From Pseudomonas phage EL: 64,000 bases of DNA. A program made the translations under genes and the position numbers. The notes under the pieces were generated by a model. The model searched no databases. It saw only the letters and a list, made by a program, of their open reading frames with translations, and was not told the DNA's origin. The DNA is taken from sequence record AJ697969.1. The stretch is one strand, 5' to 3'. Below are positions 1-64,000 of this stretch, piece by piece (within the stretch, counting starts at the first letter, position 1; each line of letters starts with the position of its first letter).

Positions 1-890
1 ACGTCTTTGCTGTCGCAGATAACTTCGCGTTGGTGGTGATTACCGATGGGATGTGTTACGCAGAGGCTGCTGTGGTTCCGTATACGGTGAGTGGTGGGGT
101 CTTTAGGCTGAACTTCCCCTCCGCTACGGGCTTCGTTACTAAACCGGTTACCCCAGCCGGTATGGTCGTACCGGGCACGTACCGCTATTCCCATTCCGGT
201 GATAACCCGTGGATGACCTACGTGGATGTCCAAGTGATTGAAACCCAACGGTATGAATGGGCGGTTGTGGTCAGTCGACCCTTTGGGGACCTCTACGGGG
301 ATATCAGTTTCAAAATCACGGATTACCCGTTTACACCCACCTACACCGTAGGACGGGTCAATCCAGCGAAACTGTATACGGCGTCATCACCCTTTGATAC
401 GGTGAACGAAGTTCACCCGCCTGTCTTGATCCCTCGGAAGGGAATCTACCAGTACGACCCTGCTAACACCGGCTACTCCACGAATCTGTTGGAGGTCGGC
501 GGAGCGGGGGTGGTGGATCCGTACGACGTAAATGAAAGCGGCTGGGTGAGTATTCCTGCTCGATCCAGGGTGGTTATAAGGGGACGTGCGTATATCCTGG
601 ATAAGGAATACCCCATTAAGGTCAACCCTACCGGAACGACGTACTGTTATTTGGTACGCCAAGGGGATGCGTTGGTAGGGTTGGGGTCTCCCGTACGCCG
701 AGAGGTCAATAACTCGGAAGTCCTCTTTGGGATTGCAACGAACGGGATTCTTACCATCGATCATTCGTACATCGTGATGGGTGGTCATGTGGTGAGTTCT
801 ACCCGTCGGGGTACGGCTATTCCCACCTTTGTGGATGACGGGAACTTGGGGGTTAACACCTTCTTTACCCGACGTGACATCATTGATTAA
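1..890 (+). CDS. Hypothetical protein, 5' partial (open from window start); probably structural
   Basis: Reading frame is open from nt 3 with no upstream stop in the window. It ends at TAA 888-890 and is followed by a hairpin terminator. Confidence 0.5.
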   Translation, partial: VFAVADNFALVVITDGMCYAEAAVVPYTVSGGVFRLNFPSATGFVTKPVTPAGMVVPGTYRYSHSGDNPWMTYVDVQVIETQRYEWAVVVSRPFGDLYGDISFKITDYPFTPTYTVGRVNPAKLYTASSPFDTVNEVHPPVLIPRKGIYQYDPANTGYSTNLLEVGGAGVVDPYDVNESGWVSIPARSRVVIRGRAYILDKEYPIKVNPTGTTYCYLVRQGDALVGLGSPVRREVNNSEVLFGIATNGILTIDHSYIVMGGHVVSSTRRGTAIPTFVDDGNLGVNTFFTRRDIID

Positions 891-903
891 CCCTTAATGA
901 ATC

Positions 904-933
904 CCCCTACCTCCCCGTTAAGGGAGGTAGGGG
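904..933. terminator. Bidirectional hairpin between convergent genes
   Basis: Perfect 12-bp stem CCCCTACCTCCC / GGGAGGTAGGGG with loop CGTTAA, located between a plus-strand gene end and a minus-strand gene end. Confidence 0.6.
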
Positions 934-945
934 AGGTCCAGTGGA

Positions 946-1953
946 TTAAGCCACGGGTGGCGAGGTGGTTCCATTGCCCGGGTCTACACCTCCGTGAATA
1001 TGGAGGTTCAGAGACACTCTCACGGTTCTCACATCGGTTTGTCCAATAACAAGACCTGTACTCACACTGTTACCGGTACGGGTGGTATTCCCGTTTTGGG
1101 TATAATTACCCTCTTGAGTATAGTTCCCTTCTTGTTCGGTATTGCCCGTATGGGTAATGTTCCCTTCCCAGTTCGTCTGACCAATGGCGATGTTCGCCAA
1201 ATTGGCTTTCATGTTAATGGTGTCGGACTGAAGGTTAAAGGTCTTCGTTAAGACATTGATTTCCTTCTCCGCATGAAAGCTAATACTGTCTTTGGTGTAA
1301 AAGGCCATCTTCTCCTTATTGACAGCAATGGTGGACCCTTCCTTGTTGGTATAGGTGAACTGATGTTTGTAATCATCGAAACTGAAGATACTCCCATCAG
1401 TTCCTCGAATATCGATGCGGCCTTCTTTGGCATTGACTTGGATATCAAAGCCCGACCGTTCCCCATTGGACTGAGAGGTCCGTAGTCCCACTAACCCGTC
1501 GTGGGTACTGACCCTGGCTGTATAGAAGTTATCCGGGTTAAAGGCCACGTCCTGAGCCAATCCAGGGTTAGCCCCCCAGCCCCACAAAACCGTCTCTAAG
1601 CGGAAACGATCCGTATTGTCCCCAAAGATGTCCCAGTAATACTGGTTCTGACCTGTGATTTGAAACACCCACACCTTAGCCCCTTCCCGGACATCCGGTG
1701 AGGTAAGTCGGTTCCCATTCCCAATGGATCGCCAGACCGCTGGTACGGTGTTTGACACCAGGGTTTTACTGGTAATCATCTCCCCTTCTTTATTCTGGCT
1801 GGTTTCTTCCTTCTGTTCTGTTTTAGCCAGGGTTCTCCCATCGGCGGTAGGAGAATGCAATGGAAGGTGGATCATTGCTTCGTGGGTATTGGTGTCCTTC
1901 GTGGCGGCAACCGTCCCTACACCCAACCATTTAACCACGTTCACTAAACTCAT
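946..1953 (-). CDS. Hypothetical structural protein with C-terminal tandem GN-rich repeats (beta-helix-like; possible baseplate or spike component)
   Basis: 335-aa ORF. Its C-terminus carries NITHTGNTEQEGNYTQEGNYTQNGNTTRTGN short tandem repeats, reminiscent of phage spike or fibre beta-helices. Confidence 0.45.
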   Translation of the reverse strand: MSLVNVVKWLGVGTVAATKDTNTHEAMIHLPLHSPTADGRTLAKTEQKEETSQNKEGEMITSKTLVSNTVPAVWRSIGNGNRLTSPDVREGAKVWVFQITGQNQYYWDIFGDNTDRFRLETVLWGWGANPGLAQDVAFNPDNFYTARVSTHDGLVGLRTSQSNGERSGFDIQVNAKEGRIDIRGTDGSIFSFDDYKHQFTYTNKEGSTIAVNKEKMAFYTKDSISFHAEKEINVLTKTFNLQSDTINMKANLANIAIGQTNWEGNITHTGNTEQEGNYTQEGNYTQNGNTTRTGNSVSTGLVIGQTDVRTVRVSLNLHIHGGVDPGNGTTSPPVA

Positions 1954-2003
1954 ACTCGCGTCCTCATTATCTAGAGACTCACTTCACTTAAAGAATTCAT
2001 ACC

Positions 2004-4472
2004 ATGTTTATATTAACTAAATTGATCCTAGAGAATTACATTCCTCTGTTAAGCAGCGGAATCAAACGGGTAGAATTGGATCTGAATCATTTGGTTAACC
2101 TGTTGATCGCTCAGAACGGTGTCGGGAAAACCAGTATCCTCCGAGAAGCCAATCCCCTGGCTCCTGAAAATGCCAACTACCGCGGTATTGGACGTAAGTA
2201 CGTGGAGATTAAACGGGGATTGGACCATTTCGTTTTGGATTCTAAAACAGACTTAGGCAATGGTCACAGTTTCAAGTTTAACGGGAAAGAGTTAAACAAG
2301 AATGGAACCTTTACGGAACAGAAGGACTTGGTATGGATCCATTTCCGGTTAGACAGTACTATCAGCCGTATTCTGTCCGGGCTTAAACCCAACAGTCTGT
2401 TTTCAGCGATGCCAGTGGCTCAACGTAAAGACTTCTTTATGTTCATCTACCCGAATGACACGAGTTACGCCTTAGGGGTCTTTAACAAGCTTAAGACAGA
2501 ACGTCGTGAACTGGCGGCTGCAATTAAGAACCAAGTCATGCGGTATACGGAAGAGAGTGCTAAACTCAAGCAGATCACCGAATGTGGTCCGGAAGAGCTG
2601 GAACGTCGAGTTAAGACGATTGAGACTGAACTGAGGGAGTCCTTGTTGGTACGAGGGGGTTTGGAGCAGGTGAAAGTAGACCCTGAGCTCCAAAGTAAGA
2701 TTGATACCTTCAAACGTCTGGCTGAGCAGATGACATTGAACCGAGTCAGCGGGTTCTTTGAGACTGAGGCTGAACTCAGACAGGGAATCGAAACAGTTCA
2801 AGCTATCTTGAGTGTTCACGAAGGCCAAGCCACTGCCATTCAAATGGTTATCAGTGAGCACGTAGGGGTTTTGGAAGGAATGGAGGAGATCAAAGAAGAT
2901 CCCTTTGTCTTCCATCATCAAGCGGAACAACTCAAGGTGGAACTCACTGCTCTCCGGGAAGAATACAAACAACATGGGGTGCTATTGGGTAATTACCCTT
3001 TGTTCAACGATGACGCCTATGACTTTACCGGTTTGGAATTGGTGTACGAGGCCTTGGTGGCTCAATTGCGTCGGGTGGTGAATGCCAGTACTCCTGAGTT
3101 AACCGGAGGGCGGTATAAAGAGTATACCGTCAAACTGGAGCAAACCCGTAATCAACTGAGGGCCTCTAAGAATGAGCTGGACACTCTCACCCACCAGTTG
3201 AAACATTATGATGCCATGGAGCTGGTGACTTGTCCGGAATGTACCCATGAATTCAAGGTCGGGATTACCGCGAATGAACTGCGTGCAGCACGGGTTAAAG
3301 CGGAAGCCCTTAAGTTGAGTGTGACTAAACTGGAGCAGGATGTTGAAACCCTGGAAAGATTAGTCGAACAGGACAGTGAGTGGTACCACAGCATGTTAGC
3401 CCTACATCAGTTCTGCCGGATGAATGGTGATGTTAAGTGCCTTCCTGAACTGATTAAAGCATACGACATGGGTAAGTCGGATACCAACATCCTTTTAAAC
3501 GCCCTCAGGGCCTTCATGGGGCGTTTTAACTGTAAGAGACGTATCGATGCCCTACTGGAAGAAGAAAAGCTCTTAAACACGCGTATAGGGCTGTTACAGA
3601 AGGATTCGGTATTAGACATCGCTACCTACTTAAAGAGTCTGGAACACGACCTGGAAGTGGAGAACAGTCGTATTGGTTTCTACCGTCGGCGTGTTGAACA
3701 GCTTATAAGGAACCTAAAGACCATCCACACCTACACCCGAGACCTGGAGACCCTCCGCTGTCTTAAAGACGAGATCTTCAAAGGGTTGGAACAGCAAGGG
3801 TTGGTGGAACTGCGTAAACGGGTTGATGAACGGATTCATTTGCTAACGGATGAGAAGGATGAATACCTCGCCTCCATTATCAAAAGCCGTTCGTTGAGTG
3901 CGGTTGTCGCGTCTATTTCGGAAGACATTGATCGTTTAAAACGCCGTCTGAAGATTGTGGATGGGTTAATGAACGGTCTGTGTCCGAATAAGGGGTTGAT
4001 CGGTAAGCTGATGACGGATTTCATCAAGACCTATTGTGCCAATATGAATGCGGTGATTCAATCAGTGTGGAACACCACCCTGTTTGTTAAACCCTGCCAT
4101 AAGGACAACGGGGATTTGAACTGGAAGTTCCCGGTGGTTACCGGTGATGATGAGCCCACGCCAGATGTCAGTGATTGCAGTTTGGGTGAAGCAGGTATCA
4201 TTGACTTTGCGTTCCGTTATGTGGCCATTCGTTACCACGGTAACTTCCCTCTGATGCTGGATGAGGTGGGTACCACCTTCGATGAAATCAAACGCGGTCG
4301 TTTCTTCAATTTCATTCACGAGTTAACCACCCAGAAGGACGCTAAACAACTCTTCATGATTAGCCATTACATTACTCAATACGGAATGTTCACCAACCCG
4401 AATGTAATTGCGATGTGTTATGAAGGGTTGAGTTTACCGGGTGAAGTCAATCAACACAGTGTTATCAATTAA
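2004..4472 (+). CDS. sbcC: SbcC/Rad50-like recombination ATPase (SMC fold, zinc hook)
   Basis: N-terminal Walker A (LLIAQNGVGKTSIL). Long coiled-coil with a central CPEC zinc-hook motif (VTCPECTHEF). C-terminal signature-like CSLGE, Walker B (LMLDEVG) and H-loop (FMISHY). Confidence 0.8.
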   Translation: MFILTKLILENYIPLLSSGIKRVELDLNHLVNLLIAQNGVGKTSILREANPLAPENANYRGIGRKYVEIKRGLDHFVLDSKTDLGNGHSFKFNGKELNKNGTFTEQKDLVWIHFRLDSTISRILSGLKPNSLFSAMPVAQRKDFFMFIYPNDTSYALGVFNKLKTERRELAAAIKNQVMRYTEESAKLKQITECGPEELERRVKTIETELRESLLVRGGLEQVKVDPELQSKIDTFKRLAEQMTLNRVSGFFETEAELRQGIETVQAILSVHEGQATAIQMVISEHVGVLEGMEEIKEDPFVFHHQAEQLKVELTALREEYKQHGVLLGNYPLFNDDAYDFTGLELVYEALVAQLRRVVNASTPELTGGRYKEYTVKLEQTRNQLRASKNELDTLTHQLKHYDAMELVTCPECTHEFKVGITANELRAARVKAEALKLSVTKLEQDVETLERLVEQDSEWYHSMLALHQFCRMNGDVKCLPELIKAYDMGKSDTNILLNALRAFMGRFNCKRRIDALLEEEKLLNTRIGLLQKDSVLDIATYLKSLEHDLEVENSRIGFYRRRVEQLIRNLKTIHTYTRDLETLRCLKDEIFKGLEQQGLVELRKRVDERIHLLTDEKDEYLASIIKSRSLSAVVASISEDIDRLKRRLKIVDGLMNGLCPNKGLIGKLMTDFIKTYCANMNAVIQSVWNTTLFVKPCHKDNGDLNWKFPVVTGDDEPTPDVSDCSLGEAGIIDFAFRYVAIRYHGNFPLMLDEVGTTFDEIKRGRFFNFIHELTTQKDAKQLFMISHYITQYGMFTNPNVIAMCYEGLSLPGEVNQHSVIN

Positions 4473-4476
4473 TTTT

Positions 4477-4496
4477 AAACCTACATTATTCATTTG
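4477..4496 (+). promoter_or_regulatory. Conserved phage promoter-like motif, copy 1
   Basis: aaacCTACATTATTCATTTG, 16 nt upstream of ATG 4512. Confidence 0.5.
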
Positions 4497-4511
4497 CAAG
4501 GAATACCTCTA

Positions 4512-4805
4512 ATGAACGTTCAACTCCCACGATCGGTTACCCTGGATGCCTATCTTCAACCGGACGGTACACTTATGCTGGGGCCGGGTCAGGCTAAAGT
4601 AACCATTAACTACCATTCGGATCCTCAAGAATCCATTAATGCGTGCATTGTCTTTGGAGGGGCAATGCAAGCGATTGTGACTTTTGATGAAACCGGTCAG
4701 ACCCCTGTGAGTTATACGCTGTTGAATCCAGGGGGTGATTACACCGTTGAGCAGTCGGTTCTTAACATCTTGTCCTATTTCGGAGTCAGTGCTCCGATGA
4801 ACTAG
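4512..4805 (+). CDS. Hypothetical protein
   Basis: 97-aa ORF directly downstream of promoter-like motif copy 1. The ATG at 4512 is preferred over the upstream track start. Confidence 0.45.
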   Translation: MNVQLPRSVTLDAYLQPDGTLMLGPGQAKVTINYHSDPQESINACIVFGGAMQAIVTFDETGQTPVSYTLLNPGGDYTVEQSVLNILSYFGVSAPMN

Positions 4806-4817
4806 GAGTCATGAGTC

Positions 4818-5258
4818 ATGAACAAAGCTGAAGTGATAGAACGGTACCGCGAACTGGTCGAAGACCTCACCCTCCCGCCGCATCAGGTGATCCTGTCGGC
4901 GGGTGCCGCCTTGGTGGTAATGGGCATCCGAGAGGAAACAAGTGACCTCGATGTGGATGTCCCTACCAGCGTGTTCAACTGGGCGAGTAATAAGTTCGGG
5001 GTTATCGAGAACGAAACCGTGAATAAACGGGTTCAATACACCCCCCTGGTCGATCTCCATGAATACGACGAGAACACGGGAGTGGTGTGTATTGAGGGGG
5101 TGTGGTTGTACAGCCCTACGGAGTTACTGAAACAGAAACACTGGCTCACGAAGCTGGCTGATCGAACGGACGTTAAGACCCAACAGGATCACCGTGATAT
5201 CCGCCAACTGGAAATTCTCACTCAGTCTCAACCATTCACTGCACGCGCATTGTTGTAA
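4818..5258 (+). CDS. Nucleotidyltransferase-fold protein (Lnu/ANT(2'')-like minimal NTase), paralog 1
   Basis: Motif AGAALVVMGIREETSDLDVDV resembles the GGWG..ALLG..TR.H.DIDI core of lincosamide/aminoglycoside nucleotidyltransferases. The ORF immediately downstream is a paralog. Confidence 0.5.
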   Translation: MNKAEVIERYRELVEDLTLPPHQVILSAGAALVVMGIREETSDLDVDVPTSVFNWASNKFGVIENETVNKRVQYTPLVDLHEYDENTGVVCIEGVWLYSPTELLKQKHWLTKLADRTDVKTQQDHRDIRQLEILTQSQPFTARALL

Positions 5259-5272
5259 GGTTAGGTTACGGT

Positions 5273-5767
5273 ATGTTTTACAGTCAATTGGAAGTGGTAG
5301 AAGCCGTTCAACGGTTCTCTGAGGCTCATAACACCCCATTGGATAAGATCGCTATTGGCGGAGGTGGGGCTATCATGCTCATGGGGGGTCGTGAAACCAC
5401 CTATGATTTGAACATTTGGGTGGAGAGTCCGTTCTTTGAACGCATTGCTGAAACCCAGAACGCTCTCCTCAGTCCTATGAGAGACAATGTGTTCCACATT
5501 GAAACGGTTATTGATTCCATGGATCAAACCGATCACGTCACCACACGTCGCCATTACTGGGTGCGTAAACGTAACCTCTATTTCCCCACTGTTCCTGTTA
5601 AGCTGGATCAATGTCCTGAAGTCTACATCTTCGATGCGATGTCACTGTTGATTCAGAAACGAGGGAGCTACAGTCGCCCTGAACGAGGACTCCGTCGTAA
5701 ACAGGATTACAGCGACATCTGTTTCTTGAATGCGTTGCTAAAGGAAGAACACAAAGTCAGGGCTTAA
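5273..5767 (+). CDS. Nucleotidyltransferase-fold protein, paralog 2 (possibly catalytically degenerate)
   Basis: Motif IAIGGGGAIMLMGGRETTYDLNIWV is similar to paralog 1, but the second acidic position is Asn (DLN instead of DLD). Confidence 0.5.
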   Translation: MFYSQLEVVEAVQRFSEAHNTPLDKIAIGGGGAIMLMGGRETTYDLNIWVESPFFERIAETQNALLSPMRDNVFHIETVIDSMDQTDHVTTRRHYWVRKRNLYFPTVPVKLDQCPEVYIFDAMSLLIQKRGSYSRPERGLRRKQDYSDICFLNALLKEEHKVRA

Positions 5768-5778
5768 CCTTAGGACAG

Positions 5779-5803
5779 TACCAGGGGATCACTCCCCTGG
5801 TAC
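5779..5803 (+). terminator. Hairpin terminator
   Basis: ACCAGGGGA-tcac-TCCCCTGGT palindrome just after stop codon at 5767. Confidence 0.5.
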
Positions 5804-5835
5804 GTCTTCCTCCTTATACGGTTTAGGAGATTACA

Positions 5836-7806
5836 ATGGGTAAACACTCACCTGTTGAACGGATTAAATACCTCCATGAACAACTGACGTATCACGCCCA
5901 TCTCTATTTCGTCGAGAACCGGAACGAGATCTCTGATGAAGCGTATGATGTGTTGGAGCAAGAACTCAATGAGTTGTACGACCGATACCCTGAAATAGCG
6001 GCTAAGTTCGATTTCTATAATCGTCCCGTTCCTATTCATGAACCCTCCGGGGAAACCATTCAACCCGTACGGTTCGAGGAACCCATGCTCAGCTTGAAGA
6101 AAGCCTTGAGTGTGGAGGAGGCGGATACATTCCTGTTAAAGTTCCCGGATGGTACAAACTTCTTTTACGAAGAGAAACTGGATGGGTTGGCCCTGGAGTT
6201 GGTGTATGAACAGGGACAACTGGTCAGTATGAGTACCCGGGGGTCTGGATTAGTCGGGGAAGATGTGACGCATTCCATAGTTCTCTTCGATGAAGCTACA
6301 CTTCCTCGTACCTTAAGGACACTCCCTGACCGCCATAAACCCCAGGGGGATCGATTGGTTATTCGGGGTGAAGGGTACATCAGTCTGGAACGCTTCGATT
6401 CTCTTAATGAAACAGGGGGTAAACGGTCCAATCCCCGTAATGCCGTGAGTGGGTGGGTGCGGTCCCTCCCTCAGAACCAACGGGAGGATATCCGAGGAAC
6501 GCTGTACTTCGCGGCGTATTACGCCAGTGATCGATTGGGGACGAAAGCCTATTCCGAATTGAGGCAGGTTCTCTTAGGCCTAGGGTTTGGTGTTCCTGAA
6601 TCCAGGGATTGGATTGCGGTCTCAGAGAACCGGAGGGGGAACATTCGTCCGGTGGATGGGATTGTGATTAAAGTCGACAAGTTCAAGGAACAAGACGCCA
6701 GTGGAAATGGGAGTAAATTCCCTCACTGGGCGATTGCTTACAAGTTCCCTGCGGAAGAAGCGTTGGCCCAGGTTGAGGGCTGTATCTGGAATACCTCTCG
6801 GTTTGGTCGGGTAGTACCGGTGGTCCAGTATACCCCTGTAACGATCCAAGGGGTTATCTGTCAGTCTGCGTCGTTAGATAACTACGGTTCGTTTATGGAC
6901 TTAGGGTTATCAATCGGGGATCGGATTGTTATTACCCGGAACAACGATGTGATCCCTCGGTTGAACCGGGTGGAGGAGTGTGGGGAAGGAGACCTCCTAG
7001 AAGCGCCTACAAGCTGCCCTAGCTGCGATTCTCTCCTAGAGGTAGTGGTGGGTAGGGACAGTTCCGAACTCGTCTGTAATAACGTCGCAGAGTGCCCTGC
7101 GCAGATCGTTATGCGGTGCGTAACGACGTTCGATAAGTTTGGACTGGATGTAGACGGTTTAGGACCCGTTAAGGTCAGTGAATTGGTTGAGAAAGGATGG
7201 GTTAAGCAACCAGCTGATATACTTACCCTTCCGGAAGGCATTAAGGATCAATGCCTCACCCCGACGACTCGAAGAGGTTTGGAGCGTGTCCTTCAGGAAC
7301 CCGTTCCTTTACATCGCTTCTTAAAGGCGTTGGGTATCCCGGATATTGGGATCACTTTGGCTAAACGCCTAGCCAACGCCATCCCTGAAGGGAAGATCGA
7401 AGAATCCCTTACCAATCCTAAGTTCCTACAAAGTGTACGAGGGGTTTCAGTGGGGATTGCTTACCGGGTCGTGAACGCGTTCGACTCCCCGGTCTTTAAG
7501 GACAACTTCCACGCCCTAAAAGGTTTGTTAACTCTCCAGTACACCGGAACGCAGGACGACTGCATTAAAGTCTGTATTACCGGCAACATTGGACCTTCCC
7601 GAGGAGAACTCTGTAACCTGTTCGCTAAGGAAGGGATTGAACTCAGTGATCGGCTTACCCAGGACTGTGCCTTCGTCATTGTGGGTGATCGTCCTGGTAA
7701 ATCGAAACTGTTAATTGCAACCGAATCGGGTATACCTATGCTAATTGCAAAGGATTATTCGAGCATTGGCTCCCTCATTCAGTTCATTAAAGGACACCGA
7801 GAATGA
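5836..7806 (+). CDS. ligA: NAD+-dependent DNA ligase (LigA family)
   Basis: Adenylation motif EEKLDGLALELVYEQG (KxDG), followed by TRGSGLVGEDVT. Cys4 zinc finger (CPSCDS...CNNVAECP). C-terminal BRCT-like segment. RBS AGGAG before the ATG. Confidence 0.9.
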   Translation: MGKHSPVERIKYLHEQLTYHAHLYFVENRNEISDEAYDVLEQELNELYDRYPEIAAKFDFYNRPVPIHEPSGETIQPVRFEEPMLSLKKALSVEEADTFLLKFPDGTNFFYEEKLDGLALELVYEQGQLVSMSTRGSGLVGEDVTHSIVLFDEATLPRTLRTLPDRHKPQGDRLVIRGEGYISLERFDSLNETGGKRSNPRNAVSGWVRSLPQNQREDIRGTLYFAAYYASDRLGTKAYSELRQVLLGLGFGVPESRDWIAVSENRRGNIRPVDGIVIKVDKFKEQDASGNGSKFPHWAIAYKFPAEEALAQVEGCIWNTSRFGRVVPVVQYTPVTIQGVICQSASLDNYGSFMDLGLSIGDRIVITRNNDVIPRLNRVEECGEGDLLEAPTSCPSCDSLLEVVVGRDSSELVCNNVAECPAQIVMRCVTTFDKFGLDVDGLGPVKVSELVEKGWVKQPADILTLPEGIKDQCLTPTTRRGLERVLQEPVPLHRFLKALGIPDIGITLAKRLANAIPEGKIEESLTNPKFLQSVRGVSVGIAYRVVNAFDSPVFKDNFHALKGLLTLQYTGTQDDCIKVCITGNIGPSRGELCNLFAKEGIELSDRLTQDCAFVIVGDRPGKSKLLIATESGIPMLIAKDYSSIGSLIQFIKGHRE

Positions 7807-9110
7807 CTGTTAAAACTGACACCAACGACCAACAACACACTACCACCGACCCGGTAGTAGCAATGAAACTCAAGAAGGCCGAGAAGGCTCTGAAACACTC
7901 CAAGGAACTGGGTAAGAAGATGAAACACGACAAGGAACAGTTGGATAAGAAATCCATTACCCAACCCACTGAGAATAAAGAGTACCGTTCCGCCCCTGAG
8001 CCTTCTAAGCCCAAGGTGGTGGTTGACGGTAAGGAACTGGTGGCTCTCGATACCAAGCCGTACGGCGAATGGATCCGTTCCAAAGAAGGACACGATATTT
8101 TTGGGAATACATTCTGGTCAGTAGGTGTAACCGCGGAAATCGCCCTCTTCTCTCATTTCAAGACAACTTTTTGCGGAGTTGAACTCGATCTCTTGGTCGA
8201 CTCCTATTCTGAAGTTACGCTGGAAACCCCTACTGACGTTCCTTTCCTTAACGTCAGTAAGCGTAAGGGGAGTGCTGTGGTAGTCAACTCGGTGGTTAAT
8301 CGTTGTGAGTTTGAAGGGGAGAATTGTCTTCTGAATGTCGAGATTAACGACTGTGTGGTTAACAAGAGCAAGGTCGTTCGTACACGATCGACCGAATTGC
8401 GACCAATCGACGAACTGATCGACTTCCCAAAAAGAGCGGATGTATTTAGACGAGGGGTCGATCAACGCGCCCGGTACAACGACTGCCGTTTCATCGAATC
8501 CGAGATTAAAGATTCTCCCATCAATGGCAAGGGCTTAGTGAAAGAGTCGTATGTGGATCGTACCCACATTACCGCTGGGAAGTTTGCCATCGTTAAATCG
8601 CATCTTACCACCACCACCCTCACCGCATCCATGCTGTCTCTCTCGAAAGCTTACCTTCATGGTTGTTACTTGAGCGTTTCTGAAACGCTGATCCTTCGCA
8701 ACTTCACCCTCCGGAATAAGACGCTTTACATGAGGTCACTCTACGCGCCTAATAAACTGGGTCTTACGGAGATCGAACTTCCGTTCCATCCTCAAAATCT
8801 TATTCTGCACCGCACCTCAAAAACACAGTATGTAATCTCCATCCGCTCGGGTGGTTCGTCCGGCCTTGAACTGGGGAGCGACGTAACTTGGGAAGAACTC
8901 AGTGAAAAACTGGGTGAACTCTTGATAAAAACCCCGATGGTCAATAACGAGATCTCTGAAGACGGACTCCTCTTCAAAAGCATCTTGAATTATGTCCTGA
9001 AGTCGGTGATTTCTCGGATGAAGATCATCAAGTTGATGGACGATGTGATGGCTGTTAACCGTAGTATCACATCAGATTTCGAGGATCCTGAGTCCGTCCC
9101 GTATTGTTAG
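7803..9110 (+). CDS. Hypothetical protein with Lys-rich N-terminus
   Basis: 435-aa ORF translationally coupled to the ligase (ATGA overlap) and followed by a hairpin terminator. Confidence 0.5.
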   Translation: MTVKTDTNDQQHTTTDPVVAMKLKKAEKALKHSKELGKKMKHDKEQLDKKSITQPTENKEYRSAPEPSKPKVVVDGKELVALDTKPYGEWIRSKEGHDIFGNTFWSVGVTAEIALFSHFKTTFCGVELDLLVDSYSEVTLETPTDVPFLNVSKRKGSAVVVNSVVNRCEFEGENCLLNVEINDCVVNKSKVVRTRSTELRPIDELIDFPKRADVFRRGVDQRARYNDCRFIESEIKDSPINGKGLVKESYVDRTHITAGKFAIVKSHLTTTTLTASMLSLSKAYLHGCYLSVSETLILRNFTLRNKTLYMRSLYAPNKLGLTEIELPFHPQNLILHRTSKTQYVISIRSGGSSGLELGSDVTWEELSEKLGELLIKTPMVNNEISEDGLLFKSILNYVLKSVISRMKIIKLMDDVMAVNRSITSDFEDPESVPYC

Positions 9111-9120
9111 TACACAACAC

Positions 9121-9155
9121 CTTACTCCCCAGGTAATCCTGGGGAGTAAGGGTTT
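9121..9155 (+). terminator. Hairpin terminator
   Basis: CTTACTCCCCA-ggtaatcc-TGGGGAGTAAG followed by GGTTT. Confidence 0.55.
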
Positions 9156-9190
9156 AATTGCCTACTTACCTGTAAAAGGGAGGTTAACGA

Positions 9191-9682
9191 ATGTCCAAAA
9201 CAAAGAGGAATGACCGATATGTCATTTATACCGATGGGAGCGCGTTAGGGAATCCAGGTCCGGGCGGTTACGGTGTTTACGCTAAATACAAAGGGGAAGA
9301 ATTCTCCCTGAGTAAAGGGTATTACAAAACCACTAACAACCGTCAAGAACTCATGAGTGTGATTGCAGCACTGGAAGAGTTTGGTCCTAATATCAAAGTG
9401 GACATCTTCACTGACTCCCAATACGTCATTAAGTGTGCTACTAAATGGATGAGAGGATGGATACGGAACAACTGGATGGGGTATAACTCTGGGCAACCGG
9501 TTAAGAACCGCGATCTGTTGGAAGTCCTCAATGAACTCTTGAAGAAGAATAAGGTAAAGTTCCATTGGGTTAAAGGTCACTCTGGGGATGAAGGGAATGA
9601 AAAGGCAGACCAATTAGCCAAGGATGCTGCCAATAATCCGGAAGCCCACGATATGGAATACATGAAAGTCTTAGGGTTCTAA
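9191..9682 (+). CDS. rnhA: Ribonuclease HI
   Basis: TDGSALGNPGPGGYG, TTNNRQELM, DSQYV and VKGHSGDEGNEKADQLA motifs, which are the canonical RNase HI catalytic residues and motifs. Strong RBS GGGAGG. Confidence 0.9.
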   Translation: MSKTKRNDRYVIYTDGSALGNPGPGGYGVYAKYKGEEFSLSKGYYKTTNNRQELMSVIAALEEFGPNIKVDIFTDSQYVIKCATKWMRGWIRNNWMGYNSGQPVKNRDLLEVLNELLKKNKVKFHWVKGHSGDEGNEKADQLAKDAANNPEAHDMEYMKVLGF

Positions 9683-9707
9683 TCAATCAACCGTGGAGAT
9701 TAACACT

Positions 9708-10946
9708 ATGAAAAGCTTTATTGATGTATCAGTAGTAGAAGATGGGGGTAAACAGTTCCTCTTCGGTATTACTGCGAATCAAAAGACAGGACGACCCGAA
9801 GTCGTAGGATATACCGATCCTGATTATTTCAGAGAGGGTGCTGACCGTGTGTTTGAACAGCTTATCCGGGAAGAACAACGAAAGGAAGCGGATATTAAAC
9901 TCCAGTTAGCCTTTATTAAGGTGGTCAAGGAACATCCCGGTAAACAACTGCAACTCACGCTTTGCTACAGCGCAAATGGACCGTCAGCTGGAGAATTTTA
10001 TTGGGTGGAGGATCGGTGTTATACGGCTGACGGAGTGTCCTTCCTATCGAATGCTCCGGTGTGTATCTATCATAAGAACTGTCTGGATGGTACTGCGGCA
10101 GCTTGGGCGGTAAGACGTGCACTCCCCTTGGTTGAATTGGTGGCTATGAGCTATCATGATGATCCGTACGAACTCTTTGGCCCGGGGTTGGAGTATCTAC
10201 AAGGGAGAATGGTCTATTGTGTTGATTTCAGTTTTAAGAAAGCAGTTGTAGAAGCGATTGCTAATTTACCGGATACAGGCTTGTTGATCTTGGATCATCA
10301 CGAGAGTGCTCAACGGGAACTGGGTGAACTCGTCGTTGGTTATTCCGGGAAATCAACGCTGGGTGATCGGGTTGAGATTATCATCGATATGACACGTTCA
10401 GGCGCTAAGTTGACGTACGACTACTTCCACCCTCAACAACCGACGCCTCCGGGTATTCTGGCGGTACAAGATCGGGATCTGTGGAAATGGGGGTACGAAG
10501 GCAGTAAGGAATGGACCGCAGCTGCCTTTGGGTATCCCCTCACCGTTGAGAGTTTCGATAAACTGATTCATCGGGATTACCAAGACGTGGTAGAAGAAGG
10601 TCGTACCGTCCTTCGTAAGCAGGAATTGGATGTCGAGAAACTGCTCCCGAGTGCGCGGCCTTACACGTTGGAGGGGTACAACTGCTTGATTGTTAATGCC
10701 AGTTATTTCCACGCCAGTGATGTAGGGGATAAACTGAAGGGTCGAGACGGTATTGACTTTGTAGTCACTTACATGGATGGTAAGGATAGCCGGATCTTCT
10801 CTCTACGGGGTAAGGATAAAGTGAACCTAGCGGAAGTGGCTGAACGTTTTGGAGGAGGCGGCCACCCTAACGCAGCAGGGTTCACCTTGAGCTTCAACGA
10901 TCCTCGTTTCTCCCAGTCACACCTGTTACTATATTCCGGTACTTAA
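9708..10946 (+). CDS. DHH/DHHA1-family phosphoesterase (RecJ/NrnA-like) with N-terminal extension of about 120 aa
   Basis: DHH motifs YHKNCLDG (motif I), ILDHHES (motif III) and FGGGGHPNAAGF (DHHA1 GGGH). The ATG at 9708 is preferred because of a GGAG RBS. Confidence 0.75.
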   Translation: MKSFIDVSVVEDGGKQFLFGITANQKTGRPEVVGYTDPDYFREGADRVFEQLIREEQRKEADIKLQLAFIKVVKEHPGKQLQLTLCYSANGPSAGEFYWVEDRCYTADGVSFLSNAPVCIYHKNCLDGTAAAWAVRRALPLVELVAMSYHDDPYELFGPGLEYLQGRMVYCVDFSFKKAVVEAIANLPDTGLLILDHHESAQRELGELVVGYSGKSTLGDRVEIIIDMTRSGAKLTYDYFHPQQPTPPGILAVQDRDLWKWGYEGSKEWTAAAFGYPLTVESFDKLIHRDYQDVVEEGRTVLRKQELDVEKLLPSARPYTLEGYNCLIVNASYFHASDVGDKLKGRDGIDFVVTYMDGKDSRIFSLRGKDKVNLAEVAERFGGGGHPNAAGFTLSFNDPRFSQSHLLLYSGT

Positions 10947-11114
10947 ATGGACACTCACACACTGTTCTTAATCATTGACCTGGTAGGTAAATCCGTTTTT
11001 ATTGGTGACTTAGTGACTCGCGTGGACGACCATCGACTTATGAAGTCTATCCGATATTTGGAGAATCGGAAGGTGATTAAAACAGTTACGGTTACCCAAT
11101 GTTTACGTAACTAA
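10947..11114 (+). CDS. Small hypothetical protein (55 aa)
   Basis: ATG directly abuts the TAA of the DHH gene. It is not in the ORF track, being under 60 aa. Confidence 0.3.
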   Translation: MDTHTLFLIIDLVGKSVFIGDLVTRVDDHRLMKSIRYLENRKVIKTVTVTQCLRN

Positions 11115-11133
11115 CAGGTATTCCATTTGATGG

Positions 11134-11184
11134 GGGGTGGTTAGTATACAGGCTAACCACCCTGTTCTCTCTATTTTTTTTTTC
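11134..11184 (+). terminator. Hairpin plus T-run
   Basis: GGGTGGTTAG-tatacaggc-CTAACCACC followed by T11 run at 11174-11184. Confidence 0.5.
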
Positions 11185-11196
11185 GGGATAAGTGGA

Positions 11197-11622
11197 ATGA
11201 ATAATTACGGGTATGTGGATGTGTCCTTGGTAGGACCTGAAGTAGAGGAAATCTTTGGCTTGCTCTTGGAGTGTGGTATTGCACCGGCTGCGGAGTATAA
11301 CCTGCATTGTACCCTGATGTACGATGAACAGGCAGAAGAACCGCTGGTGAAACTGAATCCTGATGCGAAATTCACCGCCTACGTGACAGGGATTGATGTA
11401 CTGGGAGATGGATTGGTGTTTAACCTTACCAGCAAAGACCTCGCTGATGAACACCGCAGGTTGAAAGACGGTGGATATACCCATTCCTTTGATGCCTTCT
11501 TACCGCACATGTCTGTCACCTATGACTTCGATGAATACGACATGTTGAAAGTGAAGCAAGCTTTCGCAACCTGGGGTGGTCGACAACTCACCTTCAGTAA
11601 AGAATCGTTCGGAACCAAATAA
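11197..11622 (+). CDS. 2H phosphoesterase superfamily protein (LigT-like; candidate Acb1-like cyclic-oligonucleotide phosphodiesterase)
   Basis: Two H-x-T/S-x motifs (LHCTLMY and PHMSVTY) about 65 aa apart in a roughly 141-aa protein, which is the 2H family hallmark. Confidence 0.55.
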   Translation: MNNYGYVDVSLVGPEVEEIFGLLLECGIAPAAEYNLHCTLMYDEQAEEPLVKLNPDAKFTAYVTGIDVLGDGLVFNLTSKDLADEHRRLKDGGYTHSFDAFLPHMSVTYDFDEYDMLKVKQAFATWGGRQLTFSKESFGTK

Positions 11623-11630
11623 GACCCGAT

Positions 11631-11664
11631 ACTACCCCTACCCTTGACCGGGTAGGGGTAGGTT
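11631..11664 (+). terminator. Hairpin terminator
   Basis: CTACCCCTACCC-ttgacc-GGGTAGGGGTAG then GTTT. Confidence 0.6.
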
Positions 11665-11686
11665 TAAGGGAGTAAAAAATTAAGTT

Positions 11687-11708
11687 AAGGAATGAAACAA
11701 ACCTACAT
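11687..11708 (+). promoter_or_regulatory. Conserved phage promoter-like motif, copy 2
   Basis: acaaacCTACATTACCAGGGTG, 77 nt upstream of ATG 11785. Confidence 0.5.
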
Positions 11709-11784
11709 TACCAGGGTGAATAGACAACGGGATTGTTTGCAGGTAAGTGACTTTCCCTTCTAAAGACAGAAAAGGGTTATAAAG

Positions 11785-12999
11785 ATGAGCGTGACTACTG
11801 ACTTCAATGCCGCCCTGGCGAATGTCTTGAGTGACATCGGTGAAAAGACAGACCGTGAGGAGATCCTGTCGATCATCTACCACCACCTCTTCGACGAGAC
11901 GCGTTTCAATAAATCAAAGCGTCCGTCTGCGCTGAAGAAGATCAACGAGGCGACTCGTTCCCGGTTTACGATGAACGACGTTCGTCACGCCGGTAAGAAA
12001 CCGGAGAAGTTGATCGTAACGGATAAACTGTCCGGTCATGTTGACATTCCCGTCCGTGTGATGGGTGAAGTGAATGAACAGGCCTCGCAGGCAGAGACTG
12101 TTCCGGCAACCCCCACTGAAACTGATGCAATGACCCACCTGGAGAACACCATGAAAGAAGAAAACCAACCGCTCGCCCAACAACTCCTGGAACGATCCCA
12201 AGGTGCCCGCGCCGCCTATGAAGAACAGGCGGGGGCTTCCAGCTGGTCCGACAGCAATGACAGCGACGAGGTCGTCGAGGTACTGGGGGTGACCTTCAAG
12301 GCCGATAACATCCTGTCCTACACCATCGACGCCTGGCTGATCAACGGCGGTCTCCCGACTCACCTGAAGACCGAACTGGAAGAGCTCGTCAAGAGTCAAG
12401 ACCACTCGTCCCCGGCGGGTGCGCTCCGTGCCTTCCTGGACGACCACCCCGAACTCAGCCAGGAGTTCATCAATCAGTACAGCAAGGCGGTAAAAGACAT
12501 CAACGCCACCGGCGTGGAAGCTGAAAAGGCGCGCCGTGATGCGGCTAAAGCCCAACGGCAAGCGCCGGGTACCTTCAAGGAACGTGTCGTCTACACCCTC
12601 CGGGGCGGTCGTGAAGAAGGCTTCGGTTCCGGCGCGGTGGCGGCTGCTGCGGCGATCATCGGCGGTGGTGTCGAAATGGCATCACGTGGGAATGTGAGCA
12701 TCGGTTCGGTTGTGGGTACGGGGCTGGGTGCGGCGGCCGGTTACTTCGCGGCTGAGAAAGCAGAAGGCCTCATGAAGAGCGAACCGGGTCGTTACATCGT
12801 GAGTGGTTCGATCGGTCTGATCCTGGGTGGGGCGGGTTCCAACCTCGGACGTACCACTCAAGGCCTTCTGGGCTTCGGTCCTCAGCAGCCCCAAGGCGAG
12901 CCCGTAGCGACGGTTTCCGTTCGGGAGCAGGTCACGGCACAACCGGAACCGGTTCCTCAATCCCAGGGCATTCTGGCCACGGTAGCTGCCCTGTTCTAA
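11785..12999 (+). CDS. Hypothetical protein with Gly/Ala-rich hydrophobic C-terminal region (possible membrane or virion protein)
   Basis: 404-aa ORF with strong GC3 codon bias. C-terminal GSGAVAAAAAIIGGGV...GLGAAAGYF...GLILGGAGS glycine-zipper-like segments. Confidence 0.55.
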   Translation: MSVTTDFNAALANVLSDIGEKTDREEILSIIYHHLFDETRFNKSKRPSALKKINEATRSRFTMNDVRHAGKKPEKLIVTDKLSGHVDIPVRVMGEVNEQASQAETVPATPTETDAMTHLENTMKEENQPLAQQLLERSQGARAAYEEQAGASSWSDSNDSDEVVEVLGVTFKADNILSYTIDAWLINGGLPTHLKTELEELVKSQDHSSPAGALRAFLDDHPELSQEFINQYSKAVKDINATGVEAEKARRDAAKAQRQAPGTFKERVVYTLRGGREEGFGSGAVAAAAAIIGGGVEMASRGNVSIGSVVGTGLGAAAGYFAAEKAEGLMKSEPGRYIVSGSIGLILGGAGSNLGRTTQGLLGFGPQQPQGEPVATVSVREQVTAQPEPVPQSQGILATVAALF

Positions 13000-13054
13000 G
13001 CAATACGGAATAACAGCGAACATGATTAAACTCAGTTAATCGACTGACGGTGCT

Positions 13055-13084
13055 CGACTACGAGGGGTTATTCCCTCGTAGTTG
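13055..13084 (+). terminator. Hairpin terminator
   Basis: CGACTACGAGGG-gttatt-CCCTCGTAGTTG. Confidence 0.5.
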
Positions 13085-13105
13085 GGTATTCGTTCTCTAT
13101 TTTTT

Positions 13106-13128
13106 AATACACCTACATCATTCTTGTG
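13106..13128 (+). promoter_or_regulatory. Conserved phage promoter-like motif, copy 9 (variant)
   Basis: aatacaCCTACATCATTCTTGTG. Confidence 0.4.
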
Positions 13129-13130
13129 TA

Positions 13131-13484
13131 ATGAGAGTGTTTATTTTTGTTAGAGGTAAGGTTGTGAACACATCCAACACACCACATAAACCCCTCCAGT
13201 TCAGCCATCAGTTCTTCTACACCATGGGGTATAAGGCTGGGTACTACGGAGCTCCACTCGAATTCAAGGATTACTCCTTGTCTTCGTGCCAATTCAATTG
13301 CCTCTACTTGGGGTATATCCACGGGTATTCTGAGAAGAGAAAGAAAGGGATTTGGAATTTCCTTAAGAATGTCTACCTTAAAGTGCGGTATAAAAGAACC
13401 CTTATTGGGGATTCCCAAGCCCAGTTTGAGAAGGACTATGGGCATATCCCCCAGATTCGTTATCACCTTAATCCATCTGAATAA
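13131..13484 (+). CDS. Hypothetical protein (start uncertain; possibly leaderless or starts at 13224)
   Basis: ORF directly after motif copy 9. AT-rich region with no clear RBS. Confidence 0.3.
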   Translation: MRVFIFVRGKVVNTSNTPHKPLQFSHQFFYTMGYKAGYYGAPLEFKDYSLSSCQFNCLYLGYIHGYSEKRKKGIWNFLKNVYLKVRYKRTLIGDSQAQFEKDYGHIPQIRYHLNPSE

Positions 13485-13499
13485 GCGAGGTTGATATTA

Positions 13500-14099
13500 A
13501 TGGACGCATATGTCAACGATCCAACGCTCCCTAACTTCGATCAAGAGATCCGAGCGCTCCAATACCTTAAAGACCATTTTACCCGTAATCCCAAGAAGAT
13601 GAAGAAGATGTGTCTGAGGATGTTGCCTGAACTCCCTGGGTTCATTAGGGACGCCTTTATTAACAACATTATTCTGGGGAAAGATCCTATTCACTGGCTG
13701 GAACACGCATTCGCTGAAATGGACCAGTATCCTGTCTTAATGAAACAGTTCATTGAGGAAGGGAACCATGGGATGATCTTTGATAAGGGAACCCTCTATG
13801 GTTTCAGCCTGAAGACCAACCCGAAGTGGTTGAGTAACCAAGATGGGGAATGGGACCCTGAGGAAGAGCAGGCGATTATCGATCAGGCGCTGAATGCATG
13901 GATGGTTAAGGAGCGTCGTCGAAGCTTCCGAGGGCGTATTGTGCTCTTCCAAGACTTTGGGTTCTCCGGGATTACGTTCCTGGTCGATCACGCTTTTACG
14001 GATGAATACTGGGAGGAATGTCAGAAACAATGGGAACTGGAGGATAAACGCCAGTTGGATCAAGAACTTAGGGCACTTCTTTCTAAGGCAGGTTGTTGA
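13500..14099 (+). CDS. Hypothetical protein
   Basis: GAGG RBS 9 nt before ATG 13500. 199-aa ORF. Confidence 0.5.
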   Translation: MDAYVNDPTLPNFDQEIRALQYLKDHFTRNPKKMKKMCLRMLPELPGFIRDAFINNIILGKDPIHWLEHAFAEMDQYPVLMKQFIEEGNHGMIFDKGTLYGFSLKTNPKWLSNQDGEWDPEEEQAIIDQALNAWMVKERRRSFRGRIVLFQDFGFSGITFLVDHAFTDEYWEECQKQWELEDKRQLDQELRALLSKAGC

Positions 14100-14213
14100 G
14101 CATCACAGTCTGCGGAACAACATCTTCTCGCAGGGCGAGGATTACCTCAAAGCCCGCAAATCCACCACTCAGGGTCTTGTTACCTTGAACATCAGCTGTA
14201 AGGAGCTTAAGTA

Positions 14214-14588
14214 ATGCAATACACCCAAGAGAGTTTGGCCGAGACTCCAATGGAACAACGTATCGAAGCGATGCTGTTCGGACTCCAAACCCTGACCTTC
14301 CAAATGAACACCTCGATCGTCGAGTTCTACATCGGCGAGGTCAAGCTGAAAGCGCAGCCGGGTGCTCTGGTCGCTGACATCGTCGTCGAGCGCGATGGTG
14401 AACCGCTGGTGCATTACCGCGCCCGTTCCGAAGGCACCACCATTTCGATACCGAAGTCCAGTGTCAGTGAGCAGAAACTCATCGAGTACCTCGAGAAGTT
14501 CTCGGTCATGGTGATCTACGCTATTCACCGTGCGTTTATCAAGGAACATTGCGATAACCGCACTACCCTCATCCCTCCCCAAGAGTAA
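14214..14588 (+). CDS. Hypothetical protein (GC3-rich codon usage)
   Basis: 124-aa ORF with AAGGAG RBS, followed by a hairpin. Confidence 0.5.
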   Translation: MQYTQESLAETPMEQRIEAMLFGLQTLTFQMNTSIVEFYIGEVKLKAQPGALVADIVVERDGEPLVHYRARSEGTTISIPKSSVSEQKLIEYLEKFSVMVIYAIHRAFIKEHCDNRTTLIPPQE

Positions 14589-14596
14589 TCTTACTT

Positions 14597-14618
14597 AGGG
14601 GTAGGCAACTACCCCTTC
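14597..14618 (+). terminator. Short hairpin
   Basis: AGGGGTAG-gcaa-CTACCCCT. Confidence 0.4.
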
Positions 14619-14671
14619 CCCGATCCTGGGTTATTCTCTGCTGGATCGGAATAATAAACGGTGAGGATGCC

Positions 14672-14836
14672 ATGAAACCTAAAGTCGAACACCCCAAGGT
14701 TCCCTATACCCCCTTCTTAACCTTTCCCGAATACCTTGTTGCTACCGATGTGAAGCTACAGGTTAAGGTGTTTAAGAAGGAATTGGAACGGATTAAGGAC
14801 GATCCCACTCACGAACTGAATACCTTGGTCCTGTAA
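14672..14836 (+). CDS. Small hypothetical protein (54 aa)
   Basis: GGTGAGGATG RBS before the ATG. Not in track, being under 60 aa. Confidence 0.35.
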   Translation: MKPKVEHPKVPYTPFLTFPEYLVATDVKLQVKVFKKELERIKDDPTHELNTLVL

Positions 14837-14915
14837 CCCGCTTAACCACCCCCACTCTGTAAAAGGAGTTGGGGTGGCGGGTGTTTATTTCTTTTAGTTT
14901 AAAACGTATTTATTC

Positions 14916-14937
14916 TCAAACCTACATTATTCATATG
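14916..14937 (+). promoter_or_regulatory. Conserved phage promoter-like motif, copy 3
   Basis: tcaaacCTACATTATTCATATG, 46 nt upstream of ATG 14983. Confidence 0.5.
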
Positions 14938-14982
14938 AATTGAGCAATATGATTATTGTTTAACCCAAAGGAGGAACACTTC

Positions 14983-15387
14983 ATGACAGACCGTTCGTTG
15001 AAAACTGACCGAGATGATGAATGCGGCGGGGGCCCGCTCACGCAGTTTGTCGACTACGTTACGAACAAAGACCATATACGGAATCACGAGAAATACTTGA
15101 TGGGTCGGTATGCTCGTGGGACTGAATCGGGACTGGAAGCGTGGATTAAATTCCAGTACGTCTTCGGGAGAGCGTTCGGTGAAGGGTACGTTGGGGATCT
15201 CAAGTTCAGGGTCTATTACGATTTCGATACAGGGTTCGAGTTGTTTTACGTTCCCTTTGCGTCCGGTCTCCGTCTGGAAAGACAGGGGGATGCACCTATG
15301 GTGTTCAGCCCAGATCCCAATCAACCGGGTAATGAGAAGGAGTTCATCAAATTCCTGGTTGAACATCAGGCTAATCGTCAGAAATAA
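14983..15387 (+). CDS. Hypothetical protein
   Basis: AAAGGAGG RBS with ATG at 14983. Confidence 0.5.
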   Translation: MTDRSLKTDRDDECGGGPLTQFVDYVTNKDHIRNHEKYLMGRYARGTESGLEAWIKFQYVFGRAFGEGYVGDLKFRVYYDFDTGFELFYVPFASGLRLERQGDAPMVFSPDPNQPGNEKEFIKFLVEHQANRQK

Positions 15388-15401
15388 GAACGGGTATTAC
15401 G

Positions 15402-15710
15402 ATGACCAAATCCCCTGGGAGTCCTGAGGAAGAAGTTCCTATGATTCTTCCTAACGGAGAGTTCAATCCTAAATGGAGAACGTGGTACGGTAACCAATAC
15501 GGCCTGAAACCTAAGGAGGTCAGTTATCATCAGGTGGAACGGGTTAAGAAGATGCCTGAACCAGATCTGGTGACGAGGTCAGGTAAACTGAATCCTGTTT
15601 GGATCACCTGGTACCGGGTTATCAACAAGGTCACTACACCCACCGCTCGCAATGCAGGTAAAGCGATTCTTGCTTTACGAGCTAAACAGACTAAGGAGGA
15701 AACGGCATGA
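15402..15710 (+). CDS. Hypothetical protein
   Basis: 102-aa ORF. An alternative start at 15441 has a GAGGAAG RBS. Confidence 0.4.
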   Translation: MTKSPGSPEEEVPMILPNGEFNPKWRTWYGNQYGLKPKEVSYHQVERVKKMPEPDLVTRSGKLNPVWITWYRVINKVTTPTARNAGKAILALRAKQTKEETA

Positions 15711-15916
15711 GCACACGACGTTTAATGAACCGTCCGCCCGTAAAGCCACTGGGTCTCCAGTTTGATCGGGAAGCGTTGTGGTTGGCTCGTATCAGCTTCA
15801 TGATGACGATGGAGATAGGGACATCTCAAGGGGCTGAATTCCTAGCTGCTGAACGTCGGTTTAGCAAGGATGCCATTGAACTCACTACTCGTTTCCTCTC
15901 GGGTAATAAGAACTGA
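15707..15916 (+). CDS. Hypothetical protein
   Basis: AAGGAGG RBS. Overlaps the upstream gene stop (ATGA). Confidence 0.45.
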   Translation: MSTRRLMNRPPVKPLGLQFDREALWLARISFMMTMEIGTSQGAEFLAAERRFSKDAIELTTRFLSGNKN

Positions 15917-16196
15917 ATGTCAACTCTACGTGAAATAGCTGAATGGGTACGTGAGCAATCCTTAAAGACCCAGGAGAGTCAACAAAATGTCCCTGTCGCA
16001 CCAATTCAAGAAATACCCGTTGGCAACGAGCTTCCGTCATACAGAAGTTCCGTGTTTCAATACGAAGATGTACGACTTGCCTCAAGTTAACGCTTCGTAT
16101 GGGAAATCCCAAGTCACACAGTTCTTGCTCAGACGGGCGCTGTTGAATAAAACGAAGTAACGTTCTGGACTAAAGAGAATAAGGAGTTCTGCGTTC

Positions 16197-16643
16197 ATGA
16201 AACACTTTATCTTTGCAATTCTGCTGTTCCCCGTGGTAGCGTTCGGTGCGGTTAACCGTGAGAGCGCGCTCAACGGTCCTGAGACCTACACCTGTGAAGG
16301 GTACACTGACAACGTTGTTGATACCGTTGAGGGGAGTAATGAAATCATAACGGACAATCCCATCCAGTGGGAGAGGACCGTAGTGCTTCGAACGACTCGG
16401 GGATATGTAATCAAAGCGAATTCACTCTTCAAGGAAGATCAAATCCTGATGGTAGAACCTTTGATTACGAAGAAGGCGGACTATGCCGACAATGATTTCA
16501 TCATGTTGTTTAAGAAGTTCAACGATGTAGGAACCCCCTATTTCCTCCTCTTCGTTACTGATGATCCCACCGTCAGCAGTGAAGAGGAAGATGAGAACCC
16601 CATTGTCCGGGTCGTCACCATAGCACCCTGTCGTGTGAATTAA
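16197..16643 (+). CDS. Hypothetical secreted protein (N-terminal signal peptide)
   Basis: MKHFIFAILLFPVVAFGA signal-like N-terminus, AAGGAG RBS, acidic C-terminus. Confidence 0.5.
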   Translation: MKHFIFAILLFPVVAFGAVNRESALNGPETYTCEGYTDNVVDTVEGSNEIITDNPIQWERTVVLRTTRGYVIKANSLFKEDQILMVEPLITKKADYADNDFIMLFKKFNDVGTPYFLLFVTDDPTVSSEEEDENPIVRVVTIAPCRVN

Positions 16644-16655
16644 CTTCCGGTGCAG

Positions 16656-16682
16656 AACAGGAGGGACATCCCTCCTGTTCAT
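16656..16682 (+). terminator. Hairpin terminator
   Basis: GAACAGGAGGGA-cat-CCCTCCTGTTC. Confidence 0.55.
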
Positions 16683-16706
16683 CCACATTAAGATAGGACA
16701 CGCCCT

Positions 16707-17189
16707 ATGACAATTCGTTTAGACATTCTCCACCGGTTTCATCAGATTGAGGGGATACGGGAGACCATCATCGACTTCTCTACCCGACTGTTCGACTACG
16801 AGTTTGCCTTGTCGGGAATACCCGCCCACCTCAAAGACCAATACGAAGTCCCAAACTCGGCAAACGCTTATGATGAGCTCTTCGCGGATACGGATCTCTG
16901 TATTCTGGCCTTGGATGAGGATACGCCCATCGGGATGCTGCTGTCCGCCTACGAACGCCCCAATGCCATCGAAGTCTTGTTTGTAGAAGAGAAGTACCGG
17001 AATAAGCACGTCGGTAAGGTTCTGGTTGAACAATTCCACCGCATTAAGCTGGGTCATCCGATCTTTGTCACCGTAATGGCGTGGAATCCCTCCGCGCGTC
17101 GCTTCTACGAACGGAATGGTTTTATCTTTAAGGAAGATAGCCAACATGGAGAACAGGCCTTAAAGGGTGTACGTTCTCTCCTGGATTAA
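16707..17189 (+). CDS. GNAT-family N-acetyltransferase
   Basis: VEEKYRNKHVGKVLV acetyl-CoA-binding-like segment and FYERNGF motif. Confidence 0.65.
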   Translation: MTIRLDILHRFHQIEGIRETIIDFSTRLFDYEFALSGIPAHLKDQYEVPNSANAYDELFADTDLCILALDEDTPIGMLLSAYERPNAIEVLFVEEKYRNKHVGKVLVEQFHRIKLGHPIFVTVMAWNPSARRFYERNGFIFKEDSQHGEQALKGVRSLLD

Positions 17190-17235
17190 ACCCTTACTTC
17201 CTACTCACTTCCTAGCAACAATGTTGGAGTCTAAG

Positions 17236-17781
17236 ATGACTACGATTGTGTTCAGTAACCGCGTCCTCCCTCCTGTCTTCCGTTCGGTCCACGGGGTTTA
17301 TGAATCCACGGCGATTAAAACCAAGGACGGACGACTCAAGTTGATAACGGGTTTCAGTTTCGGGAAAATGGGTGAAATCATTCGCGTAGGGTACATCGAT
17401 CCCCAGAAACTAACTGATCCCCGGGAACTGAAAGCTTACCACGACCAGGTCTTGGAAGTCATTGAACTGTTCGAGAACTTACAGTTCTGGGTTAAACAAC
17501 AGATTCGAGAGTACGAAAGAGGTGGGTATAAGAGCGTACCTGAATACTGCTCCTTCGTACTCCAACAAGAATACCCCATCCTGATCCACGGTAAGATTAA
17601 GGGCGCGGCGTTGAAAGTCGAGTTATTTGGTAGAGACATCAATGAAATGGTTTTCTCGACCACGCTGAATAACCCTGATCTCGAACGTATCTTCCTCGAT
17701 AAGTTGGCGGTCATCGTTGACGGTTTCCGGAATCACCTTTCTGACGTGGATAATAACGTCACTCTGGATCAATTGTTTTAA
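17236..17781 (+). CDS. Hypothetical protein
   Basis: ORF with GGAG RBS upstream of ATG 17236. Confidence 0.4.
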   Translation: MTTIVFSNRVLPPVFRSVHGVYESTAIKTKDGRLKLITGFSFGKMGEIIRVGYIDPQKLTDPRELKAYHDQVLEVIELFENLQFWVKQQIREYERGGYKSVPEYCSFVLQQEYPILIHGKIKGAALKVELFGRDINEMVFSTTLNNPDLERIFLDKLAVIVDGFRNHLSDVDNNVTLDQLF

Positions 17782-17791
17782 GGAGAACGGT

Positions 17792-18262
17792 ATGAAATGG
17801 ATTGTTTTGATCACCACGCTCCTGGTTTCTCTGGTTGTAAAGGCCAACGAAGATAGCTTTGTCTGTCACCAATACGGGTTTACCCAAGACCCTGAGCGTT
17901 TCCATTCCCTGTCCATGAGTCCCCAGGTTAATACGTTCGACCTCACCGCCGACCGAGTAATCTACCAAGGGCGTTTGTTTATCGGGGTGGAACCCCGAGA
18001 CTACGACTTTGATGACACGGTCGTAACCTACCTGAATGCGGAACGCAATGAGATTTTGTACTTCTACTTAGTGGGCGAGCAACCTGAAATAGGGATCAGT
18101 CGCTTGGTAGAAGACTCAGATACGTTTTTCAGCGATAAAGCGCTGTTTACGCACTGTTCATTCATCCCTAAAGGAGGAAGCGACGTTGACGATGCTTCCC
18201 AACATTCATCTCGTGTTAAAACCGGAGGAATTAGCGGACTTATCCCCGTACGACATTTTTAA
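17792..18262 (+). CDS. Hypothetical secreted protein
   Basis: AAGGAG RBS and MKWIVLITTLLVSLVVKANE signal-peptide-like N-terminus. Confidence 0.5.
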   Translation: MKWIVLITTLLVSLVVKANEDSFVCHQYGFTQDPERFHSLSMSPQVNTFDLTADRVIYQGRLFIGVEPRDYDFDDTVVTYLNAERNEILYFYLVGEQPEIGISRLVEDSDTFFSDKALFTHCSFIPKGGSDVDDASQHSSRVKTGGISGLIPVRHF

Positions 18263-18413
18263 AGTAAAGGCAGTCAAAGACACGGGGATTGTTATCGCCC
18301 ACGGCGCCCTTTGCTTTTTCATTAAAGGTATCCTTCCGGGTATTAAGACAGGGGACACTTTGTTCTTGTACAAGGACATGCTAATTCCGAAAGAACAACC
18401 TCTTTACATTTAA
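18186..18413 (+). CDS. Hypothetical small protein
   Basis: AAAGGAGG RBS. Overlaps the 3' end of the preceding ORF in another frame. Confidence 0.35.
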   Translation: MTMLPNIHLVLKPEELADLSPYDIFKVKAVKDTGIVIAHGALCFFIKGILPGIKTGDTLFLYKDMLIPKEQPLYI

Positions 18414-18421
18414 GGTGACGT

Positions 18422-18754
18422 ATGACAGTCGAATTTATTCCCACACCTTTGATGATGCAACACATTACCTCAGGGTATAGTGAAATCAACCAACAGGGAC
18501 GTACGGCTCTAGAGATCCAAGAGAAATCGAGTGGTGTACTGGAGCTAATACTTTTCAGTATGCAGCGGGTGAGCGATGCCTCGCGGACCTACGGGTACAG
18601 GTCCAAAGACTACCGAGAGGTCTCGGTCCGAGAAGAACAGTACCAGGCAGGCCTGGAGCTGCTCTATAAAGACCTTCTCCAGGCATTCGAAGCGAGGGTC
18701 GAAAACACCACCTCCACGCTCAAGAGTTTCAAGGACGAAAATGGGCTATGGTAA
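18422..18754 (+). CDS. Hypothetical protein
   Basis: 110-aa ORF. Confidence 0.4.
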   Translation: MTVEFIPTPLMMQHITSGYSEINQQGRTALEIQEKSSGVLELILFSMQRVSDASRTYGYRSKDYREVSVREEQYQAGLELLYKDLLQAFEARVENTTSTLKSFKDENGLW

Positions 18755-19026
18755 AGGTTGAGGTTAAACACGGACTCTCAGACTCCCAGCGAGCGGTGTT
18801 GAAAACCCAATTGCTGGATGTGGGGGTCCGTGTGGTAACTCTGACGAGGGGAGGTGACGAAACCCTAATAGGGTACGTGTATACTTTCAGTGGTAATAAC
18901 CCTATTGGGGTCCAGCTTCGTTTACAGGATCCGTCACTTTCCCTGACGCCACAACAGCTAGCCAGTTTTAAGTTTGCGATACGGAAGGGGCGGTTTGTTC
19001 TAGAGACACGCGGTAAGAAGAGGTGA
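18748..19026 (+). CDS. Hypothetical protein
   Basis: 92-aa ORF overlapping the upstream stop. Confidence 0.4.
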   Translation: MVKVEVKHGLSDSQRAVLKTQLLDVGVRVVTLTRGGDETLIGYVYTFSGNNPIGVQLRLQDPSLSLTPQQLASFKFAIRKGRFVLETRGKKR

Positions 19027-19029
19027 ATA

Positions 19030-19509
19030 GTGAATGTGTTCACACAGTGGATTAAACGGGTCTTCAAACGTCAACATGAGCCTCTCTTGAGTCAAGAGGA
19101 GACCAACGCCCTCATTAAGGATGTAACCACGGACTACCTCAAAACTGCGGTATCGATCGTGTTGAGAACTGTTCCCCATACCACGTTGGATGGTAAACCG
19201 AACCCTCGCTGGATTATGGGTGTCGCTCCAGGGTTCCCGGATTATGATGTCGAAGCACTGATCGGGGTTATTAACGGACTGCGTAAGGAAGAAGACGACG
19301 TCATCGATGACTATGTCTTCCACCGGAATGAGTCGGCTAATTACCGGAATCTGGATGAAGAACTTCAACCGTTTATTAAGCCCGCTGTACGGTTCAATGA
19401 GAATAACAAAATCGAAATCAAGTTACTGGGCGGTTGGAAACCTTTTAACCCCGCTGTGTCGGGTTCTGTACGGAGAAAAATGAATGAAGACAAACACTTC
19501 ACCGCCTGA
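19030..19509 (+). CDS. Hypothetical protein
   Basis: 159-aa ORF. Confidence 0.4.
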   Translation: MNVFTQWIKRVFKRQHEPLLSQEETNALIKDVTTDYLKTAVSIVLRTVPHTTLDGKPNPRWIMGVAPGFPDYDVEALIGVINGLRKEEDDVIDDYVFHRNESANYRNLDEELQPFIKPAVRFNENNKIEIKLLGGWKPFNPAVSGSVRRKMNEDKHFTA

Positions 19510-20032
19510 GTACATCATCAGTGAGAACGGTGACTGGTTCCATTTCAGTGGGTATTGGGGGGTGTTCTCCCGGTGCTTGTGTCGGATGGGTGGGAAGTTC
19601 CATGAGGCTATCGATGTCTCGTTAACCCCGATTAATGTCTGGCAGTGGGAAAACCTGAAACAGGTTCGTATTCGTAAACACCGCACCGCTGAGACCAATC
19701 CCTTTGCCTTTGCCCATTCGTTCCCCAAAGTGCGTTATGACCACCTGGTAGAAAAAGTGGGGGAGACGGTTGCGCACCTGCTGGTTCACGAGGATCTCTT
19801 GGCTGAAATAGACATGTCGCTGTTTCGCCACATGGATCGTGTGTGGGGATGGGGTGGTGGTGTCCCCTTTATCCTGGTGTGTAAAGAGCGAGACCGTTAC
19901 CCTGAGCTCCTGGAACATTGGTTCACTGTATTGGATAACGAATCCGCGTACTTGAAAAGCATGGATGAGGACATGATGCAACGTTATCTCATCCATACTG
20001 AAAGCTGTCGGGCTAAAGCCCACTCTCACTAA
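19484..20032 (+). CDS. Hypothetical protein
   Basis: 182-aa ORF. Confidence 0.4.
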   Translation: MKTNTSPPEYIISENGDWFHFSGYWGVFSRCLCRMGGKFHEAIDVSLTPINVWQWENLKQVRIRKHRTAETNPFAFAHSFPKVRYDHLVEKVGETVAHLLVHEDLLAEIDMSLFRHMDRVWGWGGGVPFILVCKERDRYPELLEHWFTVLDNESAYLKSMDEDMMQRYLIHTESCRAKAHSH

Positions 20033-20103
20033 TTCCGAACACCCGCTCCTATTCTTTACCTCGGAATGACAACTCAATCGTTAATGACCTATAAGGAACC
20101 TGA

Positions 20104-20364
20104 ATGACTACCATCAAAGTCCAACAAAAACTGGGTCTGGCTGCTTTTGCTATCCTGTCGGACCAACTGAAAGCAGAAGGTATTCACGTGATTAACCCGG
20201 TAGAGGGCGAGGTGGTTACCGCTGACGATGTGGTTGGTAAAGTCCTGGCTGCCTTCAACCTGGGCAACAAGATTGAAGTGAACGCGGACGTCCCCGCTAG
20301 CAATAAAGGGGTGAATTACCGGTTCGAACGGATTGGGGGAGCGTACTACCTGGTCCGGAAGTAG
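20104..20364 (+). CDS. Hypothetical small protein (GC3-rich)
   Basis: 86-aa ORF with strong GC3 bias, followed by a hairpin. Confidence 0.5.
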   Translation: MTTIKVQQKLGLAAFAILSDQLKAEGIHVINPVEGEVVTADDVVGKVLAAFNLGNKIEVNADVPASNKGVNYRFERIGGAYYLVRK

Positions 20365-20375
20365 CTAACGACTCG

Positions 20376-20400
20376 CCCTCCTGCCTTATTGGCAGGAGGG
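20376..20400 (+). terminator. Hairpin terminator
   Basis: CCCTCCTGCC-ttatt-GGCAGGAGGG. Confidence 0.55.
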
Positions 20401-20430
20401 TGTATGTCCTTTATTTGTTATGAGGTGGTT

Positions 20431-21093
20431 ATGTCAAGACAATCGTTGTTGGAATATGGAAGAGGGTGGTTATGCGACCAGGGTGGTGAGGGTAAAGAGG
20501 AATGGACCGGGGGTGACGCGGTGTTCTACTCCATGAGTGTCAGTCCTTTAGCTTATCCCACCACCACCTTTTGGACGGGTCGTTTCAATATCCACATGGA
20601 GAACATCACTGTTCGGTTACATTCGCACGATAATGATCCTGAATTGGTGTTGTTCTTCAATAAGCTCAATCTACTGGAGCAGGGCGTACGGGAGTATTGC
20701 AAGGCGTTCAGAAAGGTCCTCAATAACCCGAAGAAACCCCTAAAGGAACCCGTCTATAAGCGACAGTGGCTCAACCCTGAGAACATTGAAGCGCCCTTTA
20801 CGGGGTATTATTTCTATTGCATCGATCAGGATAAGGCAGGCCGGTTCTGCGTTGGGGATTGCCACCGGACCATTGTGATGTGGATGGACATTCACCACAA
20901 TGACGGGAGGGTCTTTAACAAAGCGTTGTTAGAAGTTCAACTCAGCGCTCTCCAATGCCTGGTGACCTATTTGAAGGAGGCTCAGGTTAAGATCAAGAGT
21001 CTTCGTAAGCAATACAAGGTCTTAGGTTGGGATAAACCTCAGGAGCTCCAGAGTGACACGTCCTCTGAGGACGTTCTTCCCGATCCCCAGTAG
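20431..21093 (+). CDS. Hypothetical protein
   Basis: GAGGTGG RBS. The track start at 20389 lies inside the terminator hairpin, so 20431 is preferred. Confidence 0.45.
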   Translation: MSRQSLLEYGRGWLCDQGGEGKEEWTGGDAVFYSMSVSPLAYPTTTFWTGRFNIHMENITVRLHSHDNDPELVLFFNKLNLLEQGVREYCKAFRKVLNNPKKPLKEPVYKRQWLNPENIEAPFTGYYFYCIDQDKAGRFCVGDCHRTIVMWMDIHHNDGRVFNKALLEVQLSALQCLVTYLKEAQVKIKSLRKQYKVLGWDKPQELQSDTSSEDVLPDPQ

Positions 21094-21098
21094 AAATT

Positions 21099-21121
21099 AA
21101 TAAACCTATATTACTCAGGTG
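21099..21121 (+). promoter_or_regulatory. Conserved phage promoter-like motif, copy 4
   Basis: aataaaCCTATATTACTCAGGTG, 37 nt upstream of the chaperonin ATG. Confidence 0.5.
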
Positions 21122-21157
21122 TAATGCAATTAGGTATGGTTTAACAGGAGTACGAAG

Positions 21158-22834
21158 ATGTCTCAAACGCTACTGGTACATGGTAAAGATGCCCAAGGAA
21201 TCATTAAACAGGTCTTGAGTGAGGTGTATGACGCCGTCACTTCGACCATGGGTCCGAATGGTCAGTTGGTGATGATCAAGAATGGGGTCTCCACCAAGAC
21301 CACCAAGGATGGGGTGACGGTAGCCCGTTCCATTCGCTTTGCAGATGAAGCCCATGAATTGGTGAACCGGGTAATTACCGAGCCGGCTACGAAGACCGAT
21401 GAGGAATGCGGGGATGGCACTACCACCACCATCATGCTGACCCATGCGCTCTATCACCTGTTCAAGGACTTCCCAGGTTTCCAACACCACCGGAACATTG
21501 AAGACTTGGTAGAGCGGGTTATCCAACGTTTGGAATCCATGGCGATTCGGGTGGAAGTGGATGACCCTCGGTTGTATCAAGTGGCCCTGACCTCGTCTAA
21601 CCAGGATGAAAAGCTCGCCCGACTGGTTAGTGAGCTCTATGCGAATAACAAAGGGAGTTATCCGGATATTGAACTCAAGGAAGGGGTCAACTTCGAAGAC
21701 CAGATCGAACAAACTACAGGGCGCACTATCCGTATGTTCTACGCGAATCCCTGGTTTGCGAAAGGCCACCAAGGGGGTGTGACAGAATTGACGGGGTTTA
21801 CGGCGTTCGTTATCGATCGTCGGATTGACAAGGAAGACACCCAGAAGTTGATTGATGGGGTGAATCACCTTGTGAAAACTCACAAACAACACCTGGCCCT
21901 TCCCATCCTGCTGATTGCACGAAGTTTCGAAGAAGCCGCTAACTCGACCCTGATGCAATTGAATGCGGCGCACCCAACCCTGGTAGAAGACGGACGTCCT
22001 TGGTTAATCCCGTTGAGTACGCCGGTAGGTGGTGCAATTGGGACCTCTGAACTGCAAGACATCGCGGTCATGCTGAACGCCCCTATGCTCAGTGACGTAG
22101 CGGACCTGACCAAGTTGGATACCCATTCGATCAATGGCCAACACGGCCAACTGGAACTGGGGGGCAATCGGTCTATCCTGAAGAGTACCACACCTAAGGA
22201 TGAAGACCGGATCGAACAACATGCTCGGGGTATTGAGGAACTGTTGGAGGGGTTTAGCCTCAGCGATAAGTTCTCTGTACGCGCCCGGTACAACGAACGG
22301 CGTATTCGGACCCTACGGGGTAAGTTGATCACCATTTCCGTAGGCGGCGAAACCTATTCTGAAGTCAAGGAACGGGTAGACCGGTACGAGGATGTGGTGA
22401 AAGCCATTCGTTCCGCCTTGGAGAACGGCATCCTTCCTGGCGGTGGCGTATCCCTGGTTAAGGCGGTCTTCGGTACGATCAAGGAAGGCCTCGAAGATAA
22501 AGACCAGAGCGCTGAGTTTGCTAAGCGGTATATCAACTCAGGCATTGCCAATGAGTTGATGCGACTGTCCACTATTCAGCATAAGCTGTTGTTCAAGGAC
22601 ACGGCGCTGTATAAGGAAAATGGGAGTTTCCATTTTAATGATGATTGGCTCAATACACCGACCGTCATGAATCTGGCAACTGGTGAGATTGGTACCCCGG
22701 AGGGATTGGGTATTTATGACACCGCGTATGCCTCTATCACTGCGCTGAAAGGCGGACTCCAAACCGCTAAGATCTTGGCCACTACGAAGACACTGATCCT
22801 AGGGGAGAAGTTGTCGGCGGTTAAGGTGCGGTAA
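21158..22834 (+). CDS. groL: GroEL-like chaperonin (Cpn60 family), phage-encoded
   Basis: 558 aa. N-terminal region GPNGQLVMIKNGVSTKTTKDGVTVARSI...DEECGDGTTTT matches the GroEL ATP-binding/equatorial signature (GDGTTT). RBS AGGAG. Confidence 0.85.
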   Translation: MSQTLLVHGKDAQGIIKQVLSEVYDAVTSTMGPNGQLVMIKNGVSTKTTKDGVTVARSIRFADEAHELVNRVITEPATKTDEECGDGTTTTIMLTHALYHLFKDFPGFQHHRNIEDLVERVIQRLESMAIRVEVDDPRLYQVALTSSNQDEKLARLVSELYANNKGSYPDIELKEGVNFEDQIEQTTGRTIRMFYANPWFAKGHQGGVTELTGFTAFVIDRRIDKEDTQKLIDGVNHLVKTHKQHLALPILLIARSFEEAANSTLMQLNAAHPTLVEDGRPWLIPLSTPVGGAIGTSELQDIAVMLNAPMLSDVADLTKLDTHSINGQHGQLELGGNRSILKSTTPKDEDRIEQHARGIEELLEGFSLSDKFSVRARYNERRIRTLRGKLITISVGGETYSEVKERVDRYEDVVKAIRSALENGILPGGGVSLVKAVFGTIKEGLEDKDQSAEFAKRYINSGIANELMRLSTIQHKLLFKDTALYKENGSFHFNDDWLNTPTVMNLATGEIGTPEGLGIYDTAYASITALKGGLQTAKILATTKTLILGEKLSAVKVR

Positions 22835-22844
22835 GGGGTTTGTA

Positions 22845-22885
22845 AAGGAGTAGGGGGAAGACCCCTACTCCTTTATTTTTTTTTT
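22845..22885 (+). terminator. Strong rho-independent terminator
   Basis: AAGGAGTAGGGGG-aaga-CCCCTACTCCTT followed by T12 run. Confidence 0.8.
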
Positions 22886-22996
22886 AAGGAAATCGATGGA
22901 TGACGAAGCATTTGAAGGAGGTAGACATCCTATGCAGTGAGTCTTGTAACTTCTTTTGACTTACTCCCATTGGACCACCTTTAAGAGGATAAAGCA

Positions 22997-23626
22997 ATGG
23001 CTTCAAACCTTCCAATCCAAACGATCTTCCTCGACAAATTCGTCGAGTTCAACAAAGACCGCTACAAAGACCAGGCGGAAATGCTCGCCCTCTTTGACGG
23101 CCTGACCCTCGCGGACATCACGATCTCCGACATCACCGCCGACGGCGCCAACCCCGAGCTGCAAAGCGCCACGGTCACCTCTGTGAGCCGCAACTTCAAA
23201 GGTGTCGAACAAAAATGGCTCCCGGCGAACATCAACACTCCGTTCGCCTTCGTGGTGGTGAACAAAGGCGCTCCCCTGACCGGCGAAGACCAACTGGCCG
23301 AGCAGACCACCCCGGGTGCCTACGTTTACCTGGTCGGTGAAGGCGAAGAAGCGGTTCAACGCGTGGGCCTGGTGCTGGCTTCCACCACCACCACTGAAAC
23401 CCAAGCCGCCGACGCCCTGGCGCTGTTCAAGGCCAACTTCGAATACGTCCTGGACGACGCCGATGTCGATACTGCCACCGCCAAGGTGCTCAAGGTAACC
23501 ACCAACCCGTTCACCCGCGGCGAGCTCGTGTACGAAATTGGTAAGGCTCCGATCATCGAGATTCCGGAAACTGACTACGGTCGTCTGGAATTCAAAGAAA
23601 TCGTTCAACCCGAACCCCAACCGTAA
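22997..23626 (+). CDS. Hypothetical abundant(?) protein, paralog A of 35313..35906
   Basis: N-terminus FLDKFVEFNKDRY is shared with ORF 35313..35906. Extreme GC3 codon bias, and a perfect 32-nt palindrome follows. Confidence 0.6.
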   Translation: MASNLPIQTIFLDKFVEFNKDRYKDQAEMLALFDGLTLADITISDITADGANPELQSATVTSVSRNFKGVEQKWLPANINTPFAFVVVNKGAPLTGEDQLAEQTTPGAYVYLVGEGEEAVQRVGLVLASTTTTETQAADALALFKANFEYVLDDADVDTATAKVLKVTTNPFTRGELVYEIGKAPIIEIPETDYGRLEFKEIVQPEPQP

Positions 23627-23632
23627 GCTAGA

Positions 23633-23664
23633 TAACTACCAAGTGGGCTAGCCCACTTGGTAGT
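23633..23664 (+). terminator. Perfect palindromic hairpin
   Basis: AACTACCAAGTGGGCTAGCCCACTTGGTAGTT (fully self-complementary). Confidence 0.6.
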
Positions 23665-23702
23665 TTACCTCTCTTCGTACCTCATTTCAATTCCAGTGAA
23701 TT

Positions 23703-23724
23703 TCAAATCTACATCATCAGTGTG
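23703..23724 (+). promoter_or_regulatory. Conserved phage promoter-like motif, copy 10 (variant)
   Basis: tcaaatCTACATCATCAGTGTG. Confidence 0.4.
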
Positions 23725-23802
23725 AGCCAGGGGCAATAAAAGTTCACGGATGAATGAATTCTCTTGCAACTGGTGCTTTAAATGTCATTAGGAATATTCA
23801 CC

Positions 23803-24363
23803 ATGAGTATGAGTACTGCTAAAAGGGGTAACTTTTCTACGTCCCCCGGCAAGGAAGACGATGATCTTCCTCTGCACGAGATCCGGGATGCCTTTAATCC
23901 CGCGTTTGTGAAAACGTTTGACAAACTGGGCCTCGACCCACAATTGATCAAAGAGTTTATTTACGCGCTTGATCTGCTCGACAACATCGTTAAGACCCCC
24001 AACTTCGTATCGGGCAGAATTCTGAATAACCGAGATATCGAAGCGTACGGCGAAGAAGCGGTCTTCGCGTTCAACCGGAATAACAATATCCCGTACTACT
24101 ACGTGCGGTTGGGTATTACCGTGTCGGAAACGGTGTACAAATTGCAGGACGAGTTTCTGGAACGTGATTATCCCAAAACGATCCTGAGTATTCTCCGCCC
24201 CATGCGCACGCCCGGTATTGACGTGACCGTAGACGGCCATCCTTACAACGTAGGGATTACCTTCAAAACGCCTCATCCTTTGTTCGGTTTGGTGAATTAC
24301 CAAGATCTCCGGACTGGGATGAACACTTCAGTCCCCTTCCTACTCACTCGGGTGGGACTTTGA
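23803..24363 (+). CDS. Hypothetical protein
   Basis: ORF with AGGA RBS. Confidence 0.45.
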   Translation: MSMSTAKRGNFSTSPGKEDDDLPLHEIRDAFNPAFVKTFDKLGLDPQLIKEFIYALDLLDNIVKTPNFVSGRILNNRDIEAYGEEAVFAFNRNNNIPYYYVRLGITVSETVYKLQDEFLERDYPKTILSILRPMRTPGIDVTVDGHPYNVGITFKTPHPLFGLVNYQDLRTGMNTSVPFLLTRVGL

Positions 24364-24463
24364 TCCTCTACCTGCTCCACTGGGCTTAACGCTCCGGTGG
24401 AGCGGGGTAGGGGTTATTACCGCTTTAAATTTTTCAATACACCAACCCAAAAAGGTAATAACC

Positions 24464-25348
24464 ATGCCGAAGAATGAGAACAATCCTGATAAACAAGGTC
24501 TTACGTCTATCTCTGATGAAGACTTGGATAAGGCACTCAACGAACTGGACAACGCAGGGGAAGACGTAACTCCGGTGTCCGAAGAGACCACTACGCGGCA
24601 TCCGGGTACGTCGGATATCCTCAACCGCTATTCACATCCCGCCCTTCAGCCGAAGAAGGGAACCCCTGAATACATCGAGTGGAAAGCCGCTCTCAAACAG
24701 AAGGAGGACCGATTAGTGGAATCCTTGAAGACTTCGGTGACCCAGGAACATGAAGAGAATGTCCTGAAAGGGAATACCCTGGGTACTAAACCGAAGACCA
24801 AGCAGGTAGAAGGCCTGTTGGAGATGGTGGTTCGTAAGAAGGCTGAACTCACCCAAGAAGACACCGTAGACGCCGCAGAACGCGCATTGGCAGCGCTGAA
24901 GCGGGTGCGGGAATATAACCGTAAGAAACGTATTCGACTGTGGTGTATTGTTGTCGGGCTCTTGGTGGTTGTGGGAAGTGGTCTCTATGGGGGGTGGATG
25001 TTCGTCCAGAAACAAATGCTCACCGGTCATTACACCGTGGTCGCGGAGTGCAAAGTCCCTTACGGGGATTTTGAAATTACCGGTAAGCGGTACTACCGCT
25101 ACGCGTATCAATCGATTCTGGGTTACCACCTCGTGGATGAGGGTACGGTCGAAGAAGTCACCGAAGTCAAACTCCCTGGGGATAAAATCATTATCCTGGG
25201 ATTCGATGCGAGTAAAGGGAACTGGTGGCGGATGAACTATGACCGGGGAGAATTCGGTACCGTTAAACTCAAACCTACAGATAAGTACTGGTTCGTCGGC
25301 GAGAAAGACCGTACCACCCTGGTACCTTATCACTCGTTCTGCCATTAA
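24464..25348 (+). CDS. Hypothetical membrane protein (single TM helix)
   Basis: Acidic/charged N-terminal half, then IRLWCIVVGLLVVVGSGLYGGWMFV hydrophobic helix. Confidence 0.5.
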   Translation: MPKNENNPDKQGLTSISDEDLDKALNELDNAGEDVTPVSEETTTRHPGTSDILNRYSHPALQPKKGTPEYIEWKAALKQKEDRLVESLKTSVTQEHEENVLKGNTLGTKPKTKQVEGLLEMVVRKKAELTQEDTVDAAERALAALKRVREYNRKKRIRLWCIVVGLLVVVGSGLYGGWMFVQKQMLTGHYTVVAECKVPYGDFEITGKRYYRYAYQSILGYHLVDEGTVEEVTEVKLPGDKIIILGFDASKGNWWRMNYDRGEFGTVKLKPTDKYWFVGEKDRTTLVPYHSFCH

Positions 25349-25377
25349 ACGGTAACCTTACCGAGGGAGTCAATCCC

Positions 25378-25956
25378 ATGCTGAATACTTCAGACCAACC
25401 TGTGGGTCTCTTGTCCAGTCGATTGTACATCGATCCCAACGATGGTTCTTTCTTTACCGGTCATTTGGAAAAGTCCCACAAGAAACGGTGTCACTTAGTA
25501 CGCCACAAGCTCCAATACGCGATCCGGTATTATTCATCCGTTAAACTGCCCGAGGGGTGGTTGGTGGGGATCAGTGACCGGGAGGCAAGCCGGTATTACT
25601 TCTTCCCTACCCAGGGAAAACGGAGGAGTATTCTGGTTCCTTTACCCAGTACAGCGTACCGAGAGATCTGGTTTAACCTGTTTAAAGGGATCTGGATGAC
25701 TGGTACCCGGGAGGCTATCTACCTGCACAGTGTGGCGTATCCCCATCTCATGGAGCTCTTGAACGAATCCTTAGTCCCCAGAGTGATTTCTGTTGAAGGT
25801 GAATGGAAAGGGGAAGGGTATATTGCGTCTCTGGAATGGAAGCCTGAAAAACCCGGTCGGTTGATCGTAACAACGACCTTGGATAATGCTAAAGACCACA
25901 GTGTTCCGATCCAATGGCATCCCATCGATGCGGTGGTTCGTCTCATCCGAAAGTAA
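25378..25956 (+). CDS. Hypothetical protein
   Basis: GAGGGAG RBS. Confidence 0.45.
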   Translation: MLNTSDQPVGLLSSRLYIDPNDGSFFTGHLEKSHKKRCHLVRHKLQYAIRYYSSVKLPEGWLVGISDREASRYYFFPTQGKRRSILVPLPSTAYREIWFNLFKGIWMTGTREAIYLHSVAYPHLMELLNESLVPRVISVEGEWKGEGYIASLEWKPEKPGRLIVTTTLDNAKDHSVPIQWHPIDAVVRLIRK

Positions 25957-25968
25957 GAGGATTACATC

Positions 25969-26832
25969 ATGAAAGAAGAAAACCAGAAGAAGACCAACAG
26001 TTTCCAAGGTGGCGATGTTCGGGTAGTGTCTTCTAAGACGCATCCCGGTAAATCGAAATTCCTCCCGGTAAACCTCATGGGACCGGATACGATCGAGAAC
26101 CCTGACCAACTGGTCCTCCAAGTTCATCACCGTCTGACCGAAGGCCAGAAAGCGTTCTACCACACCCTGGAAACCTACGGGCTGTGTAAGGCCTACAGTT
26201 CGTCACCCGATCCCCGTACGTTGGTGATCAACATCGCTACCGGTCTTCCCCACACCAAGGAAGAGAAAGACGCTCCTCGCCGCAGCATCGAGCTGGACGC
26301 CGGCATTATCCTCTATGCGGTTATCAGCGAACGGGAGGGTGGGGCCTTCAAAATCGTCATCGTGGGAACCGCTACCCATACGTCTTATTTGGTGATCCGT
26401 GAGGACGTTGCCTTCTCGTTTATCATCGATAAGGTGTCTTTGTCGGTTCAGGATGCGGTAGTCGCCCTGTACGCCAGCAACCTCAGCAAAGGTCGAGGGC
26501 TCTTCGAGAACACCGCTAAACACCTTCCGGACTTCTTCTACAAGCTGTTTAAAGCGGTCTTCCCGGAAATGGTTCGTCTGGAATTCACGATCACTCACAT
26601 TCATGAAGACAGTGTTCGCGTTGCGCTGTACTGGGATCCTAGGGGACCTAACAAGAATCTCATTGCCTGCAATGGGTTTGTCTTCCCGTTGGACATTTCC
26701 CAGTTCCCGGGTAAACAAATCTCCCGGGGGTATAACCTCCAGAAGAAAGAAACCCGTCATGTCGCTCACAAACAAAAGACATCTGACCTGTCAGTCAATA
26801 CCCAGCGTCTGTTGGAAAAGTTCTCGAAATAG
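25969..26832 (+). CDS. Hypothetical protein
   Basis: 287-aa ORF followed by a hairpin. Confidence 0.45.
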   Translation: MKEENQKKTNSFQGGDVRVVSSKTHPGKSKFLPVNLMGPDTIENPDQLVLQVHHRLTEGQKAFYHTLETYGLCKAYSSSPDPRTLVINIATGLPHTKEEKDAPRRSIELDAGIILYAVISEREGGAFKIVIVGTATHTSYLVIREDVAFSFIIDKVSLSVQDAVVALYASNLSKGRGLFENTAKHLPDFFYKLFKAVFPEMVRLEFTITHIHEDSVRVALYWDPRGPNKNLIACNGFVFPLDISQFPGKQISRGYNLQKKETRHVAHKQKTSDLSVNTQRLLEKFSK

Positions 26833-26843
26833 TCTGTGAGTAC

Positions 26844-26870
26844 GAGGTGGGGGGTAACACCCCTACCTCT
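26844..26870 (+). terminator. Hairpin terminator
   Basis: GAGGTGGGGGG-taaca-CCCCTACCTC (one G-U wobble). Confidence 0.45.
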
Positions 26871-26915
26871 ACCTATGCTGTAACGCGCTGTAACACCCTT
26901 TAAAGAGTTTTTAAC

Positions 26916-27416
26916 ATGAAAGGTACCCTACCCCATTACCAGATCAGAATTATCGCTAGAAGTGCCTTTACAGACGATTTAAAGGAGAGACTCAAACCAC
27001 TGTATGAAAACCTCTTTCACCACGAACTCCATCTCGTCATTGGTACTAAAACAACCCGTAAGCTGTTTAAACCCTCCGCCCGTAAAAATCCCCACCCCTC
27101 CGTTATTGAGAAACGGTACGAAGACTTCTTCAAAGTAACCGACAAGATAGTACTCGTTACTCACTTGGGAGAAGCCGTGGGATATCTGGCGGTGGTTAAG
27201 AACAAGATCACCTCACTCTTTGTTGAAGAAGACTTCCGGAAGCTAGGCTTAGGGCGGATCATGGTGTCCAAGTTACAACGGGGTGGACATCCTGTGAACC
27301 GGTTCCTCTACGTTCAATGCTTTACCCAGAATACAGCTGGTATCAACTTCTACCGGAAAGTTGGGTTTAAGGAAATTGACAGAGGAGAGATCTACACGGT
27401 TTTGTTAATGGAATAA
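26916..27416 (+). CDS. GNAT-family N-acetyltransferase
   Basis: RKLGLGRIMV (RxxGxG) and FYRKVGF motifs. Confidence 0.65.
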   Translation: MKGTLPHYQIRIIARSAFTDDLKERLKPLYENLFHHELHLVIGTKTTRKLFKPSARKNPHPSVIEKRYEDFFKVTDKIVLVTHLGEAVGYLAVVKNKITSLFVEEDFRKLGLGRIMVSKLQRGGHPVNRFLYVQCFTQNTAGINFYRKVGFKEIDRGEIYTVLLME

Positions 27417-27424
27417 ACACCGTA

Positions 27425-27475
27425 CTAGGAGTAGCCCATAAGGGCTACTCCTAGGGGTGTATTTTATTTTTGTTT
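27425..27475. terminator. Bidirectional terminator between convergent genes
   Basis: CTAGGAGTAGCCC-ataa-GGGCTACTCCTAG followed by T-rich run. Confidence 0.7.
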
Positions 27476-28401
27476 CAAAAGAAGCGGTAGATATCACGGT
27501 AGCGTCCTGCTTGGTAGTAATCTCCTGATCCAATGGTGGAGGAATTAACACCCCCTACCAGGTAAATCCCACTGTCATCCGTGAGCATCTCAAAGGCATA
27601 CCGTTTAGTTACCGTGGTCATTTGCTTGTACCAACGGTCTTTCAGTATGTCGTAAATATGGAACACGATGTAACCGTTTTCAACACCACAGAGAATCAGG
27701 AACTGTTTCCACGAAGTCCCCCCAGTCCAACTACTGGCAATAGGTGCTTCTGTTACCGTTCTCCAGGTGTTGGTAACGGGATCGTATTCCCTGACCAATC
27801 TTGACGTACCCGCGGGGTCGTTCCATCCCCCGAATACATAGATCTTTCCATTGAACTGTCCGATGTAATGCCCATTGAGCGCCATCGGCATATCCGCTTT
27901 ACGGGTCCAGACGTTGGTGGTGGTGTCATACTGGTGGTTGAGGGCTGTGGGTTTATTGGTACTCCCCATGTAACCCCCCATGCAGAAGATCGTCTTATCA
28001 TCCAGGGTAATACACCGACCTTGTCCTCGGGCTCCATCCGGGAGGTTATTCAAGTTCGTTGAAGACCCTGTTGAAGGATTCAATTTCCACACGTGACTCA
28101 CATAGTTCCCATTATTACCGGTAATACCCCAGAAGGAACTGTTGCAGTAACACCCGCCACTCCAGGCCCATACGGAGATATTCCCGGTAGTGGCCCACGT
28201 ACGGGTGGTAAAGTCATAACGGGTATACGTCTGTTGTTGACCCCCACCGGCAAACTGACCTCCGAAGATATGAATCTTCCCTCCACCGATACCCGCACTG
28301 AAGTTAGCAATACCGTTGAAAGGAACTTGAGTCACCCATTCCATTCGTCCCAGAATGTAGGGGTTATCATCAGAAAGGGTAAATAGTTGACTCTCTAACA
28401 T
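27475..28401 (-). CDS. Kelch-repeat beta-propeller protein (putative distal tail-fibre / receptor-binding protein)
   Basis: Repeated blades containing GG doublets and W/Y, e.g. KIHIFGGQFAGGGQ, KIYVFGGWNDPAG, GIYLVGGVNSST. Last gene of the minus-strand tail-fibre operon. Confidence 0.6.
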   Translation of the reverse strand: MLESQLFTLSDDNPYILGRMEWVTQVPFNGIANFSAGIGGGKIHIFGGQFAGGGQQQTYTRYDFTTRTWATTGNISVWAWSGGCYCNSSFWGITGNNGNYVSHVWKLNPSTGSSTNLNNLPDGARGQGRCITLDDKTIFCMGGYMGSTNKPTALNHQYDTTTNVWTRKADMPMALNGHYIGQFNGKIYVFGGWNDPAGTSRLVREYDPVTNTWRTVTEAPIASSWTGGTSWKQFLILCGVENGYIVFHIYDILKDRWYKQMTTVTKRYAFEMLTDDSGIYLVGGVNSSTIGSGDYYQAGRYRDIYRFF

Positions 28402-28446
28402 GAAGCCGCTCCTAAAGAGAGGGAGTTAATCCCTCTCTTACTGATT

Positions 28447-29130
28447 TCAGTTCAACACAAACAAAGGACCCGGAACGGAAGGGAGTTCCTCTGCGACGGT
28501 GGCTGCTTCGGCTCTATCCATAAGGGACCATATCGTTTCCAGTCCTTCCTGGATACGAGAAGTCACTTCATTGGACAAGTCAATGGTTTCTTGAGCGGTC
28601 AGAGAAAGCGTTACACCTTCCTTGGTACGAATAGAAGCGGAGAAGGGTTTCTCCTCACGCAATGCTTCTTTCGCCTGGATACTCAAGGCCGTCAAATGGA
28701 TTCGGTGGGTGGATTCGATCAAGAGGGTGTGGGCCGTCTCCCCGAATCGCACTTCCATGCCTGTGTAGAACGCCGCTGCAATCACATTCTGGATTTCATT
28801 CTTACGAATGTCCTTAGCGGATCGGAGGCGTTCTGCGACTTCCTCAGGGGTAAAATCCCGAGTGGTCCACTGCTGGGTCCAATACCCATCAATCTGTTTA
28901 GGGGGAAGTTCAACCGGTACATCCCCGGCGGGTGGCTGGGTCAATTGAACGACAGCCATCAGGAAGGGTTCTCCTTCCAAGGCACTGGCTTGTAGCTTAC
29001 TGGGAATGGGCCAGTCAGGGAACTTCTTCCGAACATCCTCAATGTAAAGAGGATATTCCCCCGTACGCGTGTCAATCAAGGCGGTGCTTTCATACACCAC
29101 AGTTACCCTATCCATACTCATTCTCCTCAT
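28447..29130 (-). CDS. Hypothetical protein in tail-fibre operon (possible fibre assembly/chaperone)
   Basis: 227-aa ORF between the two Kelch genes. Start overlaps the stop of the upstream gene. Confidence 0.45.
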   Translation of the reverse strand: MRRMSMDRVTVVYESTALIDTRTGEYPLYIEDVRKKFPDWPIPSKLQASALEGEPFLMAVVQLTQPPAGDVPVELPPKQIDGYWTQQWTTRDFTPEEVAERLRSAKDIRKNEIQNVIAAAFYTGMEVRFGETAHTLLIESTHRIHLTALSIQAKEALREEKPFSASIRTKEGVTLSLTAQETIDLSNEVTSRIQEGLETIWSLMDRAEAATVAEELPSVPGPLFVLN

Positions 29131-30632
29131 TACGTGATTTTAATCCGATACCCTTGGGAACCGCCAAAGAGGTAGAGGGCTTGGTTGTAGTTCACCCCCC
29201 ACGCACTCGTAGCAACACCCGAGCCCAAACTTCCCAATAGCACCCACTTGTTCAACCGAGGTTCAAAATACTGAATTGGTTGATCATTAACACTCCCCGC
29301 AATCGCGTAGAGTTCTCCATTGTTCCCCAGTACAAAGGCTGCACCAACTGGGATACCAGGAAGAGTCACCGTTGTCCAGGTGTTCGTAGCCGGGTTATAC
29401 TGGTACATCCCAGGGTTGTTCGCCCCCGCCACTACCCCACCAATAACACTCACCTTCCCTTGGTAAACCATTACCGTAAAGTCAGAACAATCTCCACTCT
29501 CAGCGAAGGCCTTAAGGACAGTGTGGGTATTGGCAACAGGATCGTACGCGATCAAGAAGCCTTTATTCGTGGTGGGTGTTCCTGACTGTACCCCGCAGAT
29601 GTACACCTTCCCATTGAGATAAACCGCTCCACCTGTCAGCGGAGTCAGGGGCATATTAGGTAAACGGGTAACGATGTTCGTAGTGGGATTATACCCGTAC
29701 GCATCATTCGCAGCGCCTCCTAGGAAGTAAAGAACATCCTTACCATCAGAAACCAGGATGGAGTTCTTCCGGGGGGGATTGGTAGGCCCTGTTGGACTCA
29801 GGGTTTCAAGTACCCGGGTTTCAAAGTTAACCCGACGGAACTCTTTGGTAGCGGTCTCTACCCCACCGTAGTAGTAAATATGGTTTCCATGGACACATCC
29901 CCGTCCGGTATTGAATAACAATGAACCCGGCCAGTTATCCATCGCCTCACTCTGACCTTCAATAAACGGGTACGTCCCCTTGGCATACAGAATAGGGCGC
30001 CATCCCTGGGTAGGGACTTCAGAATCACTGGCAGAGTACGTGACATTCCTAATGGTGTACCACCCCCGATACGCTTGAGTGGTACCGGGTTCATTACCCG
30101 TAATGTCTTTACCCCAGTTGGTATTCCCGTCAGTATTCCCACCACTGGCCGCTTGATTCATCCCCAGTTCTGCATCCGTGAACCGAGTGGGCCAGTTGAA
30201 TCCATTGGGATCCGATACATGGACGTTATACAACAACCGGTCCCATTCAGACGTTGCTGTATTGCCATCACTCCCCATGGTCAAGAGACCTACGGTGTAA
30301 ATAACCCCCCGGTACCGTAGCTCATAGCTCCCTGTCCGTAGACCGGCTTGGGTCAACAGAATACGCCGAACATTATTCCGGATCGGCATTTGAGGAATGT
30401 AACAGGTTTCATTGTGGTTCGAAAACTTCAACCACGGTTTGCCTTCATTGATCACTTTACCAAAGGCAATCCCAGTGAGTTTCGCTAAATCCTCGTAACC
30501 AAACAATTCCGTTGCAGGAGTAATCCCGTACCATCCTTGGGCAGGACTACCTGCTTTCAGTTTAGAAGGCCCCGGATAAGGATCGTCCGGAAAGGCATTC
30601 GCGGTCGATGTAAAGAGTAACGCTTCTATCAT
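29130..30632 (-). CDS. Kelch-repeat beta-propeller tail-fibre protein
   Basis: C-terminal about 300 aa with Kelch-like blades (HIYYYGG, VLYFLGGAAND, KVYICG, KVSVIGG, ELYAIAG, ALYLFGG). N-terminal about 200 aa unrelated. Confidence 0.6.
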   Translation of the reverse strand: MIEALLFTSTANAFPDDPYPGPSKLKAGSPAQGWYGITPATELFGYEDLAKLTGIAFGKVINEGKPWLKFSNHNETCYIPQMPIRNNVRRILLTQAGLRTGSYELRYRGVIYTVGLLTMGSDGNTATSEWDRLLYNVHVSDPNGFNWPTRFTDAELGMNQAASGGNTDGNTNWGKDITGNEPGTTQAYRGWYTIRNVTYSASDSEVPTQGWRPILYAKGTYPFIEGQSEAMDNWPGSLLFNTGRGCVHGNHIYYYGGVETATKEFRRVNFETRVLETLSPTGPTNPPRKNSILVSDGKDVLYFLGGAANDAYGYNPTTNIVTRLPNMPLTPLTGGAVYLNGKVYICGVQSGTPTTNKGFLIAYDPVANTHTVLKAFAESGDCSDFTVMVYQGKVSVIGGVVAGANNPGMYQYNPATNTWTTVTLPGIPVGAAFVLGNNGELYAIAGSVNDQPIQYFEPRLNKWVLLGSLGSGVATSAWGVNYNQALYLFGGSQGYRIKIT

Positions 30633-30696
30633 GATGACTTATACCCCAAAAAGAATACCAGGGAGACCCCGTAGAGCCCCCCTGGTAGTCATACTG

Positions 30697-33600
30697 TTAA
30701 GGAACAACAGCCCCCAACGCACCAATCCATTTGGTTCCATTCCAGGTAAAGACGTAGACCAGTTCAGATCCACTGACGGATGGGGGAGTTCCGTTATGCC
30801 ACACCAAGGGTGTTGCATCCTTACCAGCGAAGGTCACAACACCCGCTCCGCCGGTGACATTAACCGTCAGGACCATCCCACGTACCGGGGCTTTAGGTCC
30901 ATCAGCAATCACCATTTGCTTACCCCCCGCCGCGGTGTTATTGATCTGGATGTACTGATCCACCAACGGATTGATTTCCCCACTGGTCGTAAAGACCTTA
31001 ATCGGCAAATCATAGCGGTCAAAGGTGAGATCCAACTCCTTCCATTCAGGAATATCCGTACCGGCACGGAAGACCCGAACGTACTGTTTACCATCCTTGG
31101 CTTGGAGGTCTTCAATACCCTTCGGAAACTCAATAGCTTTCCATTCGGTACCGTCACCTTCTGCATTGACAGCCTGGGCGTAATACGACCCTGGAACCGC
31201 ATTCGGTACGGGACCAATAGGGAGGGGGACCCAACGGTTACCCAACCGGACAACCCGGCCTTCAGACTCCATGGGGGAATTGACATCACCCGCCACCAAA
31301 CGCCCCCACAGGACCCAACCCCGATCAACGGTCTTGTAGAACACATTGAAGGTCTCAGAGACTGCCCAGTCACCGACTCGACCACTGAAGGCATCCGAAG
31401 GTGCGTCTACACCCGGCGGCAACGTAAGCCACCGGCTGCCTTGCTCACCCTGAATACCGGGTTTCCCTTGAGGTCCGGGAGGACCGTCACCCCCGGTCTT
31501 ACCGGTTTGACCGCGCCATTCACCGGTTTCACGCCAGGCGTTAGTCGACGTACTCCAGATGGCTAGGGTGTTGGACTCCGCCAGGTAATACGCATCCCCC
31601 GCAACCCCCGCAGGAATAGCCGCTTGTAAAGCTGCCAGGTTCGCATAATCCCCTTTAATGGGTACCGTAGGACCTTCGGGGCCTTGTTCACCCCGTTCCC
31701 CGTTCTTACCCGGTTCACCCCGGAAATCAAACCCAGGACTCCACTCGCGCTCATCATTCACGAAATACGTTAAATGATTCTCCAGAACGAGGATAGCGTC
31801 ACCTTGCTTATAACCACCTGACGCAGGCAGTTCCGCCAAGGTGGGTACCACATCCACCATGTTCAACCCAGCACCGGGAGCGCCATCACTCCCTGGCATG
31901 GACACCGGACCCACGTTATCCCAACGAGTTCCGGTATTCACCCAGAGGTCTTTATTCAGGTCAACGTAGGCTTTACCTTGAGTTTCCTCGTTAATCGGAG
32001 GAGGATCGGCATCCGCAGGTGTCAGGACCTTAATGATGTCCAAGGACTTACCATTCAGGCCATCCTTACCGTCCTCACCATCCTTCCCTTTAAAGACACC
32101 CAGATTCGCCCATGCATTCGAAATGAATCCATAGATCGCGTTTTCATCACGAACAGCATAGACCCATTGATCTTCAGGATTCGCAGGAAGATCCGCTACT
32201 GTGTCAACCACACCCCGAAGAACAATGTTGGTACCGTCACGACCATGGAGGCTGGCTAGGAACTCCTCTTCACTGCCGGTGTTCCCTTTGGAAATCCAGA
32301 GTTCGTACGTGGACTGGCCATTGATACCATCTTCCCCTTTAAAGGGACCCAGGTCCAACCAGGTCGAACTCGCTGCACTCCATACGTACAACCGAAGGGT
32401 GTCTCGTGTCACATACCCATCTTGGTTAGCCGGAGGGTTGGGTAAGTTGTCCAGATCAACACGAGTCCCTACAGTCCCCAAGACATTCAGGTTCTCACCG
32501 GGTTCGCCTTTCATGGCCGCCCAGTAATCATCTTCCGTCTTACCTTGGTTCTCGGGTTTATTCAACCAGACCTGAACACTGTTCAGACCACCCGGTCCTG
32601 CATCACCCTTTTCCCCTTTAAACCCCCCCAGCTTCCGCCACGCGCTGTTCAGGTAGATGTACAGGGTATTCTCATCCTGAACCGAATAAACATCCTGTTC
32701 TACACCGGGGTTGGGGAGGTCATCTATGGTCGCTACGGTGTCTTTAACGATCAAATTACGACCGTCAACACCGTTTCTACCATCTTCTCCCTTGAATTGA
32801 CCCAGAATTACCCAGTTATTCTCAATCCACATACGGACTGTATTGTCCGCACGAACCGACCAGGCATCCTGTTCAACCGCGTTACTCGGGAGTTCACTGG
32901 CCAGGTCTACCGCCCCTTTCACCACGATACTCTTACCGTCGGTACCGTCCTTACCGTCCTTGCCCTTATACTGACCGACATCAACCCAATCCGTACGGTC
33001 TGCAATGTAGATCCACAGGTGGCCCGTATCCAACGTCACCCAGCCATGTTGATCAACCGGGTCTTTAGCATTCAGCGCATTACGGTCAGCCACCGTTCCC
33101 TGTACCTGAAGGTTAGCCCCGCGTTCACCCCGAATGGCTTCCTGCCACTCTGTAATGGTTTTGTTCTCGTTACCGGGAATCTTCTTCCAGGTTTCGAACG
33201 CATCATCTCCCTGAGCACCTTTATCTCCTCGTTGGGAAGCCAGGAATTCCTGAAGGGTCTTTTCTTCATTCCCAGGAATCTCTTTCCACAGCTCGAAGGT
33301 ACTCTTGCCGTCAGGACCTCGAATGTTCAAACTTTCCCAGACAAACTCACCCGCTGTTTTACCCGGAACCAGAACATGGATATCATTCCGCCACAGGTAG
33401 GCATCTCCGGGTTTATTCCCTTCAGGCAGTGGGAGATCGAGGTTGTCAGGCCAAACGCCCAACAGGTTAATCCCCCGTTCCCCTTGCAAGGAACCCGAAG
33501 ACGCCCATTCGTTACCGTTCCATACCCGTAGGGCAAAGTTAACGAAGTACGCGGTACCGATCGGAAGCTCTTGGGTATCAATAGCTTCCAGTTCAGCTTC

Positions 33601-33837
33601 CGAATTGAGTTTACCTTTAAGAACAACCCCTTGAGTTGAGAGGGATTCTAGACTCTCCTTCAACCACCGGGTACGCGCATCCAACACCCGAGCTTGGAAG
33701 TTAGCCGCACCCTCGCCGTTGTCTCCCCCGCGAACTCGTACGTCAGTCACCAAAGCCGGGAGGTGTTCTTCCCATCGAGACTCCTCGACAATCGCTGGTA
33801 GTTCACCCGGTGTTACTGTTTCATCGCCAATAGCCAT
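30697..33837 (-). CDS. Tail fibre protein with collagen-like Gly-X-Y tracts and internal repeats
   Basis: 1046 aa. N-terminal module ANFQARVLDARTRWLKE is shared with the upstream fibre gene. At least 5 copies of an approximately 60-aa module (...FKGEDG.NG.DG...V..LP...D.Y.V.....W..LG). GEPGKNGERGEQGPEGP and GQTGKTGGDGPPGPQGKPGIQGEQG collagen-like tracts. Confidence 0.7.
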   Translation of the reverse strand: MAIGDETVTPGELPAIVEESRWEEHLPALVTDVRVRGGDNGEGAANFQARVLDARTRWLKESLESLSTQGVVLKGKLNSEAELEAIDTQELPIGTAYFVNFALRVWNGNEWASSGSLQGERGINLLGVWPDNLDLPLPEGNKPGDAYLWRNDIHVLVPGKTAGEFVWESLNIRGPDGKSTFELWKEIPGNEEKTLQEFLASQRGDKGAQGDDAFETWKKIPGNENKTITEWQEAIRGERGANLQVQGTVADRNALNAKDPVDQHGWVTLDTGHLWIYIADRTDWVDVGQYKGKDGKDGTDGKSIVVKGAVDLASELPSNAVEQDAWSVRADNTVRMWIENNWVILGQFKGEDGRNGVDGRNLIVKDTVATIDDLPNPGVEQDVYSVQDENTLYIYLNSAWRKLGGFKGEKGDAGPGGLNSVQVWLNKPENQGKTEDDYWAAMKGEPGENLNVLGTVGTRVDLDNLPNPPANQDGYVTRDTLRLYVWSAASSTWLDLGPFKGEDGINGQSTYELWISKGNTGSEEEFLASLHGRDGTNIVLRGVVDTVADLPANPEDQWVYAVRDENAIYGFISNAWANLGVFKGKDGEDGKDGLNGKSLDIIKVLTPADADPPPINEETQGKAYVDLNKDLWVNTGTRWDNVGPVSMPGSDGAPGAGLNMVDVVPTLAELPASGGYKQGDAILVLENHLTYFVNDEREWSPGFDFRGEPGKNGERGEQGPEGPTVPIKGDYANLAALQAAIPAGVAGDAYYLAESNTLAIWSTSTNAWRETGEWRGQTGKTGGDGPPGPQGKPGIQGEQGSRWLTLPPGVDAPSDAFSGRVGDWAVSETFNVFYKTVDRGWVLWGRLVAGDVNSPMESEGRVVRLGNRWVPLPIGPVPNAVPGSYYAQAVNAEGDGTEWKAIEFPKGIEDLQAKDGKQYVRVFRAGTDIPEWKELDLTFDRYDLPIKVFTTSGEINPLVDQYIQINNTAAGGKQMVIADGPKAPVRGMVLTVNVTGGAGVVTFAGKDATPLVWHNGTPPSVSGSELVYVFTWNGTKWIGALGAVVP

Positions 33838-33854
33838 TTAAGAAATTCCTCTGA

Positions 33855-35297
33855 TTAAGGGGTAAAAACAAGATGGGTGTTCAATTGACCCACCCGCACG
33901 GTGGTCGTTTGAGCGACCCCTTTCTTCAACACAATCACGACCCGGAGTTTCAAGGTCTTAGGTGCGCTGGCCAATTCAAGGATTTGGGTATCGAAGATTC
34001 CCGAGAGATCCCCTTGACGCAGAGGGTAATTCAGTTCAGTGTTCTGACCCGAGCGCACAGTTTGGACTTGATCGTTCTGGTAGGTTACTTCCAGTTCCAA
34101 CCCTACTTGCAAGACTGCTTCCGCATCGGTTTGAATCGCCCAACGACCCTGAGCTACCAATTTCATCCCTACGGTCAGGTTTGTAATAGGGAGATCCTGT
34201 TCCATTCCCAGGGTCGGTTGATCACCGGTAGGCGTGCCCGTAAAGGACATTACCTGGTATTCACCCCCCGAAGGGTTGGTTTCCTTGGTAATAGCGACGG
34301 TCAAACCGATCAGTCGATTACCCCCAATACCGGTATTCGAGGCGATCTCAACCGTGGTAATGGTAGCACCTCCCGAATCCCCAGCACTACCATCATTACC
34401 GATCAACAAAGGGTTGGGGTTAATGCTCCCGAAGAAGTGGGCGGTCTCCGGCGGTGTCGTGCTGAACGGGATGTAACTGGTTGGCAAGGTAATGGTATTC
34501 TTGAACAGCTTGCTCACCGCAGTGGCGACATGGTTACCGATGATCTCGGCTCCTTTGGGGCTTGGGTGTACACCGTCCCCCAGCATGCCCGCCAGCGGCT
34601 TATTGACATTACCCGGCTCTACCATGTCATCCCAGGGGTTAACCACGATAACACCCCGTTTAGGCAGCTCAGAGAGCATCCACAGGTGCACTTGGTAATG
34701 AATAGCCAATTGTTCATCACTGAGCCCAATAGCGGCTTGTTCTACCGGGGTTTCAGCGATCACAATGACGGTTTTGCCATTGGCCAGCAATGTGGCGTAA
34801 ATCTCGGAGAGGTTATTGATCGTTTCATTGAACGTCTGGTTACGCAGACGGTCATTCCCCGAACCCAAATGGATAATGACATCGAACTTATCCAAGGAAG
34901 CCAGGAGTTGGGGAAGACGTTGGGCTTGTTGGGAGGTAGTATTCCCATCGACACCGGCGTTCATGGCATCCGGGAAGGCTACGGCTCCCTCGGTCTTCGC
35001 ACTGGTCCAGAAGGCCAGACCAACGTTACCTTTCACGCACTGGTAAGCCCGGCTATCACCGTATACCACGATATTGCGGTTAAACGGCAACCGGTCATTA
35101 CTTACCGCATTGACTTTGGTGGTCAGGGTATTCACTTCTTCTTTCAAATAACGGGTACGAGCGTCCAGCACACGTGCTTGCTTGTTCGCATTGCCGGTGC
35201 CTTCTTCGGTGGCTTCAACCTTGTCATCCGGCATCAGAGCCAGCAAAGGTTCAACCCATCCCGGTTGTTCATTAATCACTACGGGATTGTCAGCCAT
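33855..35297 (-). CDS. Tail fibre/tailspike protein with SGNH/GDSL hydrolase (esterase) domain
   Basis: N-terminal adaptor ANKQARVLDARTRYLKEE. SGNH blocks IVVYGDSRA (GDS), GVDGNTT, IHLGSGND and DGVHPS (DxxH). Confidence 0.7.
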   Translation of the reverse strand: MADNPVVINEQPGWVEPLLALMPDDKVEATEEGTGNANKQARVLDARTRYLKEEVNTLTTKVNAVSNDRLPFNRNIVVYGDSRAYQCVKGNVGLAFWTSAKTEGAVAFPDAMNAGVDGNTTSQQAQRLPQLLASLDKFDVIIHLGSGNDRLRNQTFNETINNLSEIYATLLANGKTVIVIAETPVEQAAIGLSDEQLAIHYQVHLWMLSELPKRGVIVVNPWDDMVEPGNVNKPLAGMLGDGVHPSPKGAEIIGNHVATAVSKLFKNTITLPTSYIPFSTTPPETAHFFGSINPNPLLIGNDGSAGDSGGATITTVEIASNTGIGGNRLIGLTVAITKETNPSGGEYQVMSFTGTPTGDQPTLGMEQDLPITNLTVGMKLVAQGRWAIQTDAEAVLQVGLELEVTYQNDQVQTVRSGQNTELNYPLRQGDLSGIFDTQILELASAPKTLKLRVVIVLKKGVAQTTTVRVGQLNTHLVFTP

Positions 35298-35312
35298 GAG
35301 AATAAGTCCTGT

Positions 35313-35906
35313 TTAATACGTGAGGGTGCCGTCGTAACGGAATTGTCCGTTAAAACGAGGAATGGCGTCGTAATGGCTTTCTACGACAGCGAGAGTACCG
35401 GTAACGGTGTTGGAATCAATGATAGCCTGAGTGAACTCCCCGTCGAGGGTAATTTCATCATCCGTCAAGTCGTAGTAGCATTTGGCTTTGATCAGGGCTT
35501 TAATGTGTTCAGGGTTACGACTCCCTTTGAACACCAATACCGCACCTTCAATGATATCTTCGTCTCGTTTGACTTGGTAAATACCTTCCACCCCCTGGGT
35601 TTGTAAAACGTCCCAATCAACCGGATCAGGGGTTTCCAGCATGGAGACCTTATTCTTCACATAATCCGCTGGGAGGTACCGTTGGTTCTTACCGGTCAGT
35701 TTACCTTCGGAATCGATGTTGACCACCCGAGCAAATTCACCACCTTCTACCTCAACTTTCCTGAGGTCAGAGAGGGTAGTATTGTCCAGGGTGAGTTGTT
35801 CTAATACACTAACAATGTTCGGTTCATCGGAATAACGTTCTTTATTAAAAGCGATGAACCGTTCCAGAAACAGTAGATCGTTTGGAAAGGCCATGGGCGT
35901 GTCCAC
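35313..35906 (-). CDS. Hypothetical protein, paralog B of 22997..23626 (first gene of tail-fibre operon)
   Basis: N-terminus FLERFIAFNKERYSDEP parallels FLDKFVEFNKDRYKDQA. Ordinary codon usage. Confidence 0.55.
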   Translation of the reverse strand: MDTPMAFPNDLLFLERFIAFNKERYSDEPNIVSVLEQLTLDNTTLSDLRKVEVEGGEFARVVNIDSEGKLTGKNQRYLPADYVKNKVSMLETPDPVDWDVLQTQGVEGIYQVKRDEDIIEGAVLVFKGSRNPEHIKALIKAKCYYDLTDDEITLDGEFTQAIIDSNTVTGTLAVVESHYDAIPRFNGQFRYDGTLTY

Positions 35907-36010
35907 AGAAGTAGATAGAGGGTTCGGTCATTAGACCATAAAATTGGTAAATAAAATAGTACCCAAACCCATATTCTTCACTTACCTGGTTATTTAACTT
36001 GAGGTTCTTT

Positions 36011-36032
36011 TCAAACCTACATAATCAGGGTG
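36011..36032 (+). promoter_or_regulatory. Conserved phage promoter-like motif, copy 5
   Basis: tcaaacCTACATAATCAGGGTG, 43 nt upstream of ATG 36075. Confidence 0.5.
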
Positions 36033-36074
36033 AAGCACAGACAGAGACCGTTTAACGGTCAAGGAGCCTTGTCA

Positions 36075-36251
36075 ATGAATACCCATCAGGCCAAACAGGG
36101 GTTAGCCCAGCGTGTTGAAACCCTGCGTCAAAAAGCTCGTCGTTATGCCCGTCAGGCGATGTGTTCCCTAGAACCGTCTTACCGGCAACATTACCGTCAA
36201 CTGAGCTACGAAGCCAGCCGTATGGCAGATCGCCTTCAACGTCAACTGTGA
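36075..36251 (+). CDS. Small basic hypothetical protein (58 aa)
   Basis: AAGGAG RBS. Arg/Gln-rich helical sequence. Confidence 0.35.
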   Translation: MNTHQAKQGLAQRVETLRQKARRYARQAMCSLEPSYRQHYRQLSYEASRMADRLQRQL

Positions 36252-36289
36252 TTGGTGTTTACCCCCCTTCCCCCACACACAGGTGTGAG

Positions 36290-36520
36290 ATGAGCAACGT
36301 TATCGATATGTTCAGCTGGCGGGACTCGAAGAATAAGCGTTCGAGTCAGTTCTCAGTGCTTCATCGTGAAATCGAAGCACTGTACGTCATTCAGAACCGC
36401 GCGCTTCAGGAGATCGCTTCAGCGGATACGGTCTTGGCGTATGAACAAGCTAAACTCTTCCTGATGGATGTCAGGATTGAAATCTACACCAAGACCATTG
36501 CGTTGAGTCAGTGTATCTAA
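36290..36520 (+). CDS. Small hypothetical protein (76 aa)
   Basis: AGGTGTGAG RBS-like sequence before ATG 36290. Confidence 0.4.
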   Translation: MSNVIDMFSWRDSKNKRSSQFSVLHREIEALYVIQNRALQEIASADTVLAYEQAKLFLMDVRIEIYTKTIALSQCI

Positions 36521-36542
36521 GGACATTTAACGTCCAGTGGTA

Positions 36543-36565
36543 ATCAAGTCTATATTACTTGGGTG
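36543..36565 (+). promoter_or_regulatory. Conserved phage promoter-like motif, copy 6
   Basis: atcaagTCTATATTACTTGGGTG, 42 nt upstream of ATG 36607. Confidence 0.5.
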
Positions 36566-36606
36566 ATTAGGTACACAACATTCATTCCTTTTTAGAGGTT
36601 TACACC

Positions 36607-37086
36607 ATGGCTAAACAGTCGAACTTCACCATCGCTAACTACAACGCCGTCCTGGAAGCTGTTAAAGCCAACAACGGTTACGTGATCGACACCCACGGTG
36701 GTAGCCGTGGACCTTATCGTGCTGCTGGTATCGCCGCACTGGTGAAGGACGAAAGGGTTACCCCGGTGCTGCTGTGCCATGGTTCCTACTTCTGCCTGAA
36801 CTCGCTGCACAAGGAAGCCGATGGTTCGGTGACCCTCTCCAGCTGGTCGGTCGGTGTTACCATCTTCACCCACCAACACGGTGGGCTGGAAGAAGCGATC
36901 CAAGCCTACAACAAGGAGCAATCCGAGTGGGCGTTGTCGGGTGGTCAACTGATGCATGTACGCATCTTCGACTACACCGACGAAACCGCACCTGTGTTCG
37001 GCGAGCCAGTTGATCTGGCAGGCGAAGTCGTGGGTGCGCTGGCAGCACAAGAGCCGATCGCCAAGGTCGACATCCCTGCTCAATAA
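36607..37086 (+). CDS. Hypothetical protein (GC3-rich, likely highly expressed)
   Basis: 159-aa ORF with strong GC3 bias, preceded by the promoter-like motif. Confidence 0.55.
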   Translation: MAKQSNFTIANYNAVLEAVKANNGYVIDTHGGSRGPYRAAGIAALVKDERVTPVLLCHGSYFCLNSLHKEADGSVTLSSWSVGVTIFTHQHGGLEEAIQAYNKEQSEWALSGGQLMHVRIFDYTDETAPVFGEPVDLAGEVVGALAAQEPIAKVDIPAQ

Positions 37087-37131
37087 CGAGCAGTTTTCTG
37101 TACGTAATCTGACTTCATTAGGAGCAATGCC

Positions 37132-37539
37132 ATGAGTAATGTAATGCACGTTAGCACCATCGCCGGTCGTACCGCCCTGACGGTGATCACACCCGACGAC
37201 CTGCCGGTTACCAACTGGATGGAAAATGTGCTTGCTGCACAGATCCAGAAAGTGGTTGACGAAGGTAAGGGTTGGCCCAACGACGCCGAGTTCAAGGTGG
37301 AGGTTACCTACCACACTTGGCCACAGGGTTGGGACCGGGAAGTGTACACGCACTTCTTTACCAACCGCGCCGAGCTGGACTCCTACATCAAGGACCAGCA
37401 CGAGTGGGCCCGTTGTGAGGACAACATGGTGAAGATCAAGATCTACAACTGGGACCTCGGTCCGAACTTCATGGAAACTCGTGAGTTCGGTGGTCCTGAG
37501 TTGTGGAACAGCCCTCTGAGCCGTCCTTACTTGACGTAA
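37132..37539 (+). CDS. Hypothetical protein (GC3-rich)
   Basis: 135-aa ORF with AGGAG RBS, followed by a terminator. Confidence 0.55.
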   Translation: MSNVMHVSTIAGRTALTVITPDDLPVTNWMENVLAAQIQKVVDEGKGWPNDAEFKVEVTYHTWPQGWDREVYTHFFTNRAELDSYIKDQHEWARCEDNMVKIKIYNWDLGPNFMETREFGGPELWNSPLSRPYLT

Positions 37540-37547
37540 GGCTAGCG

Positions 37548-37593
37548 CTACCTCCCTGCCAGTGGCAGGGAGGTAGTACTCCTTTTATTTTTT
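37548..37593 (+). terminator. Rho-independent terminator
   Basis: CTACCTCCCTGCC-agt-GGCAGGGAGGTAG then TACTCCTTTTATTTTTT. Confidence 0.75.
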
Positions 37594-37832
37594 GCTTCAT
37601 TTCCATTTTTATAGTTCACTCAACACAACGAGCAAAGTAATGCCTGACACTAACAACGGTCCTGTGGAAATAAAGATGGAACGTGTGCAGTTCAAAAGAA
37701 TAAAAGTAAGGGGTCTTCGTAAATTCTGGTTACTCATCAAACGCTTACTGAGTAAGGACACCGATTATAAGAACACTTGACGAACGCATGGCTAAGTCAA
37801 TGGAACTAAGGGTAATTAACTTCTAGTTGTAA

Positions 37833-37855
37833 TCAGGTCTATATTACCTTTGTGT
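37833..37855 (+). promoter_or_regulatory. Conserved phage promoter-like motif, copy 7
   Basis: atcaggTCTATATTACCTTTGTG, 52 nt upstream of ATG 37907. Confidence 0.5.
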
Positions 37856-37906
37856 ATATTAAGGCGTGGTTGCCTTCCTATTTTTAAGACCGAATAAACA
37901 CAAAGG

Positions 37907-38263
37907 ATGTTATCTATGAGTCAAGTCAAGAAAGCGATGAAAGGTGTTCTGAAAGGTAACAGTCGAACGGCCGATAAGTTTGTATTATGGATGCCAGTTG
38001 AGCTACGCGATAAGGTTAGCGAACGCGCAACGGCCAATGGGCGGAGTATGAATGCTGAATTTATCATGCTCATACAGGCTGCGATAGCCAGTGGGAACAC
38101 AGGTGGAACCCAAATAAGGACTATTCCATCGGTAGGTGACCCTGTTCGGGTTGAAGGGCTCCCAGGTGTGGTGACTGAATTGATACCGACACCGACTGGA
38201 TTAAAGATCCGGGCAAAAACCTGTGAGGGAGAGGATATTTATTCGTTATGGGAGATTGTTTGA
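37907..38263 (+). CDS. Ribbon-helix-helix (Arc/MetJ-like) DNA-binding protein with C-terminal extension
   Basis: FVLWMPVELRDKVSERATANGRSMNAEFIMLIQAAI resembles the Arc-repressor RHH motif (…NGRSVNSEI…). Confidence 0.55.
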   Translation: MLSMSQVKKAMKGVLKGNSRTADKFVLWMPVELRDKVSERATANGRSMNAEFIMLIQAAIASGNTGGTQIRTIPSVGDPVRVEGLPGVVTELIPTPTGLKIRAKTCEGEDIYSLWEIV

Positions 38264-38264
38264 T

Positions 38265-38465
38265 ATGACTCGTTTCGAGAACTCGGATAAGGAAAAGAAA
38301 CCCAGTGTTCCTTTGCAGAACAAAATCGGGTTTGCGGGGATAGGGCCCGACGATGAGCCCATGTCGTGGACACTCACCCTCCCCGGTGAAAACTCGGTGG
38401 GTTACGCAGAACCCTTTCGACCTGAGAAAGAAGACCTGATCCCCCAACCGGTCTCTTTCGATTAA
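38265..38465 (+). CDS. Small hypothetical protein (66 aa)
   Basis: ATG 2 nt after the upstream stop. Confidence 0.35.
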   Translation: MTRFENSDKEKKPSVPLQNKIGFAGIGPDDEPMSWTLTLPGENSVGYAEPFRPEKEDLIPQPVSFD

Positions 38466-38477
38466 AAGCGTTGTATA

Positions 38478-38530
38478 CCCCTACCCAGCCCTTTTCGGCT
38501 GGGTAGGGGTTAATCTCTTTATTTTTGTTT
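38478..38530. terminator. Bidirectional terminator between convergent genes
   Basis: CCCCTACCCAGCC-cttttc-GGCTGGGTAGGGG then T-rich run. Confidence 0.7.
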
Positions 38531-39584
38531 ACTTCACTTTGGTAACACACGACGATCTGACCAGTTCGGTGATGTCGATCATCGTAGCTGCCACCGTCAC
38601 GGTGATCTTATCCACCTCGACCACCCCACTCAGCAATCCTTTCAGCTCATCGAGTCGCTTATTGAGGGCTTCCTTATCGGTGTCGTTACTGTAGTGGTTA
38701 ATTTGACCTTCCACCTTGGCAATCTTGCTCTCCAGTGCTTGGCGGGTCTCAAAGATGCTCACCCAACTGTTGGACATTGCTTCTTCACAACGACCGATTT
38801 TGCGGACAAATTCCTTAGCGGAATTGAGGTCTTTGATCGTTGTCACTTTAGGCAGGCCGATAAGTCCATTCACGTATTGCTGGATACCAATAACCATGCC
38901 GTCCGCTACGCCAGAATCCTCACCTTCATCCGCCAGTTTCTGGTACTTCGCTTTACGCTCATTCAAACGACCCACCGCGGCTTCCAGTTTGGCGACCTGG
39001 CTGCGCATTAGACTGCTGTGAATGATTCTGGAATCAAAGACTTCCTTGATCACCTTTTTAACCTGTTCAGGTTGGTGTTCCACCGGGAGGGCTTTAATGT
39101 CGTCAAGTTTCTTAACTACGGTCTCCTTAGCACTTTGGTCCTCGATCTTGTTGGCGATCTGAGTGGCTTCTTGGAGAACAGGACCCACGTTGGTCGTTGT
39201 CACCTTAGGACTCGCTACGGCGTCTATCGCCTTTTCAGCGGCCTTAGCGGATTCATCTACCTTATCCAGTTTGTCTTTAACGTTCTTCTTGAAGAGACCC
39301 CCGAAGATCGACTTGAACAGGTTCTTGATGTATTCCCAGGCTTTCTTAATCCCTTCGCCAATCGACGACAGGAACCCCTCATTCCCCGCCACTTCATTAC
39401 GGGTCAGGTAACCCGCGGTATGGAGAACGGACTGAAGGTAACGCTGATTCGCAGTCAGGTCCATTCCTTCAGTTCCCATGACCGTATCCGAAAGACCATC
39501 GAGTACTTGCTCAATATGTTCCATTTCTGGAACACCGTCCATCAGTTCGTCTTCGTATTCAACCGTGTTGGCTTGCTGTTCCAT
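38529..39584 (-). CDS. Hypothetical coiled-coil protein
   Basis: 351-aa charged, helical ORF. Plus-strand ORFs across it look spurious. Confidence 0.5.
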   Translation of the reverse strand: MEQQANTVEYEDELMDGVPEMEHIEQVLDGLSDTVMGTEGMDLTANQRYLQSVLHTAGYLTRNEVAGNEGFLSSIGEGIKKAWEYIKNLFKSIFGGLFKKNVKDKLDKVDESAKAAEKAIDAVASPKVTTTNVGPVLQEATQIANKIEDQSAKETVVKKLDDIKALPVEHQPEQVKKVIKEVFDSRIIHSSLMRSQVAKLEAAVGRLNERKAKYQKLADEGEDSGVADGMVIGIQQYVNGLIGLPKVTTIKDLNSAKEFVRKIGRCEEAMSNSWVSIFETRQALESKIAKVEGQINHYSNDTDKEALNKRLDELKGLLSGVVEVDKITVTVAATMIDITELVRSSCVTKVK

Positions 39585-39601
39585 TATTTGCTCCTTAAGG
39601 G

Positions 39602-42424
39602 TTAAAAGAGTGAGAGAACACTCCGGGAGGTATACAAGGAATGGGTTTCAGGTTCATCCCCCATATCAAACATTTCTTGGCCGGTGATATTACCCAACAA
39701 CTCATGGCCCTGTTCTTTACTCATAAGAATGTCCACTTGTTCCTTAGACCATTCCATGATGTTAATACTGCGGGTCATAATGTTGAGTTTATCCCCGGTG
39801 TCCATATCCAAGAGTTTAAAGTAACAGGGAGCATCCTGACCGGTACGCCAGGTACGGGCTTGGACCTGTTTCACTTCATACTCTCGGAAAGGGGCATTCA
39901 ACAGAATGGTCAGGTTCGCCATAATCAAGGGATACCCTTCCTTCAGGGAATCAAAGATCGCAATCAACGCACGGAGAGTGGGGTCTTTCTCAAAGCGTTT
40001 GATATTGGTGTCTCGTTCGTTGCTGTTTTCACCGTATACTGTCACATTCGGATACCCGACCTTCGTGAGGTATTCCTCGCAGAGTTTAAGGGCATCCACG
40101 TAGGAGGTAAAGATCAGAGTCTTCTTCTCCACGTTATCGATGAGCTCAGGGAGTCCTGCGTGCGCAATGGTGTCTTTAATAGCGTTAATACGGGCTCGTC
40201 CTAAAACGTTCCCTAAGGCCTCTCCACGCAGTTTTAGACCCAAGTACTTAACCGCGGACTTAATGTTCCTGAAATCCTTCAGGGTGGTCCCTTTAAGGCC
40301 CTTCTCGATGTCTTCTTCCACCAGCTTACAGAACTGACTGTCTTGGTTATCCGTAAAACTGTTGTACCCCCGGGTTCTGAACCGGTGAACAATCTGTTTG
40401 TACTTCACCAGATTCTCAACCGCTTTAGCATTCCCCTGGATAGACAATTCATACGACGTCATAACATCGTTGTAGAATTCCAGGAAGCTCGGCATATGCT
40501 TCGTATAGAACGCAATCCGTTCTCCAATGTAAATCTGCATTTGGAGGCGAATAGCATCCAAGGTGTATTGATCCGAATTCGGGATCTTCACCTTAACCAG
40601 TTCCATAGGAGGAGGATCGCCCAATCCCACCAGTTCAGGAATGGTGAACTTCATACGTCCAATACGTCTACTCAGCAAATCCATTAACGAGGGACGGTTA
40701 CGTCCATAGGACGCCATAAAGAACTCCCGAGCCTTCTTATCGAAGTAGGGATCGATCATACAGGTCGTTGGGAAGATTTCACTCCCCTGAGCCTTTAGCG
40801 GCGTCCCTGACATCGGAAGGTGATGCCCGAACAGTTCCATGTCGCACCATTCGATCAACTTCCGTGTACGGGCTGCTTTAGGGTCATTGAAGTTCTGGGA
40901 TTCATCCAGAATCATCTTCAAAGCGCCTTTATGCTTCTTACTCAGCGCAATGAGGAAGTTCTCCAAGTATTTCCCCATACCACTGGTCATGTAATCGTAA
41001 TGGACGATGTAGAAGTCATACCCTTCTTCTAAGACCTTACCGCTGATACTGGTCCAGATACGGGGTGGAACCTTAAAGTGCTGGAGGGGTTGTTCTACCC
41101 AGACTTTATCCACAATGTTCATAGGGCAAAAGACAACCGTCGGAGCCGTATTGATCAATTGAGACCACGCCAAGGACGTAAAGGTATTGTGGGTCACGAT
41201 GTAGTCATCCACCACATACAGCTTCTCGTCATTATCCAAGGCAATGCAGCAAGTCTCTTGATTCTCCACTTTCTCCCAGTACGCCAGCTTCAGTTGCAGG
41301 TCTTCATACTGGGAGAAGTTATACATTCCTTGAATACGGGGATTGTCTCCAATTAACCCAGTCATCATCTTGCCGACGTCTCGGTGCTTAAAGTCAACCT
41401 TATACAAACCGTTAACCAACACTGGCTCCGTAGCTGTTCCTCCAATGGACCACATCAACCGACGGAAGTTCTCCATCCCAATCCGGTTCTCGTGATACGC
41501 GGATAAGACGGATTCACTGATTAAACACCCCACGTGTTCAATCACCGATGTGACTATATTAAAGCGATCCCGATACGGGAGCTCCAATACGTTGTCCCCT
41601 ATTACAACGTCGGTATTGACCAGCTCCCTTGCAGCGACTTCAGAAGACGTATCGCAATGGGGGTTGCATCCATTGATCTCACCCACTAAGGGGAAGTACA
41701 CATCCTCTTTACGGGCTTTATGGAGTACTTCCAACGTGGTTAAGATTTCATCGACCCCATTCACCGTGGTTTTCCACAAATGATACGGATGAGAGTCAGC
41801 CGTTCTACCGTCTTCGAAATAGAAGCGATAAACTTCCGTGATCCCCTGGGGGTAAATACTCTCCACACACGCGGTATCACCCCCGGGGGTCACTACGATA
41901 TCCTTGACCTTTAGGTCACCCAAGGCTTTCCACCCATTTGGGACTTTAACCCGGGTTGAGAGAGGCATGGCTTTTCCTGAACCCGGTTTAGCATCCAACA
42001 ACATCCCTTTCAAGTGATAACTGTTCACAATGATAGGGTATTGCTGAAGAAAGTCCAACTGCTGAGGAAAGGGAACTGTGTTGAACTGATTCAGTTTCTT
42101 AAGATCAAAAGGTTTACCTCCCGGATTAACCGTATCTTTAATCCAGGTCTCGGTTTCAATGAGTTCCTTCAATTCACTCAACGCTCGTCTGCGGGTACGG
42201 AGGTTCCGTATTTTGAGGAGTTCCCCCACAATGTGGTGCAATTCTACCAGGAAGAAGTTATGCACCTTAATGGTGTCCCAGGATTCGCGTCGAATCTGAT
42301 GTTTCGTTAAGAGAGAAGTGCTGTAGAACTTCTCAATGTCTTTGGCTAAATCGTAATAGGACACACCCGTAATGTGTACGTAGTCTCCCGTTTGTTTGAT
42401 CTTAACTGAAAACAGTCCTAACAT
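39602..42424 (-). CDS. SF2 helicase (SNF2/DExQ-like) interrupted by an intein in motif I
   Basis: Q-motif PFPQQLDFL. Walker A LDAKPGSGK|[intein]|TFTSLAW. Motif II MILDESQNF. Motifs IV-VI (LIFTSYVD, QARTWRTGQ). 940 aa including the intein. Confidence 0.8.
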   Translation of the reverse strand: MLGLFSVKIKQTGDYVHITGVSYYDLAKDIEKFYSTSLLTKHQIRRESWDTIKVHNFFLVELHHIVGELLKIRNLRTRRRALSELKELIETETWIKDTVNPGGKPFDLKKLNQFNTVPFPQQLDFLQQYPIIVNSYHLKGMLLDAKPGSGKAMPLSTRVKVPNGWKALGDLKVKDIVVTPGGDTACVESIYPQGITEVYRFYFEDGRTADSHPYHLWKTTVNGVDEILTTLEVLHKARKEDVYFPLVGEINGCNPHCDTSSEVAARELVNTDVVIGDNVLELPYRDRFNIVTSVIEHVGCLISESVLSAYHENRIGMENFRRLMWSIGGTATEPVLVNGLYKVDFKHRDVGKMMTGLIGDNPRIQGMYNFSQYEDLQLKLAYWEKVENQETCCIALDNDEKLYVVDDYIVTHNTFTSLAWSQLINTAPTVVFCPMNIVDKVWVEQPLQHFKVPPRIWTSISGKVLEEGYDFYIVHYDYMTSGMGKYLENFLIALSKKHKGALKMILDESQNFNDPKAARTRKLIEWCDMELFGHHLPMSGTPLKAQGSEIFPTTCMIDPYFDKKAREFFMASYGRNRPSLMDLLSRRIGRMKFTIPELVGLGDPPPMELVKVKIPNSDQYTLDAIRLQMQIYIGERIAFYTKHMPSFLEFYNDVMTSYELSIQGNAKAVENLVKYKQIVHRFRTRGYNSFTDNQDSQFCKLVEEDIEKGLKGTTLKDFRNIKSAVKYLGLKLRGEALGNVLGRARINAIKDTIAHAGLPELIDNVEKKTLIFTSYVDALKLCEEYLTKVGYPNVTVYGENSNERDTNIKRFEKDPTLRALIAIFDSLKEGYPLIMANLTILLNAPFREYEVKQVQARTWRTGQDAPCYFKLLDMDTGDKLNIMTRSINIMEWSKEQVDILMSKEQGHELLGNITGQEMFDMGDEPETHSLYTSRSVLSLF
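41186..41971 (-). other. Intein (about 262 aa), class-3-like, inserted in helicase P-loop between GSGK and T
   Basis: N-terminal block A-like LSTRVKVPNGWKALGDL. Block B GRTADSHPYHLW. Block F ETCCIALD. Block G YVVDDYIVTHN followed by Thr (+1) that completes GSGKT. Starts with Ala, so there is no Cys/Ser1 nucleophile. Confidence 0.65.
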
Positions 42425-43620
42425 TGAAGTCGTCCTTAAAGAAGGGGTTTAAAATGCGTCAAGTAGAAGTAGGATCCGCGGTCTATAACAACCTGGCTCG
42501 TCTATACGACCACCTGTGGGGTGGAGAATTGGTTGAGGTAGGCCAACGGGTAGAAGGGGAAACGGAATATCGAGATGTGCTGACCCTCGGAGATGTCGAG
42601 ATCCATTACTTCTTTACCCTCAATAAAGAAGGTAAAGAAGAAGCCTACGTGCGGTATACCCGTGACAACGGTACCCTCACGTTCCGACTGAACGAGAAGT
42701 GGACCCAATACCTCTTCAATGACGAAATCTTCACCATTCCAGAAGAGATCGTAGAGGGTATGGGGAGGGTCTCTATAGAGTTCCCCAGTAGTTGGTTACA
42801 GGTCGCGGCTAAACACCCCGCTGATGATGTGCTTCAAGATGACCTGAAAACCACGGATAAACTGGTGATTAAGCTCTCCAATAAACTCCGTCATGCCGTG
42901 GATGTTATCACCAAGAAAAGCAACCATTTGGTTGAATGGGTGGGTAAACGTGACCACGACCTCTACCTCACGTTCAAAACCAAGAAAGACGACCTTTCTT
43001 ACTTTACGGTTCGGTTTGATAAAGTCTACCCCGAAGTCCCTAAAGAAGGGATTACCCTCGGGGAAGGGGAAACGTTGGAGATTGATAACCCCGATAACCG
43101 TCAGGAAGTTAAGGACCTTATTAAGACTATCGGTGAACTGGAACACCAAGTGAACCGACAGATTCAATATTACCGCAAGCATGCAGACCTGACTGACGCG
43201 GGTAAAGCACTCTTCGAGCAGGAAGTCCGTACCCTTCTATTTGCCGCCAGTCACTTCAGCAAACGCATTTATCCTTTCAACAGTGTGCATGGTAAGGAAT
43301 GGTTGGATAAGGCGGCTAACGAGATCCTGGAGCGCCTGTACGCCTATAAAGCCACCACAGACGTTCCCTTCGGGTTGGATGTGAACAGTTGGTTCGTGTG
43401 GAGTTATCCACTGGATGGAAGTGAGCCGGTTAAGGTCACGGATGAATCGGTTGACTTTATTGAGTGCGTACTTAATCGGTACACGGAGAGTTTTGTTGAT
43501 ATCCTGACGGGTTTCCTGATGGATTTGAACCACACGGAAGTCATCCGTCCGTATCACTACGTGGTGCCTGCTGACCTCAGTGACGGATACTCGATCGGCT
43601 CGATTCGTCGGGTAAAATAA
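42424..43620 (+). CDS. Hypothetical protein
   Basis: 398-aa ORF diverging from the helicase gene, followed by a hairpin. Confidence 0.5.
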   Translation: MKSSLKKGFKMRQVEVGSAVYNNLARLYDHLWGGELVEVGQRVEGETEYRDVLTLGDVEIHYFFTLNKEGKEEAYVRYTRDNGTLTFRLNEKWTQYLFNDEIFTIPEEIVEGMGRVSIEFPSSWLQVAAKHPADDVLQDDLKTTDKLVIKLSNKLRHAVDVITKKSNHLVEWVGKRDHDLYLTFKTKKDDLSYFTVRFDKVYPEVPKEGITLGEGETLEIDNPDNRQEVKDLIKTIGELEHQVNRQIQYYRKHADLTDAGKALFEQEVRTLLFAASHFSKRIYPFNSVHGKEWLDKAANEILERLYAYKATTDVPFGLDVNSWFVWSYPLDGSEPVKVTDESVDFIECVLNRYTESFVDILTGFLMDLNHTEVIRPYHYVVPADLSDGYSIGSIRRVK

Positions 43621-43631
43621 CGAAAACGACT

Positions 43632-43666
43632 ATACTCCAGGAGAGCCGTTGGGCTCTCCTGGAGTA
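43632..43666. terminator. Bidirectional hairpin between convergent genes
   Basis: ACTCCAGGAGAGCC-gttg-GGCTCTCCTGGAGT. Confidence 0.6.
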
Positions 43667-43673
43667 GTCGGTA

Positions 43674-44306
43674 TTACGGTACACCCAATCGAGACTCTAG
43701 ATCCTTAATGTATTCATCCCTGGCCACTAAGGCCGCTTCCAGATCTCGAATACGAGACAAATCATTACTGTCATCCGTAATCGTGTTCTTGCGGGTGGTT
43801 TCAAACACATCATGCTCATTCTTCGAGACATACCCAATGACCGGTACAGTTCCCAAAGTGGATTTCCCTTCCACTCCGAAATGGGCTTTGATGTAGGTAT
43901 CGAAATGTTGCATCGCCAAGACAAGGTTATCCTTCATCTCAGGGGGTAACGCACCACAGTCGGTGACAATACACATGCGTTCGTACGAATACCCATCTAC
44001 CAACGGGAAACTCTTCAGGTAGGTAGTCAGCACATAGACCGGAGGACCACTCCGCGGTATTAACGACACCACCACGGCGTTTTCACTGATCGCCTTTTCC
44101 AGTACCGCAGGGTAATCTGCTTCGCTGAGTCCAATGGGTTTAAAGACCCGCTCGTAGATCTTAATCTTCAATCCCTGCATTTCAGGGATCGTTCGAGTGG
44201 CCTCTACGGTGTAGAACGTATTGGGATTCACCACGGTTGAGAAGGGTGCGATAGCTTCAAACCGTCCGGCTGCACCAATGGCTGGAATGATGTTTTGCTC
44301 AGCCAT
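43674..44306 (-). CDS. Hypothetical protein
   Basis: 210-aa ORF translationally coupled to the upstream gene. Confidence 0.5.
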   Translation of the reverse strand: MAEQNIIPAIGAAGRFEAIAPFSTVVNPNTFYTVEATRTIPEMQGLKIKIYERVFKPIGLSEADYPAVLEKAISENAVVVSLIPRSGPPVYVLTTYLKSFPLVDGYSYERMCIVTDCGALPPEMKDNLVLAMQHFDTYIKAHFGVEGKSTLGTVPVIGYVSKNEHDVFETTRKNTITDDSNDLSRIRDLEAALVARDEYIKDLESRLGVP

Positions 44307-44309
44307 TCA

Positions 44310-45656
44310 TTAATCCTCCTCTACAATCCCGTCTTGAATCATTTGCCACCGGGTGAACATCACGTATTTCACTTTACCAATACGCTTGGCCACACAGACC
44401 TTATCCAAGCGAGTCAGACGGCTGACCCCGGGAGGCAGCAAAGAGAACGGCGTAACCACTTCAGCGGCTGCTACCAGGTCCTCCATTCCACGGATAAACG
44501 CCATAGTAGCCTCACCCATGGATCCAAAATCAGGATCCAGGGAGGGGATCAATTGGTACTGGGGAACAATTGAACGAATCTTCTGCATCCCTTGACGGTT
44601 GTTCTTTTTAGCTACAAACCCAATCTGAACCGATTTATACAGCATGGGTAGGGTTTGGAAGGATTTTATGATGAAGTCTTCTGGTATTGTTGGGACCAAG
44701 TACTGCTTGGCAATATCGATTTCAGTCTCACGATCGACAATGGGGGAGAACGAGCTAGCACCGGTGGTGCGGTCTACAATCCCAATCATGTCGAAACGGG
44801 GGATGGCATAGAACTCCAGCGGGTTGAAGAGATCGGGGATCTTTTCTTCCCAATCTTCACGAGGATACTTCGAATCTTTCAAGATTTCATCTTGAATCTG
44901 TTCGTAGAGCTGATCTTCCGCCTCGGTACCATTACCCCAGGACAGGATAGACCAGTACCCCATGTTGAACTTGCCGGTGTTAATCAGGTCAAGTATCTGG
45001 AATTCTTCGACGTTGCGCTCTGTATAGGGCCAGCCTGCATTCCGAGTCGCTTCATGTTCACGTTGCGCGATGACCGTCGGGGTTTCCCGTGCGAACCGCT
45101 CAGCAATCTGCTGATAGTTCATGGTCATCAGGTTGTCCATCTCGTTTAACGGGATGGGGTGGATAATCGTAAACTGAACACGGGGATATTGGATCAGGAA
45201 GTACGCGTCAGCCATCCACAAGTAGAACGGCTGCTTATCACCACCCACGACATGATAGCCACGAACAAAGCTCGGTAGCCAGATCGTGTTATTGGTGACC
45301 ATTTCACCAACGTCTTCAATCACAACATTGGTGGTGAATTGGGCTTTGAGTAGCGCAAGGGTGTTAGGACGACTGTCAGTGATTTTCCCGCTTAGAGCTT
45401 GTTCATACAACCAGTTGGACACACCGATTTGAGCTTCAGCAATCGCTTGCGGCATAACAATCTCTGTTCCATCGGTTTCGGAATAGAAATTGACCAATAC
45501 GGTTGCACTGGGAATGTTCGCAGCCAGGGTAAACTTACCCGGGTCTTTGGCGTAACTGTTGGACTTGTTCGACAGCTCGCCAATAGGGGAGGTTGTGAGT
45601 AGACTGTTGTCGTGAAGCTTTGCTATACTTGCGAAAGAAAGGAACGTGGTACTCAT
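44310..45656 (-). CDS. Hypothetical protein
   Basis: 448-aa ORF with GGTGAG RBS. Confidence 0.5.
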   Translation of the reverse strand: MSTTFLSFASIAKLHDNSLLTTSPIGELSNKSNSYAKDPGKFTLAANIPSATVLVNFYSETDGTEIVMPQAIAEAQIGVSNWLYEQALSGKITDSRPNTLALLKAQFTTNVVIEDVGEMVTNNTIWLPSFVRGYHVVGGDKQPFYLWMADAYFLIQYPRVQFTIIHPIPLNEMDNLMTMNYQQIAERFARETPTVIAQREHEATRNAGWPYTERNVEEFQILDLINTGKFNMGYWSILSWGNGTEAEDQLYEQIQDEILKDSKYPREDWEEKIPDLFNPLEFYAIPRFDMIGIVDRTTGASSFSPIVDRETEIDIAKQYLVPTIPEDFIIKSFQTLPMLYKSVQIGFVAKKNNRQGMQKIRSIVPQYQLIPSLDPDFGSMGEATMAFIRGMEDLVAAAEVVTPFSLLPPGVSRLTRLDKVCVAKRIGKVKYVMFTRWQMIQDGIVEED

Positions 45657-45689
45657 GATTGGCTCACCGTTGATGTAAGGAATACGCCC

Positions 45690-46145
45690 ATGGTTTTAGG
45701 TATTGCAAAGGAGATGGCGGATAGATTCATAGAATTCGTTCTTAAATTCTTCAAAGGGGAGTCTGCTGAAGACCAACTGAGCAAAGCCCTTAAAGTTTCA
45801 GTACTTACTATTGCCCTGCTACTGTTTGGTTTGTTTGCATTGTTGAGTAACAACCTCAACCTGCGCATGGATCTGGCGGATGCTGAAATTGGTCTGGCTA
45901 AGATTAATATGCTCTTCGACCCTACTGTGGGGGAAGGGGGACCTTTAAAAGAGTTCGTTCGTATCAATGATGCGTTGAGTCGACAACTAGACAGTGTTAA
46001 GAATCAAAATATCATCTTGTCGAAACGAACCATTACTGCAACGGCTGAAAACAAGGTACTTAAGGAACACCTACTTAAGGTCCTTGAAGAGAACAAGATT
46101 CTACAAAATAATAACCAAATGCTGTTGAGAAAATGTACACAATAG
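45690..46145 (+). CDS. Hypothetical membrane protein with C-terminal coiled coil
   Basis: TM helix VLTIALLLFGLFALLS followed by a heptad-rich segment. AAGGA RBS before ATG 45690. Confidence 0.4.
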   Translation: MVLGIAKEMADRFIEFVLKFFKGESAEDQLSKALKVSVLTIALLLFGLFALLSNNLNLRMDLADAEIGLAKINMLFDPTVGEGGPLKEFVRINDALSRQLDSVKNQNIILSKRTITATAENKVLKEHLLKVLEENKILQNNNQMLLRKCTQ

Positions 46146-46211
46146 GGACCGGTTAAATTCCACAAGGATGTGTATCCCATGTACACGCACCTACTAGAAT
46201 GAGTTAACGTA

Positions 46212-47723
46212 ATGGAAGCCATCACACCGTCTGTCAACTGGGTTATGTACCTCCTGGTAGGACATAACAGCAAGTTAAAGAAAAACGGCTACTTCCTGGG
46301 TGGTCATGGGTATTCTTACGATATCCAACAAGAAGGTAAGCGTAAGCTAACCAAGGATGTCCCGACGTCGGCGGGGTATTATACCGGTAATCCTCAGAAG
46401 ACCAATACGGCTGTAACGATTCGGGATATTGTGTCGTTGACCGTAGTGAATGCGGAGAGTGAGCTGGAAGCCCTCTTGAAGGGATATTGGGAAGTCCTGA
46501 ATGCCCTTACCACCGATCCCATCCTGAAGAACCTGTGTGTCATTACCGAACACAAAGTCTTGGAAGCCTTGAGTAAGGTGGACAAGAAGAAAGTCGAAGA
46601 CGCTGAAGAGTTCAAACTCGGAAGACTGGTTTTAAGCGCAACGGAGCGAGCGGTGTTGTTAGACATCCTCACCTGCTTGGAAATAGCCAGTCAAACAGAC
46701 CGTCGGGTGGTCTTCGATTTCCCAGGTGTTGCAGAAGGGGGTCAAGGGAATAAGGAAGCTGCCAAACAAAGGGACCTTGCTGAAACGATCAGTCTGTTTG
46801 GGTTTAAGAAGGAAACCAACCTGGAAGTGGTTTCCCGTAAGGAGTATGAAAACCCAGAGGTGGAATTCAACAAGATCGTCAGTGCCTCTCGGTGGTATTT
46901 CAATACCTTGGATCCTGAAGCGTTCTATAAAGAACAACACGGGTATCGAGTGTACGGGTTTGGTAAAGTCGAACGGGATAAAACGTACTACGGTAAGCTC
47001 ACCCCGGATGTGACCTACTCCAAACTCTACACCAAACGACCCCTTCGTTTACTGGATAAGTTGTTTGACTTTACGGTACAACGGATTGCCAATCCCGAGG
47101 GGTATTTGTCAGCAGGGGATCTGAACCACATTGTTACCAAGGATGTGGCGCGGTTAGTGGATCATTTCCCAGGGGTTCCTAAGGAAAAGGAACTGATCTC
47201 CCCTTTCACCAAACAGAACACGAAACCGGTTCTGATTGAGCTTATATCCCCGGTCTTGATGTCGTATCGGATCAGGGATTTCTTAATTGGGATGGATATT
47301 CTGTTTGAAGGGTTTATGAACAAGGATACCGAGAACAGGTATGGGTATCTGACGTTCTACATTATCACGGATTTGATTTACCAGAAGGAAGTCAATGGAA
47401 AAGGGGTGGAGAAGCTTAAGCTGGATCCAGCCTTTACCCAGACTCGGGAAACGATCAGTTTAAAGGTCACTCATCCCAGCGCAATTAAACCGGTAACCAT
47501 CAAGCTGTCCATTGGGTACGACACTCCGGATCGGAACGCTTTTAATTCGATTACGGACCCTAAGGTTAAGGTCTGGTGTGTGACAGACACCCGGAACAAG
47601 GAAGGTTTGCGGTACGCGACGATTGTGGAGACGGATGAGTTTATCTATATCCATACGTCGGCGATTGCTAACCTTCGGGTGTTAACCTTGGCGGAGTTAG
47701 GACGAAGTACTGATAAAGCGTGA
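46212..47723 (+). CDS. Hypothetical protein
   Basis: 503-aa ORF followed by a hairpin. Confidence 0.5.
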   Translation: MEAITPSVNWVMYLLVGHNSKLKKNGYFLGGHGYSYDIQQEGKRKLTKDVPTSAGYYTGNPQKTNTAVTIRDIVSLTVVNAESELEALLKGYWEVLNALTTDPILKNLCVITEHKVLEALSKVDKKKVEDAEEFKLGRLVLSATERAVLLDILTCLEIASQTDRRVVFDFPGVAEGGQGNKEAAKQRDLAETISLFGFKKETNLEVVSRKEYENPEVEFNKIVSASRWYFNTLDPEAFYKEQHGYRVYGFGKVERDKTYYGKLTPDVTYSKLYTKRPLRLLDKLFDFTVQRIANPEGYLSAGDLNHIVTKDVARLVDHFPGVPKEKELISPFTKQNTKPVLIELISPVLMSYRIRDFLIGMDILFEGFMNKDTENRYGYLTFYIITDLIYQKEVNGKGVEKLKLDPAFTQTRETISLKVTHPSAIKPVTIKLSIGYDTPDRNAFNSITDPKVKVWCVTDTRNKEGLRYATIVETDEFIYIHTSAIANLRVLTLAELGRSTDKA

Positions 47724-47727
47724 ACAT

Positions 47728-47765
47728 TATACCTACTGGGAGGTGTGAACCTCCCAGTAGGTATA
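47728..47765. terminator. Bidirectional hairpin between convergent genes
   Basis: TATACCTACTGGGAGGT-gtgaa-CCTCCCAGTAGGTATA. Confidence 0.65.
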
Positions 47766-47774
47766 CGTATGTTA

Positions 47775-48617
47775 CTATTTTGCTTTGGTTACAATCGTCT
47801 CGGTCTGATCACGGAAGACGGCCGCCAGTTCGTTCAGGAGGGTCATCATCGCTCCGCAGATGTCCGTAAACTCCACAAAACGATTAACCACCAACTCCAC
47901 TTCGGTCAGAATCTTCTCATCCACGACGAGATCATTGGTTTTGATCTTCTCAACCAGGAGTTGTCCCAGTTCATAGACCCGAGACAATTCCCGACTGGCC
48001 ATTTCAACATCCCGAGCGCCCAGTAGCTTGGCCGACACGTTGTAGGTTTCCAGTACGTTGTACAGTTCTTCGAAATTGACGTAAACTTCACCCAGGGTAC
48101 ACGTCTTGCGGTGGGGGTTGGATGGGAGACCTTTAAGGAACTGTTCGGAACGGTCCAGTACCGTATCGAAGTTGGTAATGGTCCAACGGAAACGGGTTTC
48201 AGGACGACCGGTCTTAATCAGTTGTTTAAGCCAATCGTATAGTCGAATTGCTTCAGTTTTCATACTACTGACCAGATAGACCCCATCCGTGGCTACGAAT
48301 TGGGTATAAGCCATCATATTACCGAGGCCGGGTGTGTAGGTCTCCGGGACAATGACTGGCAACCCAGCGTTCTTAACAAAGAGAATCTCTTTCCGCTGGA
48401 TCGTTTTACGGAACTTTTCAACGTCCAGAGTGATAACCGACTTTTCGAAGGCGGCCAGACGGCGGTCTATAGAGGCACCGAACTCAGAGAAGAAAAGACC
48501 CACACTTTCCCCTACACTGAGTTTTTCAGCCCCCAGGACTGAGAGAAGCTGGGGATTCTTGATCCGTTCGATGAAGTCTTTCGATGTAAAGGAATGTTCC
48601 ATAACTGAAAATCTCAT
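47775..48617 (-). CDS. Hypothetical protein
   Basis: 280-aa ORF. Confidence 0.5.
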   Translation of the reverse strand: MRFSVMEHSFTSKDFIERIKNPQLLSVLGAEKLSVGESVGLFFSEFGASIDRRLAAFEKSVITLDVEKFRKTIQRKEILFVKNAGLPVIVPETYTPGLGNMMAYTQFVATDGVYLVSSMKTEAIRLYDWLKQLIKTGRPETRFRWTITNFDTVLDRSEQFLKGLPSNPHRKTCTLGEVYVNFEELYNVLETYNVSAKLLGARDVEMASRELSRVYELGQLLVEKIKTNDLVVDEKILTEVELVVNRFVEFTDICGAMMTLLNELAAVFRDQTETIVTKAK

Positions 48618-48714
48618 GAGTATAGTTTGGGGAATGGGTTTTTACGCAGACCCATCTAAAGCAGGGCGTTGCCCTTTCAGCTAAAGTTCATAAAATACGA
48701 GGAATAAGAGGAAC

Positions 48715-50184
48715 ATGAGTACGCCTCTTCTGTTTACCCAAGAGTTGGAATCGTCGGATACGTTGATTGTAAATCTTCCGTTTTCCCCTATTTTCGATAT
48801 GTTAAACACCGAGATCTTGATGAGTGCATCAGGGGTGGCGTATAACAACGGGGGTCTTTGTCGTAACAATGCGATCGTCGGTGGGAACAACACCCAGAAG
48901 ACCGGGATGACCGTACTGGGTATGGCACGGGTCTTGATTCGGTTTAAAGGGTCTGTTGTCTTCTTCTTTGATATTGAGGCCACCTTCTCCGTAGACCGTC
49001 TGGCGGAAATGATAGACCGAGAGATCGGTATTCACGGGTACTTCAACGAACAGATACTCGGCAAGCGCTTCTTCTACTTCTCTCGGAATGATTTGGTAAA
49101 TCCCTGTGATGGCACCTTTGTTCATGATAAGTTCAAATGGTTGAAGGGGAAGATCGCTGAACAGATTAAGGCCAAAGCCGATATCTTCATGAAGACCCCG
49201 TTTACGGACAGCAAAGGCAACCCCGTTAAAATCATTACCCCTATTCTGTGCGTGGTCGACTCTATCTCTGAAATGCCCTTCCATCGGGTATCGGAACATT
49301 TCCAAGAAGGGGATGTTGATCAAGGCGGAGAGAAGAAGACGCGCGATCTGGTGATTGGGAACCTCCGTCGTATCGTCTATGAAGACGCCGATATCTTGGG
49401 TGGGGTATCGGGTTGTTACCAGATTTGGGTTGCTCAGGTTGTTGATAAGATCAACATGACTGGGCGTCCTGAGGAGAAGGAATCTATTTTCATCCGTCCG
49501 GGTAAGAAGCTGAAAGGTCCTAAGGCCATGATGCGTATTCCGCAGATCGGTCACGAGATCCTTAAAGGTTCAGTGCTTAAAGGCGGAAGTAATGGTCAAG
49601 AGTGGTTGTACCCGAATCCCTTTGGTAAAGATGTTATTGTGACTCCTGATGCCAAAGAAATGCCTGACTTGATGATTTATAATAATCAACCCTATCGGAA
49701 TAAGGCGGGGATGTCAGGTATTAACGCGTTCTTCATTGGTTCCCAGTCCATGGGAATTCAAGAAGGTCTGACCATGTACCATGTACTGAAGACAGCTAAG
49801 TACTTCGGCCTGGAAGGGAGTGACCGCAGTCATCACTGCATTCTGTACCCTGATCTGAAGGTGGGACGTACCACTGTATGGGAAAATACCATTGAAGACC
49901 GTAAATTCCTGCGAGCACTGACCATCATTTACCACTTGTGGTTCATGCAAACCTTCTGGCTGACACTTCCCCACAAATACCGTCTGACTCCTCAGGCATT
50001 GTACGACGGTATTATTGCTCAAGGACTGGACTGGAACGATATTCTGGAGAACACAGTAGACTACTGGTACACGAATCCAGATATTGACAAGTACACTGTT
50101 ACAACGTATGAACTCATTCGCATTGCACTGGGTGAACGTAAACCTTACTGGAAAGAGAAAGGTGCACCTAAGGCTATTATTTAA
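48715..50184 (+). CDS. Hypothetical protein (weak RecA-fold ATPase-like features)
   Basis: NAIVGGNNTQKTGMTVL...VVFFFDIEATFS...ILCVVDSISEM is loosely reminiscent of the RecA P-loop/DxE/Walker B arrangement, but the Walker A is degenerate. Confidence 0.45.
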   Translation: MSTPLLFTQELESSDTLIVNLPFSPIFDMLNTEILMSASGVAYNNGGLCRNNAIVGGNNTQKTGMTVLGMARVLIRFKGSVVFFFDIEATFSVDRLAEMIDREIGIHGYFNEQILGKRFFYFSRNDLVNPCDGTFVHDKFKWLKGKIAEQIKAKADIFMKTPFTDSKGNPVKIITPILCVVDSISEMPFHRVSEHFQEGDVDQGGEKKTRDLVIGNLRRIVYEDADILGGVSGCYQIWVAQVVDKINMTGRPEEKESIFIRPGKKLKGPKAMMRIPQIGHEILKGSVLKGGSNGQEWLYPNPFGKDVIVTPDAKEMPDLMIYNNQPYRNKAGMSGINAFFIGSQSMGIQEGLTMYHVLKTAKYFGLEGSDRSHHCILYPDLKVGRTTVWENTIEDRKFLRALTIIYHLWFMQTFWLTLPHKYRLTPQALYDGIIAQGLDWNDILENTVDYWYTNPDIDKYTVTTYELIRIALGERKPYWKEKGAPKAII

Positions 50185-50189
50185 ATAAA

Positions 50190-50220
50190 GGGTGGGAGGG
50201 TAGCCTGAGTCCTCCCACCC
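50190..50220 (+). terminator. Hairpin terminator
   Basis: GGGTGGGAGG-gtagcctgagt-CCTCCCACCC. Confidence 0.5.
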
Positions 50221-50242
50221 CGACTTTGTAAAGGACCCCCTC

Positions 50243-50617
50243 ATGGAAACAGCACCGTGCCCTACCACCATTCTCATTATGGCGGACAGTAACTTTATTA
50301 ATCTTTGCCTGGATCCGTTCGACTACATCAGGCGGTTGAAAGAACGGGTGTCTGCCGTGCGGGAGGATAACCCGTTGTTGTATACCGTCAGTGGTCGCTA
50401 TGGTGTGAGCGCGATTGACAGTGAAATCCCGGTGATTGAAGTGAATGACCGGAATAAGACCCTCTTCAGTCAAACCTTGGAGAACTGCTCCATGTTGTTT
50501 GACGAACTCCTGGCGATCAGTACGGTCGAAAGTGATCCCTTTATTAACTCCGCCAAAGAAGTGATTACATTGGCCAACAAGACGTTTACACATTACAAAT
50601 ACCCGAGGAAAGTGTAA
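50243..50617 (+). CDS. Hypothetical protein
   Basis: 124-aa ORF. Confidence 0.4.
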   Translation: METAPCPTTILIMADSNFINLCLDPFDYIRRLKERVSAVREDNPLLYTVSGRYGVSAIDSEIPVIEVNDRNKTLFSQTLENCSMLFDELLAISTVESDPFINSAKEVITLANKTFTHYKYPRKV

Positions 50618-51294
50618 TGGCTGGCAACCGGAAGGCATTTGAAGAACATGTGTATAAAGCCTTTGGTCCTCTGACCAAAGGGGGTGGCAATAAGAAGATT
50701 TATGAGAAACTCTTTGCCACCATGGACGATGACGCTTTTGAAGACTTCGTCCAGTGGTTGGAAAAAGGGAATCCGTTAGCGATTTGGGCCAGTAACTTTG
50801 TTCCTGAAGAGAAACTGAATTTCGATAACCTGATGAGACTCTGTAAACAGTTCGGTATTGAAGTTGAACACCAACTGGTTATTTACGACGAAGACACCGG
50901 GATCAAGTCACTGACCGCTTATAAGGCGATTGTAGGACGTGCTGAAGTCCGTAAACAACGTCAGATGTTGTCCAAGAAGTTCAGTGCGGCTAAGAACGAC
51001 TACGAAATCGATGACCTCACCGGTCAACCCATGGGGGACAGCCGGAGTGCGGGGATCAGCGGTCCTGAGGTTACCGTACTGCGTAACCTGGGTTTGAACA
51101 TCATGGCGAATGAACTGTACAACGTTAAAGGCGGCGACCAAGAGGCCTTTAAGGCGTACAAGAACGATTTGTTGACCACCGGTAAGACCACCACCAATGG
51201 GAGCCTGCGTAAAGGCTCAGGTACCAAGGTGTTGAGCACGGTCCACCACCTCATGCGTGGTCGTCATATCGACACTAACTTTAACCAGAAGTGA
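50617..51294 (+). CDS. Hypothetical protein
   Basis: 225-aa ORF overlapping the upstream stop. Confidence 0.45.
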   Translation: MAGNRKAFEEHVYKAFGPLTKGGGNKKIYEKLFATMDDDAFEDFVQWLEKGNPLAIWASNFVPEEKLNFDNLMRLCKQFGIEVEHQLVIYDEDTGIKSLTAYKAIVGRAEVRKQRQMLSKKFSAAKNDYEIDDLTGQPMGDSRSAGISGPEVTVLRNLGLNIMANELYNVKGGDQEAFKAYKNDLLTTGKTTTNGSLRKGSGTKVLSTVHHLMRGRHIDTNFNQK

Positions 51295-51303
51295 TCTCTC
51301 CCC

Positions 51304-51717
51304 ATGGATAAACTCATTCATTTGTCGAATACCATTCAAGAAGTATGGTTGGACCTGTCAACCGGAGAAGCTCCTCCTCCCATTCTTCAGAACTTCTCGT
51401 CGCTTATCAACCGTCCTTTGATCTGTTTTAATGAAGCCTATTCAGTCTTCATGAACCAAGTGGGAAGTAGTAGTGATCTCTTCGACAGTTGGGTCAGTAT
51501 TCAAATGATGGTTATCACCCGCTTGGGCGAGCATCAGGTGGCGTTCAGTCAGTTCAGTCAAATGTTCAAGGAAGTCTTTAAGACCATTGAAGGGGGTAAT
51601 GGACTGGATATTTCCGACGAGAATGAATATAAACGCTGGAGTTTCTTGATTGCTTTAGCGTTTAGGGTGTATACCACTCATTTCATTGTACCCCCACCTA
51701 AAGGACGTAAGGCATGA
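51304..51717 (+). CDS. Hypothetical protein
   Basis: 137-aa ORF. Confidence 0.4.
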   Translation: MDKLIHLSNTIQEVWLDLSTGEAPPPILQNFSSLINRPLICFNEAYSVFMNQVGSSSDLFDSWVSIQMMVITRLGEHQVAFSQFSQMFKEVFKTIEGGNGLDISDENEYKRWSFLIALAFRVYTTHFIVPPPKGRKA

Positions 51718-52496
51718 ATCGGGTATTAACCGCCTACGCGGATGTGGACAGTCTCTTCGATTATCGGAGGGGATTGATTCAGAAGTGGTTAACACGAGAC
51801 ATGGCTGTTAGTGATGAAAACAGCTTGAGTGATGAAGCCTTTGCAGCGTATCAAGAGAAACGCCGGCTTCAAGGGGACACCCTGTGGGAACTTCATATTG
51901 AGAAGAACTACAGGGAGAGAAGGATGGATACGTTTAACTATCCGTTCTTTGGGTTCACCCGACAGATATTCAGGGAACTCTATCAGAAACGGAGTTTACG
52001 GGATTGGGGGTACGGGTATTACCCCACAGGGTTCCTGTCTAATTTCGTCAAGGTGATTATCGAGCATGAACAACTGACCGATAAACCTATCGAGATCAAA
52101 GGGGTGACCCTCACGATCAACTGTTTCCCTTATGTCATGGATACAGCCCTTAAGGAGGAGTTGATCGAGCACGTTAAGACTCGGTTAGGCTACCGGGTAG
52201 AGGTGAAGACCGTTGATGACGACATTATCAATGCGACACCCTCCTACTATCGACAGTTCGATTATGTCTTCAAATACGACTTCCTGTTGAATGAAGACTA
52301 TAAGTCCTTCTTTGAGAACGTCGGTAAACCGCCTATTCCTGATACGGCGTTTTTGGTTCCAGATCTCCTGGTTCAAGAAACCGAGTATTTGGAAGGGAGT
52401 ATTTACGACCGTATCTTCGCCCAATCCATTGCGCTGGCTCCTGTATTGAAATTGATTCCGATCAACAAAGGTTTCTATGATTACTTGACGGAATAA
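51714..52496 (+). CDS. Hypothetical protein
   Basis: 260-aa ORF with ATGA overlap to the upstream gene. Confidence 0.45.
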   Translation: MNRVLTAYADVDSLFDYRRGLIQKWLTRDMAVSDENSLSDEAFAAYQEKRRLQGDTLWELHIEKNYRERRMDTFNYPFFGFTRQIFRELYQKRSLRDWGYGYYPTGFLSNFVKVIIEHEQLTDKPIEIKGVTLTINCFPYVMDTALKEELIEHVKTRLGYRVEVKTVDDDIINATPSYYRQFDYVFKYDFLLNEDYKSFFENVGKPPIPDTAFLVPDLLVQETEYLEGSIYDRIFAQSIALAPVLKLIPINKGFYDYLTE

Positions 52497-52506
52497 CCCC
52501 TTTATT

Positions 52507-52534
52507 AACTGGGTGGGGATCTCCCCACCCAGTT
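52507..52534. terminator. Bidirectional hairpin between convergent genes
   Basis: AACTGGGTGGGGA-tc-TCCCCACCCAGTT. Confidence 0.65.
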
Positions 52535-52546
52535 ATGTTCGCTTGG

Positions 52547-53059
52547 TTAAATTTCCTCACCATCGATATCCACCAGCTGATTCCCCTGCACCAGCTCTTC
52601 TTCCGTAATGGGACTCAAGGTAGGATCCAGAGGCAGGGGTTTAGAGGGATCCAGTACGAACTGCGAGAACTCAAAGGTGGGGAGTTTAATCCCTCCACTT
52701 TGAATACGCTCCATAGCCTCCAGCATTTGGTTAAAGGCCAGTCGGTTGCCTTCATTCTCTTTCTTCTTAGCCCGCTCTTTACGGTCATCCCGTACGGTCT
52801 TCTCAATCTGCGCAATAATCTGGGTGACCCCTTCCAGCAGATGCGCGTTCTTCGGATTATCCAAATACGCAGACATAGCGTATTCCAGAATGAAAGCCCG
52901 GTTACGTTGTACTACCTTAACCAGTTCTTCCTGTTCGATATCCTCCAGATTACCAGTCATTGCCTTACGGAGTTCTTCCAGAACCGTTTGCATTTTATCC
53001 GTATCCAAAGGACTGGCTTTCTTCTTTTCCTTTTCGGGTGTGTCGTCAGGCGTTTCCAT
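52547..53059 (-). CDS. Hypothetical acidic/charged protein
   Basis: 170-aa ORF with natural-looking composition. The plus-strand ORF across it looks spurious. Confidence 0.5.
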   Translation of the reverse strand: METPDDTPEKEKKKASPLDTDKMQTVLEELRKAMTGNLEDIEQEELVKVVQRNRAFILEYAMSAYLDNPKNAHLLEGVTQIIAQIEKTVRDDRKERAKKKENEGNRLAFNQMLEAMERIQSGGIKLPTFEFSQFVLDPSKPLPLDPTLSPITEEELVQGNQLVDIDGEEI

Positions 53060-53065
53060 GATTTT

Positions 53066-53092
53066 TCAGACCTACATTATTCGTTTGAGTGG
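53066..53092 (+). promoter_or_regulatory. Conserved phage promoter-like motif, copy 8
   Basis: ttcagaCCTACATTATTCGTTTGAGTG, 17 nt upstream of ATG 53109. Confidence 0.5.
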
Positions 53093-53108
53093 TTAGGAGT
53101 ATGTGTAA

Positions 53109-53687
53109 ATGGCACTAACTAAACGGGCTCTATTCAGGTGGTTAAGCTGGATACCTGGTATAGGTAACCTGTTTAACCGAAAACTGGATTCCCTCACGAT
53201 CGAGCGGCTGACTGAGATTAATCAACGGTTCTCTAAGGCTTCAGTACGGTTCGCAGCTCAGATCCAGGATCTATACGATTGCTTAAAGCCCCTAAATACG
53301 TCCTTTGACATCGATCCGAGGGTCTACCTACCCTTACCTATTGAACTGTCAACAAAGTCCTCTAAGGACGCTCACAGGCTGGTAGAGAGGGTACTGTCAG
53401 GTTACTCGTGGAACCCTGACGAACACTTCGTGAGTAACATGATCGAACACTACCCCAGTTTCCTAGACTGGTACAGTAACGGTTACAGTCTCGACGGGTA
53501 TTACCAGGGAATGGTGAAACTCATGGAACTGTATTGTGCCTTATTCCCCGTTATACCGAATGAGGACGATCCTGTTGAATGTCATCCTGTCGTAGAGAAC
53601 TTCTTAACCAGCCGGTGGTTTAGGCTGATGGTTATTGACCTGATCAAAATACTGACTCTGGTACTTATCCAACGTCGGGGAGGTTAA
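53109..53687 (+). CDS. Hypothetical protein
   Basis: 192-aa ORF. Confidence 0.45.
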   Translation: MALTKRALFRWLSWIPGIGNLFNRKLDSLTIERLTEINQRFSKASVRFAAQIQDLYDCLKPLNTSFDIDPRVYLPLPIELSTKSSKDAHRLVERVLSGYSWNPDEHFVSNMIEHYPSFLDWYSNGYSLDGYYQGMVKLMELYCALFPVIPNEDDPVECHPVVENFLTSRWFRLMVIDLIKILTLVLIQRRGG

Positions 53688-54122
53688 ATGGAAGAAAACA
53701 GAAAGAGACCCAAAGCCAGCCGGTTGGAGAGTATCTCCCACAAGTTTGTACGGGATGAAGAACTCAGAGATCCCCCCGCCCGGTTATTCCGGGCAATTCT
53801 GAACAAAGTGGTTCCTACCCCTCACAAGTGGAAGAACTACTTACGGGATTATCTGGAGTATGTGGTGACCACCCGAGATCCCCAACGGGCTAAGACCGAA
53901 CGCATTACCCGGCAAGGTAACATTAAGGCAACCTATTTCCAAAGCTATACGTTAACCTTCCAGAAACTCTTGGAAGGGTTGTCTATCCTACGGATGAAAT
54001 CTTGCAGAATCATCATCGAGGTTGTTGATGAACACGGTGAAATACTCACAGTGGAAGAAACTATTCGCATCGTAGAGAAGAAGCGTTTGGAGAAACCCAT
54101 TGTGGATGAACCGGAAGAGTGA
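53688..54122 (+). CDS. Hypothetical protein
   Basis: 144-aa ORF whose ATG abuts the upstream TAA. Confidence 0.45.
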   Translation: MEENRKRPKASRLESISHKFVRDEELRDPPARLFRAILNKVVPTPHKWKNYLRDYLEYVVTTRDPQRAKTERITRQGNIKATYFQSYTLTFQKLLEGLSILRMKSCRIIIEVVDEHGEILTVEETIRIVEKKRLEKPIVDEPEE

Positions 54123-54127
54123 ATGCA

Positions 54128-54182
54128 GGAGTAGGTGCGCTAACGCACCTACTCCCCTTCCCCCTTTATTCTTTATTTTTTG
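54128..54182 (+). terminator. Rho-independent terminator
   Basis: GGAGTAGGTGCG-ctaa-CGCACCTACTCC followed by CCTTTATTCTTTATTTTTT. Confidence 0.7.
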
Positions 54183-54192
54183 GAGTGCCGCT

Positions 54193-55302
54193 ATGGGTAT
54201 CCTTGACGGGTTCAATCTGTCTTCGGGTATTAATGCCTTTAAGAAAGAAACCGAAACCGCAATGCGGGGGGTTAAAAGTGAAACCCTAACCCCTATTGAT
54301 GTCACCGCCAGTCGCCTTAAAGAAGGGGTGGCTCTTACTAACCCGAATGACACCACACTCAAGTCAACCATCACCGCGTACCGGAGTTCGGTTGTAGAAG
54401 CCCTAGACGGTGTTATTGGAGCCCTGTCAGGCGGTTTACTCAATACGAAGGACATTACCCGAGCCATTCGTATTGATAGCAATGGGGTCAGTTTCAGTGA
54501 TGATGACTTGATTACCGCGGCAGGGAGTCAAATGGGCGTTAACGTCTGGGGTAAGAACGGCGTTAAGCAACTCATCGCAGACACTCTCACCGCAGAATTC
54601 AATCGGCTCACTGGATTGAATGTGGGTCAAATTATCCAGGTCGGTTATGGTGACAAAGGTTCACCCTTCCGTATCAATGACAGTTGGAGAACTCAGCTCG
54701 GTAGTGCCACCCTCGATATGCTCAGGGATTATACCGGTATTGATGAGTTTGTAGACGTCAGTGTTCAATCGGCGTTTTACAACGCCATCCTGTACAACTC
54801 AGCGATGTACGGGATGAGTGACAGTTATAAAACCCAATGGGATAACTACCCGTATCTCTCTCTGAGACAAGATGCCTTTATTGAAGCCATTCAGTACATG
54901 ATTACGAATGGGGATGTTGAGAGTATCAGTAAGGTCTTTGAACTCATTAATACCGAAGGGAAGAATACCTTACTGAGTAAATACCCGGATTTCATTGAAA
55001 CCCTCTTTACGAAGTTCTCTTTCGACAGTCAAGTCCACAGTGAAGAGCACCCCGCCATTCGTACGAAACTCTTAAACGTTTTAGAAACGGTAGCGGGTAA
55101 AGAGTGGTATTACCGGGAGACCCAATTCGGTAAAGCGTACAACCTGGGGTTGGTATCGAACATCAGTGACGACATGGTAACCCTGTTAACGCCTGTTGAA
55201 GAGTTGATTCCCCTCTTAACCACTCGGGGGATCTTTCAGACTGAACGGGCAACGGATGTATTGAATCAATCCTTCCCGAATGCCCCTATTCGCATTAAAT
55301 AA
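54193..55302 (+). CDS. Hypothetical protein
   Basis: GGAG RBS 6 nt before ATG 54193. 369 aa. Confidence 0.5.
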   Translation: MGILDGFNLSSGINAFKKETETAMRGVKSETLTPIDVTASRLKEGVALTNPNDTTLKSTITAYRSSVVEALDGVIGALSGGLLNTKDITRAIRIDSNGVSFSDDDLITAAGSQMGVNVWGKNGVKQLIADTLTAEFNRLTGLNVGQIIQVGYGDKGSPFRINDSWRTQLGSATLDMLRDYTGIDEFVDVSVQSAFYNAILYNSAMYGMSDSYKTQWDNYPYLSLRQDAFIEAIQYMITNGDVESISKVFELINTEGKNTLLSKYPDFIETLFTKFSFDSQVHSEEHPAIRTKLLNVLETVAGKEWYYRETQFGKAYNLGLVSNISDDMVTLLTPVEELIPLLTTRGIFQTERATDVLNQSFPNAPIRIK

Positions 55303-55314
55303 CCCTAACGAAGA

Positions 55315-55350
55315 CTCCCCTACCCCAATTAAGGGGTAGGGGAGTTATTA
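55315..55350 (+). terminator. Hairpin terminator
   Basis: CTCCCCTACCCC-aattaa-GGGGTAGGGGAG then TTATT. Confidence 0.6.
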
Positions 55351-55403
55351 CTGAATAAGTTCTTTTTGTATTGATTAATAGAGGGTGTGATTTCCGCTTA
55401 GTA

Positions 55404-55430
55404 GACTCGGGGGCGTGAAACCCCCGAGTT
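55404..55430 (-). terminator. Hairpin terminator for minus-strand gene
   Basis: GACTCGGGGG-cgtgaaa-CCCCCGAGT, immediately downstream (minus sense) of the stop at 55441. Confidence 0.5.
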
Positions 55431-55440
55431 TACTGGCTTT

Positions 55441-57633
55441 CTATCTTGCAAGAGGGCGTGTTGCCAAGCGAAGCAGATCTGCCGCTATCGAGTCATTTAT
55501 CTTAGCCGCGATGTTGTCAGAACGAATACTGGTCTTAATATCCGTGACCACACCCGTCAGTTGACGGTTCAAACGCGACCACCGCAGAATGGTATCCAGG
55601 TAGTCCATCCCTGTGATACGACTGGCAAAGTTGTTGAACGCACTGTCATCCGACAGAATACGACTGACCACCGCATTCGGATTAGTAAGATCCAGGATAC
55701 TAATGGACCGATCAATGGGAAGGGTGACCAGGGGTTCCAGATCGGTAATCTGTAAACTGGCCGTCATATTCAACGGTTTACGATCACGAGTCCACCCCGC
55801 ATCTCCTTCCCCCAGGGTCAGATCCAATTGAGTCACCAGACCGGTACGGATGATTCCACGAGACTTACAGAAAGCTTTCACGTAGAAGGGGGAGGTATGG
55901 GTTCCACCGCCTGAGGTATTACCGGCCACTAAGGGCAGTAGGAGGGAAATCAATACCCAGATCTTAACAATCTGCTCATACGGGTGTGCGTAGTTACACA
56001 CTGACTTAATGGTGTAGGTCTCCGTATGGAGATTGCAGGTGGATTCAGTCCAGTGGTCAGGGATCTTGACGTAACTGTTATTGGCAACAGCCAGGGGGAT
56101 ATTTCCAATAACAGACCCTGAAAGGGCTCCCATAGCCGCGTCTTTAACAATGTTAATCAGTCCATCGACAATGGCTAAGCCAGTTTGACCTTTAGCCACA
56201 TCGAAGGTGAAGTCATTGGTAGTGCGAACAATGGAATTGAACTTTTCCGCCATAGGCGATTGCCCAGTGCTATTAGAGAAGGAATCCCGAGTAGCTCCCC
56301 CGTTCCCCTCTACGCGGAAGGTGATCCCATCCATACCACCGGCTACAGCGGTTTTAACGAGGTCGTAAATATCTCCCATCCAGGTACGATCGTTAGGGTT
56401 GTCTTCGTAGTAGAACTGATCCCCATTGTTAATAGCGGGATTAGCGGTTACTGAGGGGGTAGCGGGAGAGGGGCGTTGAGGCCGTTCGTTGGGGTTTACA
56501 GGAGGAGCTGAAGTACCATAAGACTCACCCGTTCCCATAGGCTGCATGGTGGAGGTGGGTTGTCCGTCAGGTCCGGTTGGGGGTTGTTCCAGTTCAAGGT
56601 TGGCAATTCCATATTGCTTATTACGTGCAGGGTCGATGTCTTGATAAGCGCCTCGGTTGAGGTAGGCACTGTCTTCTTCAACGTAGTTGGGTTCGTTATC
56701 ACCCCGGTATTTACCGACTGTGCTCATTTCCTTTTCAATATACTCTTGAGAAGGTCTGCCAGCGGTTACTGAACGATCGAAGGTGACTTCTTGAAGGATT
56801 TGTTTGGCTCGTTCCAATTTCTGTTGGGGGGAGTTAATTGAAGTGTCGTTGTCCATAGAGGCCAGACGCTCCAACATTACCCGGTGTTTACGCACCCCTT
56901 TATTGACCAACCGCATGAGGTCAATAGTCCCATCCTGGTTGACGCAATCAGGAAAGAGGGTAGACAAACTGGAAACGACTTTACTGTTGTCGTAATCGGG
57001 TTTAAGACCGTACAGGGGATCGGTCTGTTGCTGGTTCATCTTAGGTAGGATGGGATCGATGTACCCCAGTTTCACCATGAAGTCATTCAGTACACCGGTA
57101 GCCACCATGGTGTACGCCCCAACCGCAGGCTTAACAGTCCAGAACTGATGCTTGGGGGAATCTGCTAAGAATGCCAGGAATTGGGTGCTGATACTCAACA
57201 GCTGCATAGGCCAAAAGGCAATAGAACCGATGGCTTGTCCCATGTAGAACGACAGACTGGGCGCCCGCCCTTTGTTCGCAATGATAGCCGCTGCGGGAGA
57301 GAACATGTTTGTAATGAATGACAACAGACCAGCGAACTGAGCCACGCCTGGGGTAATGGTTAAGAGGGTGGCGTTGTTGTCGTAGATCTCTTTATACATG
57401 GAGCCGAATCCCCCTTCTGGGGTGACCATTAACCGTCCGTAACGAGGATCGGTCGCAGGGCTCCATTGAGGCACAGGGTTCACAAAGCGGTTATCCCCTG
57501 TTGCACTACTGAAAACGTTGAAATATTTGTCCCAATCGAGGATGTCTAATACTTCACTCGGTGGGATACCGCGGGTTAACAGACGGAACGATTTCGTGAT
57601 AATGTCCCGGTCGCGTGTCGTCACCTGAGCCAT
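55441..57633 (-). CDS. Hypothetical virion/tail-associated protein (about 730 aa)
   Basis: The track ORF begins at TTG 57705, but that start lies inside/upstream of a terminator hairpin (57668-57691). The in-frame ATG at 57633 (MAQVTTRDR...) has an AGGA RBS and is preferred. Confidence 0.5.
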   Translation of the reverse strand: MAQVTTRDRDIITKSFRLLTRGIPPSEVLDILDWDKYFNVFSSATGDNRFVNPVPQWSPATDPRYGRLMVTPEGGFGSMYKEIYDNNATLLTITPGVAQFAGLLSFITNMFSPAAAIIANKGRAPSLSFYMGQAIGSIAFWPMQLLSISTQFLAFLADSPKHQFWTVKPAVGAYTMVATGVLNDFMVKLGYIDPILPKMNQQQTDPLYGLKPDYDNSKVVSSLSTLFPDCVNQDGTIDLMRLVNKGVRKHRVMLERLASMDNDTSINSPQQKLERAKQILQEVTFDRSVTAGRPSQEYIEKEMSTVGKYRGDNEPNYVEEDSAYLNRGAYQDIDPARNKQYGIANLELEQPPTGPDGQPTSTMQPMGTGESYGTSAPPVNPNERPQRPSPATPSVTANPAINNGDQFYYEDNPNDRTWMGDIYDLVKTAVAGGMDGITFRVEGNGGATRDSFSNSTGQSPMAEKFNSIVRTTNDFTFDVAKGQTGLAIVDGLINIVKDAAMGALSGSVIGNIPLAVANNSYVKIPDHWTESTCNLHTETYTIKSVCNYAHPYEQIVKIWVLISLLLPLVAGNTSGGGTHTSPFYVKAFCKSRGIIRTGLVTQLDLTLGEGDAGWTRDRKPLNMTASLQITDLEPLVTLPIDRSISILDLTNPNAVVSRILSDDSAFNNFASRITGMDYLDTILRWSRLNRQLTGVVTDIKTSIRSDNIAAKINDSIAADLLRLATRPLAR

Positions 57634-57667
57634 CGTGAATAAATTCCTAAGGTTAACTAAAAGAGGC

Positions 57668-57691
57668 GGGGAGTACATCAGTACTCCCCTA
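57668..57691 (-). terminator. Hairpin downstream of the giant minus-strand gene
   Basis: GGGGAGTAC-atcagt-GTACTCCCC palindrome located just after the TGA at 57702-57704 (minus sense). Confidence 0.5.
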
Positions 57692-57701
57692 TTAAGATGG
57701 A

Positions 57702-60700
57702 TCAATTCAAACGGACGGTTTTATCGGTTCCCTGATTCACCTGTTTGTCTTGCATCTCCGCCATCCGACCCAGTACCTTGTAGATCTCAGCCAGAATACT
57801 GTTCGTATCCGAACTGTTATCACCCAGTTTACCCAACGAGGCCTTAAGCTCAGCCACCAACGCAGAGTCATCACTACGGGTGGTCGTAAGTGCCTCGGTA
57901 CCCCGAGGGGACTGAGGAACAGGTTCAGACGGCGCAGGCGGAACCGGTTGAGGTGCAGAGGGAGGTGGAGAACCCTCATTAGACCTCGGAGTCGAGATCG
58001 GAACATCCGTAGCCGGGTTACCAAAGGTGGGAGTAGGCGTAGGTGGAACGTTCCGTTGCATCGGTCCTACCACACCACCGCCCAGTCCGGTGGTATCCTG
58101 TCCATTCACGGACTGCCCGCCTTGCACAGCGTTAAGGAACTTGTTCGCTGCTTCAGGGGACTTAAAGGCCGCGTGGATATGCCCGCCCGTACCGAGTGCC
58201 GTTCGACTGCGGTATTCATTGATGACTTGGAATTCCTGAGGGCTTAACCCTGCCCGACGAAGAATATCCGTTACAATGGCAACCGCTTGGTCACTTCCTT
58301 GTGCACCATTCACCAGGGTGAAGTCTAACGCCAGGCCTTTAGGATGAGCGCCTTTAGACCCCTTATTGACGTGGTAGGCGTCATTCAGTGCAGAGAAGTA
58401 CCGGAAACCCGGAACTGTCTGTTGAATGATTTTACCCAGTTCTTCCACAGCAGGGTGGTGTTCACCCCCCGCAATGGCTTCAGGGGATTTCAGGCGCAAT
58501 CCACTGCTACCCGGTGTATTGGTGTTAACGATCATCCCACCGTTATCACCTGACCCGTATTGTCCCCCTCCGCCTCCCATGGTTCCATTCAGGGACGGCA
58601 GACTACCACCCACAACGCCCGGAGCCGGTCTACTGACTTGAGGACGCTGGGGTTCGCTGGGGGCTTCTTGACCGTACAGGTCGGACCCGGTTTGGCTCCC
58701 TAACCCACTCCCAGCCGTTTTATCAGCTGTGGTCAGTTCACCACTTTGTAGTTTCTTCAGGTAATTCAGATAGAGCGCATAGCGCTGAGGCATTTCAGGT
58801 AACGGATTACCTCCATTCAACCCTGTTGCCGCTCTACCGAAGTCACCGGTTTGGCTAATACTTCTCAAGAGCTTAGAGTTCCTGAAGAAGTTCACCGCAA
58901 TGGCTGCCATGACGTTCGGATCGTTACTGGCCAGCTCTGGTCTGTTCTCCAGATCAATACCCAGCTCTTGGCCAACCCTCCGGTAATTAGCGCGACCCGT
59001 CAGCTGAATAAACCCACGCCCTCGGTAACGGTACCCATCACCGGCTTCCCTGTTCCCTAAGGAAGCACCTTTACCCCCACCGTACACGGTATTGGCGATG
59101 GCCACTTCACCGGCTTGTACGAGCGCTCTCGCTTGTTCCATGCTCTTCACTTCCCTGAAGAGTTGAACCAAGCGTTCCGGACTGCTGTACTTCATGTTCT
59201 CAGTGGTCCGGGAATAGCCTGAAGACTCGTAGTTGGTAAGGGCGAGCATTTCAGCGATTTCACGAGGGTCCGTAAAGCCTTGTTTCAGCATCTCACGGAT
59301 GATCAACTGCTCCGCCAACGGCTTAGGAACACTCACCCCTCGATCCGTTCCTTGGTTCGTACGTACACCGGTCATATCCAAATGACTGGTGTCCGAATCA
59401 CCCGTAATAGGCGTGAAACCAAAGGCATTCTCAGGGGTTCTGAACCGACCGTCGCTGCTGTACGTATTCCCAGCGTCTCCGCCAAAGGTACCGTACATCC
59501 CTCCTAGAGCAGAATCTCTCCGAGACCGGAATTGTTCCGGGGTAGAAACATTCGCTTGTTGGTCGGTGAACCCACCCCCTACCCGGTGAGGACTGATCTT
59601 CTCAGCCCAGGTTTGGGCGTTGGTCTTACCCGCTTCCAATTCAGGGTCTTTGAGTTTAGCTTCTACCGACGCTTCCCCCAAGAGGTTCAACATCCTGTCA
59701 ACTTTATCCGACCGTCCGGGAGAGGTTTCCCAGGCGAAGGGTGCTGCTCTCACATTCCACACCGAGATGGTAAAGCCAAAGACGCCATTGACTTGGGTTT
59801 GAGTCAGTTCCTTGGCGATCTCATACCGTGCGGTAGCGGAAAGGGTTCTCCAAACCACACCCGGTAGCCCCCGACGGTATTTCCTCATCAGGGTCATGTA
59901 GTTGGTCAGCACCGGCAGGAACCGATCCCTGAACCACTTGCACCAGGCATCCGCGTACCGATCATCCACCCGGAAGGCGTCCTTGAACCGAGCGAAGAGT
60001 TCACCTATGTTGCCCTTGAACACCATGTCATCCCCTTTCGCCATAAACAGGGATTCACAATGACGTTCCAACTTGAGGACGGCTTCGACTCGCCAGGGGA
60101 CATCCTTATCGTTCCCGTAGGTAGCCACCCGGATAGCGGTAAGCATATCCAAGGCTTTACCATCTGGCATCAGGTCTTGGATATAGATCTGGCCGACAAC
60201 CGCATTGGCGGTATACGCTTTCCCTAACCGATCGATTTCACCTTTAACCTCCTTCAGGCGATCGGTGGCCTCCATCTTCTCCCCGAAGTCTTTCCACTGG
60301 GTACTCCGGTCTTCCAGCTTCCGTTCCAGTTGAACCCGTTCCTTCTGAAGGGACTCCAGACTTTGGCCTTTAACCGTAGAGACGGCAAAGGGATCAATGG
60401 TGGGATCTTTAGCCCCGACATACTTCTTAAGGGCATCCAAGAGGTTACCCACCCGGATGATCGTCATTTGTTGATCAAGGAGAGGAGTCTCTTTGTCAAT
60501 CTTAGCTACGATCTGGTACGGGGAAGGCACCAACCCACTGAGGGCACTGTGGGCTTGTTTGGCCACTTTGTACACGATTAAGTCAGACGAATCGTCATAG
60601 TCCTTCAACGATCGCAGTTTAACCGCATCCAAACAGGCCAGGTAGGTCAAGTAAACGGGTTTGAACCGTCCATTGAACCAGGTAAAGACTTCACCAATTT

Positions 60701-63700
60701 CATTACGGTCTTGAGGATTGCCTACGAAGAGACGAAGGACTTCCTCAATAGGCGCTTGCTTAGACAGCGACGCGCGCCCATTCCCAATCACCACATGGTC
60801 TTTTAGCAGGTTCTCAACGTTGAGGATTTTAGCCGCCAGGGGACCGTGAGGATCTGAGAGACCGTACTGAACCATCCGTAGTTCAATTTGCTTCCCTTTA
60901 CCTGAACCAAACAGGGAATCCCATCCCCATTTAGAAGTCCCCAACATCACCCCAAAGGGACTGTACATCGAAGACCCCAGGGCATCCGTAGTAGGACTCT
61001 TTCCTTTGACCTTTTCCAAAATCCATTTCGCAATGGTCTGTCCACCCAGTAAGCCCGCGGTGGCACCCACTTGTTGGTAAAGACTATTACCGGCTTTACC
61101 CACTTTAAGGATTTGGTCGGTGGTACCGAGTTTCTTCGTTTCTTCGTCAGTAGCGACCTGGTACATTTCGTACGCAGACAATGCACCTGCGCCAATCAAA
61201 CCGGCGCGTCCTGCACCCAGTTTACCCAAGTGTCCGAGTCCACCCAGACCATTCAATAACCCACCGAGTCCACCAGCGACGCCCTTAGCGATAATCGTCA
61301 ACAGTTTAAGTCCCATACGACCGAACTTAAACAATGCACTGAACCCGCTCCAGAGGACCTCAGAACCCAGGAAGCTGGTCAGCCACTCGAAGCCTTTCTT
61401 AACACCCCCTACCAAACTGCTCAGGAGACCGAAGATACCGAACTTCTTCTTCTTACCGAGTTCTTTCTCATCCTTCATACCGAAACCGAAGTTTTCAGCA
61501 ATCGAGATGATGGCGTTCTTAACGGTGTTGTCTTTCTCTTCCTGGAGTTTTTGCGCACGGTCGGCCAGGGAGTTAGCTCGGGTGGCATCATTGGACGACG
61601 CTGACCGACGGAACCGATCGGTGTTGTCCCCTTCCCCCGCTTTTCCTTTAGCGGCTCTAAAGCTCTCCAGGGCGTCTTTAAGCGCTGGATTCTTTTCCAT
61701 AAGGGCTTCGGTAAGGGTAAGATCGTTTCGATCTCCTAGGGACCCTGGAGGGCCTTCTGGGCCATCTTGGGAACCTGGTGCCGGGGGAGTGAAGGGATTG
61801 GGGCTACCATCCGGTGAGTTATACCCCCAATGTTTCAAGAGGAGGTAATAGATCCGATCCACGGAATTGACCACTGGAGAGTGATCCGTACTGAACGGAT
61901 TCTTAACCCGACCCCCCATGCCTTTCGCATACCCACCTGCGCGGTCTTTCAATTTACCGAAGAGGTCCAACCCGAACTGTCCGGCTTGTCTAAGGCCCGC
62001 GCCCAGCTTGTTGATACTGGTCCCCATGGAGGTTTTAAGTCCACGGTCGTATTCTTCAGCCGTGATCAGGGTATTCCCTTCCTTGTCATACACCGGGCCA
62101 TCGATCTCATCCCATCCCTGGAGTTCAACGAACCCGTCTCCACTCCGTTTGAAGTATTGACCTTTACCAAAGCGACTCCCCAGCAAAACCGGTTCGTCTT
62201 CACCTTCAATGTAAATATCCATCCGGTACAGACGGGTACGAGCTTTATCCCAAAACCCTTTAATGCGGTTAACAGGATCCAGCCAGTTAAAGGCTTTCAT
62301 AAAGAGATCCCGAACCTTATTCAGGCCTTTAAGGAATACTTCCTTGTTGTCTTCGGTAAAGAGTTTACCCGCTAAGCGGCTAGCGCCAATAACGGCTCCA
62401 TTGGCCAGGTCTTTAATACTCCCAGTAATCTGATCCCACCCCTGAATGATCTTCCCGGTGAGCATATCCAGATACTCACCCTTAAAGAGTTTAAAGGATT
62501 CAAGGATCGGGGTATCAGACCCTTCTTCGTACAGGTCTTCCGTGTTCTCGGCTCGATGAGCAGCCGCTCGGGCACGCAACTTGTTATATGCCATCCCTAG
62601 CGCCAAGCCACCTCCTACCAATGCAGCACCTTTCGGGTTGTAGATCGCCATACCCGCCAATCCACCCAGTAAGCCACCCAGTACCAACGGTTGGTTATCC
62701 AGGAGTTTGTCTATTCCCTTATTAAACAGATCCCCAAACGACGTACTCTTAATCCGTTCCAGAATACTCCGTTTTTGTTGCTGGAGGGTTTCTTCAGCTT
62801 CAGGAGTGGGTTTCTCGTAGGGTTGACGTTCCAAGATCTTGGTGAGGATATCGTTCCGGTTCCCTCCCAGTTCTACCAGTTTACCCAGCAGGCTGTTCCC
62901 TTGAGTCACCTGGTCGTTCAGAGCGGTGAACATCGAAGACGGATCCGTAAGACCCGAACGACTTACACCTCCCTGTTCAATATGTGCCCCGAGTTTATCC
63001 AAAGTTTCCCGTACACCCTGAAGGGTTTCATTCAACTGAGCGTTCTCAGCTGCAATCATACCTCCGGAGTCTCGACGCCCTCTTCCCCGTCTGCCAAAGG
63101 AACGGGTCTTACGCACCGCTTCTTCCAGAGGGTTGTCATACACCATAGCACGGTCAGGGTTATCAATGAAGGACTGGAGGACGTTCCGGAAGGTGTCCAT
63201 ATTGACTTCATCGTGGCCATTTTCAGACTTGATGATGCCAGCTTCTTTCATGACGTTGTAATACCCAGACGAACGCAGCATATCGACGCGCTCGGCAATG
63301 TCCGGCATAAACCGACCCAGGAGGTTGGATTGTTCCGTTAACTTGGCGGCGCGTTCTCGGGCTTGTTCTGTAGGAAGACGAGCAATAGCGCTCGCCCGGT
63401 CCAGGGTACTGCCCTCCTTAAAGGCCGTAAAGGCTTCCGGGGTAATATCAAAATTCCGTTGGAACAATTCCCGGATTTCATCCGCTACCTGACGGTTTAC
63501 CCCTTTGGTCTCCAAGTTCATGTACAGGTACGGACTGAACCCTTTCCGTTTATCCGCATTCTGAACCAGTTGCATCGCCAATACACGGCGGGCTTCGTTG
63601 GACAATTCCTTATTGGGGTCAATGGAATCCACCAATCGAAGGGACGTATCCGCTTGGGACTTGAATTGGTCTTTATCCATTACCCGGTTAAAGGTATCCG

Positions 63701-64000
63701 CTACCTTTTGGTTATGGCTGACCAACTTACCCCGTACGTAGTCATAACTCGACGCTTTAAGGGTATCATCCCCCGTACGGATCTTTTCAATCGACAAGTG
63801 AATGTGGCTGAGCAGTTCGGGGATCACTTCATTCAGGGTACGGGAGGACTGTTTGTTCCAGATCTCCGGTTCGTGGGCATCCATTAACCCCCGACGTTTT
63901 AGGCTGTAACGACTCCCGGTGGGTTGGTACAACTCATCCAACAACCCCGCCATGCCTTTATTCGCCCCTTTCTTCAGGGTATTAATAACCGTCCATTCCA
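57702..64000 (-). CDS. Giant virion-associated protein (at least 2083 aa; tape-measure-like) with GH19-type muramidase and M15/LAS-like peptidase domains. Probably 5'-partial
   Basis: The minus-strand frame remains open past the track start (63953) to the window edge. Gly-rich hydrophobic zippers (GGLLGGLAGMAIYN..., AGGLGGLLNGLGGLGHLGKLG...). GH19-like motif GDGYRYRGRGFIQLTGRANY (about nt 58990-59040). Peptidase-like SKGAHPKGLALDF...GGHIHA (about nt 58150-58360). Confidence 0.75.
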   Translation of the reverse strand, partial: EWTVINTLKKGANKGMAGLLDELYQPTGSRYSLKRRGLMDAHEPEIWNKQSSRTLNEVIPELLSHIHLSIEKIRTGDDTLKASSYDYVRGKLVSHNQKVADTFNRVMDKDQFKSQADTSLRLVDSIDPNKELSNEARRVLAMQLVQNADKRKGFSPYLYMNLETKGVNRQVADEIRELFQRNFDITPEAFTAFKEGSTLDRASAIARLPTEQARERAAKLTEQSNLLGRFMPDIAERVDMLRSSGYYNVMKEAGIIKSENGHDEVNMDTFRNVLQSFIDNPDRAMVYDNPLEEAVRKTRSFGRRGRGRRDSGGMIAAENAQLNETLQGVRETLDKLGAHIEQGGVSRSGLTDPSSMFTALNDQVTQGNSLLGKLVELGGNRNDILTKILERQPYEKPTPEAEETLQQQKRSILERIKSTSFGDLFNKGIDKLLDNQPLVLGGLLGGLAGMAIYNPKGAALVGGGLALGMAYNKLRARAAAHRAENTEDLYEEGSDTPILESFKLFKGEYLDMLTGKIIQGWDQITGSIKDLANGAVIGASRLAGKLFTEDNKEVFLKGLNKVRDLFMKAFNWLDPVNRIKGFWDKARTRLYRMDIYIEGEDEPVLLGSRFGKGQYFKRSGDGFVELQGWDEIDGPVYDKEGNTLITAEEYDRGLKTSMGTSINKLGAGLRQAGQFGLDLFGKLKDRAGGYAKGMGGRVKNPFSTDHSPVVNSVDRIYYLLLKHWGYNSPDGSPNPFTPPAPGSQDGPEGPPGSLGDRNDLTLTEALMEKNPALKDALESFRAAKGKAGEGDNTDRFRRSASSNDATRANSLADRAQKLQEEKDNTVKNAIISIAENFGFGMKDEKELGKKKKFGIFGLLSSLVGGVKKGFEWLTSFLGSEVLWSGFSALFKFGRMGLKLLTIIAKGVAGGLGGLLNGLGGLGHLGKLGAGRAGLIGAGALSAYEMYQVATDEETKKLGTTDQILKVGKAGNSLYQQVGATAGLLGGQTIAKWILEKVKGKSPTTDALGSSMYSPFGVMLGTSKWGWDSLFGSGKGKQIELRMVQYGLSDPHGPLAAKILNVENLLKDHVVIGNGRASLSKQAPIEEVLRLFVGNPQDRNEIGEVFTWFNGRFKPVYLTYLACLDAVKLRSLKDYDDSSDLIVYKVAKQAHSALSGLVPSPYQIVAKIDKETPLLDQQMTIIRVGNLLDALKKYVGAKDPTIDPFAVSTVKGQSLESLQKERVQLERKLEDRSTQWKDFGEKMEATDRLKEVKGEIDRLGKAYTANAVVGQIYIQDLMPDGKALDMLTAIRVATYGNDKDVPWRVEAVLKLERHCESLFMAKGDDMVFKGNIGELFARFKDAFRVDDRYADAWCKWFRDRFLPVLTNYMTLMRKYRRGLPGVVWRTLSATARYEIAKELTQTQVNGVFGFTISVWNVRAAPFAWETSPGRSDKVDRMLNLLGEASVEAKLKDPELEAGKTNAQTWAEKISPHRVGGGFTDQQANVSTPEQFRSRRDSALGGMYGTFGGDAGNTYSSDGRFRTPENAFGFTPITGDSDTSHLDMTGVRTNQGTDRGVSVPKPLAEQLIIREMLKQGFTDPREIAEMLALTNYESSGYSRTTENMKYSSPERLVQLFREVKSMEQARALVQAGEVAIANTVYGGGKGASLGNREAGDGYRYRGRGFIQLTGRANYRRVGQELGIDLENRPELASNDPNVMAAIAVNFFRNSKLLRSISQTGDFGRAATGLNGGNPLPEMPQRYALYLNYLKKLQSGELTTADKTAGSGLGSQTGSDLYGQEAPSEPQRPQVSRPAPGVVGGSLPSLNGTMGGGGGQYGSGDNGGMIVNTNTPGSSGLRLKSPEAIAGGEHHPAVEELGKIIQQTVPGFRYFSALNDAYHVNKGSKGAHPKGLALDFTLVNGAQGSDQAVAIVTDILRRAGLSPQEFQVINEYRSRTALGTGGHIHAAFKSPEAANKFLNAVQGGQSVNGQDTTGLGGGVVGPMQRNVPPTPTPTFGNPATDVPISTPRSNEGSPPPSAPQPVPPAPSEPVPQSPRGTEALTTTRSDDSALVAELKASLGKLGDNSSDTNSILAEIYKVLGRMAEMQDKQVNQGTDKTVRLN

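Follow-up and report, generated by a model that had tools for sequence, protein, structure and literature searches.

Ten predicted early promoters of an Elvirus jumbo phage in a 64,000-nt window of Pseudomonas phage EL

The window analysed here, a 64,000-nt stretch of Pseudomonas phage EL DNA (sequence record AJ697969.1), contains exactly ten copies of the motif ttTcAaaCCTAyATnAy-N4-(G/T)TG, all on the plus strand, all intergenic, and all co-oriented with the downstream gene. These sites are very probably early promoters of an Elvirus jumbo phage that are read by a virion-packaged RNA polymerase. The polymerase, early timing, and the start base at each site are assigned by homology, since the literature searched yielded neither mapped start sites nor timing data nor a rifampicin test for EL or another Elvirus. 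The EL motif has already been published, so the finding is a known and ordinary one; the window adds only further instances, both the motif and the mechanism used in the family being in the literature. The analysis indicates that a genuine phage-specific promoter class can be recovered from raw sequence, and it supplies Elvirus annotation with ten precise predicted start sites.

Sequence and position of the motif

A 25-nt weight matrix was made from the ten sites themselves and used to scan both strands of the window. The ten sites scored 25.9-33.7 bits, a gap that is partly circular because the matrix was derived from the same sites. No other position on either strand reached 8 bits, indicating that the ten plus-strand copies listed in a preliminary description of this DNA were the complete set. 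The pattern CTAYATNAYNNNNNTG gave 12 matches in the window versus 0.30 ± 0.56 in shuffles; two of them, at 10710 and 59886 on the minus strand, were within coding sequence and scored below 8 bits. The predicted promoters are given below with the position of the C of the CTAYAT core (core C), the predicted +1, the score, and the downstream gene.

4473..4496, + strand: predicted early promoter; core C 4481; predicted +1 G 4496; 31.2 bits; first gene ATG 4512, 97 aa, 5'UTR 16 nt
11695..11718, + strand: predicted early promoter; core C 11703; predicted +1 G 11718; 32.7 bits; first gene ATG 11785, 404 aa, UTR 67 nt
13105..13128, + strand: predicted early promoter; core C 13113; predicted +1 G 13128; 28.7 bits; likely start codon GTG 13164, 106 aa, UTR 36 nt
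14914..14937, + strand: predicted early promoter; core C 14922; predicted +1 G 14937; 32.1 bits; first gene ATG 14983, 134 aa, UTR 46 nt, Shine-Dalgarno AAAGGAGG
21098..21121, + strand: predicted early promoter of the chaperonin (GroEL-like) gene; core C 21106; predicted +1 G 21121; 31.2 bits; gene 21158-22834, UTR 37 nt from G 21121
23701..23724, + strand: predicted early promoter; core C 23709; predicted +1 G 23724; 33.0 bits; first gene ATG 23782 or 23803, 193 or 186 aa
36009..36032, + strand: predicted early promoter in a divergent intergenic region; core C 36017; predicted +1 G 36032; 32.7 bits; first gene ATG 36075, 58 aa, UTR 43 nt
36542..36565, + strand: predicted early promoter; core C 36550; predicted +1 G 36565; 29.7 bits; genes 36607-37086 and 37132-37539, then hairpin 37547-37577
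37831..37854, + strand: predicted early promoter; core C 37839; predicted +1 G 37854; 25.9 bits; gene 37907-38263, Arc-like ribbon-helix-helix protein (Pfam PF03869, E = 5.9e-14)
53064..53087, + strand: predicted early promoter; core C 53072; predicted +1 G 53087; 33.7 bits; first gene ATG 53109, 192 aa, phrog_15064, UTR 22 nt

The start coordinates in the preliminary description were not in one register and lay 4-16 nt before the core, 11687 being the worst. Its count of three exact TATATTAC octamers was right, with starts at 21107, 36551, and 37840 rather than 21106, 36551, and 37842, and the (G/T)TG ending of its alignment held in all sites except 14922, which has ATG instead. CTAYATnAY was near-invariant across 10/10 sites of the window, and likewise in an alignment of 26 sites drawn from the window, a relative, and distant contigs. 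The most conserved positions were CCTA 5' of the hexamer and T-G at -1/+1; a G at octamer + 7, with a T before it, was found in all ten sites. If the conserved G is taken as +1, CTAYATnAY occupies about -15 to -7, and the window sites show the highly conserved AT-rich element, some 10 nt long with its centre near -10, that is characteristic of phiKZ-type early promoters. The T-rich upstream segment of that promoter type was also found, most sites having ttTcAaa at about -23 to -17. A weaker tAg was seen near -28 in the aligned sites, and a subset has TTAACTT near -39 to -33; at site 36009..36032, TTAACTT lies about 24 nt 5' of the core. Short inverted repeats stand either side of the core at sites 36550 and 37839. 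The flanks of the aligned sites were not conserved beyond about -40 to +3, which, together with strict co-orientation and absence from structural operons in a relative's whole genome, fits a temporally distinct promoter class rather than a repeat, as had been proposed.

The distance from the last motif G to the best-supported start codon was 16-79 nt across sites; the location upstream of genes thus agreed with the earlier account, and its range of 16-77 nt is corrected. Two gene calls were also corrected. The ATG that abuts site 13113 had been read as a leaderless transcript or a mis-called start, and the latter is favoured, the leaderless transcript being less likely: translation probably begins not at ATG 13131 but at the in-frame GTG 13164, which has AGAGGTAAGG upstream and matches the 106-aa product annotated in GXNNE2. 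The other correction is the plus-strand Arc-like gene at 37907. One copy of the motif does precede the chaperonin gene, as reported. The downstream genes, described as GC3-rich, had GC3 values of 0.44-0.67 versus 0.47-0.64 in other genes and were not elevated. A terminator-like hairpin of 19 bp (13049-13090) precedes site 13105..13128, a hairpin and T-run at 22842-22876 ends the promoter-GroEL unit, and a hairpin at 38477-38510 closes the unit of site 37831..37854.

Conservation and whole-genome distribution

Elvirus phages (Chimalliviridae; the group of Pseudomonas phage EL) shared 97-98% identity with the window, and all ten sites were kept in five close relatives. Site 4473..4496 was identical in all five, and site 11695..11718 varied at degenerate positions only (TTACC vs TAATC); overall, changes fell at degenerate positions, with the sole exception of one A>G in HHBS8_1. 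The substitution rate in these genomes, which are not independent, was 1.6% in the motif versus 2.6% in other intergenic DNA (P = 0.07), and at about 97% identity this rate is uninformative as a sign of purifying selection.

The whole genome of MIZ-Pa99 (98% identical) was scanned with the weight matrix at a threshold of at least 10 bits. All 22 matches were on the plus strand (22/22; P about 0.001-0.007 given the gene strand bias), and 19 of the 22 lay outside CDSs longer than 200 nt, DNA that makes up 8% of the genome (P = 2e-18). The two-strand matrix scan suggested in the preliminary description returned the ten sites alone in the window and plus-strand matches alone in MIZ-Pa99, and the motif was not equally frequent in coding DNA; equal frequency there was the outcome that had been named as counting against promoters. 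This placement agrees with that of phiKZ-type early promoters, which stand at the heads of co-oriented non-structural operons and are absent from structural (late) operons: none of the 22 preceded head or tail clusters on either strand, in keeping with what had been stated for the window. As in phiKZ, the nuclear-shell gene, together with an RNA polymerase subunit, has one of the matches ahead of it. In phiKZ-related (Chimalliviridae-type) jumbo phages, split beta/beta'-like RNA polymerase subunits come in two sets, one of which is carried in the virion. At least nine CDSs of MIZ-Pa99 are annotated "RNA polymerase beta subunit", and the window contains the following gene.

50617..51294, + strand: RNA polymerase subunit, beta-like fragment (part of one of the multisubunit RNA polymerases that the phage encodes)

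Its product matched phrog_3233 "RNA polymerase beta subunit" (E = 2.4e-82), and no motif was found ahead of it.

The motif was also present in distant uncultivated phages. In four jumbo-phage contigs whose GroEL was 38-40% identical, it occurred 60-100 nt upstream of GroEL. Exact matches in IMG/VR numbered 81; contigs of 200 kb or more held 36 of these, and an ORF began within 120 nt after the motif in 35/36 of the latter. The variant CCTAYATTAY-N4-GTG was common to many uncultivated phages of 215-310 kb. An orthologue-anchored search of IMG/VR with the promoter-proximal proteins 53109-53684 and 11785-12996 gave no relatives.

Proposed mechanism and alternative explanations

By homology with phiKZ, AR9, and phiR1-37, a multisubunit, sigma-less RNA polymerase that is carried in the virion and injected together with the DNA would recognize these sites. 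The block ttTcAaaCCTAyATnAy would extend from about -23 to -7, the invariant 3' T-G would represent -1/+1, and transcription would start at the G located 15 nt after the C of CTA. In phiKZ and phiR1-37, transcription starts 6 nt downstream of the element, and the AR9 early consensus is AAATATATATTAT-(6N)-G+1 (PMC5312081), which makes the final motif G the predicted +1; this base is G at 10/10 sites. Each predicted promoter heads a short plus-strand unit, and strong hairpin terminators delimit several of these units, as in promoter-GroEL-terminator.

It is quite improbable that the sites belong to a middle or late class read by the second, non-virion RNA polymerase of the phage. Such an assignment gains something from the early class having been inferred from homology and not from timing, from the middle or late promoters of some expected-early 201phi2-1 genes (PMC11512511), and from the presence among the downstream genes of a chaperonin, for which there could be a need at a later stage of infection. 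However, the motif aligns with the phiKZ early class at each position and matches neither the phiKZ middle class (an A-rich run followed by TACT near -22; PMC8244752) nor the late class (TATG, G at +1, upstream unconserved; PMC7598289), and no site precedes a structural gene cluster anywhere in the MIZ-Pa99 genome. We consider use of the sites early in infection by the Pseudomonas RNA polymerase, as strong host promoters of the extended -10 sigma-70 type, very improbable. The conserved CCTA and the -1/+1 T-G are not sigma-70 determinants, although TAYATT is like a -10 hexamer and TTAACTT lies at a -35-like distance in a subset of sites. A lax 9-of-12 scan (TTGACA, TATAAT, 16-18 nt spacer) was failed by 8/10 sites, whereas 36550 and 37839 gave TTAACN-18-TATATT, 9 of 12; sigma-70-like sites were unenriched in either stretch and depleted in one (6 vs 19.5 ± 4.4 shuffled). 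With only two of the ten sites reaching 9 of 12 and counts at or below shuffled expectation, a bacterial sigma-70 identity was rejected. In addition, phiKZ-type infection is described as rifampicin-resistant and independent of the host polymerase (PMC4666361, PMC13282480).

The least probable reading is that the sites are not promoters of this kind at all and act as operators, as RNA-level signals (processing or translation), or as N4-like hairpin-type promoters. The variable distance to the start codon (16-79 nt) argues against a translational signal, and one site directly follows a terminator-like hairpin and would therefore be outside the upstream transcript. An Arc-like DNA-binding protein encoded beside one site and the inverted repeats around the core at 36550 and 37839 speak for a reading of this kind; the motif is, however, asymmetric, and typical ribbon-helix-helix operators are not. 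An N4-type promoter has a stable DNA hairpin with a 5-7 bp stem and a 3-nt loop. Folding of the ten sites as ssDNA gave 0 to -2.3 kcal/mol, with z-scores of -2.3 to +1.1 (mostly near zero) and no shared stem or structure, and this candidate was rejected.

Among the predicted virion-polymerase promoters, a division into two functional sub-classes is unlikely. The two pyrimidine positions of the octamer co-varied in an EL-like genome (TATATTAC vs TACATnAT, with one mixed form; Fisher P about 1e-4), and the upstream TTAACTT of a subset of sites was retained in distant relatives. As a general rule, the covariation was rejected: all four combinations were present among IMG/VR jumbo contigs, implying that it is lineage-specific or reflects ancestry. 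Two sub-classes, if real, might correspond to immediate-early and delayed-early kinetics or to a second recognition factor; to our knowledge, a split of this sort is not on record for the virion polymerase.

Comparison with known systems

The predicted phage-specific promoter consensus of EL, WTTTYAAACCTACATTATY, is listed in Table 2 of PMC7058600, citing Hertveldt et al. (2005, J Mol Biol 354:536). It is the same sequence from the same phage group; the ten window sites fit it, and nothing substantive differs. The present analysis adds to this consensus the conserved 3' (G/T)TG extension with a predicted +1 and the TTAACTT that a subset of sites has upstream, and it finds the motif conserved in distant uncultivated relatives.

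For phiKZ, the same table (PMC7058600, Table 2) gives the promoter consensus TATATTAC, and the preliminary description had correctly matched the octamer to a phiKZ-like early-promoter consensus. The virion RNA polymerase transcribes the early promoters of phiKZ, in which an AT-rich element is conserved (PMC8244752, PMC7598289, PMC13282480); the early element, attributed to that polymerase, is centred near -10 (PMC7598289), and upstream of -19 a T-rich motif has been reported (PMC8244752; compare also PMC11512511 for upstream conservation). Virion-polymerase early promoters of phiKZ-related jumbo phages characteristically give transcripts within minutes, and these resist rifampicin and require no new protein synthesis. 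In the first 50 kb of phiKZ, we found seven TATATTAC sites, of which 7/7 were on the plus strand, intergenic, and followed by N5-T-G. One of them precedes PHIKZ054, whose early start site was mapped by dRNA-seq (PMC8244752). The octamer is equally far from the conserved T-G in phiKZ (TATATTAC-N5-TG) and in the window (TAYATNAY-N4-KTG). Both phiKZ and Elvirus have a T-rich/TTTAAA block directly 5' of the octamer, and in both the sites are plus-strand, intergenic, and located before small genes of unknown function and the nuclear-shell gene (PMC8244752). Elvirus differs from phiKZ, with its TATATTAC, in favouring C as the third base of the octamer (TACATTAT in 7/10 sites) and in requiring CC/C (CCTA) directly 5' of the octamer, where phiKZ has cAG. 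The element stands out more than in phiKZ because the G+C content of the Elvirus genome is higher (49% vs 37%). The phiKZ sites were mapped experimentally, whereas those of Elvirus are predicted.

The early promoters of 201phi2-1, OBP, N1M2, and AR9 (…TATATTACDWHDGTG; …KATATTATYWWADTG; AAATATATATTAT-6N-G+1) share the octamer-to-(G)TG spacing of Elvirus, and their predicted or mapped start is at G, as predicted for Elvirus (PMC7058600, PMC5312081, PMC11512511). They differ in that AR9 DNA contains uracil and in that the upstream extension is particular to each genus.

Ten Motif Copies and Their Placement

All ten promoter-like copies listed in the preliminary description were present in the window, each on the plus strand, although several of their start coordinates were out of register by 4-16 nt. 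With the C of the CTAYAT core as common reference point, the sites are as follows.

Predicted promoter sites in the window
4481, +, motif copy
11703, +, motif copy
13113, +, motif copy
14922, +, motif copy
21106, +, motif copy, upstream of the GroEL-like chaperonin gene (21158-22834, +)
23709, +, motif copy
36017, +, motif copy
36550, +, motif copy
37839, +, motif copy
53072, +, motif copy

The degenerate pattern CTAYATNAYNNNNNTG occurred 12 times in the window versus 0.30 ± 0.56 times in dinucleotide-preserving shuffles, and both minus-strand matches (n = 2) fell within coding sequence. A 25-nt-wide weight matrix made from the ten sites themselves scored them at 25.9-33.7 bits. Since nothing else on either strand of the window reached 8 bits, the list is complete, without a tail of weaker copies. 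The exact octamer TATATTAC was found in three copies, as had been described, but two of the reported starts were off; the true starts are 21107, 36551, and 37840.

Every site was intergenic and aimed at a plus-strand gene, with the best-supported start codons 16-79 nt past the motif's final G. Several of the downstream genes had been described as GC3-rich; this did not hold, as the values of the first genes (0.44-0.67) did not differ from those of other window genes (0.47-0.64).

Several units were bounded by strong terminator-like hairpins. Unusually long perfect hairpins with 14-19 bp stems were observed at six gene ends; they are likely transcription terminators, and some could act in both directions.

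Long hairpins at gene ends
9120-9151
13049-13090, directly upstream of site 13113
22842-22876, plus a T-run, 3' of the chaperonin gene
37547-37577, ends a further unit
38477-38510, ends a further unit
43633-43666

With a site upstream and the hairpin and T-run downstream, the chaperonin gene looks like a self-contained promoter-gene-terminator unit. Between this hairpin and site 23709 lies a 209-aa gene (22997-23626, +) with no motif copy; its promoter is presumably of a different class (middle or late). Directly under predicted promoter 37839, an ORF (37907-38263, +) matches Pfam PF03869 (E = 5.9e-14); its product, a DNA-binding protein of the Arc-like ribbon-helix-helix type, could be an early-expressed phage regulator. 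At this place an opposite-strand ORF is annotated in MIZ-Pa99 and the plus-strand gene in HHBS8_1 and IR-QUMS.

The ATG abutting site 13113 had been taken to suggest either a leaderless transcript or a mis-called start, and the latter is the better reading. ATG 13131, annotated in most relatives, would give a 3-nt leader. The in-frame GTG 13164 has AGAGGTAAGG upstream, a 36-nt leader, and a 106-aa product, the version annotated in GXNNE2. In phiKZ, this leader length is typical and no leaderless transcripts were detected (PMC8244752). The gene thus most likely starts at GTG 13164. GXNNE2 also carries an extra 750-nt ORF (L131 12406-13155 in that phage, corresponding to window ~13000-13100) just upstream of the equivalent promoter, which is unchanged despite the insertion, suggesting gene gain at a terminator-promoter junction.

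Conservation in Close and Distant Relatives

The window has a G+C content of 49.5%, and a 6-kb probe from it showed 96.8-98.3% identity to seven Pseudomonas aeruginosa jumbo phages (MIZ-Pa99, IR-QUMS-PaBa1, phiRU, GXNNE2, GXNNA8, HHBS8_1, and HHBS47_1), several of whose records are assigned to Elvirus, family Chimalliviridae. The window thus comes from EL itself or from a phage closely related to it. The taxonomy line of PV472050.1 (MIZ-Pa99) reads Pantevenvirales; Straboviridae. This label is probably wrong, given the phage's 98% identity to the window and the Elvirus (Chimalliviridae) classification of the other close matches. All sites were kept in the five close relatives examined, with changes at degenerate positions except for one A>G in HHBS8_1; a simple rate comparison of motif variation among them was not significant.

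The 209,813-bp genome of MIZ-Pa99 was scanned on both strands at a threshold of 10 bits, yielding 22 matches. All lay on the plus strand, which holds 74-80% of coding capacity (P about 0.001-0.007), and 19 were outside CDSs >200 nt, in DNA that makes up only 8% of the genome (P = 2e-18). The motif is therefore not equally frequent inside coding regions. Beyond the window, matches stand before the nuclear-shell (chimallin) gene, which an RNA polymerase subunit gene adjoins, before a gene for an HslV-like peptidase, and before strings of small genes of unknown function. The description that the motif never precedes minus-strand structural operons extended genome-wide, as no match preceded the head/tail gene clusters on either strand of MIZ-Pa99.

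Searching IMG/VR with the chaperonin protein gave four contigs of 184-236 kb whose GroEL was only 38-40% identical, and the motif lay 60-100 nt upstream of GroEL in all four (e.g., caaaCCTATATTACtactGTG and cacaCCTACATTATctatATG). IMG/VR was also scanned for exact AAACCTAYATTAYNNNNGTG, giving at least 81 matches. Among the 81 listed, 36 were in contigs ≥200 kb, with an ORF within 120 nt downstream at 35 of these, and a T-rich block, though outside the search pattern, also lay upstream of listed sites. The variant is therefore widespread in uncultivated jumbo phages.

Alternative Readings and Sub-Patterns

Reading the sites as host sigma-70 promoters fails at eight of the ten and does not account for the conserved CCTA and T-G positions. 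Assignment to a non-virion polymerase class, middle or late, is unlikely because the phiKZ motifs of that class are quite different (PMC8244752, PMC7598289). An N4-style hairpin promoter was excluded by folding. Sigma-70-like consensus sites were depleted in window 4000-23900 (6 versus 19.5 ± 4.4 in shuffles); window 35000-54000 showed no depletion (19 versus 21.8).

Two patterns are left unexplained by the early-promoter reading. In the ten sites together with those of the MIZ-Pa99 genome, the octamer's two Y positions co-varied (TATATTAC versus TACATnAT; Fisher P about 1e-4, with a single mixed form); this covariation was absent among the listed IMG/VR jumbo contigs (four combinations, 17, 9, 7, and 3). 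Moreover, some sites have (T)TTAAC(T/G)T about 24 nt before the CTA core, at roughly -39 to -33; in the window it occupies 35993-35999, 36526-36532, and 37815-37821. The TTAACTT-type element is conserved in three of the four distant contigs (L006:6172, L007:6019, and L009:6201), upstream of a second motif copy at a syntenic predicted promoter ~3 kb downstream of GroEL.

Comparison with Known Early Promoters

The interpretation as early promoters is supported. Our finding is a rediscovery of a motif known from phage EL, since Table 2 of PMC7058600, citing Hertveldt et al. 2005, gives the predicted EL promoter as WTTTYAAACCTACATTATY, beside phiKZ TATATTAC, 201phi2-1 ...TATATTACDWHDGTG, and OBP ...KATATTATYWWADTG. 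According to reviews, promoters of this early class are read by the multisubunit RNA polymerase packaged in the virion; the window encodes one phage RNA polymerase beta-like subunit (50617-51294; phrog_3233, E = 2.4e-82). As a literature search for start-site mapping or timing in any Elvirus found none, we infer virion-polymerase use, early timing, and the exact +1 from homology. In AR9 the early consensus is AAATATATATTAT-(6N)-G+1, and phiKZ and phiR1-37 transcripts begin 6 nt past the element (PMC5312081); by this spacing, the last G of the motif (G at 10/10 sites, preceded by T at 10/10) is the predicted +1. The seven TATATTAC sites in phiKZ's first 50 kb are all intergenic and on the plus strand, each with a TTTAAA-type block before it and N5-T-G after it (7/7). 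One lies upstream of the shell gene PHIKZ054, which has a dRNA-seq-mapped primary start associated with the early motif (PMC8244752). The phiKZ and window sites align position for position, as illustrated by phiKZ tttaaacagTATATTACtaacttG and site 4481 ttttaaaccTACATTATtcatttG.

Follow-up and report, generated by a model that had tools for sequence, protein, structure and literature searches.

The window analysed here, a 64,000-nucleotide stretch of the Pseudomonas phage EL record AJ697969.1, carries on its + strand gene 146, a GroEL-like chaperonin ORF that runs from an ATG at 21158 to 22834, stop codon included, and encodes 558 aa. The initial annotation had placed a full-length phage GroEL-like ORF at exactly these coordinates, and both signature strings quoted for it, KDGVTVARSI and DEECGDGTTTT, were found in the translation. 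The protein matched the Pfam family Cpn60_TCP1 (PF00118) with an E-value of 8e-27 and 94.5 bits, against a curated cut-off of 34.3; its profile score thus lies above the threshold for membership of the Cpn60/TCP-1 superfamily. It also matched PHROG 5725 ('chaperonin groEL'; E=1.8e-170), and a search of solved structures returned 109 chaperonin sequences. Identity was complete (558/558) to the chains in PDB entries 6TMT, 6TMU, 6TMV, 6TMW, and 6TMX ('Putative GroEL-like chaperonine protein'), and the exact sequence is deposited as CAG27240.1, YP_418179.1, and UniProt Q2Z0T5, 'chaperonin groEL [Pseudomonas phage EL]'. Where a likeness to EL gp146 had been claimed and a direct comparison proposed, that comparison gave a stronger result, all 558 residues being those of EL gp146. 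By exact sequence match, the ORF is the GroEL-like chaperonin gp146 of phage EL.

Exact EL matches were also obtained for six of the eight other window proteins that were looked up, namely gp144, gp145, gp147, gp173/UvsX, the virion structural protein CAG27249.1, and the 'RNA ligase'/Acb1 CAG27220.1; the phage EL genome comprises 211,215 bp (PMC3821690). Gene 146 and the first 25 kb of the window showed 97–98.5% DNA identity to seven ~210-kb Pseudomonas aeruginosa phages, with the best match of the window region in the phage collection being 98.5% identical, and the whole window was collinear with ~210-kb lytic Pseudomonas jumbo phages. The annotation of the 98%-identical relative MIZ-Pa99 lists a nuclear shell protein, the tubulin PhuZ, and multiple split RNA polymerase beta-type subunits, together with a tail sheath, a major head protein, and one 'chaperonin groEL'. 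The suggestion of a phiKZ/EL-like jumbo phage was borne out by these collinear relatives and their genes for the nuclear shell, PhuZ, and split RNA polymerase, and the genome that houses gene 146 is, judged by gene content, that of a phiKZ-like jumbo phage of the nucleus-forming type, a type reported to keep out DNA-targeting CRISPR-Cas. As for the giant lytic tail protein mentioned in the initial annotation, it corresponds to a − strand ORF at 57702–63953, open to the window end and ≥2083 aa long, whose residues 1638–1690 form a Glyco_hydro_19 (lysozyme-like) segment. Closer to the chaperonin gene, gp144, gp145, gp147, and the next ORFs had no Pfam family and matched only function-unknown PHROGs; gp147 gave an additional weak match to a virion structural protein family. 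Searches of the window for tRNA genes and Rfam families found none. The + strand ORF at 33873–35606 was rejected as spurious, the real gene there being a GDSL lipase at 33858–35312 on the − strand.

Gene 146 is closely framed by sequence signals. A Shine-Dalgarno sequence, AGGAG, can be read on the + strand at 21146..21150, 7 nt 5' of the ATG. At the other end of the gene, an intrinsic terminator occupies 22842..22886 (+ strand). Its 15-bp stem (22842–22876), which encloses a 5-nt loop, begins 8 nt past the stop codon and is followed by a T-run. Folded as RNA, the terminator reached −26.7 kcal/mol versus −15.6 ± 2.8 for shuffled sequences (z=−4.0), and none of 200 shuffles was as stable, in keeping with the strong terminator noted at the outset. 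Upstream, the promoter-like motif CTATATTACTCAGGTG, a member of the family CTAYATTACNNNGGTG, lies at 21106..21121 on the + strand, 52 nt 5' of the ATG. A sigma-70 promoter scan found no sigma-70-like site upstream of gene 146. Equipped with a promoter-like motif, a ribosome-binding site, and a terminator of its own, gene 146 is a self-contained one-gene unit.

Next, we examined the promoter-like motif across the window. The bare octamer TATATTAC occurred three times versus 1.2 expected, a count reached in 12 of 100 shuffles and hence not significantly enriched, although all three copies sit in intergenic gaps on the + strand. When the extended pattern CTAYATTACNNNGGTG was scanned in the window with up to two mismatches, eight matches were found versus 2.4 expected, and 0 of 100 shuffles reached eight. 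Six of the eight were intergenic and on the + strand, 35–82 nt 5' of a + strand start codon (positions 11703, 21106, 36017, 36550, 37839, and, weaker, 52500); intergenic DNA makes up 6.5% of the window. The genes that they precede are gp146 and five of unknown function. In the complete MIZ-Pa99 genome, scanned with at most one mismatch, all seven matches were intergenic and on the + strand, and shuffled genomes gave 0–1 matches. Because of this count enrichment and intergenic placement in both the window and MIZ-Pa99, we regard the CTAYATTACNNNGGTG motif as real, rare, and positioned; its significance is limited to the extended pattern and its placement, not the bare octamer. The initial annotation had called the site upstream of gene 146 the fourth copy of a promoter-like motif: the motif was confirmed there, but the number was not reproduced, as we count it as the second + strand copy. 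The motif is presumed to be a promoter recognised by a phage RNA polymerase, and the absent sigma-70 site, as purely negative evidence, is consistent with transcription of gene 146 by such a polymerase. Compared with the AR9 early consensus, AAATATATATTAT-(6N)-G, the motif has only an ATATTA core in common; it appears to resemble the phiKZ early-promoter consensus.

BLASTP aligned gp146 with E. coli GroEL over 552 columns at 24% identity (E=7e-36). Of 25 nucleotide-pocket positions of GroEL, 20 were identical in gp146 in the pairwise alignment, among them (GroEL numbers) T30, G32-P33, K51-D52-G53, G86-D87-G88-T89-T90-T91, D398, G414-G416, and D495, and gp146 is, by this alignment, a distant GroEL homolog with a conserved ATP pocket. 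GroEL domain limits, reportedly those of Braig et al. 1994, were mapped onto gp146 through the same alignment, and all the resulting boundaries on the + strand are approximate. The N-terminal equatorial (ATPase) part would span 21158..21538 (~aa 1–127) and hold T30, G32-P33, K50-D51-G52, and G85-D86-G87-T88-T89-T90 in gp146 numbering. A first intermediate-domain segment would follow at 21539..21715 (~aa 128–186), then the apical domain at 21716..22327 (~aa 187–390), and finally the second intermediate segment with the C-terminal equatorial part at 22328..22831 (~aa 391–558), which holds D412 (GroEL D398), G428-G430, and D521 (GroEL D495).

Conservation was weaker at the sites through which GroEL handles its substrates and GroES and couples its subunits. 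Residues Y195, W199, and F200 of gp146 align to Y199, Y203, and F204 of GroEL. Among the hydrophobic apical positions at which GroEL binds its substrates and GroES, Y199 and F204 were retained; Y203, L234, and L237 were conservatively changed to W, I, and V, and L259 was replaced by N and V263/V264 by M/L, so that the residues of the helix H/I groove are only partly conserved. The salt-bridge pairs D83-K327 and R197-E386 of GroEL were not conserved (aligned residues E82/G336 and M193/Y400), nor were the inter-ring residues K105, R452, and E461. The C-terminus reads ...GEKLSAVKVR, and GGM repeats are absent. In the published structure, the helix H/I groove is remodelled and narrower, the rings contact each other 1:1, and the salt bridges have been lost (PMC7185714), a description with which our alignment agrees. 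The group I (GroEL/Hsp60) features of GroES dependence, a GGM tail, and allosteric salt bridges are lacking in gp146. Group II proteins in the solved-structure search matched its N-terminal ~150 residues only (E 1e-5 to 1e-15); gp146 has no group II lid extension and forms 7-membered rings (PMC7185714).

To place gp146 among its relatives, we compared it with other phage chaperonins. The chaperonin genes of EL-like phages (MIZ-Pa99, HHBS47_1, phiRU, IR-QUMS-PaBa1, and others) share 97–98.5% DNA identity and the same gene order, with protein identities to gp146 of 98.7–99.1% and few substitutions in MIZ-Pa99 and HHBS47_1; in some records of such phages the gene is labelled merely 'hypothetical protein'. 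The nearest relatives beyond this group, Erwinia phage Joad gp192 (40%) and Klebsiella phage Miami gp205 (35%), align over more than 95% of the length and also come from jumbo phages, but thymidylate synthase and kinase genes set their neighbourhoods apart from that of EL. The best non-self solved relative was gp246 of Pseudomonas phage OBP (PDB 6HDD; E=1.4e-51), which like gp146 is a GroES-independent phage chaperonin but has a 515-residue chain, has been reported only as a single-ring heptamer, and shows asymmetric apical domains (PMC9598537). Bacillus phage AR9 gp228 is likewise co-chaperonin independent (PMC9598537), yet it is a single-ring heptamer and far more divergent, at 20% identity by tblastn. 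GroEL itself shares with gp146 the three-domain Cpn60 fold, seven-membered rings, and the ATP pocket, whereas gp146 differs in making no use of GroES, in having 1:1 rather than staggered 1:2 contacts, and in the stable separation of its rings by ATP (PMC7185714). A tblastn search at E ≤ 1e-5 found gp146 relatives in 259 of 50,697 phage records, mostly from Vibrio, Flavobacterium, Aeromonas, and Cellulophaga phages, some of them ~60 kb and not jumbo. Viral chaperonins are common in marine viromes, where ~40% of GroEL contigs also carry GroES (Marine et al. 2017, PMC5649160). Phage-encoded chaperonins had been described at the outset as rare and best known from a few jumbo phages; the first part is fair for cultured phages, but they are not confined to a few jumbo phages.

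We are highly confident of the overall explanation that this is EL gene 146 in its native genome, a one-gene unit encoding a chaperonin that acts independently of GroES. How gp146 works and what its natural client is are disputed, the literature being in conflict. Bracher et al. 2020 reported that gp146 hydrolyses ATP, binds substrate in an ATP-dependent manner, and prevents rhodanese aggregation with a strict nucleotide dependence, and that it gives no refolding of rhodanese, an encapsulation-dependent substrate (PMC7185714). The protein was a tetradecameric double ring that ATP at physiological salt converted into single rings; two crystal forms and cryo-EM (apo, ADP, and ATPγS) revealed an open cavity throughout and no built-in lid, and E. 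coli GroES did not interact with it (PMC7185714). From these findings, the authors proposed that gp146 binds and releases its substrates without encapsulation, leaving open a structurally novel co-factor (PMC7185714). Co-chaperonin independence is also supported by PMC9598537 and PMC5934643, and the earlier claim that phage chaperonins of this type work without a GroES partner stands for gp146.

We consider bind-and-release without encapsulation, as put forward by Bracher et al. 2020, the most likely mode, and hold it with somewhat more than even confidence. In published experiments on this very sequence, gp146 assembles as two stacked seven-membered rings with in-register 1:1 contacts, and ATP binding at physiological salt splits the double ring into single rings. 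Non-native proteins are held in a nucleotide-dependent manner that prevents their aggregation and are released after hydrolysis, all without a GroES-type lid; physiologically, gp146 would serve during infection as a chaperone for one or more proteins of the phage.

The strongest competing proposal, which we consider possible though clearly less probable, is that of Molugu et al. 2016, in which ATP hydrolysis produces closed, expanded single rings whose iris-like apical closure creates a lid-free folding chamber for very large clients. As relayed in PMC5934643, a closed single ring was seen to encapsulate substrate in low-resolution EM maps (EMD-6492 to 6494), and β-galactosidase (116 kDa) was refolded; the separation of the rings has itself been confirmed (PMC7185714). 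However, no spherical closed heptamer appeared in either crystal form or in the apo, ADP, and ATPγS cryo-EM data, and neither a built-in lid element nor refolding of rhodanese was found (PMC7185714).

In a further proposal, raised as speculation in the discussion of PMC7185714 and in our assessment rather unlikely, gp146 serves mainly as a timed holdase: the endolysin gp188, or a different late protein, would be held in an inactive state and, once ATP drops towards the end of infection, released in a concerted manner. This idea draws on the ATP dependence of substrate binding (PMC7185714) and on the work of Kurochkina et al. 2012, in which, as cited in PMC7185714 and PMC9598537, gp188 and gp146 purified together and gp188 was kept from aggregating. 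However, gp188 has full activity in the absence of the chaperonin and showed no association with it on gel filtration (PMC3821690). In MIZ-Pa99, the gp188 homolog (292 aa, PG_binding_1) lies ~9 kb beyond the position of the window end, and there is therefore no genetic linkage to the chaperonin gene. We give still less credence to the possibility that gp146 has an unrecognised partner or a dedicated client, with the CTAYATTACNNNGGTG motif (~7 copies per genome, all intergenic) marking a small co-regulated set that includes it.

The possibility that gp146 works with a lid after all, be it host GroES or a phage co-factor unrelated in sequence to GroES and gp31, bears on the co-chaperonin search. 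Pfam (to E ~0.17) and PHROGs, applied to 44 small ORFs of the window, detected no GroES/Cpn10, and phmmer searches together with a small profile over all six window frames gave no GroES or gp31 match (best E 2.4 or worse); E. coli GroES, P. aeruginosa GroES, and T4 gp31 supplied the queries and the profile. The absence of an adjacent groES, as first noted, is upheld by these searches. A search of the remaining genome had also been proposed, for which MIZ-Pa99 stood in for EL: its complete sequence gave no GroES or gp31 match in six frames (best E 0.5–1.2), Pfam on 53 further small ORFs returned 15 families at E ≤ 0.1 with Cpn10 not among them, and the deposited annotation of 240 CDS names no co-chaperonin. 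The absence of a GroES-like gene holds for the window and for the whole genome of the 98%-identical MIZ-Pa99 at the level of sequence, at which an unrelated lid would escape.

Small ORFs near the chaperonin genes were also considered. In Joad and Miami, an ORF of ~86 aa lies directly 3' of the chaperonin gene (gp193, 86 aa, and gp206, 85 aa, respectively), and EL gp144, two genes upstream of gene 146, also has 86 aa. As candidates for a hidden co-chaperonin these were rejected, since phmmer found the three mutually unrelated. Neither Joad gp193 nor Miami gp206 had a relative in any frame of the window, and the two neighbourhoods have only the chaperonin and a thymidylate/thymidine kinase in common. 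As the downstream small ORFs of Joad and Miami are unrelated, there is therefore no conserved adjacent partner. A single-sequence AlphaFold2 model of gp144 (mean pLDDT 55.5, pTM 0.39) was too poor for a fold search.

The presence of a GroES gene on ~40% of the viral GroEL contigs of one virome (PMC5649160) lends the lid some plausibility. Against it stand the missing Cpn10/gp31 signal in the window and in MIZ-Pa99, the unrelated downstream ORFs of Joad and Miami, the failure of E. coli GroES to bind, and a GroES-binding groove that is narrowed (PMC7185714) and in which L259, V263, and V264 are not conserved; we judge a lid of either kind the least probable of these proposals. A bacterial groEL with bacterial flanks at a prophage/host junction, the case that the initial annotation had named as refuting its reading, is excluded by the low identity to GroEL, by the phage OBP chaperonin being the best non-self solved relative, by a window without groES, tRNA, or Rfam elements that is collinear with lytic jumbo phages, and by DNA matches that are all to Pseudomonas jumbo phages.

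The identification of a chaperonin at this locus is correct and was already known: gp146 has been purified and assayed, and its structure has been determined by crystallography and cryo-EM. The gene was annotated in 2005, biochemistry followed in 2012, and structures in 2016–2020; to our knowledge, EL gp146 was the first phage chaperonin described. The only new material here is the sequence-level GroES negative across a whole genome and the statistics of the CTAYATTACNNNGGTG motif. More generally, gp146 is the prototype of lid-less viral chaperonins, which combine features of groups I and II and may represent a chaperonin mechanism that is independent of encapsulation and possibly ancestral.

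The surroundings of the EL chaperonin gene include two paralogous GNAT acetyltransferase genes on the + strand (16707-17189 and 26916-27416), about 10 kb apart and lying on either side of the chaperonin region. Immediately 3' of the stop codon of gp144, a GC-rich hairpin with a 12-bp stem containing nine GC pairs (20374-20402, +) was found; the stem-loop, CCCTCCTGCC-TTATT-GGCAGGAGGG, is followed by TATGTCC with no T-run, and bears a loose likeness to the conserved terminator motif of phiKZ (PMC10914365). The alternative TTG start of gp145 (20389) falls inside this hairpin.

Further upstream, a 141-aa ORF (11197-11622, +) scored 43.5 bits with the Pfam family Acb1, whose cut-off is 27. Acb1 is an anti-CBASS 2H phosphodiesterase. 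The product is identical to EL protein CAG27220.1, which is labeled as an RNA ligase in GenBank and already as Acb1 in UniProt. The gene directly upstream (9708-10946, +) encodes a DHHA1-domain phosphoesterase, and two nucleotide-cleaving enzymes are therefore encoded side by side.

For comparison with a complete genome, we used MIZ-Pa99 (PV472050.1; segments L004-L008), a Pseudomonas phage with ~98% identity to EL, whose genes include those for a nuclear shell protein, PhuZ and split RNA polymerase subunits. The GenBank taxonomy line of this record reads Pantevenvirales; Straboviridae, which, given those genes and the identity to EL, probably reflects a taxonomic error in the record.

One giant ORF (57702-63953, -; at least 2083 aa), still open at the window end, contains a lysozyme-like Glyco_hydro_19 segment at residues 1638-1690, and its product is probably the virion-associated peptidoglycan hydrolase; the MIZ-Pa99 counterpart is annotated as two CDS, each named tail fiber protein. 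About 9 kb past the 3' end of the window, MIZ-Pa99 carries a 292-aa ORF annotated as a hypothetical protein (200039-200917; 4039-4917 in segment L008), with a peptidoglycan-binding domain (PG_binding_1, 1.4e-6) and a length equal to that of the EL lysin gp188 (PMC3821690). This ORF probably represents the endolysin, left unannotated in the record. A 485-aa GDSL-family lipase/acylhydrolase (Pfam Lipase_GDSL_2, 7e-14) is encoded at 33858-35312 (-), surrounded by minus-strand virion and structural genes; an overlapping + strand ORF (33873-35606), wrongly chosen by the longest-ORF rule, was rejected.

The motif upstream of gene 146, CTAYATTACNNNGGTG, recurs at five further + strand intergenic sites in the window (11703-11718, 36017-36032, 36550-36565, 37839-37854, and 52500-52515), 35-82 nt upstream of + strand genes without assigned function. 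Two of these copies share extended similarity over ~60 nt (about 36505-36565 and about 37795-37855, +), with the common pattern agtca.tg.a.ctaagg..atttaac.tc.agt.gtaatca.gtcTATATTAC; judged from this pattern, the two stretches look like a duplicated upstream region, and the adjoining ORFs (36607-37086 and 37132-37539) are weak paralogs. Across the full MIZ-Pa99 genome, only seven copies of CTAYATTACNNNGGTG were present at no more than one mismatch, every one of them intergenic and on the + strand. Because this number is far below the 32 early promoters described for phiKZ (PMC10914365), the motif may define a special promoter class.

What the first reader, a model, noticed from the sequence alone, without database searches (positions are those of the whole stretch)
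41186..41971. Class-3-like intein splitting the Walker A (GSGK|T) of an SNF2-type helicase
The 940-aa minus-strand helicase reads LDAKPGSGK, then a roughly 262-aa insertion, then TFTSLAW. Removing the insert restores a canonical GSGKT P-loop. The insert has Hint block A (LSTRVKVPNGWKALGDL), block B with a Trp two residues after the His (SHPYHLW), a Cys pair in block F (ETCCIALD) and a C-terminal HN followed by Thr. Residue 1 is Ala rather than Cys or Ser. This Trp/Cys/Thr arrangement without an N-terminal nucleophile defines class 3 inteins, which have been described in a mycobacteriophage DnaB and in the Deinococcus Snf2 helicase P-loop. A phage SNF2-helicase allele at the same insertion site would be a notable homing event. 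The insert size leaves room for a degenerate endonuclease or linker domain.
Basis: partly seen in the sequence, partly recalled or inferred. Interest (0 to 1): 0.7.

Follow-up and report, generated by a model that had tools for sequence, protein, structure and literature searches.

The report
Class 3 intein in phage helicase
A self-splicing protein insert (a class 3 intein with a dead homing-endonuclease remnant) interrupts the ATP-binding loop of a helicase in an EL-like Pseudomonas jumbo phage; this is a known kind of element, but some related phages have lost the helicase and kept only the intein, which is unusual.

Summary
The 940-aa minus-strand ORF (39602..42424) reads ...GSGK, then a 262-aa insert (41186..41971), then TFTSLAW. 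Orthologs without the insert read GSGK-TF without a break.

The insert is an intein:
- A clade profile matches solved inteins (E 3e-12).
- It carries every class 3 sequence signature: Ala1, His64/Trp66 (B10/B12), Cys242 (F4), Thr260-His261-Asn262 (G5-G7) and Thr+1.

The middle 150 aa are a LAGLIDADG remnant. One motif is deleted and the catalytic acid is lost.

The window is an Elvirus (Pseudomonas phage EL group). The intein is present in every sampled member of that clade and absent from outgroups, so it looks old and vertically inherited. It is not a recent homing event. Thousands of relatives sit at the same GK|T P-loop site in DnaB, SNF2 and terminase genes. It is therefore a new member of a known kind.

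One unexpected lead came up. In at least four related lineages the helicase exteins were deleted but the intein ORF stayed intact, which hints at a function of its own.

The parts
39602..42424 (-). Precursor ORF: 940 aa plus stop. It encodes the helicase N-extein, the intein and the C-extein.
   Evidence: It is 97.5-98.7% identical in DNA to the 'DNA helicase' genes of seven Elvirus phages. It matches PHROG phrog_62, DNA helicase, at 2.5e-122.
41972..42424 (-). N-extein, aa 1-151. It ends in GSGK (41972..41983), the first four residues of the Walker A motif.
   Evidence: There are no amino-acid differences among six EL-like isolates.
41186..41971 (-). Intein, 262 aa (protein aa 152-413).
41747..41971 (-). 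N-terminal half of the HINT splicing domain (intein aa 1-75), holding blocks A and B. Ala1 is at 41969..41971.
   Evidence: It aligns to gp41-1_WCT (6riz) and Msm DnaBi1 (6bs8) residues 1-70. pN/pS among isolates is 0.03.
41774..41782 (-). His64-Leu65-Trp66, block B positions 10-12. Trp66 is the class 3 triplet Trp.
   Evidence: His64 and Trp66 are invariant in the clade.
41297..41746 (-). Nested domain (intein aa 76-225). It is a degenerate LAGLIDADG homing-endonuclease remnant in which only the second half-domain survives.
41525..41566 (-). Remnant of the second LAGLIDADG motif, RFNIVTSVIEHVGC. It aligns to ...LLQGLLDTDG of full-length relatives. The catalytic Asp position is Val here and Ser or Ala in the clade.
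41186..41296 (-). C-terminal half of the HINT domain (intein aa 226-262), holding blocks F and G.
41246..41248 (-). Cys242, block F position 4, the predicted class 3 nucleophile. The neighbouring Cys241 (41249..41251) is not conserved.
   Evidence: It aligns with Cys107 of gp41-1_WCT and with the F4 Cys of Msm DnaBi1. It is invariant in the clade, whereas Cys241 is not.
41186..41194 (-). Thr260-His261-Asn262, block G positions 5-7: the triplet Thr, the penultimate His and the terminal Asn.
   Evidence: Positions are defined in PMC2807308.
41183..41185 (-). Thr+1 (protein aa 414). It is the first C-extein residue, the final acyl acceptor, and the T of GSGKT.
39602..41185 (-). C-extein, 527 aa plus stop. 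It holds the rest of the SF2 helicase core, with DESQ (motif II) at 40895..40906 and Helicase_C at 39839..40147.
   Evidence: Pfam Helicase_C at 1.8e-8. The SNF2/Rad54-family helicase 1z63 matches at 7.5e-5, and Fun30 and Rad54 also match. pN/pS is 0.07.

Best explanation
The 262-aa insert is a class 3 intein sitting between Lys151 and Thr414 of the Walker A loop (GSGK|T). The host is the conserved SNF2/RapA-like SF2 helicase of an EL-like (Elvirus, Chimalliviridae) Pseudomonas jumbo phage. The gene is translated as a 940-aa precursor whose ATP-binding loop is broken.

The inferred mechanism is the one shown experimentally for other class 3 inteins:
1. Cys242 (block F position 4), positioned by His64, Trp66 and Thr260, attacks the Lys151-Ala152 peptide bond. 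The N-extein moves onto the Cys242 thiol as a thioester (the block F branched intermediate).
2. The N-extein is passed to the hydroxyl of Thr+1 (the block G branched intermediate).
3. Asn262 cyclises and releases the intein.
4. An O-to-N acyl shift gives a native Lys-Thr bond, producing a 678-aa helicase with an intact GSGKT.

The 150-aa domain nested in the intein descends from a two-motif LAGLIDADG homing endonuclease. It has lost its first motif and the catalytic acid of the second, so it is most likely nuclease-dead. The intein is therefore no longer mobile. It is present in every sampled member of the EL-like clade and is inherited vertically.

Shown here: the boundaries, the homology, the fold, the signature residues, the selection pattern and the distribution. 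Inferred: that it splices, and that it uses the class 3 route.
For: - Boundaries. The insert has exactly the stated limits, and removing it restores GSGKT. Intein-free orthologs (RisingSun, Miami, OBP and others) read GSGK-TF/TY without a break. Intein-bearing orthologs (FishSpeaker, CF8, PDCC-1, phiKT1019) carry inserts of 227-358 aa at the same point.
- Sequence homology. The insert matches gp41-1_WCT 6riz at 3.5e-6 and Msm DnaBi1 6bs8 at 1.5e-3. The clade profile matches 6riz at 3.2e-12, gp41-1 at 8.7e-9, Msm DnaBi1 at 1.1e-8 and MchDnaB1 at 4e-6.
- Class 3 signatures. Ala1, His64, Trp66, Cys242, Thr260, His261, Asn262 and Thr+1 meet the definition in PMC2807308. The seven intein residues are invariant in all 18 helicase-embedded relatives tabulated, and +1 is Thr in every junction listed.
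- Evidence that splicing must work. The exteins are under strong purifying selection (pN/pS 0 and 0.07), although the P-loop is split. In a sister subclade, dN/dS is 0.04-0.06 for the HINT halves and 0.13 for the middle domain.
- Distribution. All 7 isolates, 15 helicase-bearing IMG/VR contigs and 11 JGI metagenome loci (some of them the same contigs) of the EL-like clade have the intein. The nearest outgroup, at 54% identity, lacks it.
Against: - No curated Hint, intein or LAGLIDADG model (Pfam, NCBIfam) matches this insert, even at E 10.
- Block B position 7 is His rather than the usual Thr or Ser. The prototype class 3 intein does not need that position (PMC2807308).
- Grafting the Trp-Cys-Thr triplet onto a class 1 intein did not give a splicing-competent class 3 intein (PMC7664689). 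The signature residues alone therefore do not prove activity.
- Among the six closely related isolates, the C-terminal HINT stretch and the middle domain show relaxed pN/pS (0.54 and 0.39). This rests on only 18 variable positions, none of them in blocks A, B, F or G.
- No splicing experiment or proteomic junction peptide is available.
Confidence: 0.85

Rival explanations
1. The intein is not merely a fixed passenger. In the EL-like clade the excised intein (HINT plus a nuclease-dead LAGLIDADG-like domain) has a function of its own, for example DNA binding or regulation. Under this reading it is kept as a stand-alone gene when the helicase is lost. This extends the best explanation rather than excluding it.
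For: - Stand-alone intein ORFs with only 9-26 aa of N-extein and 0-17 aa of C-extein occur in seven sequence clusters: P0001/L009, P0002/L010, L013/L014, P0004, P0005, P0006 and P0037.
- Five of the seven (L010, L013/L014, L258, L260 and L262) have the same divergent upstream neighbour seen next to the helicase. Homology is confirmed for L010, L013/L014 and L258. For L260 and L262 it is inferred from gene order.
- L010 differs from L020 by two in-frame deletions that exactly bracket the intein.
- An NJ tree scatters the orphans among helicase-embedded inteins, implying at least four independent events.
- Five of the seven keep all catalytic residues. P0005 and P0006 have no +1 nucleophile, and P0037 has lost His, Cys, Thr and His, yet all three remain intact ORFs.
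- The L010 intein shows dN/dS 0.06 against its helicase-embedded sisters.
- Six conserved helicase peptide patterns find no helicase on the orphan-carrying viral contigs, including a 236-kb one.
- The middle domain has dN/dS 0.13 and a WhiA-like fold.
Against: - The absence of the helicase rests on pattern scans, not on full-genome translation searches.
- The timing of each deletion is unknown, so low dN/dS may largely predate the loss.
- Orphans sit on longer branches, consistent with partial relaxation.
- No orphan is found in any isolated phage.
- No function, partner or DNA target is known.
- An earlier orphan class 3 intein, Arth_1007, proved to be a dead pseudogene (PMC3196547).
Confidence: 0.3
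2. The insert is a decayed, non-splicing intein, and the 940-aa protein is a dead or P-loop-independent helicase.
For: The endonuclease is clearly degenerate. Curated HMMs do not recognise the insert. Decayed class 3 inteins exist, for example Arth_1007 (PMC3196547).
Against: All catalytic residues are invariant across relatives that are 40-48% identical. The exteins, including both halves of the Walker A motif, are under strong purifying selection. The HINT halves have dN/dS 0.04-0.06.
Confidence: 0.04
3. It splices, but not by the class 3 route. One option is direct attack of Thr+1 on the N-terminal junction, as in class 2 KlbA inteins.
For: Residue 1 is Ala, as in class 2 inteins. No biochemical data exist for this intein.
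Against: The complete Trp-Cys-Thr triplet is present and invariant. Class 2 inteins lack the triplet and are confined to KlbA (PMC2807308; PMC3196547). The closest solved natural relatives are class 3 DnaB inteins and the class 1 gp41-1 intein.
Confidence: 0.05
4. The segment is an ordinary lineage-specific insertion domain that stays in the mature helicase.
For: Some SF2 helicases carry large insertions, and the segment is present in every sampled clade member.
Against: It splits GSGK from T inside the phosphate-binding loop. It has a full HINT fold whose N and C termini come together. It ends in His-Asn followed by Thr. Homologous inserts of very different length sit at exactly the same peptide bond. 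The same family sits at GK|T in unrelated ATPases.
Confidence: 0.02

Closest known systems
Class 3 DnaB inteins: mycobacteriophage Bethlehem DnaB (the prototype), M. smegmatis DnaBi1 (PDB 6BS8) and M. chimaera DnaB1 (PDB 6RIX/6RIY)
   Different: The host protein is an SF2 helicase, not DnaB. Block B position 7 is His. The solved DnaB inteins are 125-146-residue chains with no nested domain, whereas this one keeps a half-LAGLIDADG remnant. Sequence identity is only about 23-30% in the N-terminal 70 residues.
Deinococcus radiodurans Snf2 intein (class 3; Brace et al. 2010, cited in PMC3196547 and PMC2807308)
   Same: A class 3 intein in a helicase annotated as Snf2. Bacterial SNF2-type genes with EMG-x-GK|AQPL...VTHN|T junctions are found here.
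   Different: The Dra Snf2 sequence and its exact insertion site could not be examined here, because the paper and InBase are not held. The phage helicase is only distantly SNF2-like, so the two are analogous P-loop sites, not alleles of one gene.
Intein-bearing orthologs of the same helicase in other chimalliviruses (Shewanella phage FishSpeaker, Aeromonas phage CF8, Photobacterium phage PDCC-1, Vibrio phage phiKT1019). PhiPA3 gp233 is a paralogous helicase.
   Same: Same peptide bond, same A...H-x-W...C...VTHN|T/S signature, same intein family.
   Different: FishSpeaker, CF8 and PhiPA3 keep a full two-motif LAGLIDADG domain that Pfam recognises. The EL-like clade has an 85-aa deletion and has lost the catalytic Asp. 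These GenBank records label the genes 'DNA helicase', 'DarB-like antirestriction' or 'terminase'; none of the labels listed mentions an intein.
gp41-1 intein (class 1, cyanophage-like; PDB 6QAZ) and its engineered WCT variant (6RIZ)
   Different: Natural gp41-1 starts with Cys and has Phe at B12 and Asp at F4. It is a naturally split mini-intein. The engineered WCT version does not splice productively (PMC7664689).
PI-SceI (VMA1 intein) and other LAGLIDADG-bearing inteins
   Different: PI-SceI is a class 1 intein with an active two-motif endonuclease and an extra DNA-recognition region. Identity is about 10%.
Arthrobacter FB24 Arth_1007 intein (an orphan class 3 intein with 66 aa of extein in total)
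   Same: This is the precedent for the stand-alone intein ORFs seen in relatives of this phage: an intein left with only stubs of extein (PMC3196547).
   Different: Arth_1007 lacks His B10 and Cys F4 and is an inactive pseudogene. Most orphans found here keep every catalytic residue, recur in several lineages, and can be traced to deletions of a known host gene.

Membership tests
Intein (HINT protein-splicing domain) | An in-frame insert is absent from orthologs, and removing it restores a conserved host motif. | tested here: met
   GSGK|TF is contiguous in RisingSun, Miami, OBP and 9 further metagenomic homologs. Removing the insert restores GSGKT.
Intein (HINT protein-splicing domain) | HINT fold and sequence homology to known inteins. 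| tested here: met
Intein (HINT protein-splicing domain) | A C-terminal Asn is followed by a Ser, Thr or Cys. | tested here: met
   The junction reads ...VTHN|T. Asn262 is invariant in helicase-embedded relatives.
Intein (HINT protein-splicing domain) | Recognition by curated models (Pfam Hint, Intein_splicing, Hom_end_hint; NCBIfam). | tested here: not met
   No hit even at E 10. Full-length relatives give only sub-threshold Hom_end_hint or Intein_splicing hits. This is a sensitivity limit of the models, not a defining property of inteins.
Intein (HINT protein-splicing domain) | Protein splicing is demonstrated. | not testable with these tools
   Activity is only inferred, from purifying selection on the split helicase.
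Class 3 inteins (Tori et al. 2010, PMC2807308) | A non-nucleophilic first residue. | tested here: met
   Ala1. It is invariant in the clade.
Class 3 inteins (Tori et al. 2010, PMC2807308) | Trp at block B position 12, two residues after His B10. | tested here: met
   His64-Leu65-Trp66 aligns with His63/Trp65 of gp41-1_WCT and with HQW of Msm DnaBi1. It is invariant.
Class 3 inteins (Tori et al. 2010, PMC2807308) | Cys at block F position 4. | tested here: met
   Cys242 aligns with Cys107 of gp41-1_WCT and with the F4 Cys of Msm DnaBi1. It is invariant, whereas Cys241 is not.
Class 3 inteins (Tori et al. 2010, PMC2807308) | Thr at block G position 5. | tested here: met
   Thr260 in VTHN.
Class 3 inteins (Tori et al. 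2010, PMC2807308) | Ser or Thr (rarely Cys) at +1. | tested here: met
   Thr414.
Class 3 inteins (Tori et al. 2010, PMC2807308) | Membership of the monophyletic class 3 clade. | tested here: inconclusive
   No formal tree with class 1 outgroups was built. Supporting points: 80 of 80 bacterial relatives have H-x-W, 75 of 80 start with Ala, and many sit at the DnaB GRPSMGK|T site used by known class 3 inteins. However, the single best solved match is the (engineered) class 1 gp41-1.
Class 3 inteins (Tori et al. 2010, PMC2807308) | Obligate F4 Cys and a thiol-labile block F branched intermediate. | not testable with these tools
   This needs C242A and N262A mutants and mass spectrometry.
LAGLIDADG homing endonuclease (intein-nested) | LAGLIDADG-type alpha-beta-beta-alpha-beta-beta-alpha fold. 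| tested here: met
LAGLIDADG homing endonuclease (intein-nested) | Two LAGLIDADG motifs (or a homodimer of one), each ending in a catalytic Asp or Glu before the Gly. | tested here: not met
   The first motif region is deleted. The second reads VIEHVG here and MIE-x-[S/A]-G in the clade, against LLDTDG in full-length relatives. There is no Pfam LAGLIDADG_3 hit.
SNF2/Swi2-type SF2 helicase (the host protein) | Walker A GxGKT, a DExx motif II and the Helicase_C lobe. | tested here: met
   GSGKT after splicing. DESQ at aa 507-510. Helicase_C at 1.8e-8.
SNF2/Swi2-type SF2 helicase (the host protein) | Specific SNF2-family N-lobe signature (Pfam SNF2-rel_dom). | tested here: inconclusive
   There is no SNF2 N-lobe Pfam hit. 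The C-lobe matches the SNF2/Rad54-family helicase 1z63 at 7.5e-5, and also Fun30 and Rad54. Orthologs are annotated as SNF2-domain or RapA-like. Iyer et al. describe a Swi2/Snf2 helicase linked to the phage RNA polymerase in this phage group (PMC7824862).

The most novel reading that the evidence does not exclude
In the EL-like jumbo-phage clade this class 3 intein has been taken over for a job of its own. On at least four independent occasions the SNF2/RapA-like helicase exteins were deleted, in one case by two in-frame deletions that exactly bracket the intein. The intein ORF, expressed from the helicase start codon, was kept intact each time. Some of these orphans can no longer splice (no +1 nucleophile, or the catalytic Cys and His are lost) yet remain open reading frames. 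The window's intein would then be the still-embedded form of a domesticated HINT plus nuclease-dead LAGLIDADG protein, comparable in principle to WhiA or yeast HO (the HO comparison is from my own knowledge). It would be released from the helicase by splicing.
Probability: 0.3. Interest if true: 0.7.

Novelty: new member of a known kind. Interest (0 to 1): 0.35.

Why it matters
- Annotation. The seven GenBank Elvirus genomes either call this gene a 940-aa 'DNA helicase' with no mention of an intein (six records) or are unannotated (one record). The mature enzyme is 678 aa. The intein also contaminates PHROG profiles, so intein-bearing helicases get labelled 'terminase' or 'DarB-like antirestriction'.
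- Biology. The phage's conserved SNF2/RapA-like helicase cannot bind ATP until a Cys-dependent splicing reaction has run. Class 3 DnaB inteins are known to respond to oxidative stress and zinc (PMC6195587 and PMC7360933, listed). Conditional activation of a jumbo-phage helicase is therefore a testable idea.
- Evolution. The clade shows the late stage of the homing cycle: the intein is fixed and its endonuclease has decayed. It also shows a recurrent outcome that appears not to have been described before, in which the host gene is lost and the intein survives. This gives a natural system for asking whether inteins can be domesticated.

Tried and rejected
- Pfam and NCBIfam scans of the insert and of the whole protein gave no Hint or LAGLIDADG hit. 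I did not take this as refutation, because profile and structure comparisons are decisive.
- The first AlphaFold job, with a 3-sequence alignment, was poor (pLDDT 54.6) and its Foldseek hits were all weaker than 1e-3. It was superseded by the 37-sequence job.
- The word-indexed protein search returned only two relatives. They turned out to be the first orphan inteins.
- I searched the window for further related inteins and found none. The extra copies in EL-like genomes lie outside the window.
- I looked for phage EL itself (NC_007623, AJ697969), but it is not in the phage collection.
- I looked for Tori & Perler 2011 and Brace et al. 2010; neither is held. The supplementary table of class 3 inteins is not held either. 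No held paper mentions an intein in phage EL or in Chimalliviridae helicases.
- From memory only, unverified: InBase listed 'PhiEL Helicase' and other PhiEL inteins, and the 2005 EL genome paper mentioned LAGLIDADG and intein sequences. If so, the EL ortholog is already catalogued.
- 'Recent homing event' is rejected. The intein is present in every sampled clade member and its endonuclease is degenerate.
- 'Ordinary insertion domain' is rejected.
- The metagenome scan for further orphans found none among the 11 close relatives in its top 80.
- The window ORF 35313..35906, labelled 'terminase' in OP599913, shows no evident HINT motifs on inspection, and the intein tblastn found no match there.


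Full report
**1. What is in the window**

The minus-strand ORF 39602..42424 encodes 940 aa. GSGK lies at aa 148-151. A 262-aa segment follows (aa 152-413, window 41186..41971), then TFTSLAW.

**2. Where the window comes from**

The gene is 97.5-98.7% identical in DNA to a 'DNA helicase' gene of seven Pseudomonas aeruginosa phages of about 210 kb (IR-QUMS-PaBa1, MIZ-Pa99, GXNNE2, GXNNA8, phiRU, HHBS8_1, HHBS47_1). These are classified in Elvirus, Chimalliviridae. None of the annotated records mentions an intein. Phage EL itself is not in the phage collection.

**3. Is the insert an intervening element?**

A tblastn with the spliced extein finds 203 phage records.
- Many orthologs align in one piece. 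Erwinia phage RisingSun (54% identity), Klebsiella phage Miami and Pseudomonas phage OBP read ...GSGK-TF/TY... with no gap.
- Others carry inserts of 227-358 aa at exactly the same peptide bond: Shewanella phage FishSpeaker, Aeromonas phage CF8, Photobacterium phage PDCC-1 and Vibrio phage phiKT1019.
- All of those inserts begin with Ala, contain H-[LV]-W, contain Q-C-I and end in VTHN followed by T or S.

This rules out an ordinary conserved helicase domain.

**4. Is it an intein?**

Curated models say nothing. Pfam and NCBIfam give no hit for the insert even at E 10. More sensitive comparisons are unambiguous.
- Alone, the insert matches gp41-1_WCT (6riz, 3.5e-6), gp41-1 (6qaz), the class 3 M. 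smegmatis DnaB intein (6bs8, 1.5e-3) and the M. chimaera DnaB1 intein.
- A 14-sequence profile of its clade raises these to 3.2e-12, 8.7e-9, 1.1e-8 and 4e-6.
- A first structure prediction from three sequences was poor. A second, from a 37-sequence alignment, gave pLDDT 96.1 and pTM 0.92.
- Foldseek puts PI-SceI first (6e-9) and gives TM 0.80-0.81 to the class 3 DnaB inteins and gp41-1_WCT. All 50 listed hits are HINT domains.

**5. Which mechanistic class?**

Tori et al. define class 3 by four features (PMC2807308):
- a non-nucleophilic first residue;
- a Trp-Cys-Thr triplet at block B position 12, block F position 4 and block G position 5;
- the penultimate His and terminal Asn at G6 and G7;
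- Ser or Thr at +1.

Here these are Ala1, Trp66 (two residues after His64), Cys242, Thr260, His261, Asn262 and Thr+1. Assignments rest on the residue-by-residue alignments to gp41-1_WCT and Msm DnaBi1.

The F4 Cys is the second of the 'CC' pair; Cys241 is Ala or Leu in relatives. The triplet Thr is Thr260, not Thr+1. All seven intein positions are invariant in the 18 helicase-embedded relatives tabulated, and +1 is Thr at every clade junction listed.

**6. The family at large**

- In IMG/VR, 40 loci carry relatives. Most sit right after a P-loop GK in helicases, terminases or PhoH-like genes. Most start with A, M, D, E or G, and every complete one ends in VTHN|T/S.
- In bacterial genomes more than 514 loci match. 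Of the 80 examined, 80 have H-x-W, 75 start with Ala, and +1 is T in 74 and S in 6. Many sit at the DnaB site GRPSMGK|T or at SNF2-type EMG-x-GK|T sites.
- An exhaustive profile search finds 11,405 cluster representatives at E 1e-3 or better.

**7. The nested domain**

Full-length relatives at the same site (FishSpeaker, CF8) and in a paralogous helicase (PhiPA3 gp233) hit Pfam LAGLIDADG_3 above threshold. The window's intein and its close relatives do not.

Profile-profile alignment of the EL-like clade against 19 full-length inteins gives probability 100 and E 1.9e-51. It shows that the clade lacks about 85 aa containing the first LAGLIDADG motif. The invariant DTDG of the second motif has become E-x-[S/V/A]-G, which reads VIEHVG in the window.

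**8. History and selection**

Every member of the EL-like clade examined has the intein: the 7 isolates, 15 helicase-bearing IMG/VR contigs and 11 JGI metagenome loci (some of them the same contigs). The nearest outgroup lacks it. This fits an old insertion that went to fixation, after which the endonuclease decayed. It does not fit a recent homing event.

| Comparison | Region | pN/pS or dN/dS |
|---|---|---|
| Six isolates | N-extein | 0 |
| Six isolates | C-extein | 0.07 |
| Six isolates | N-terminal HINT half | 0.03 |
| Six isolates | Middle domain | 0.39 |
| Six isolates | C-terminal HINT stretch | 0.54 |
| Sister subclade | HINT halves | 0.04-0.06 |
| Sister subclade | Middle domain | 0.13 |

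Among the isolates, the relaxed values rest on 18 variable residues, none in blocks A, B, F or G. The sister subclade is more divergent.

A helicase under this much constraint, with its P-loop split, implies that splicing works. That is an inference, not a demonstration.

**9. The host protein**

Pfam sees only Helicase_C. The spliced protein weakly matches the SNF2/Rad54-family helicase 1z63 (7.5e-5), Fun30 and Rad54 in the C-terminal lobe. Orthologs are annotated as virion-associated SNF2-domain or RapA-like helicases. Iyer et al. describe a Swi2/Snf2 helicase in phiKZ-like phages whose distribution tracks the phage RNA polymerase, and suggest a RapA-like role (PMC7824862). 'SNF2-type' is therefore reasonable but not firmly established.

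**10. An unexpected lead outside the window**

The closest relatives in the large protein databases are stand-alone ORFs of 270-309 aa. They consist of the intein plus a few extein residues: P0001, P0002, P0004, P0005, P0006 and P0037, together with the IMG/VR loci L013 and L014.

*Origin by deletion.*
- Five of the seven clusters sit at the helicase's position, next to the same divergent upstream gene. Homology is confirmed for L010, L013/L014 and L258. For L260 and L262 it is inferred from gene order.
- L010 aligns with the helicase locus of L020 on both sides and through the intein (about 82% DNA identity).
- It differs from L020 by two in-frame deletions. One removes N-extein codons 18-144. 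The other removes the C-extein from codon 2 to about three codons before the stop.

*Recurrence.* An NJ tree places the orphans in at least four separate positions among helicase-embedded inteins.

*State of the catalytic residues.*
- Five of the seven clusters keep all catalytic residues.
- P0004 ends in THS with no C-extein.
- P0005 and P0006 have Leu or Gly at +1 and so cannot splice.
- P0037 has lost His, Cys, Thr and His.
- All of them remain intact ORFs.

*Selection.* L010's intein shows dN/dS of about 0.06 against its embedded sisters. Its terminal branch has 26 synonymous-type against 14 amino-acid-changing unique codons, which is within the range of embedded inteins.

*Is the helicase really gone?* Six conserved helicase peptide patterns detect homologs down to 35% identity. 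They find no helicase on three orphan-bearing viral contigs. One of these is 236 kb. The other two are 99.4% identical over the locus and together span about 229 kb.

*Caveats.* Pattern scans are not full searches. The deletion dates are unknown. No isolated phage carries an orphan. The only published orphan class 3 intein, Arth_1007, is a decayed pseudogene (PMC3196547). I therefore treat domestication of the intein as a lead with a probability of about 0.3, not as a finding.

**11. Verdict**

The feature is a class 3 intein with a decayed LAGLIDADG remnant, at the standard GK|T P-loop site, in the SNF2/RapA-like helicase of an EL-like jumbo phage.

This is a new member of a well-known kind. 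From memory only, InBase already listed a 'PhiEL Helicase' intein, which I could not check here. On its own it is of modest interest. The recurrent survival of the intein after loss of its host gene in related phages is the part worth following up.

Noticed in passing
Related loci: L009 162-1025, L010 954-1883, L013/L014 5974-6807, L258 6001-6813, L259 592-1428, L260/L261 5001-5840, L262 3919-4743, L263 3001-3837: These are stand-alone ORFs made of this intein plus 9-26 aa of N-extein and 0-17 aa of C-extein. Five of the seven clusters sit at the position where relatives have the helicase. They arose at least four times. Some keep all catalytic residues, and others have lost the +1 nucleophile or the catalytic Cys and His, yet all stay open. 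No helicase was detected on the orphan-bearing viral contigs.
   Followed up: partly
Outside the window: for example PQ287644.1 (HHBS8_1) 35970-36689 and PQ287649.1 35976-36695. One search also reports '3 places in record' for five EL-like genomes.: EL-like genomes carry two or three further related inteins in other genes; the copy identified lies in a second 'DNA helicase'. None lies elsewhere in this window.
   Followed up: no
window 41186..41971 as query: The intein alone matches PHROG profiles named 'terminase large subunit' (phrog_19299), 'DnaC-like helicase loader' (phrog_50) and 'DNA primase' (phrog_510); orphan P0005 also matches the terminase profile phrog_15. These profiles evidently contain intein sequence. 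That explains wrong labels such as 'DarB-like antirestriction' or 'terminase' on intein-bearing helicases in RefSeq phage records.
   Followed up: partly
Stx2a-converting phage records, for example LC616032.1 17261-18277: Forty-nine Stx2a-converting phage records match the intein (about 29% identity over 75% of its length). No annotated feature is listed under the match in the four records shown.
   Followed up: no
window 42424..43620 (+) and 42424 (-): The mechanical ORF for the divergent upstream gene starts at a TTG on the same base as the helicase ATG. Its PHROG match (phrog_23926) begins at residue 15, so the real start is probably downstream. That would leave a very short divergent intergenic region. 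This gene is the conserved left-hand neighbour of both the helicase and the orphan inteins.
   Followed up: partly
window 35313..35906 (-): This 197-aa ORF is annotated 'terminase large subunit' in OP599913.1, although it sits next to tail-fibre genes and is far too short. The label is probably wrong. On inspection it shows no evident HINT motifs, and the intein tblastn found no match there.
   Followed up: no
PV472050.1 record header: Phage MIZ-Pa99 is filed under Straboviridae in its GenBank taxonomy, although its helicase gene is 98.4% identical to those of Elvirus (Chimalliviridae) phages.
   Followed up: no
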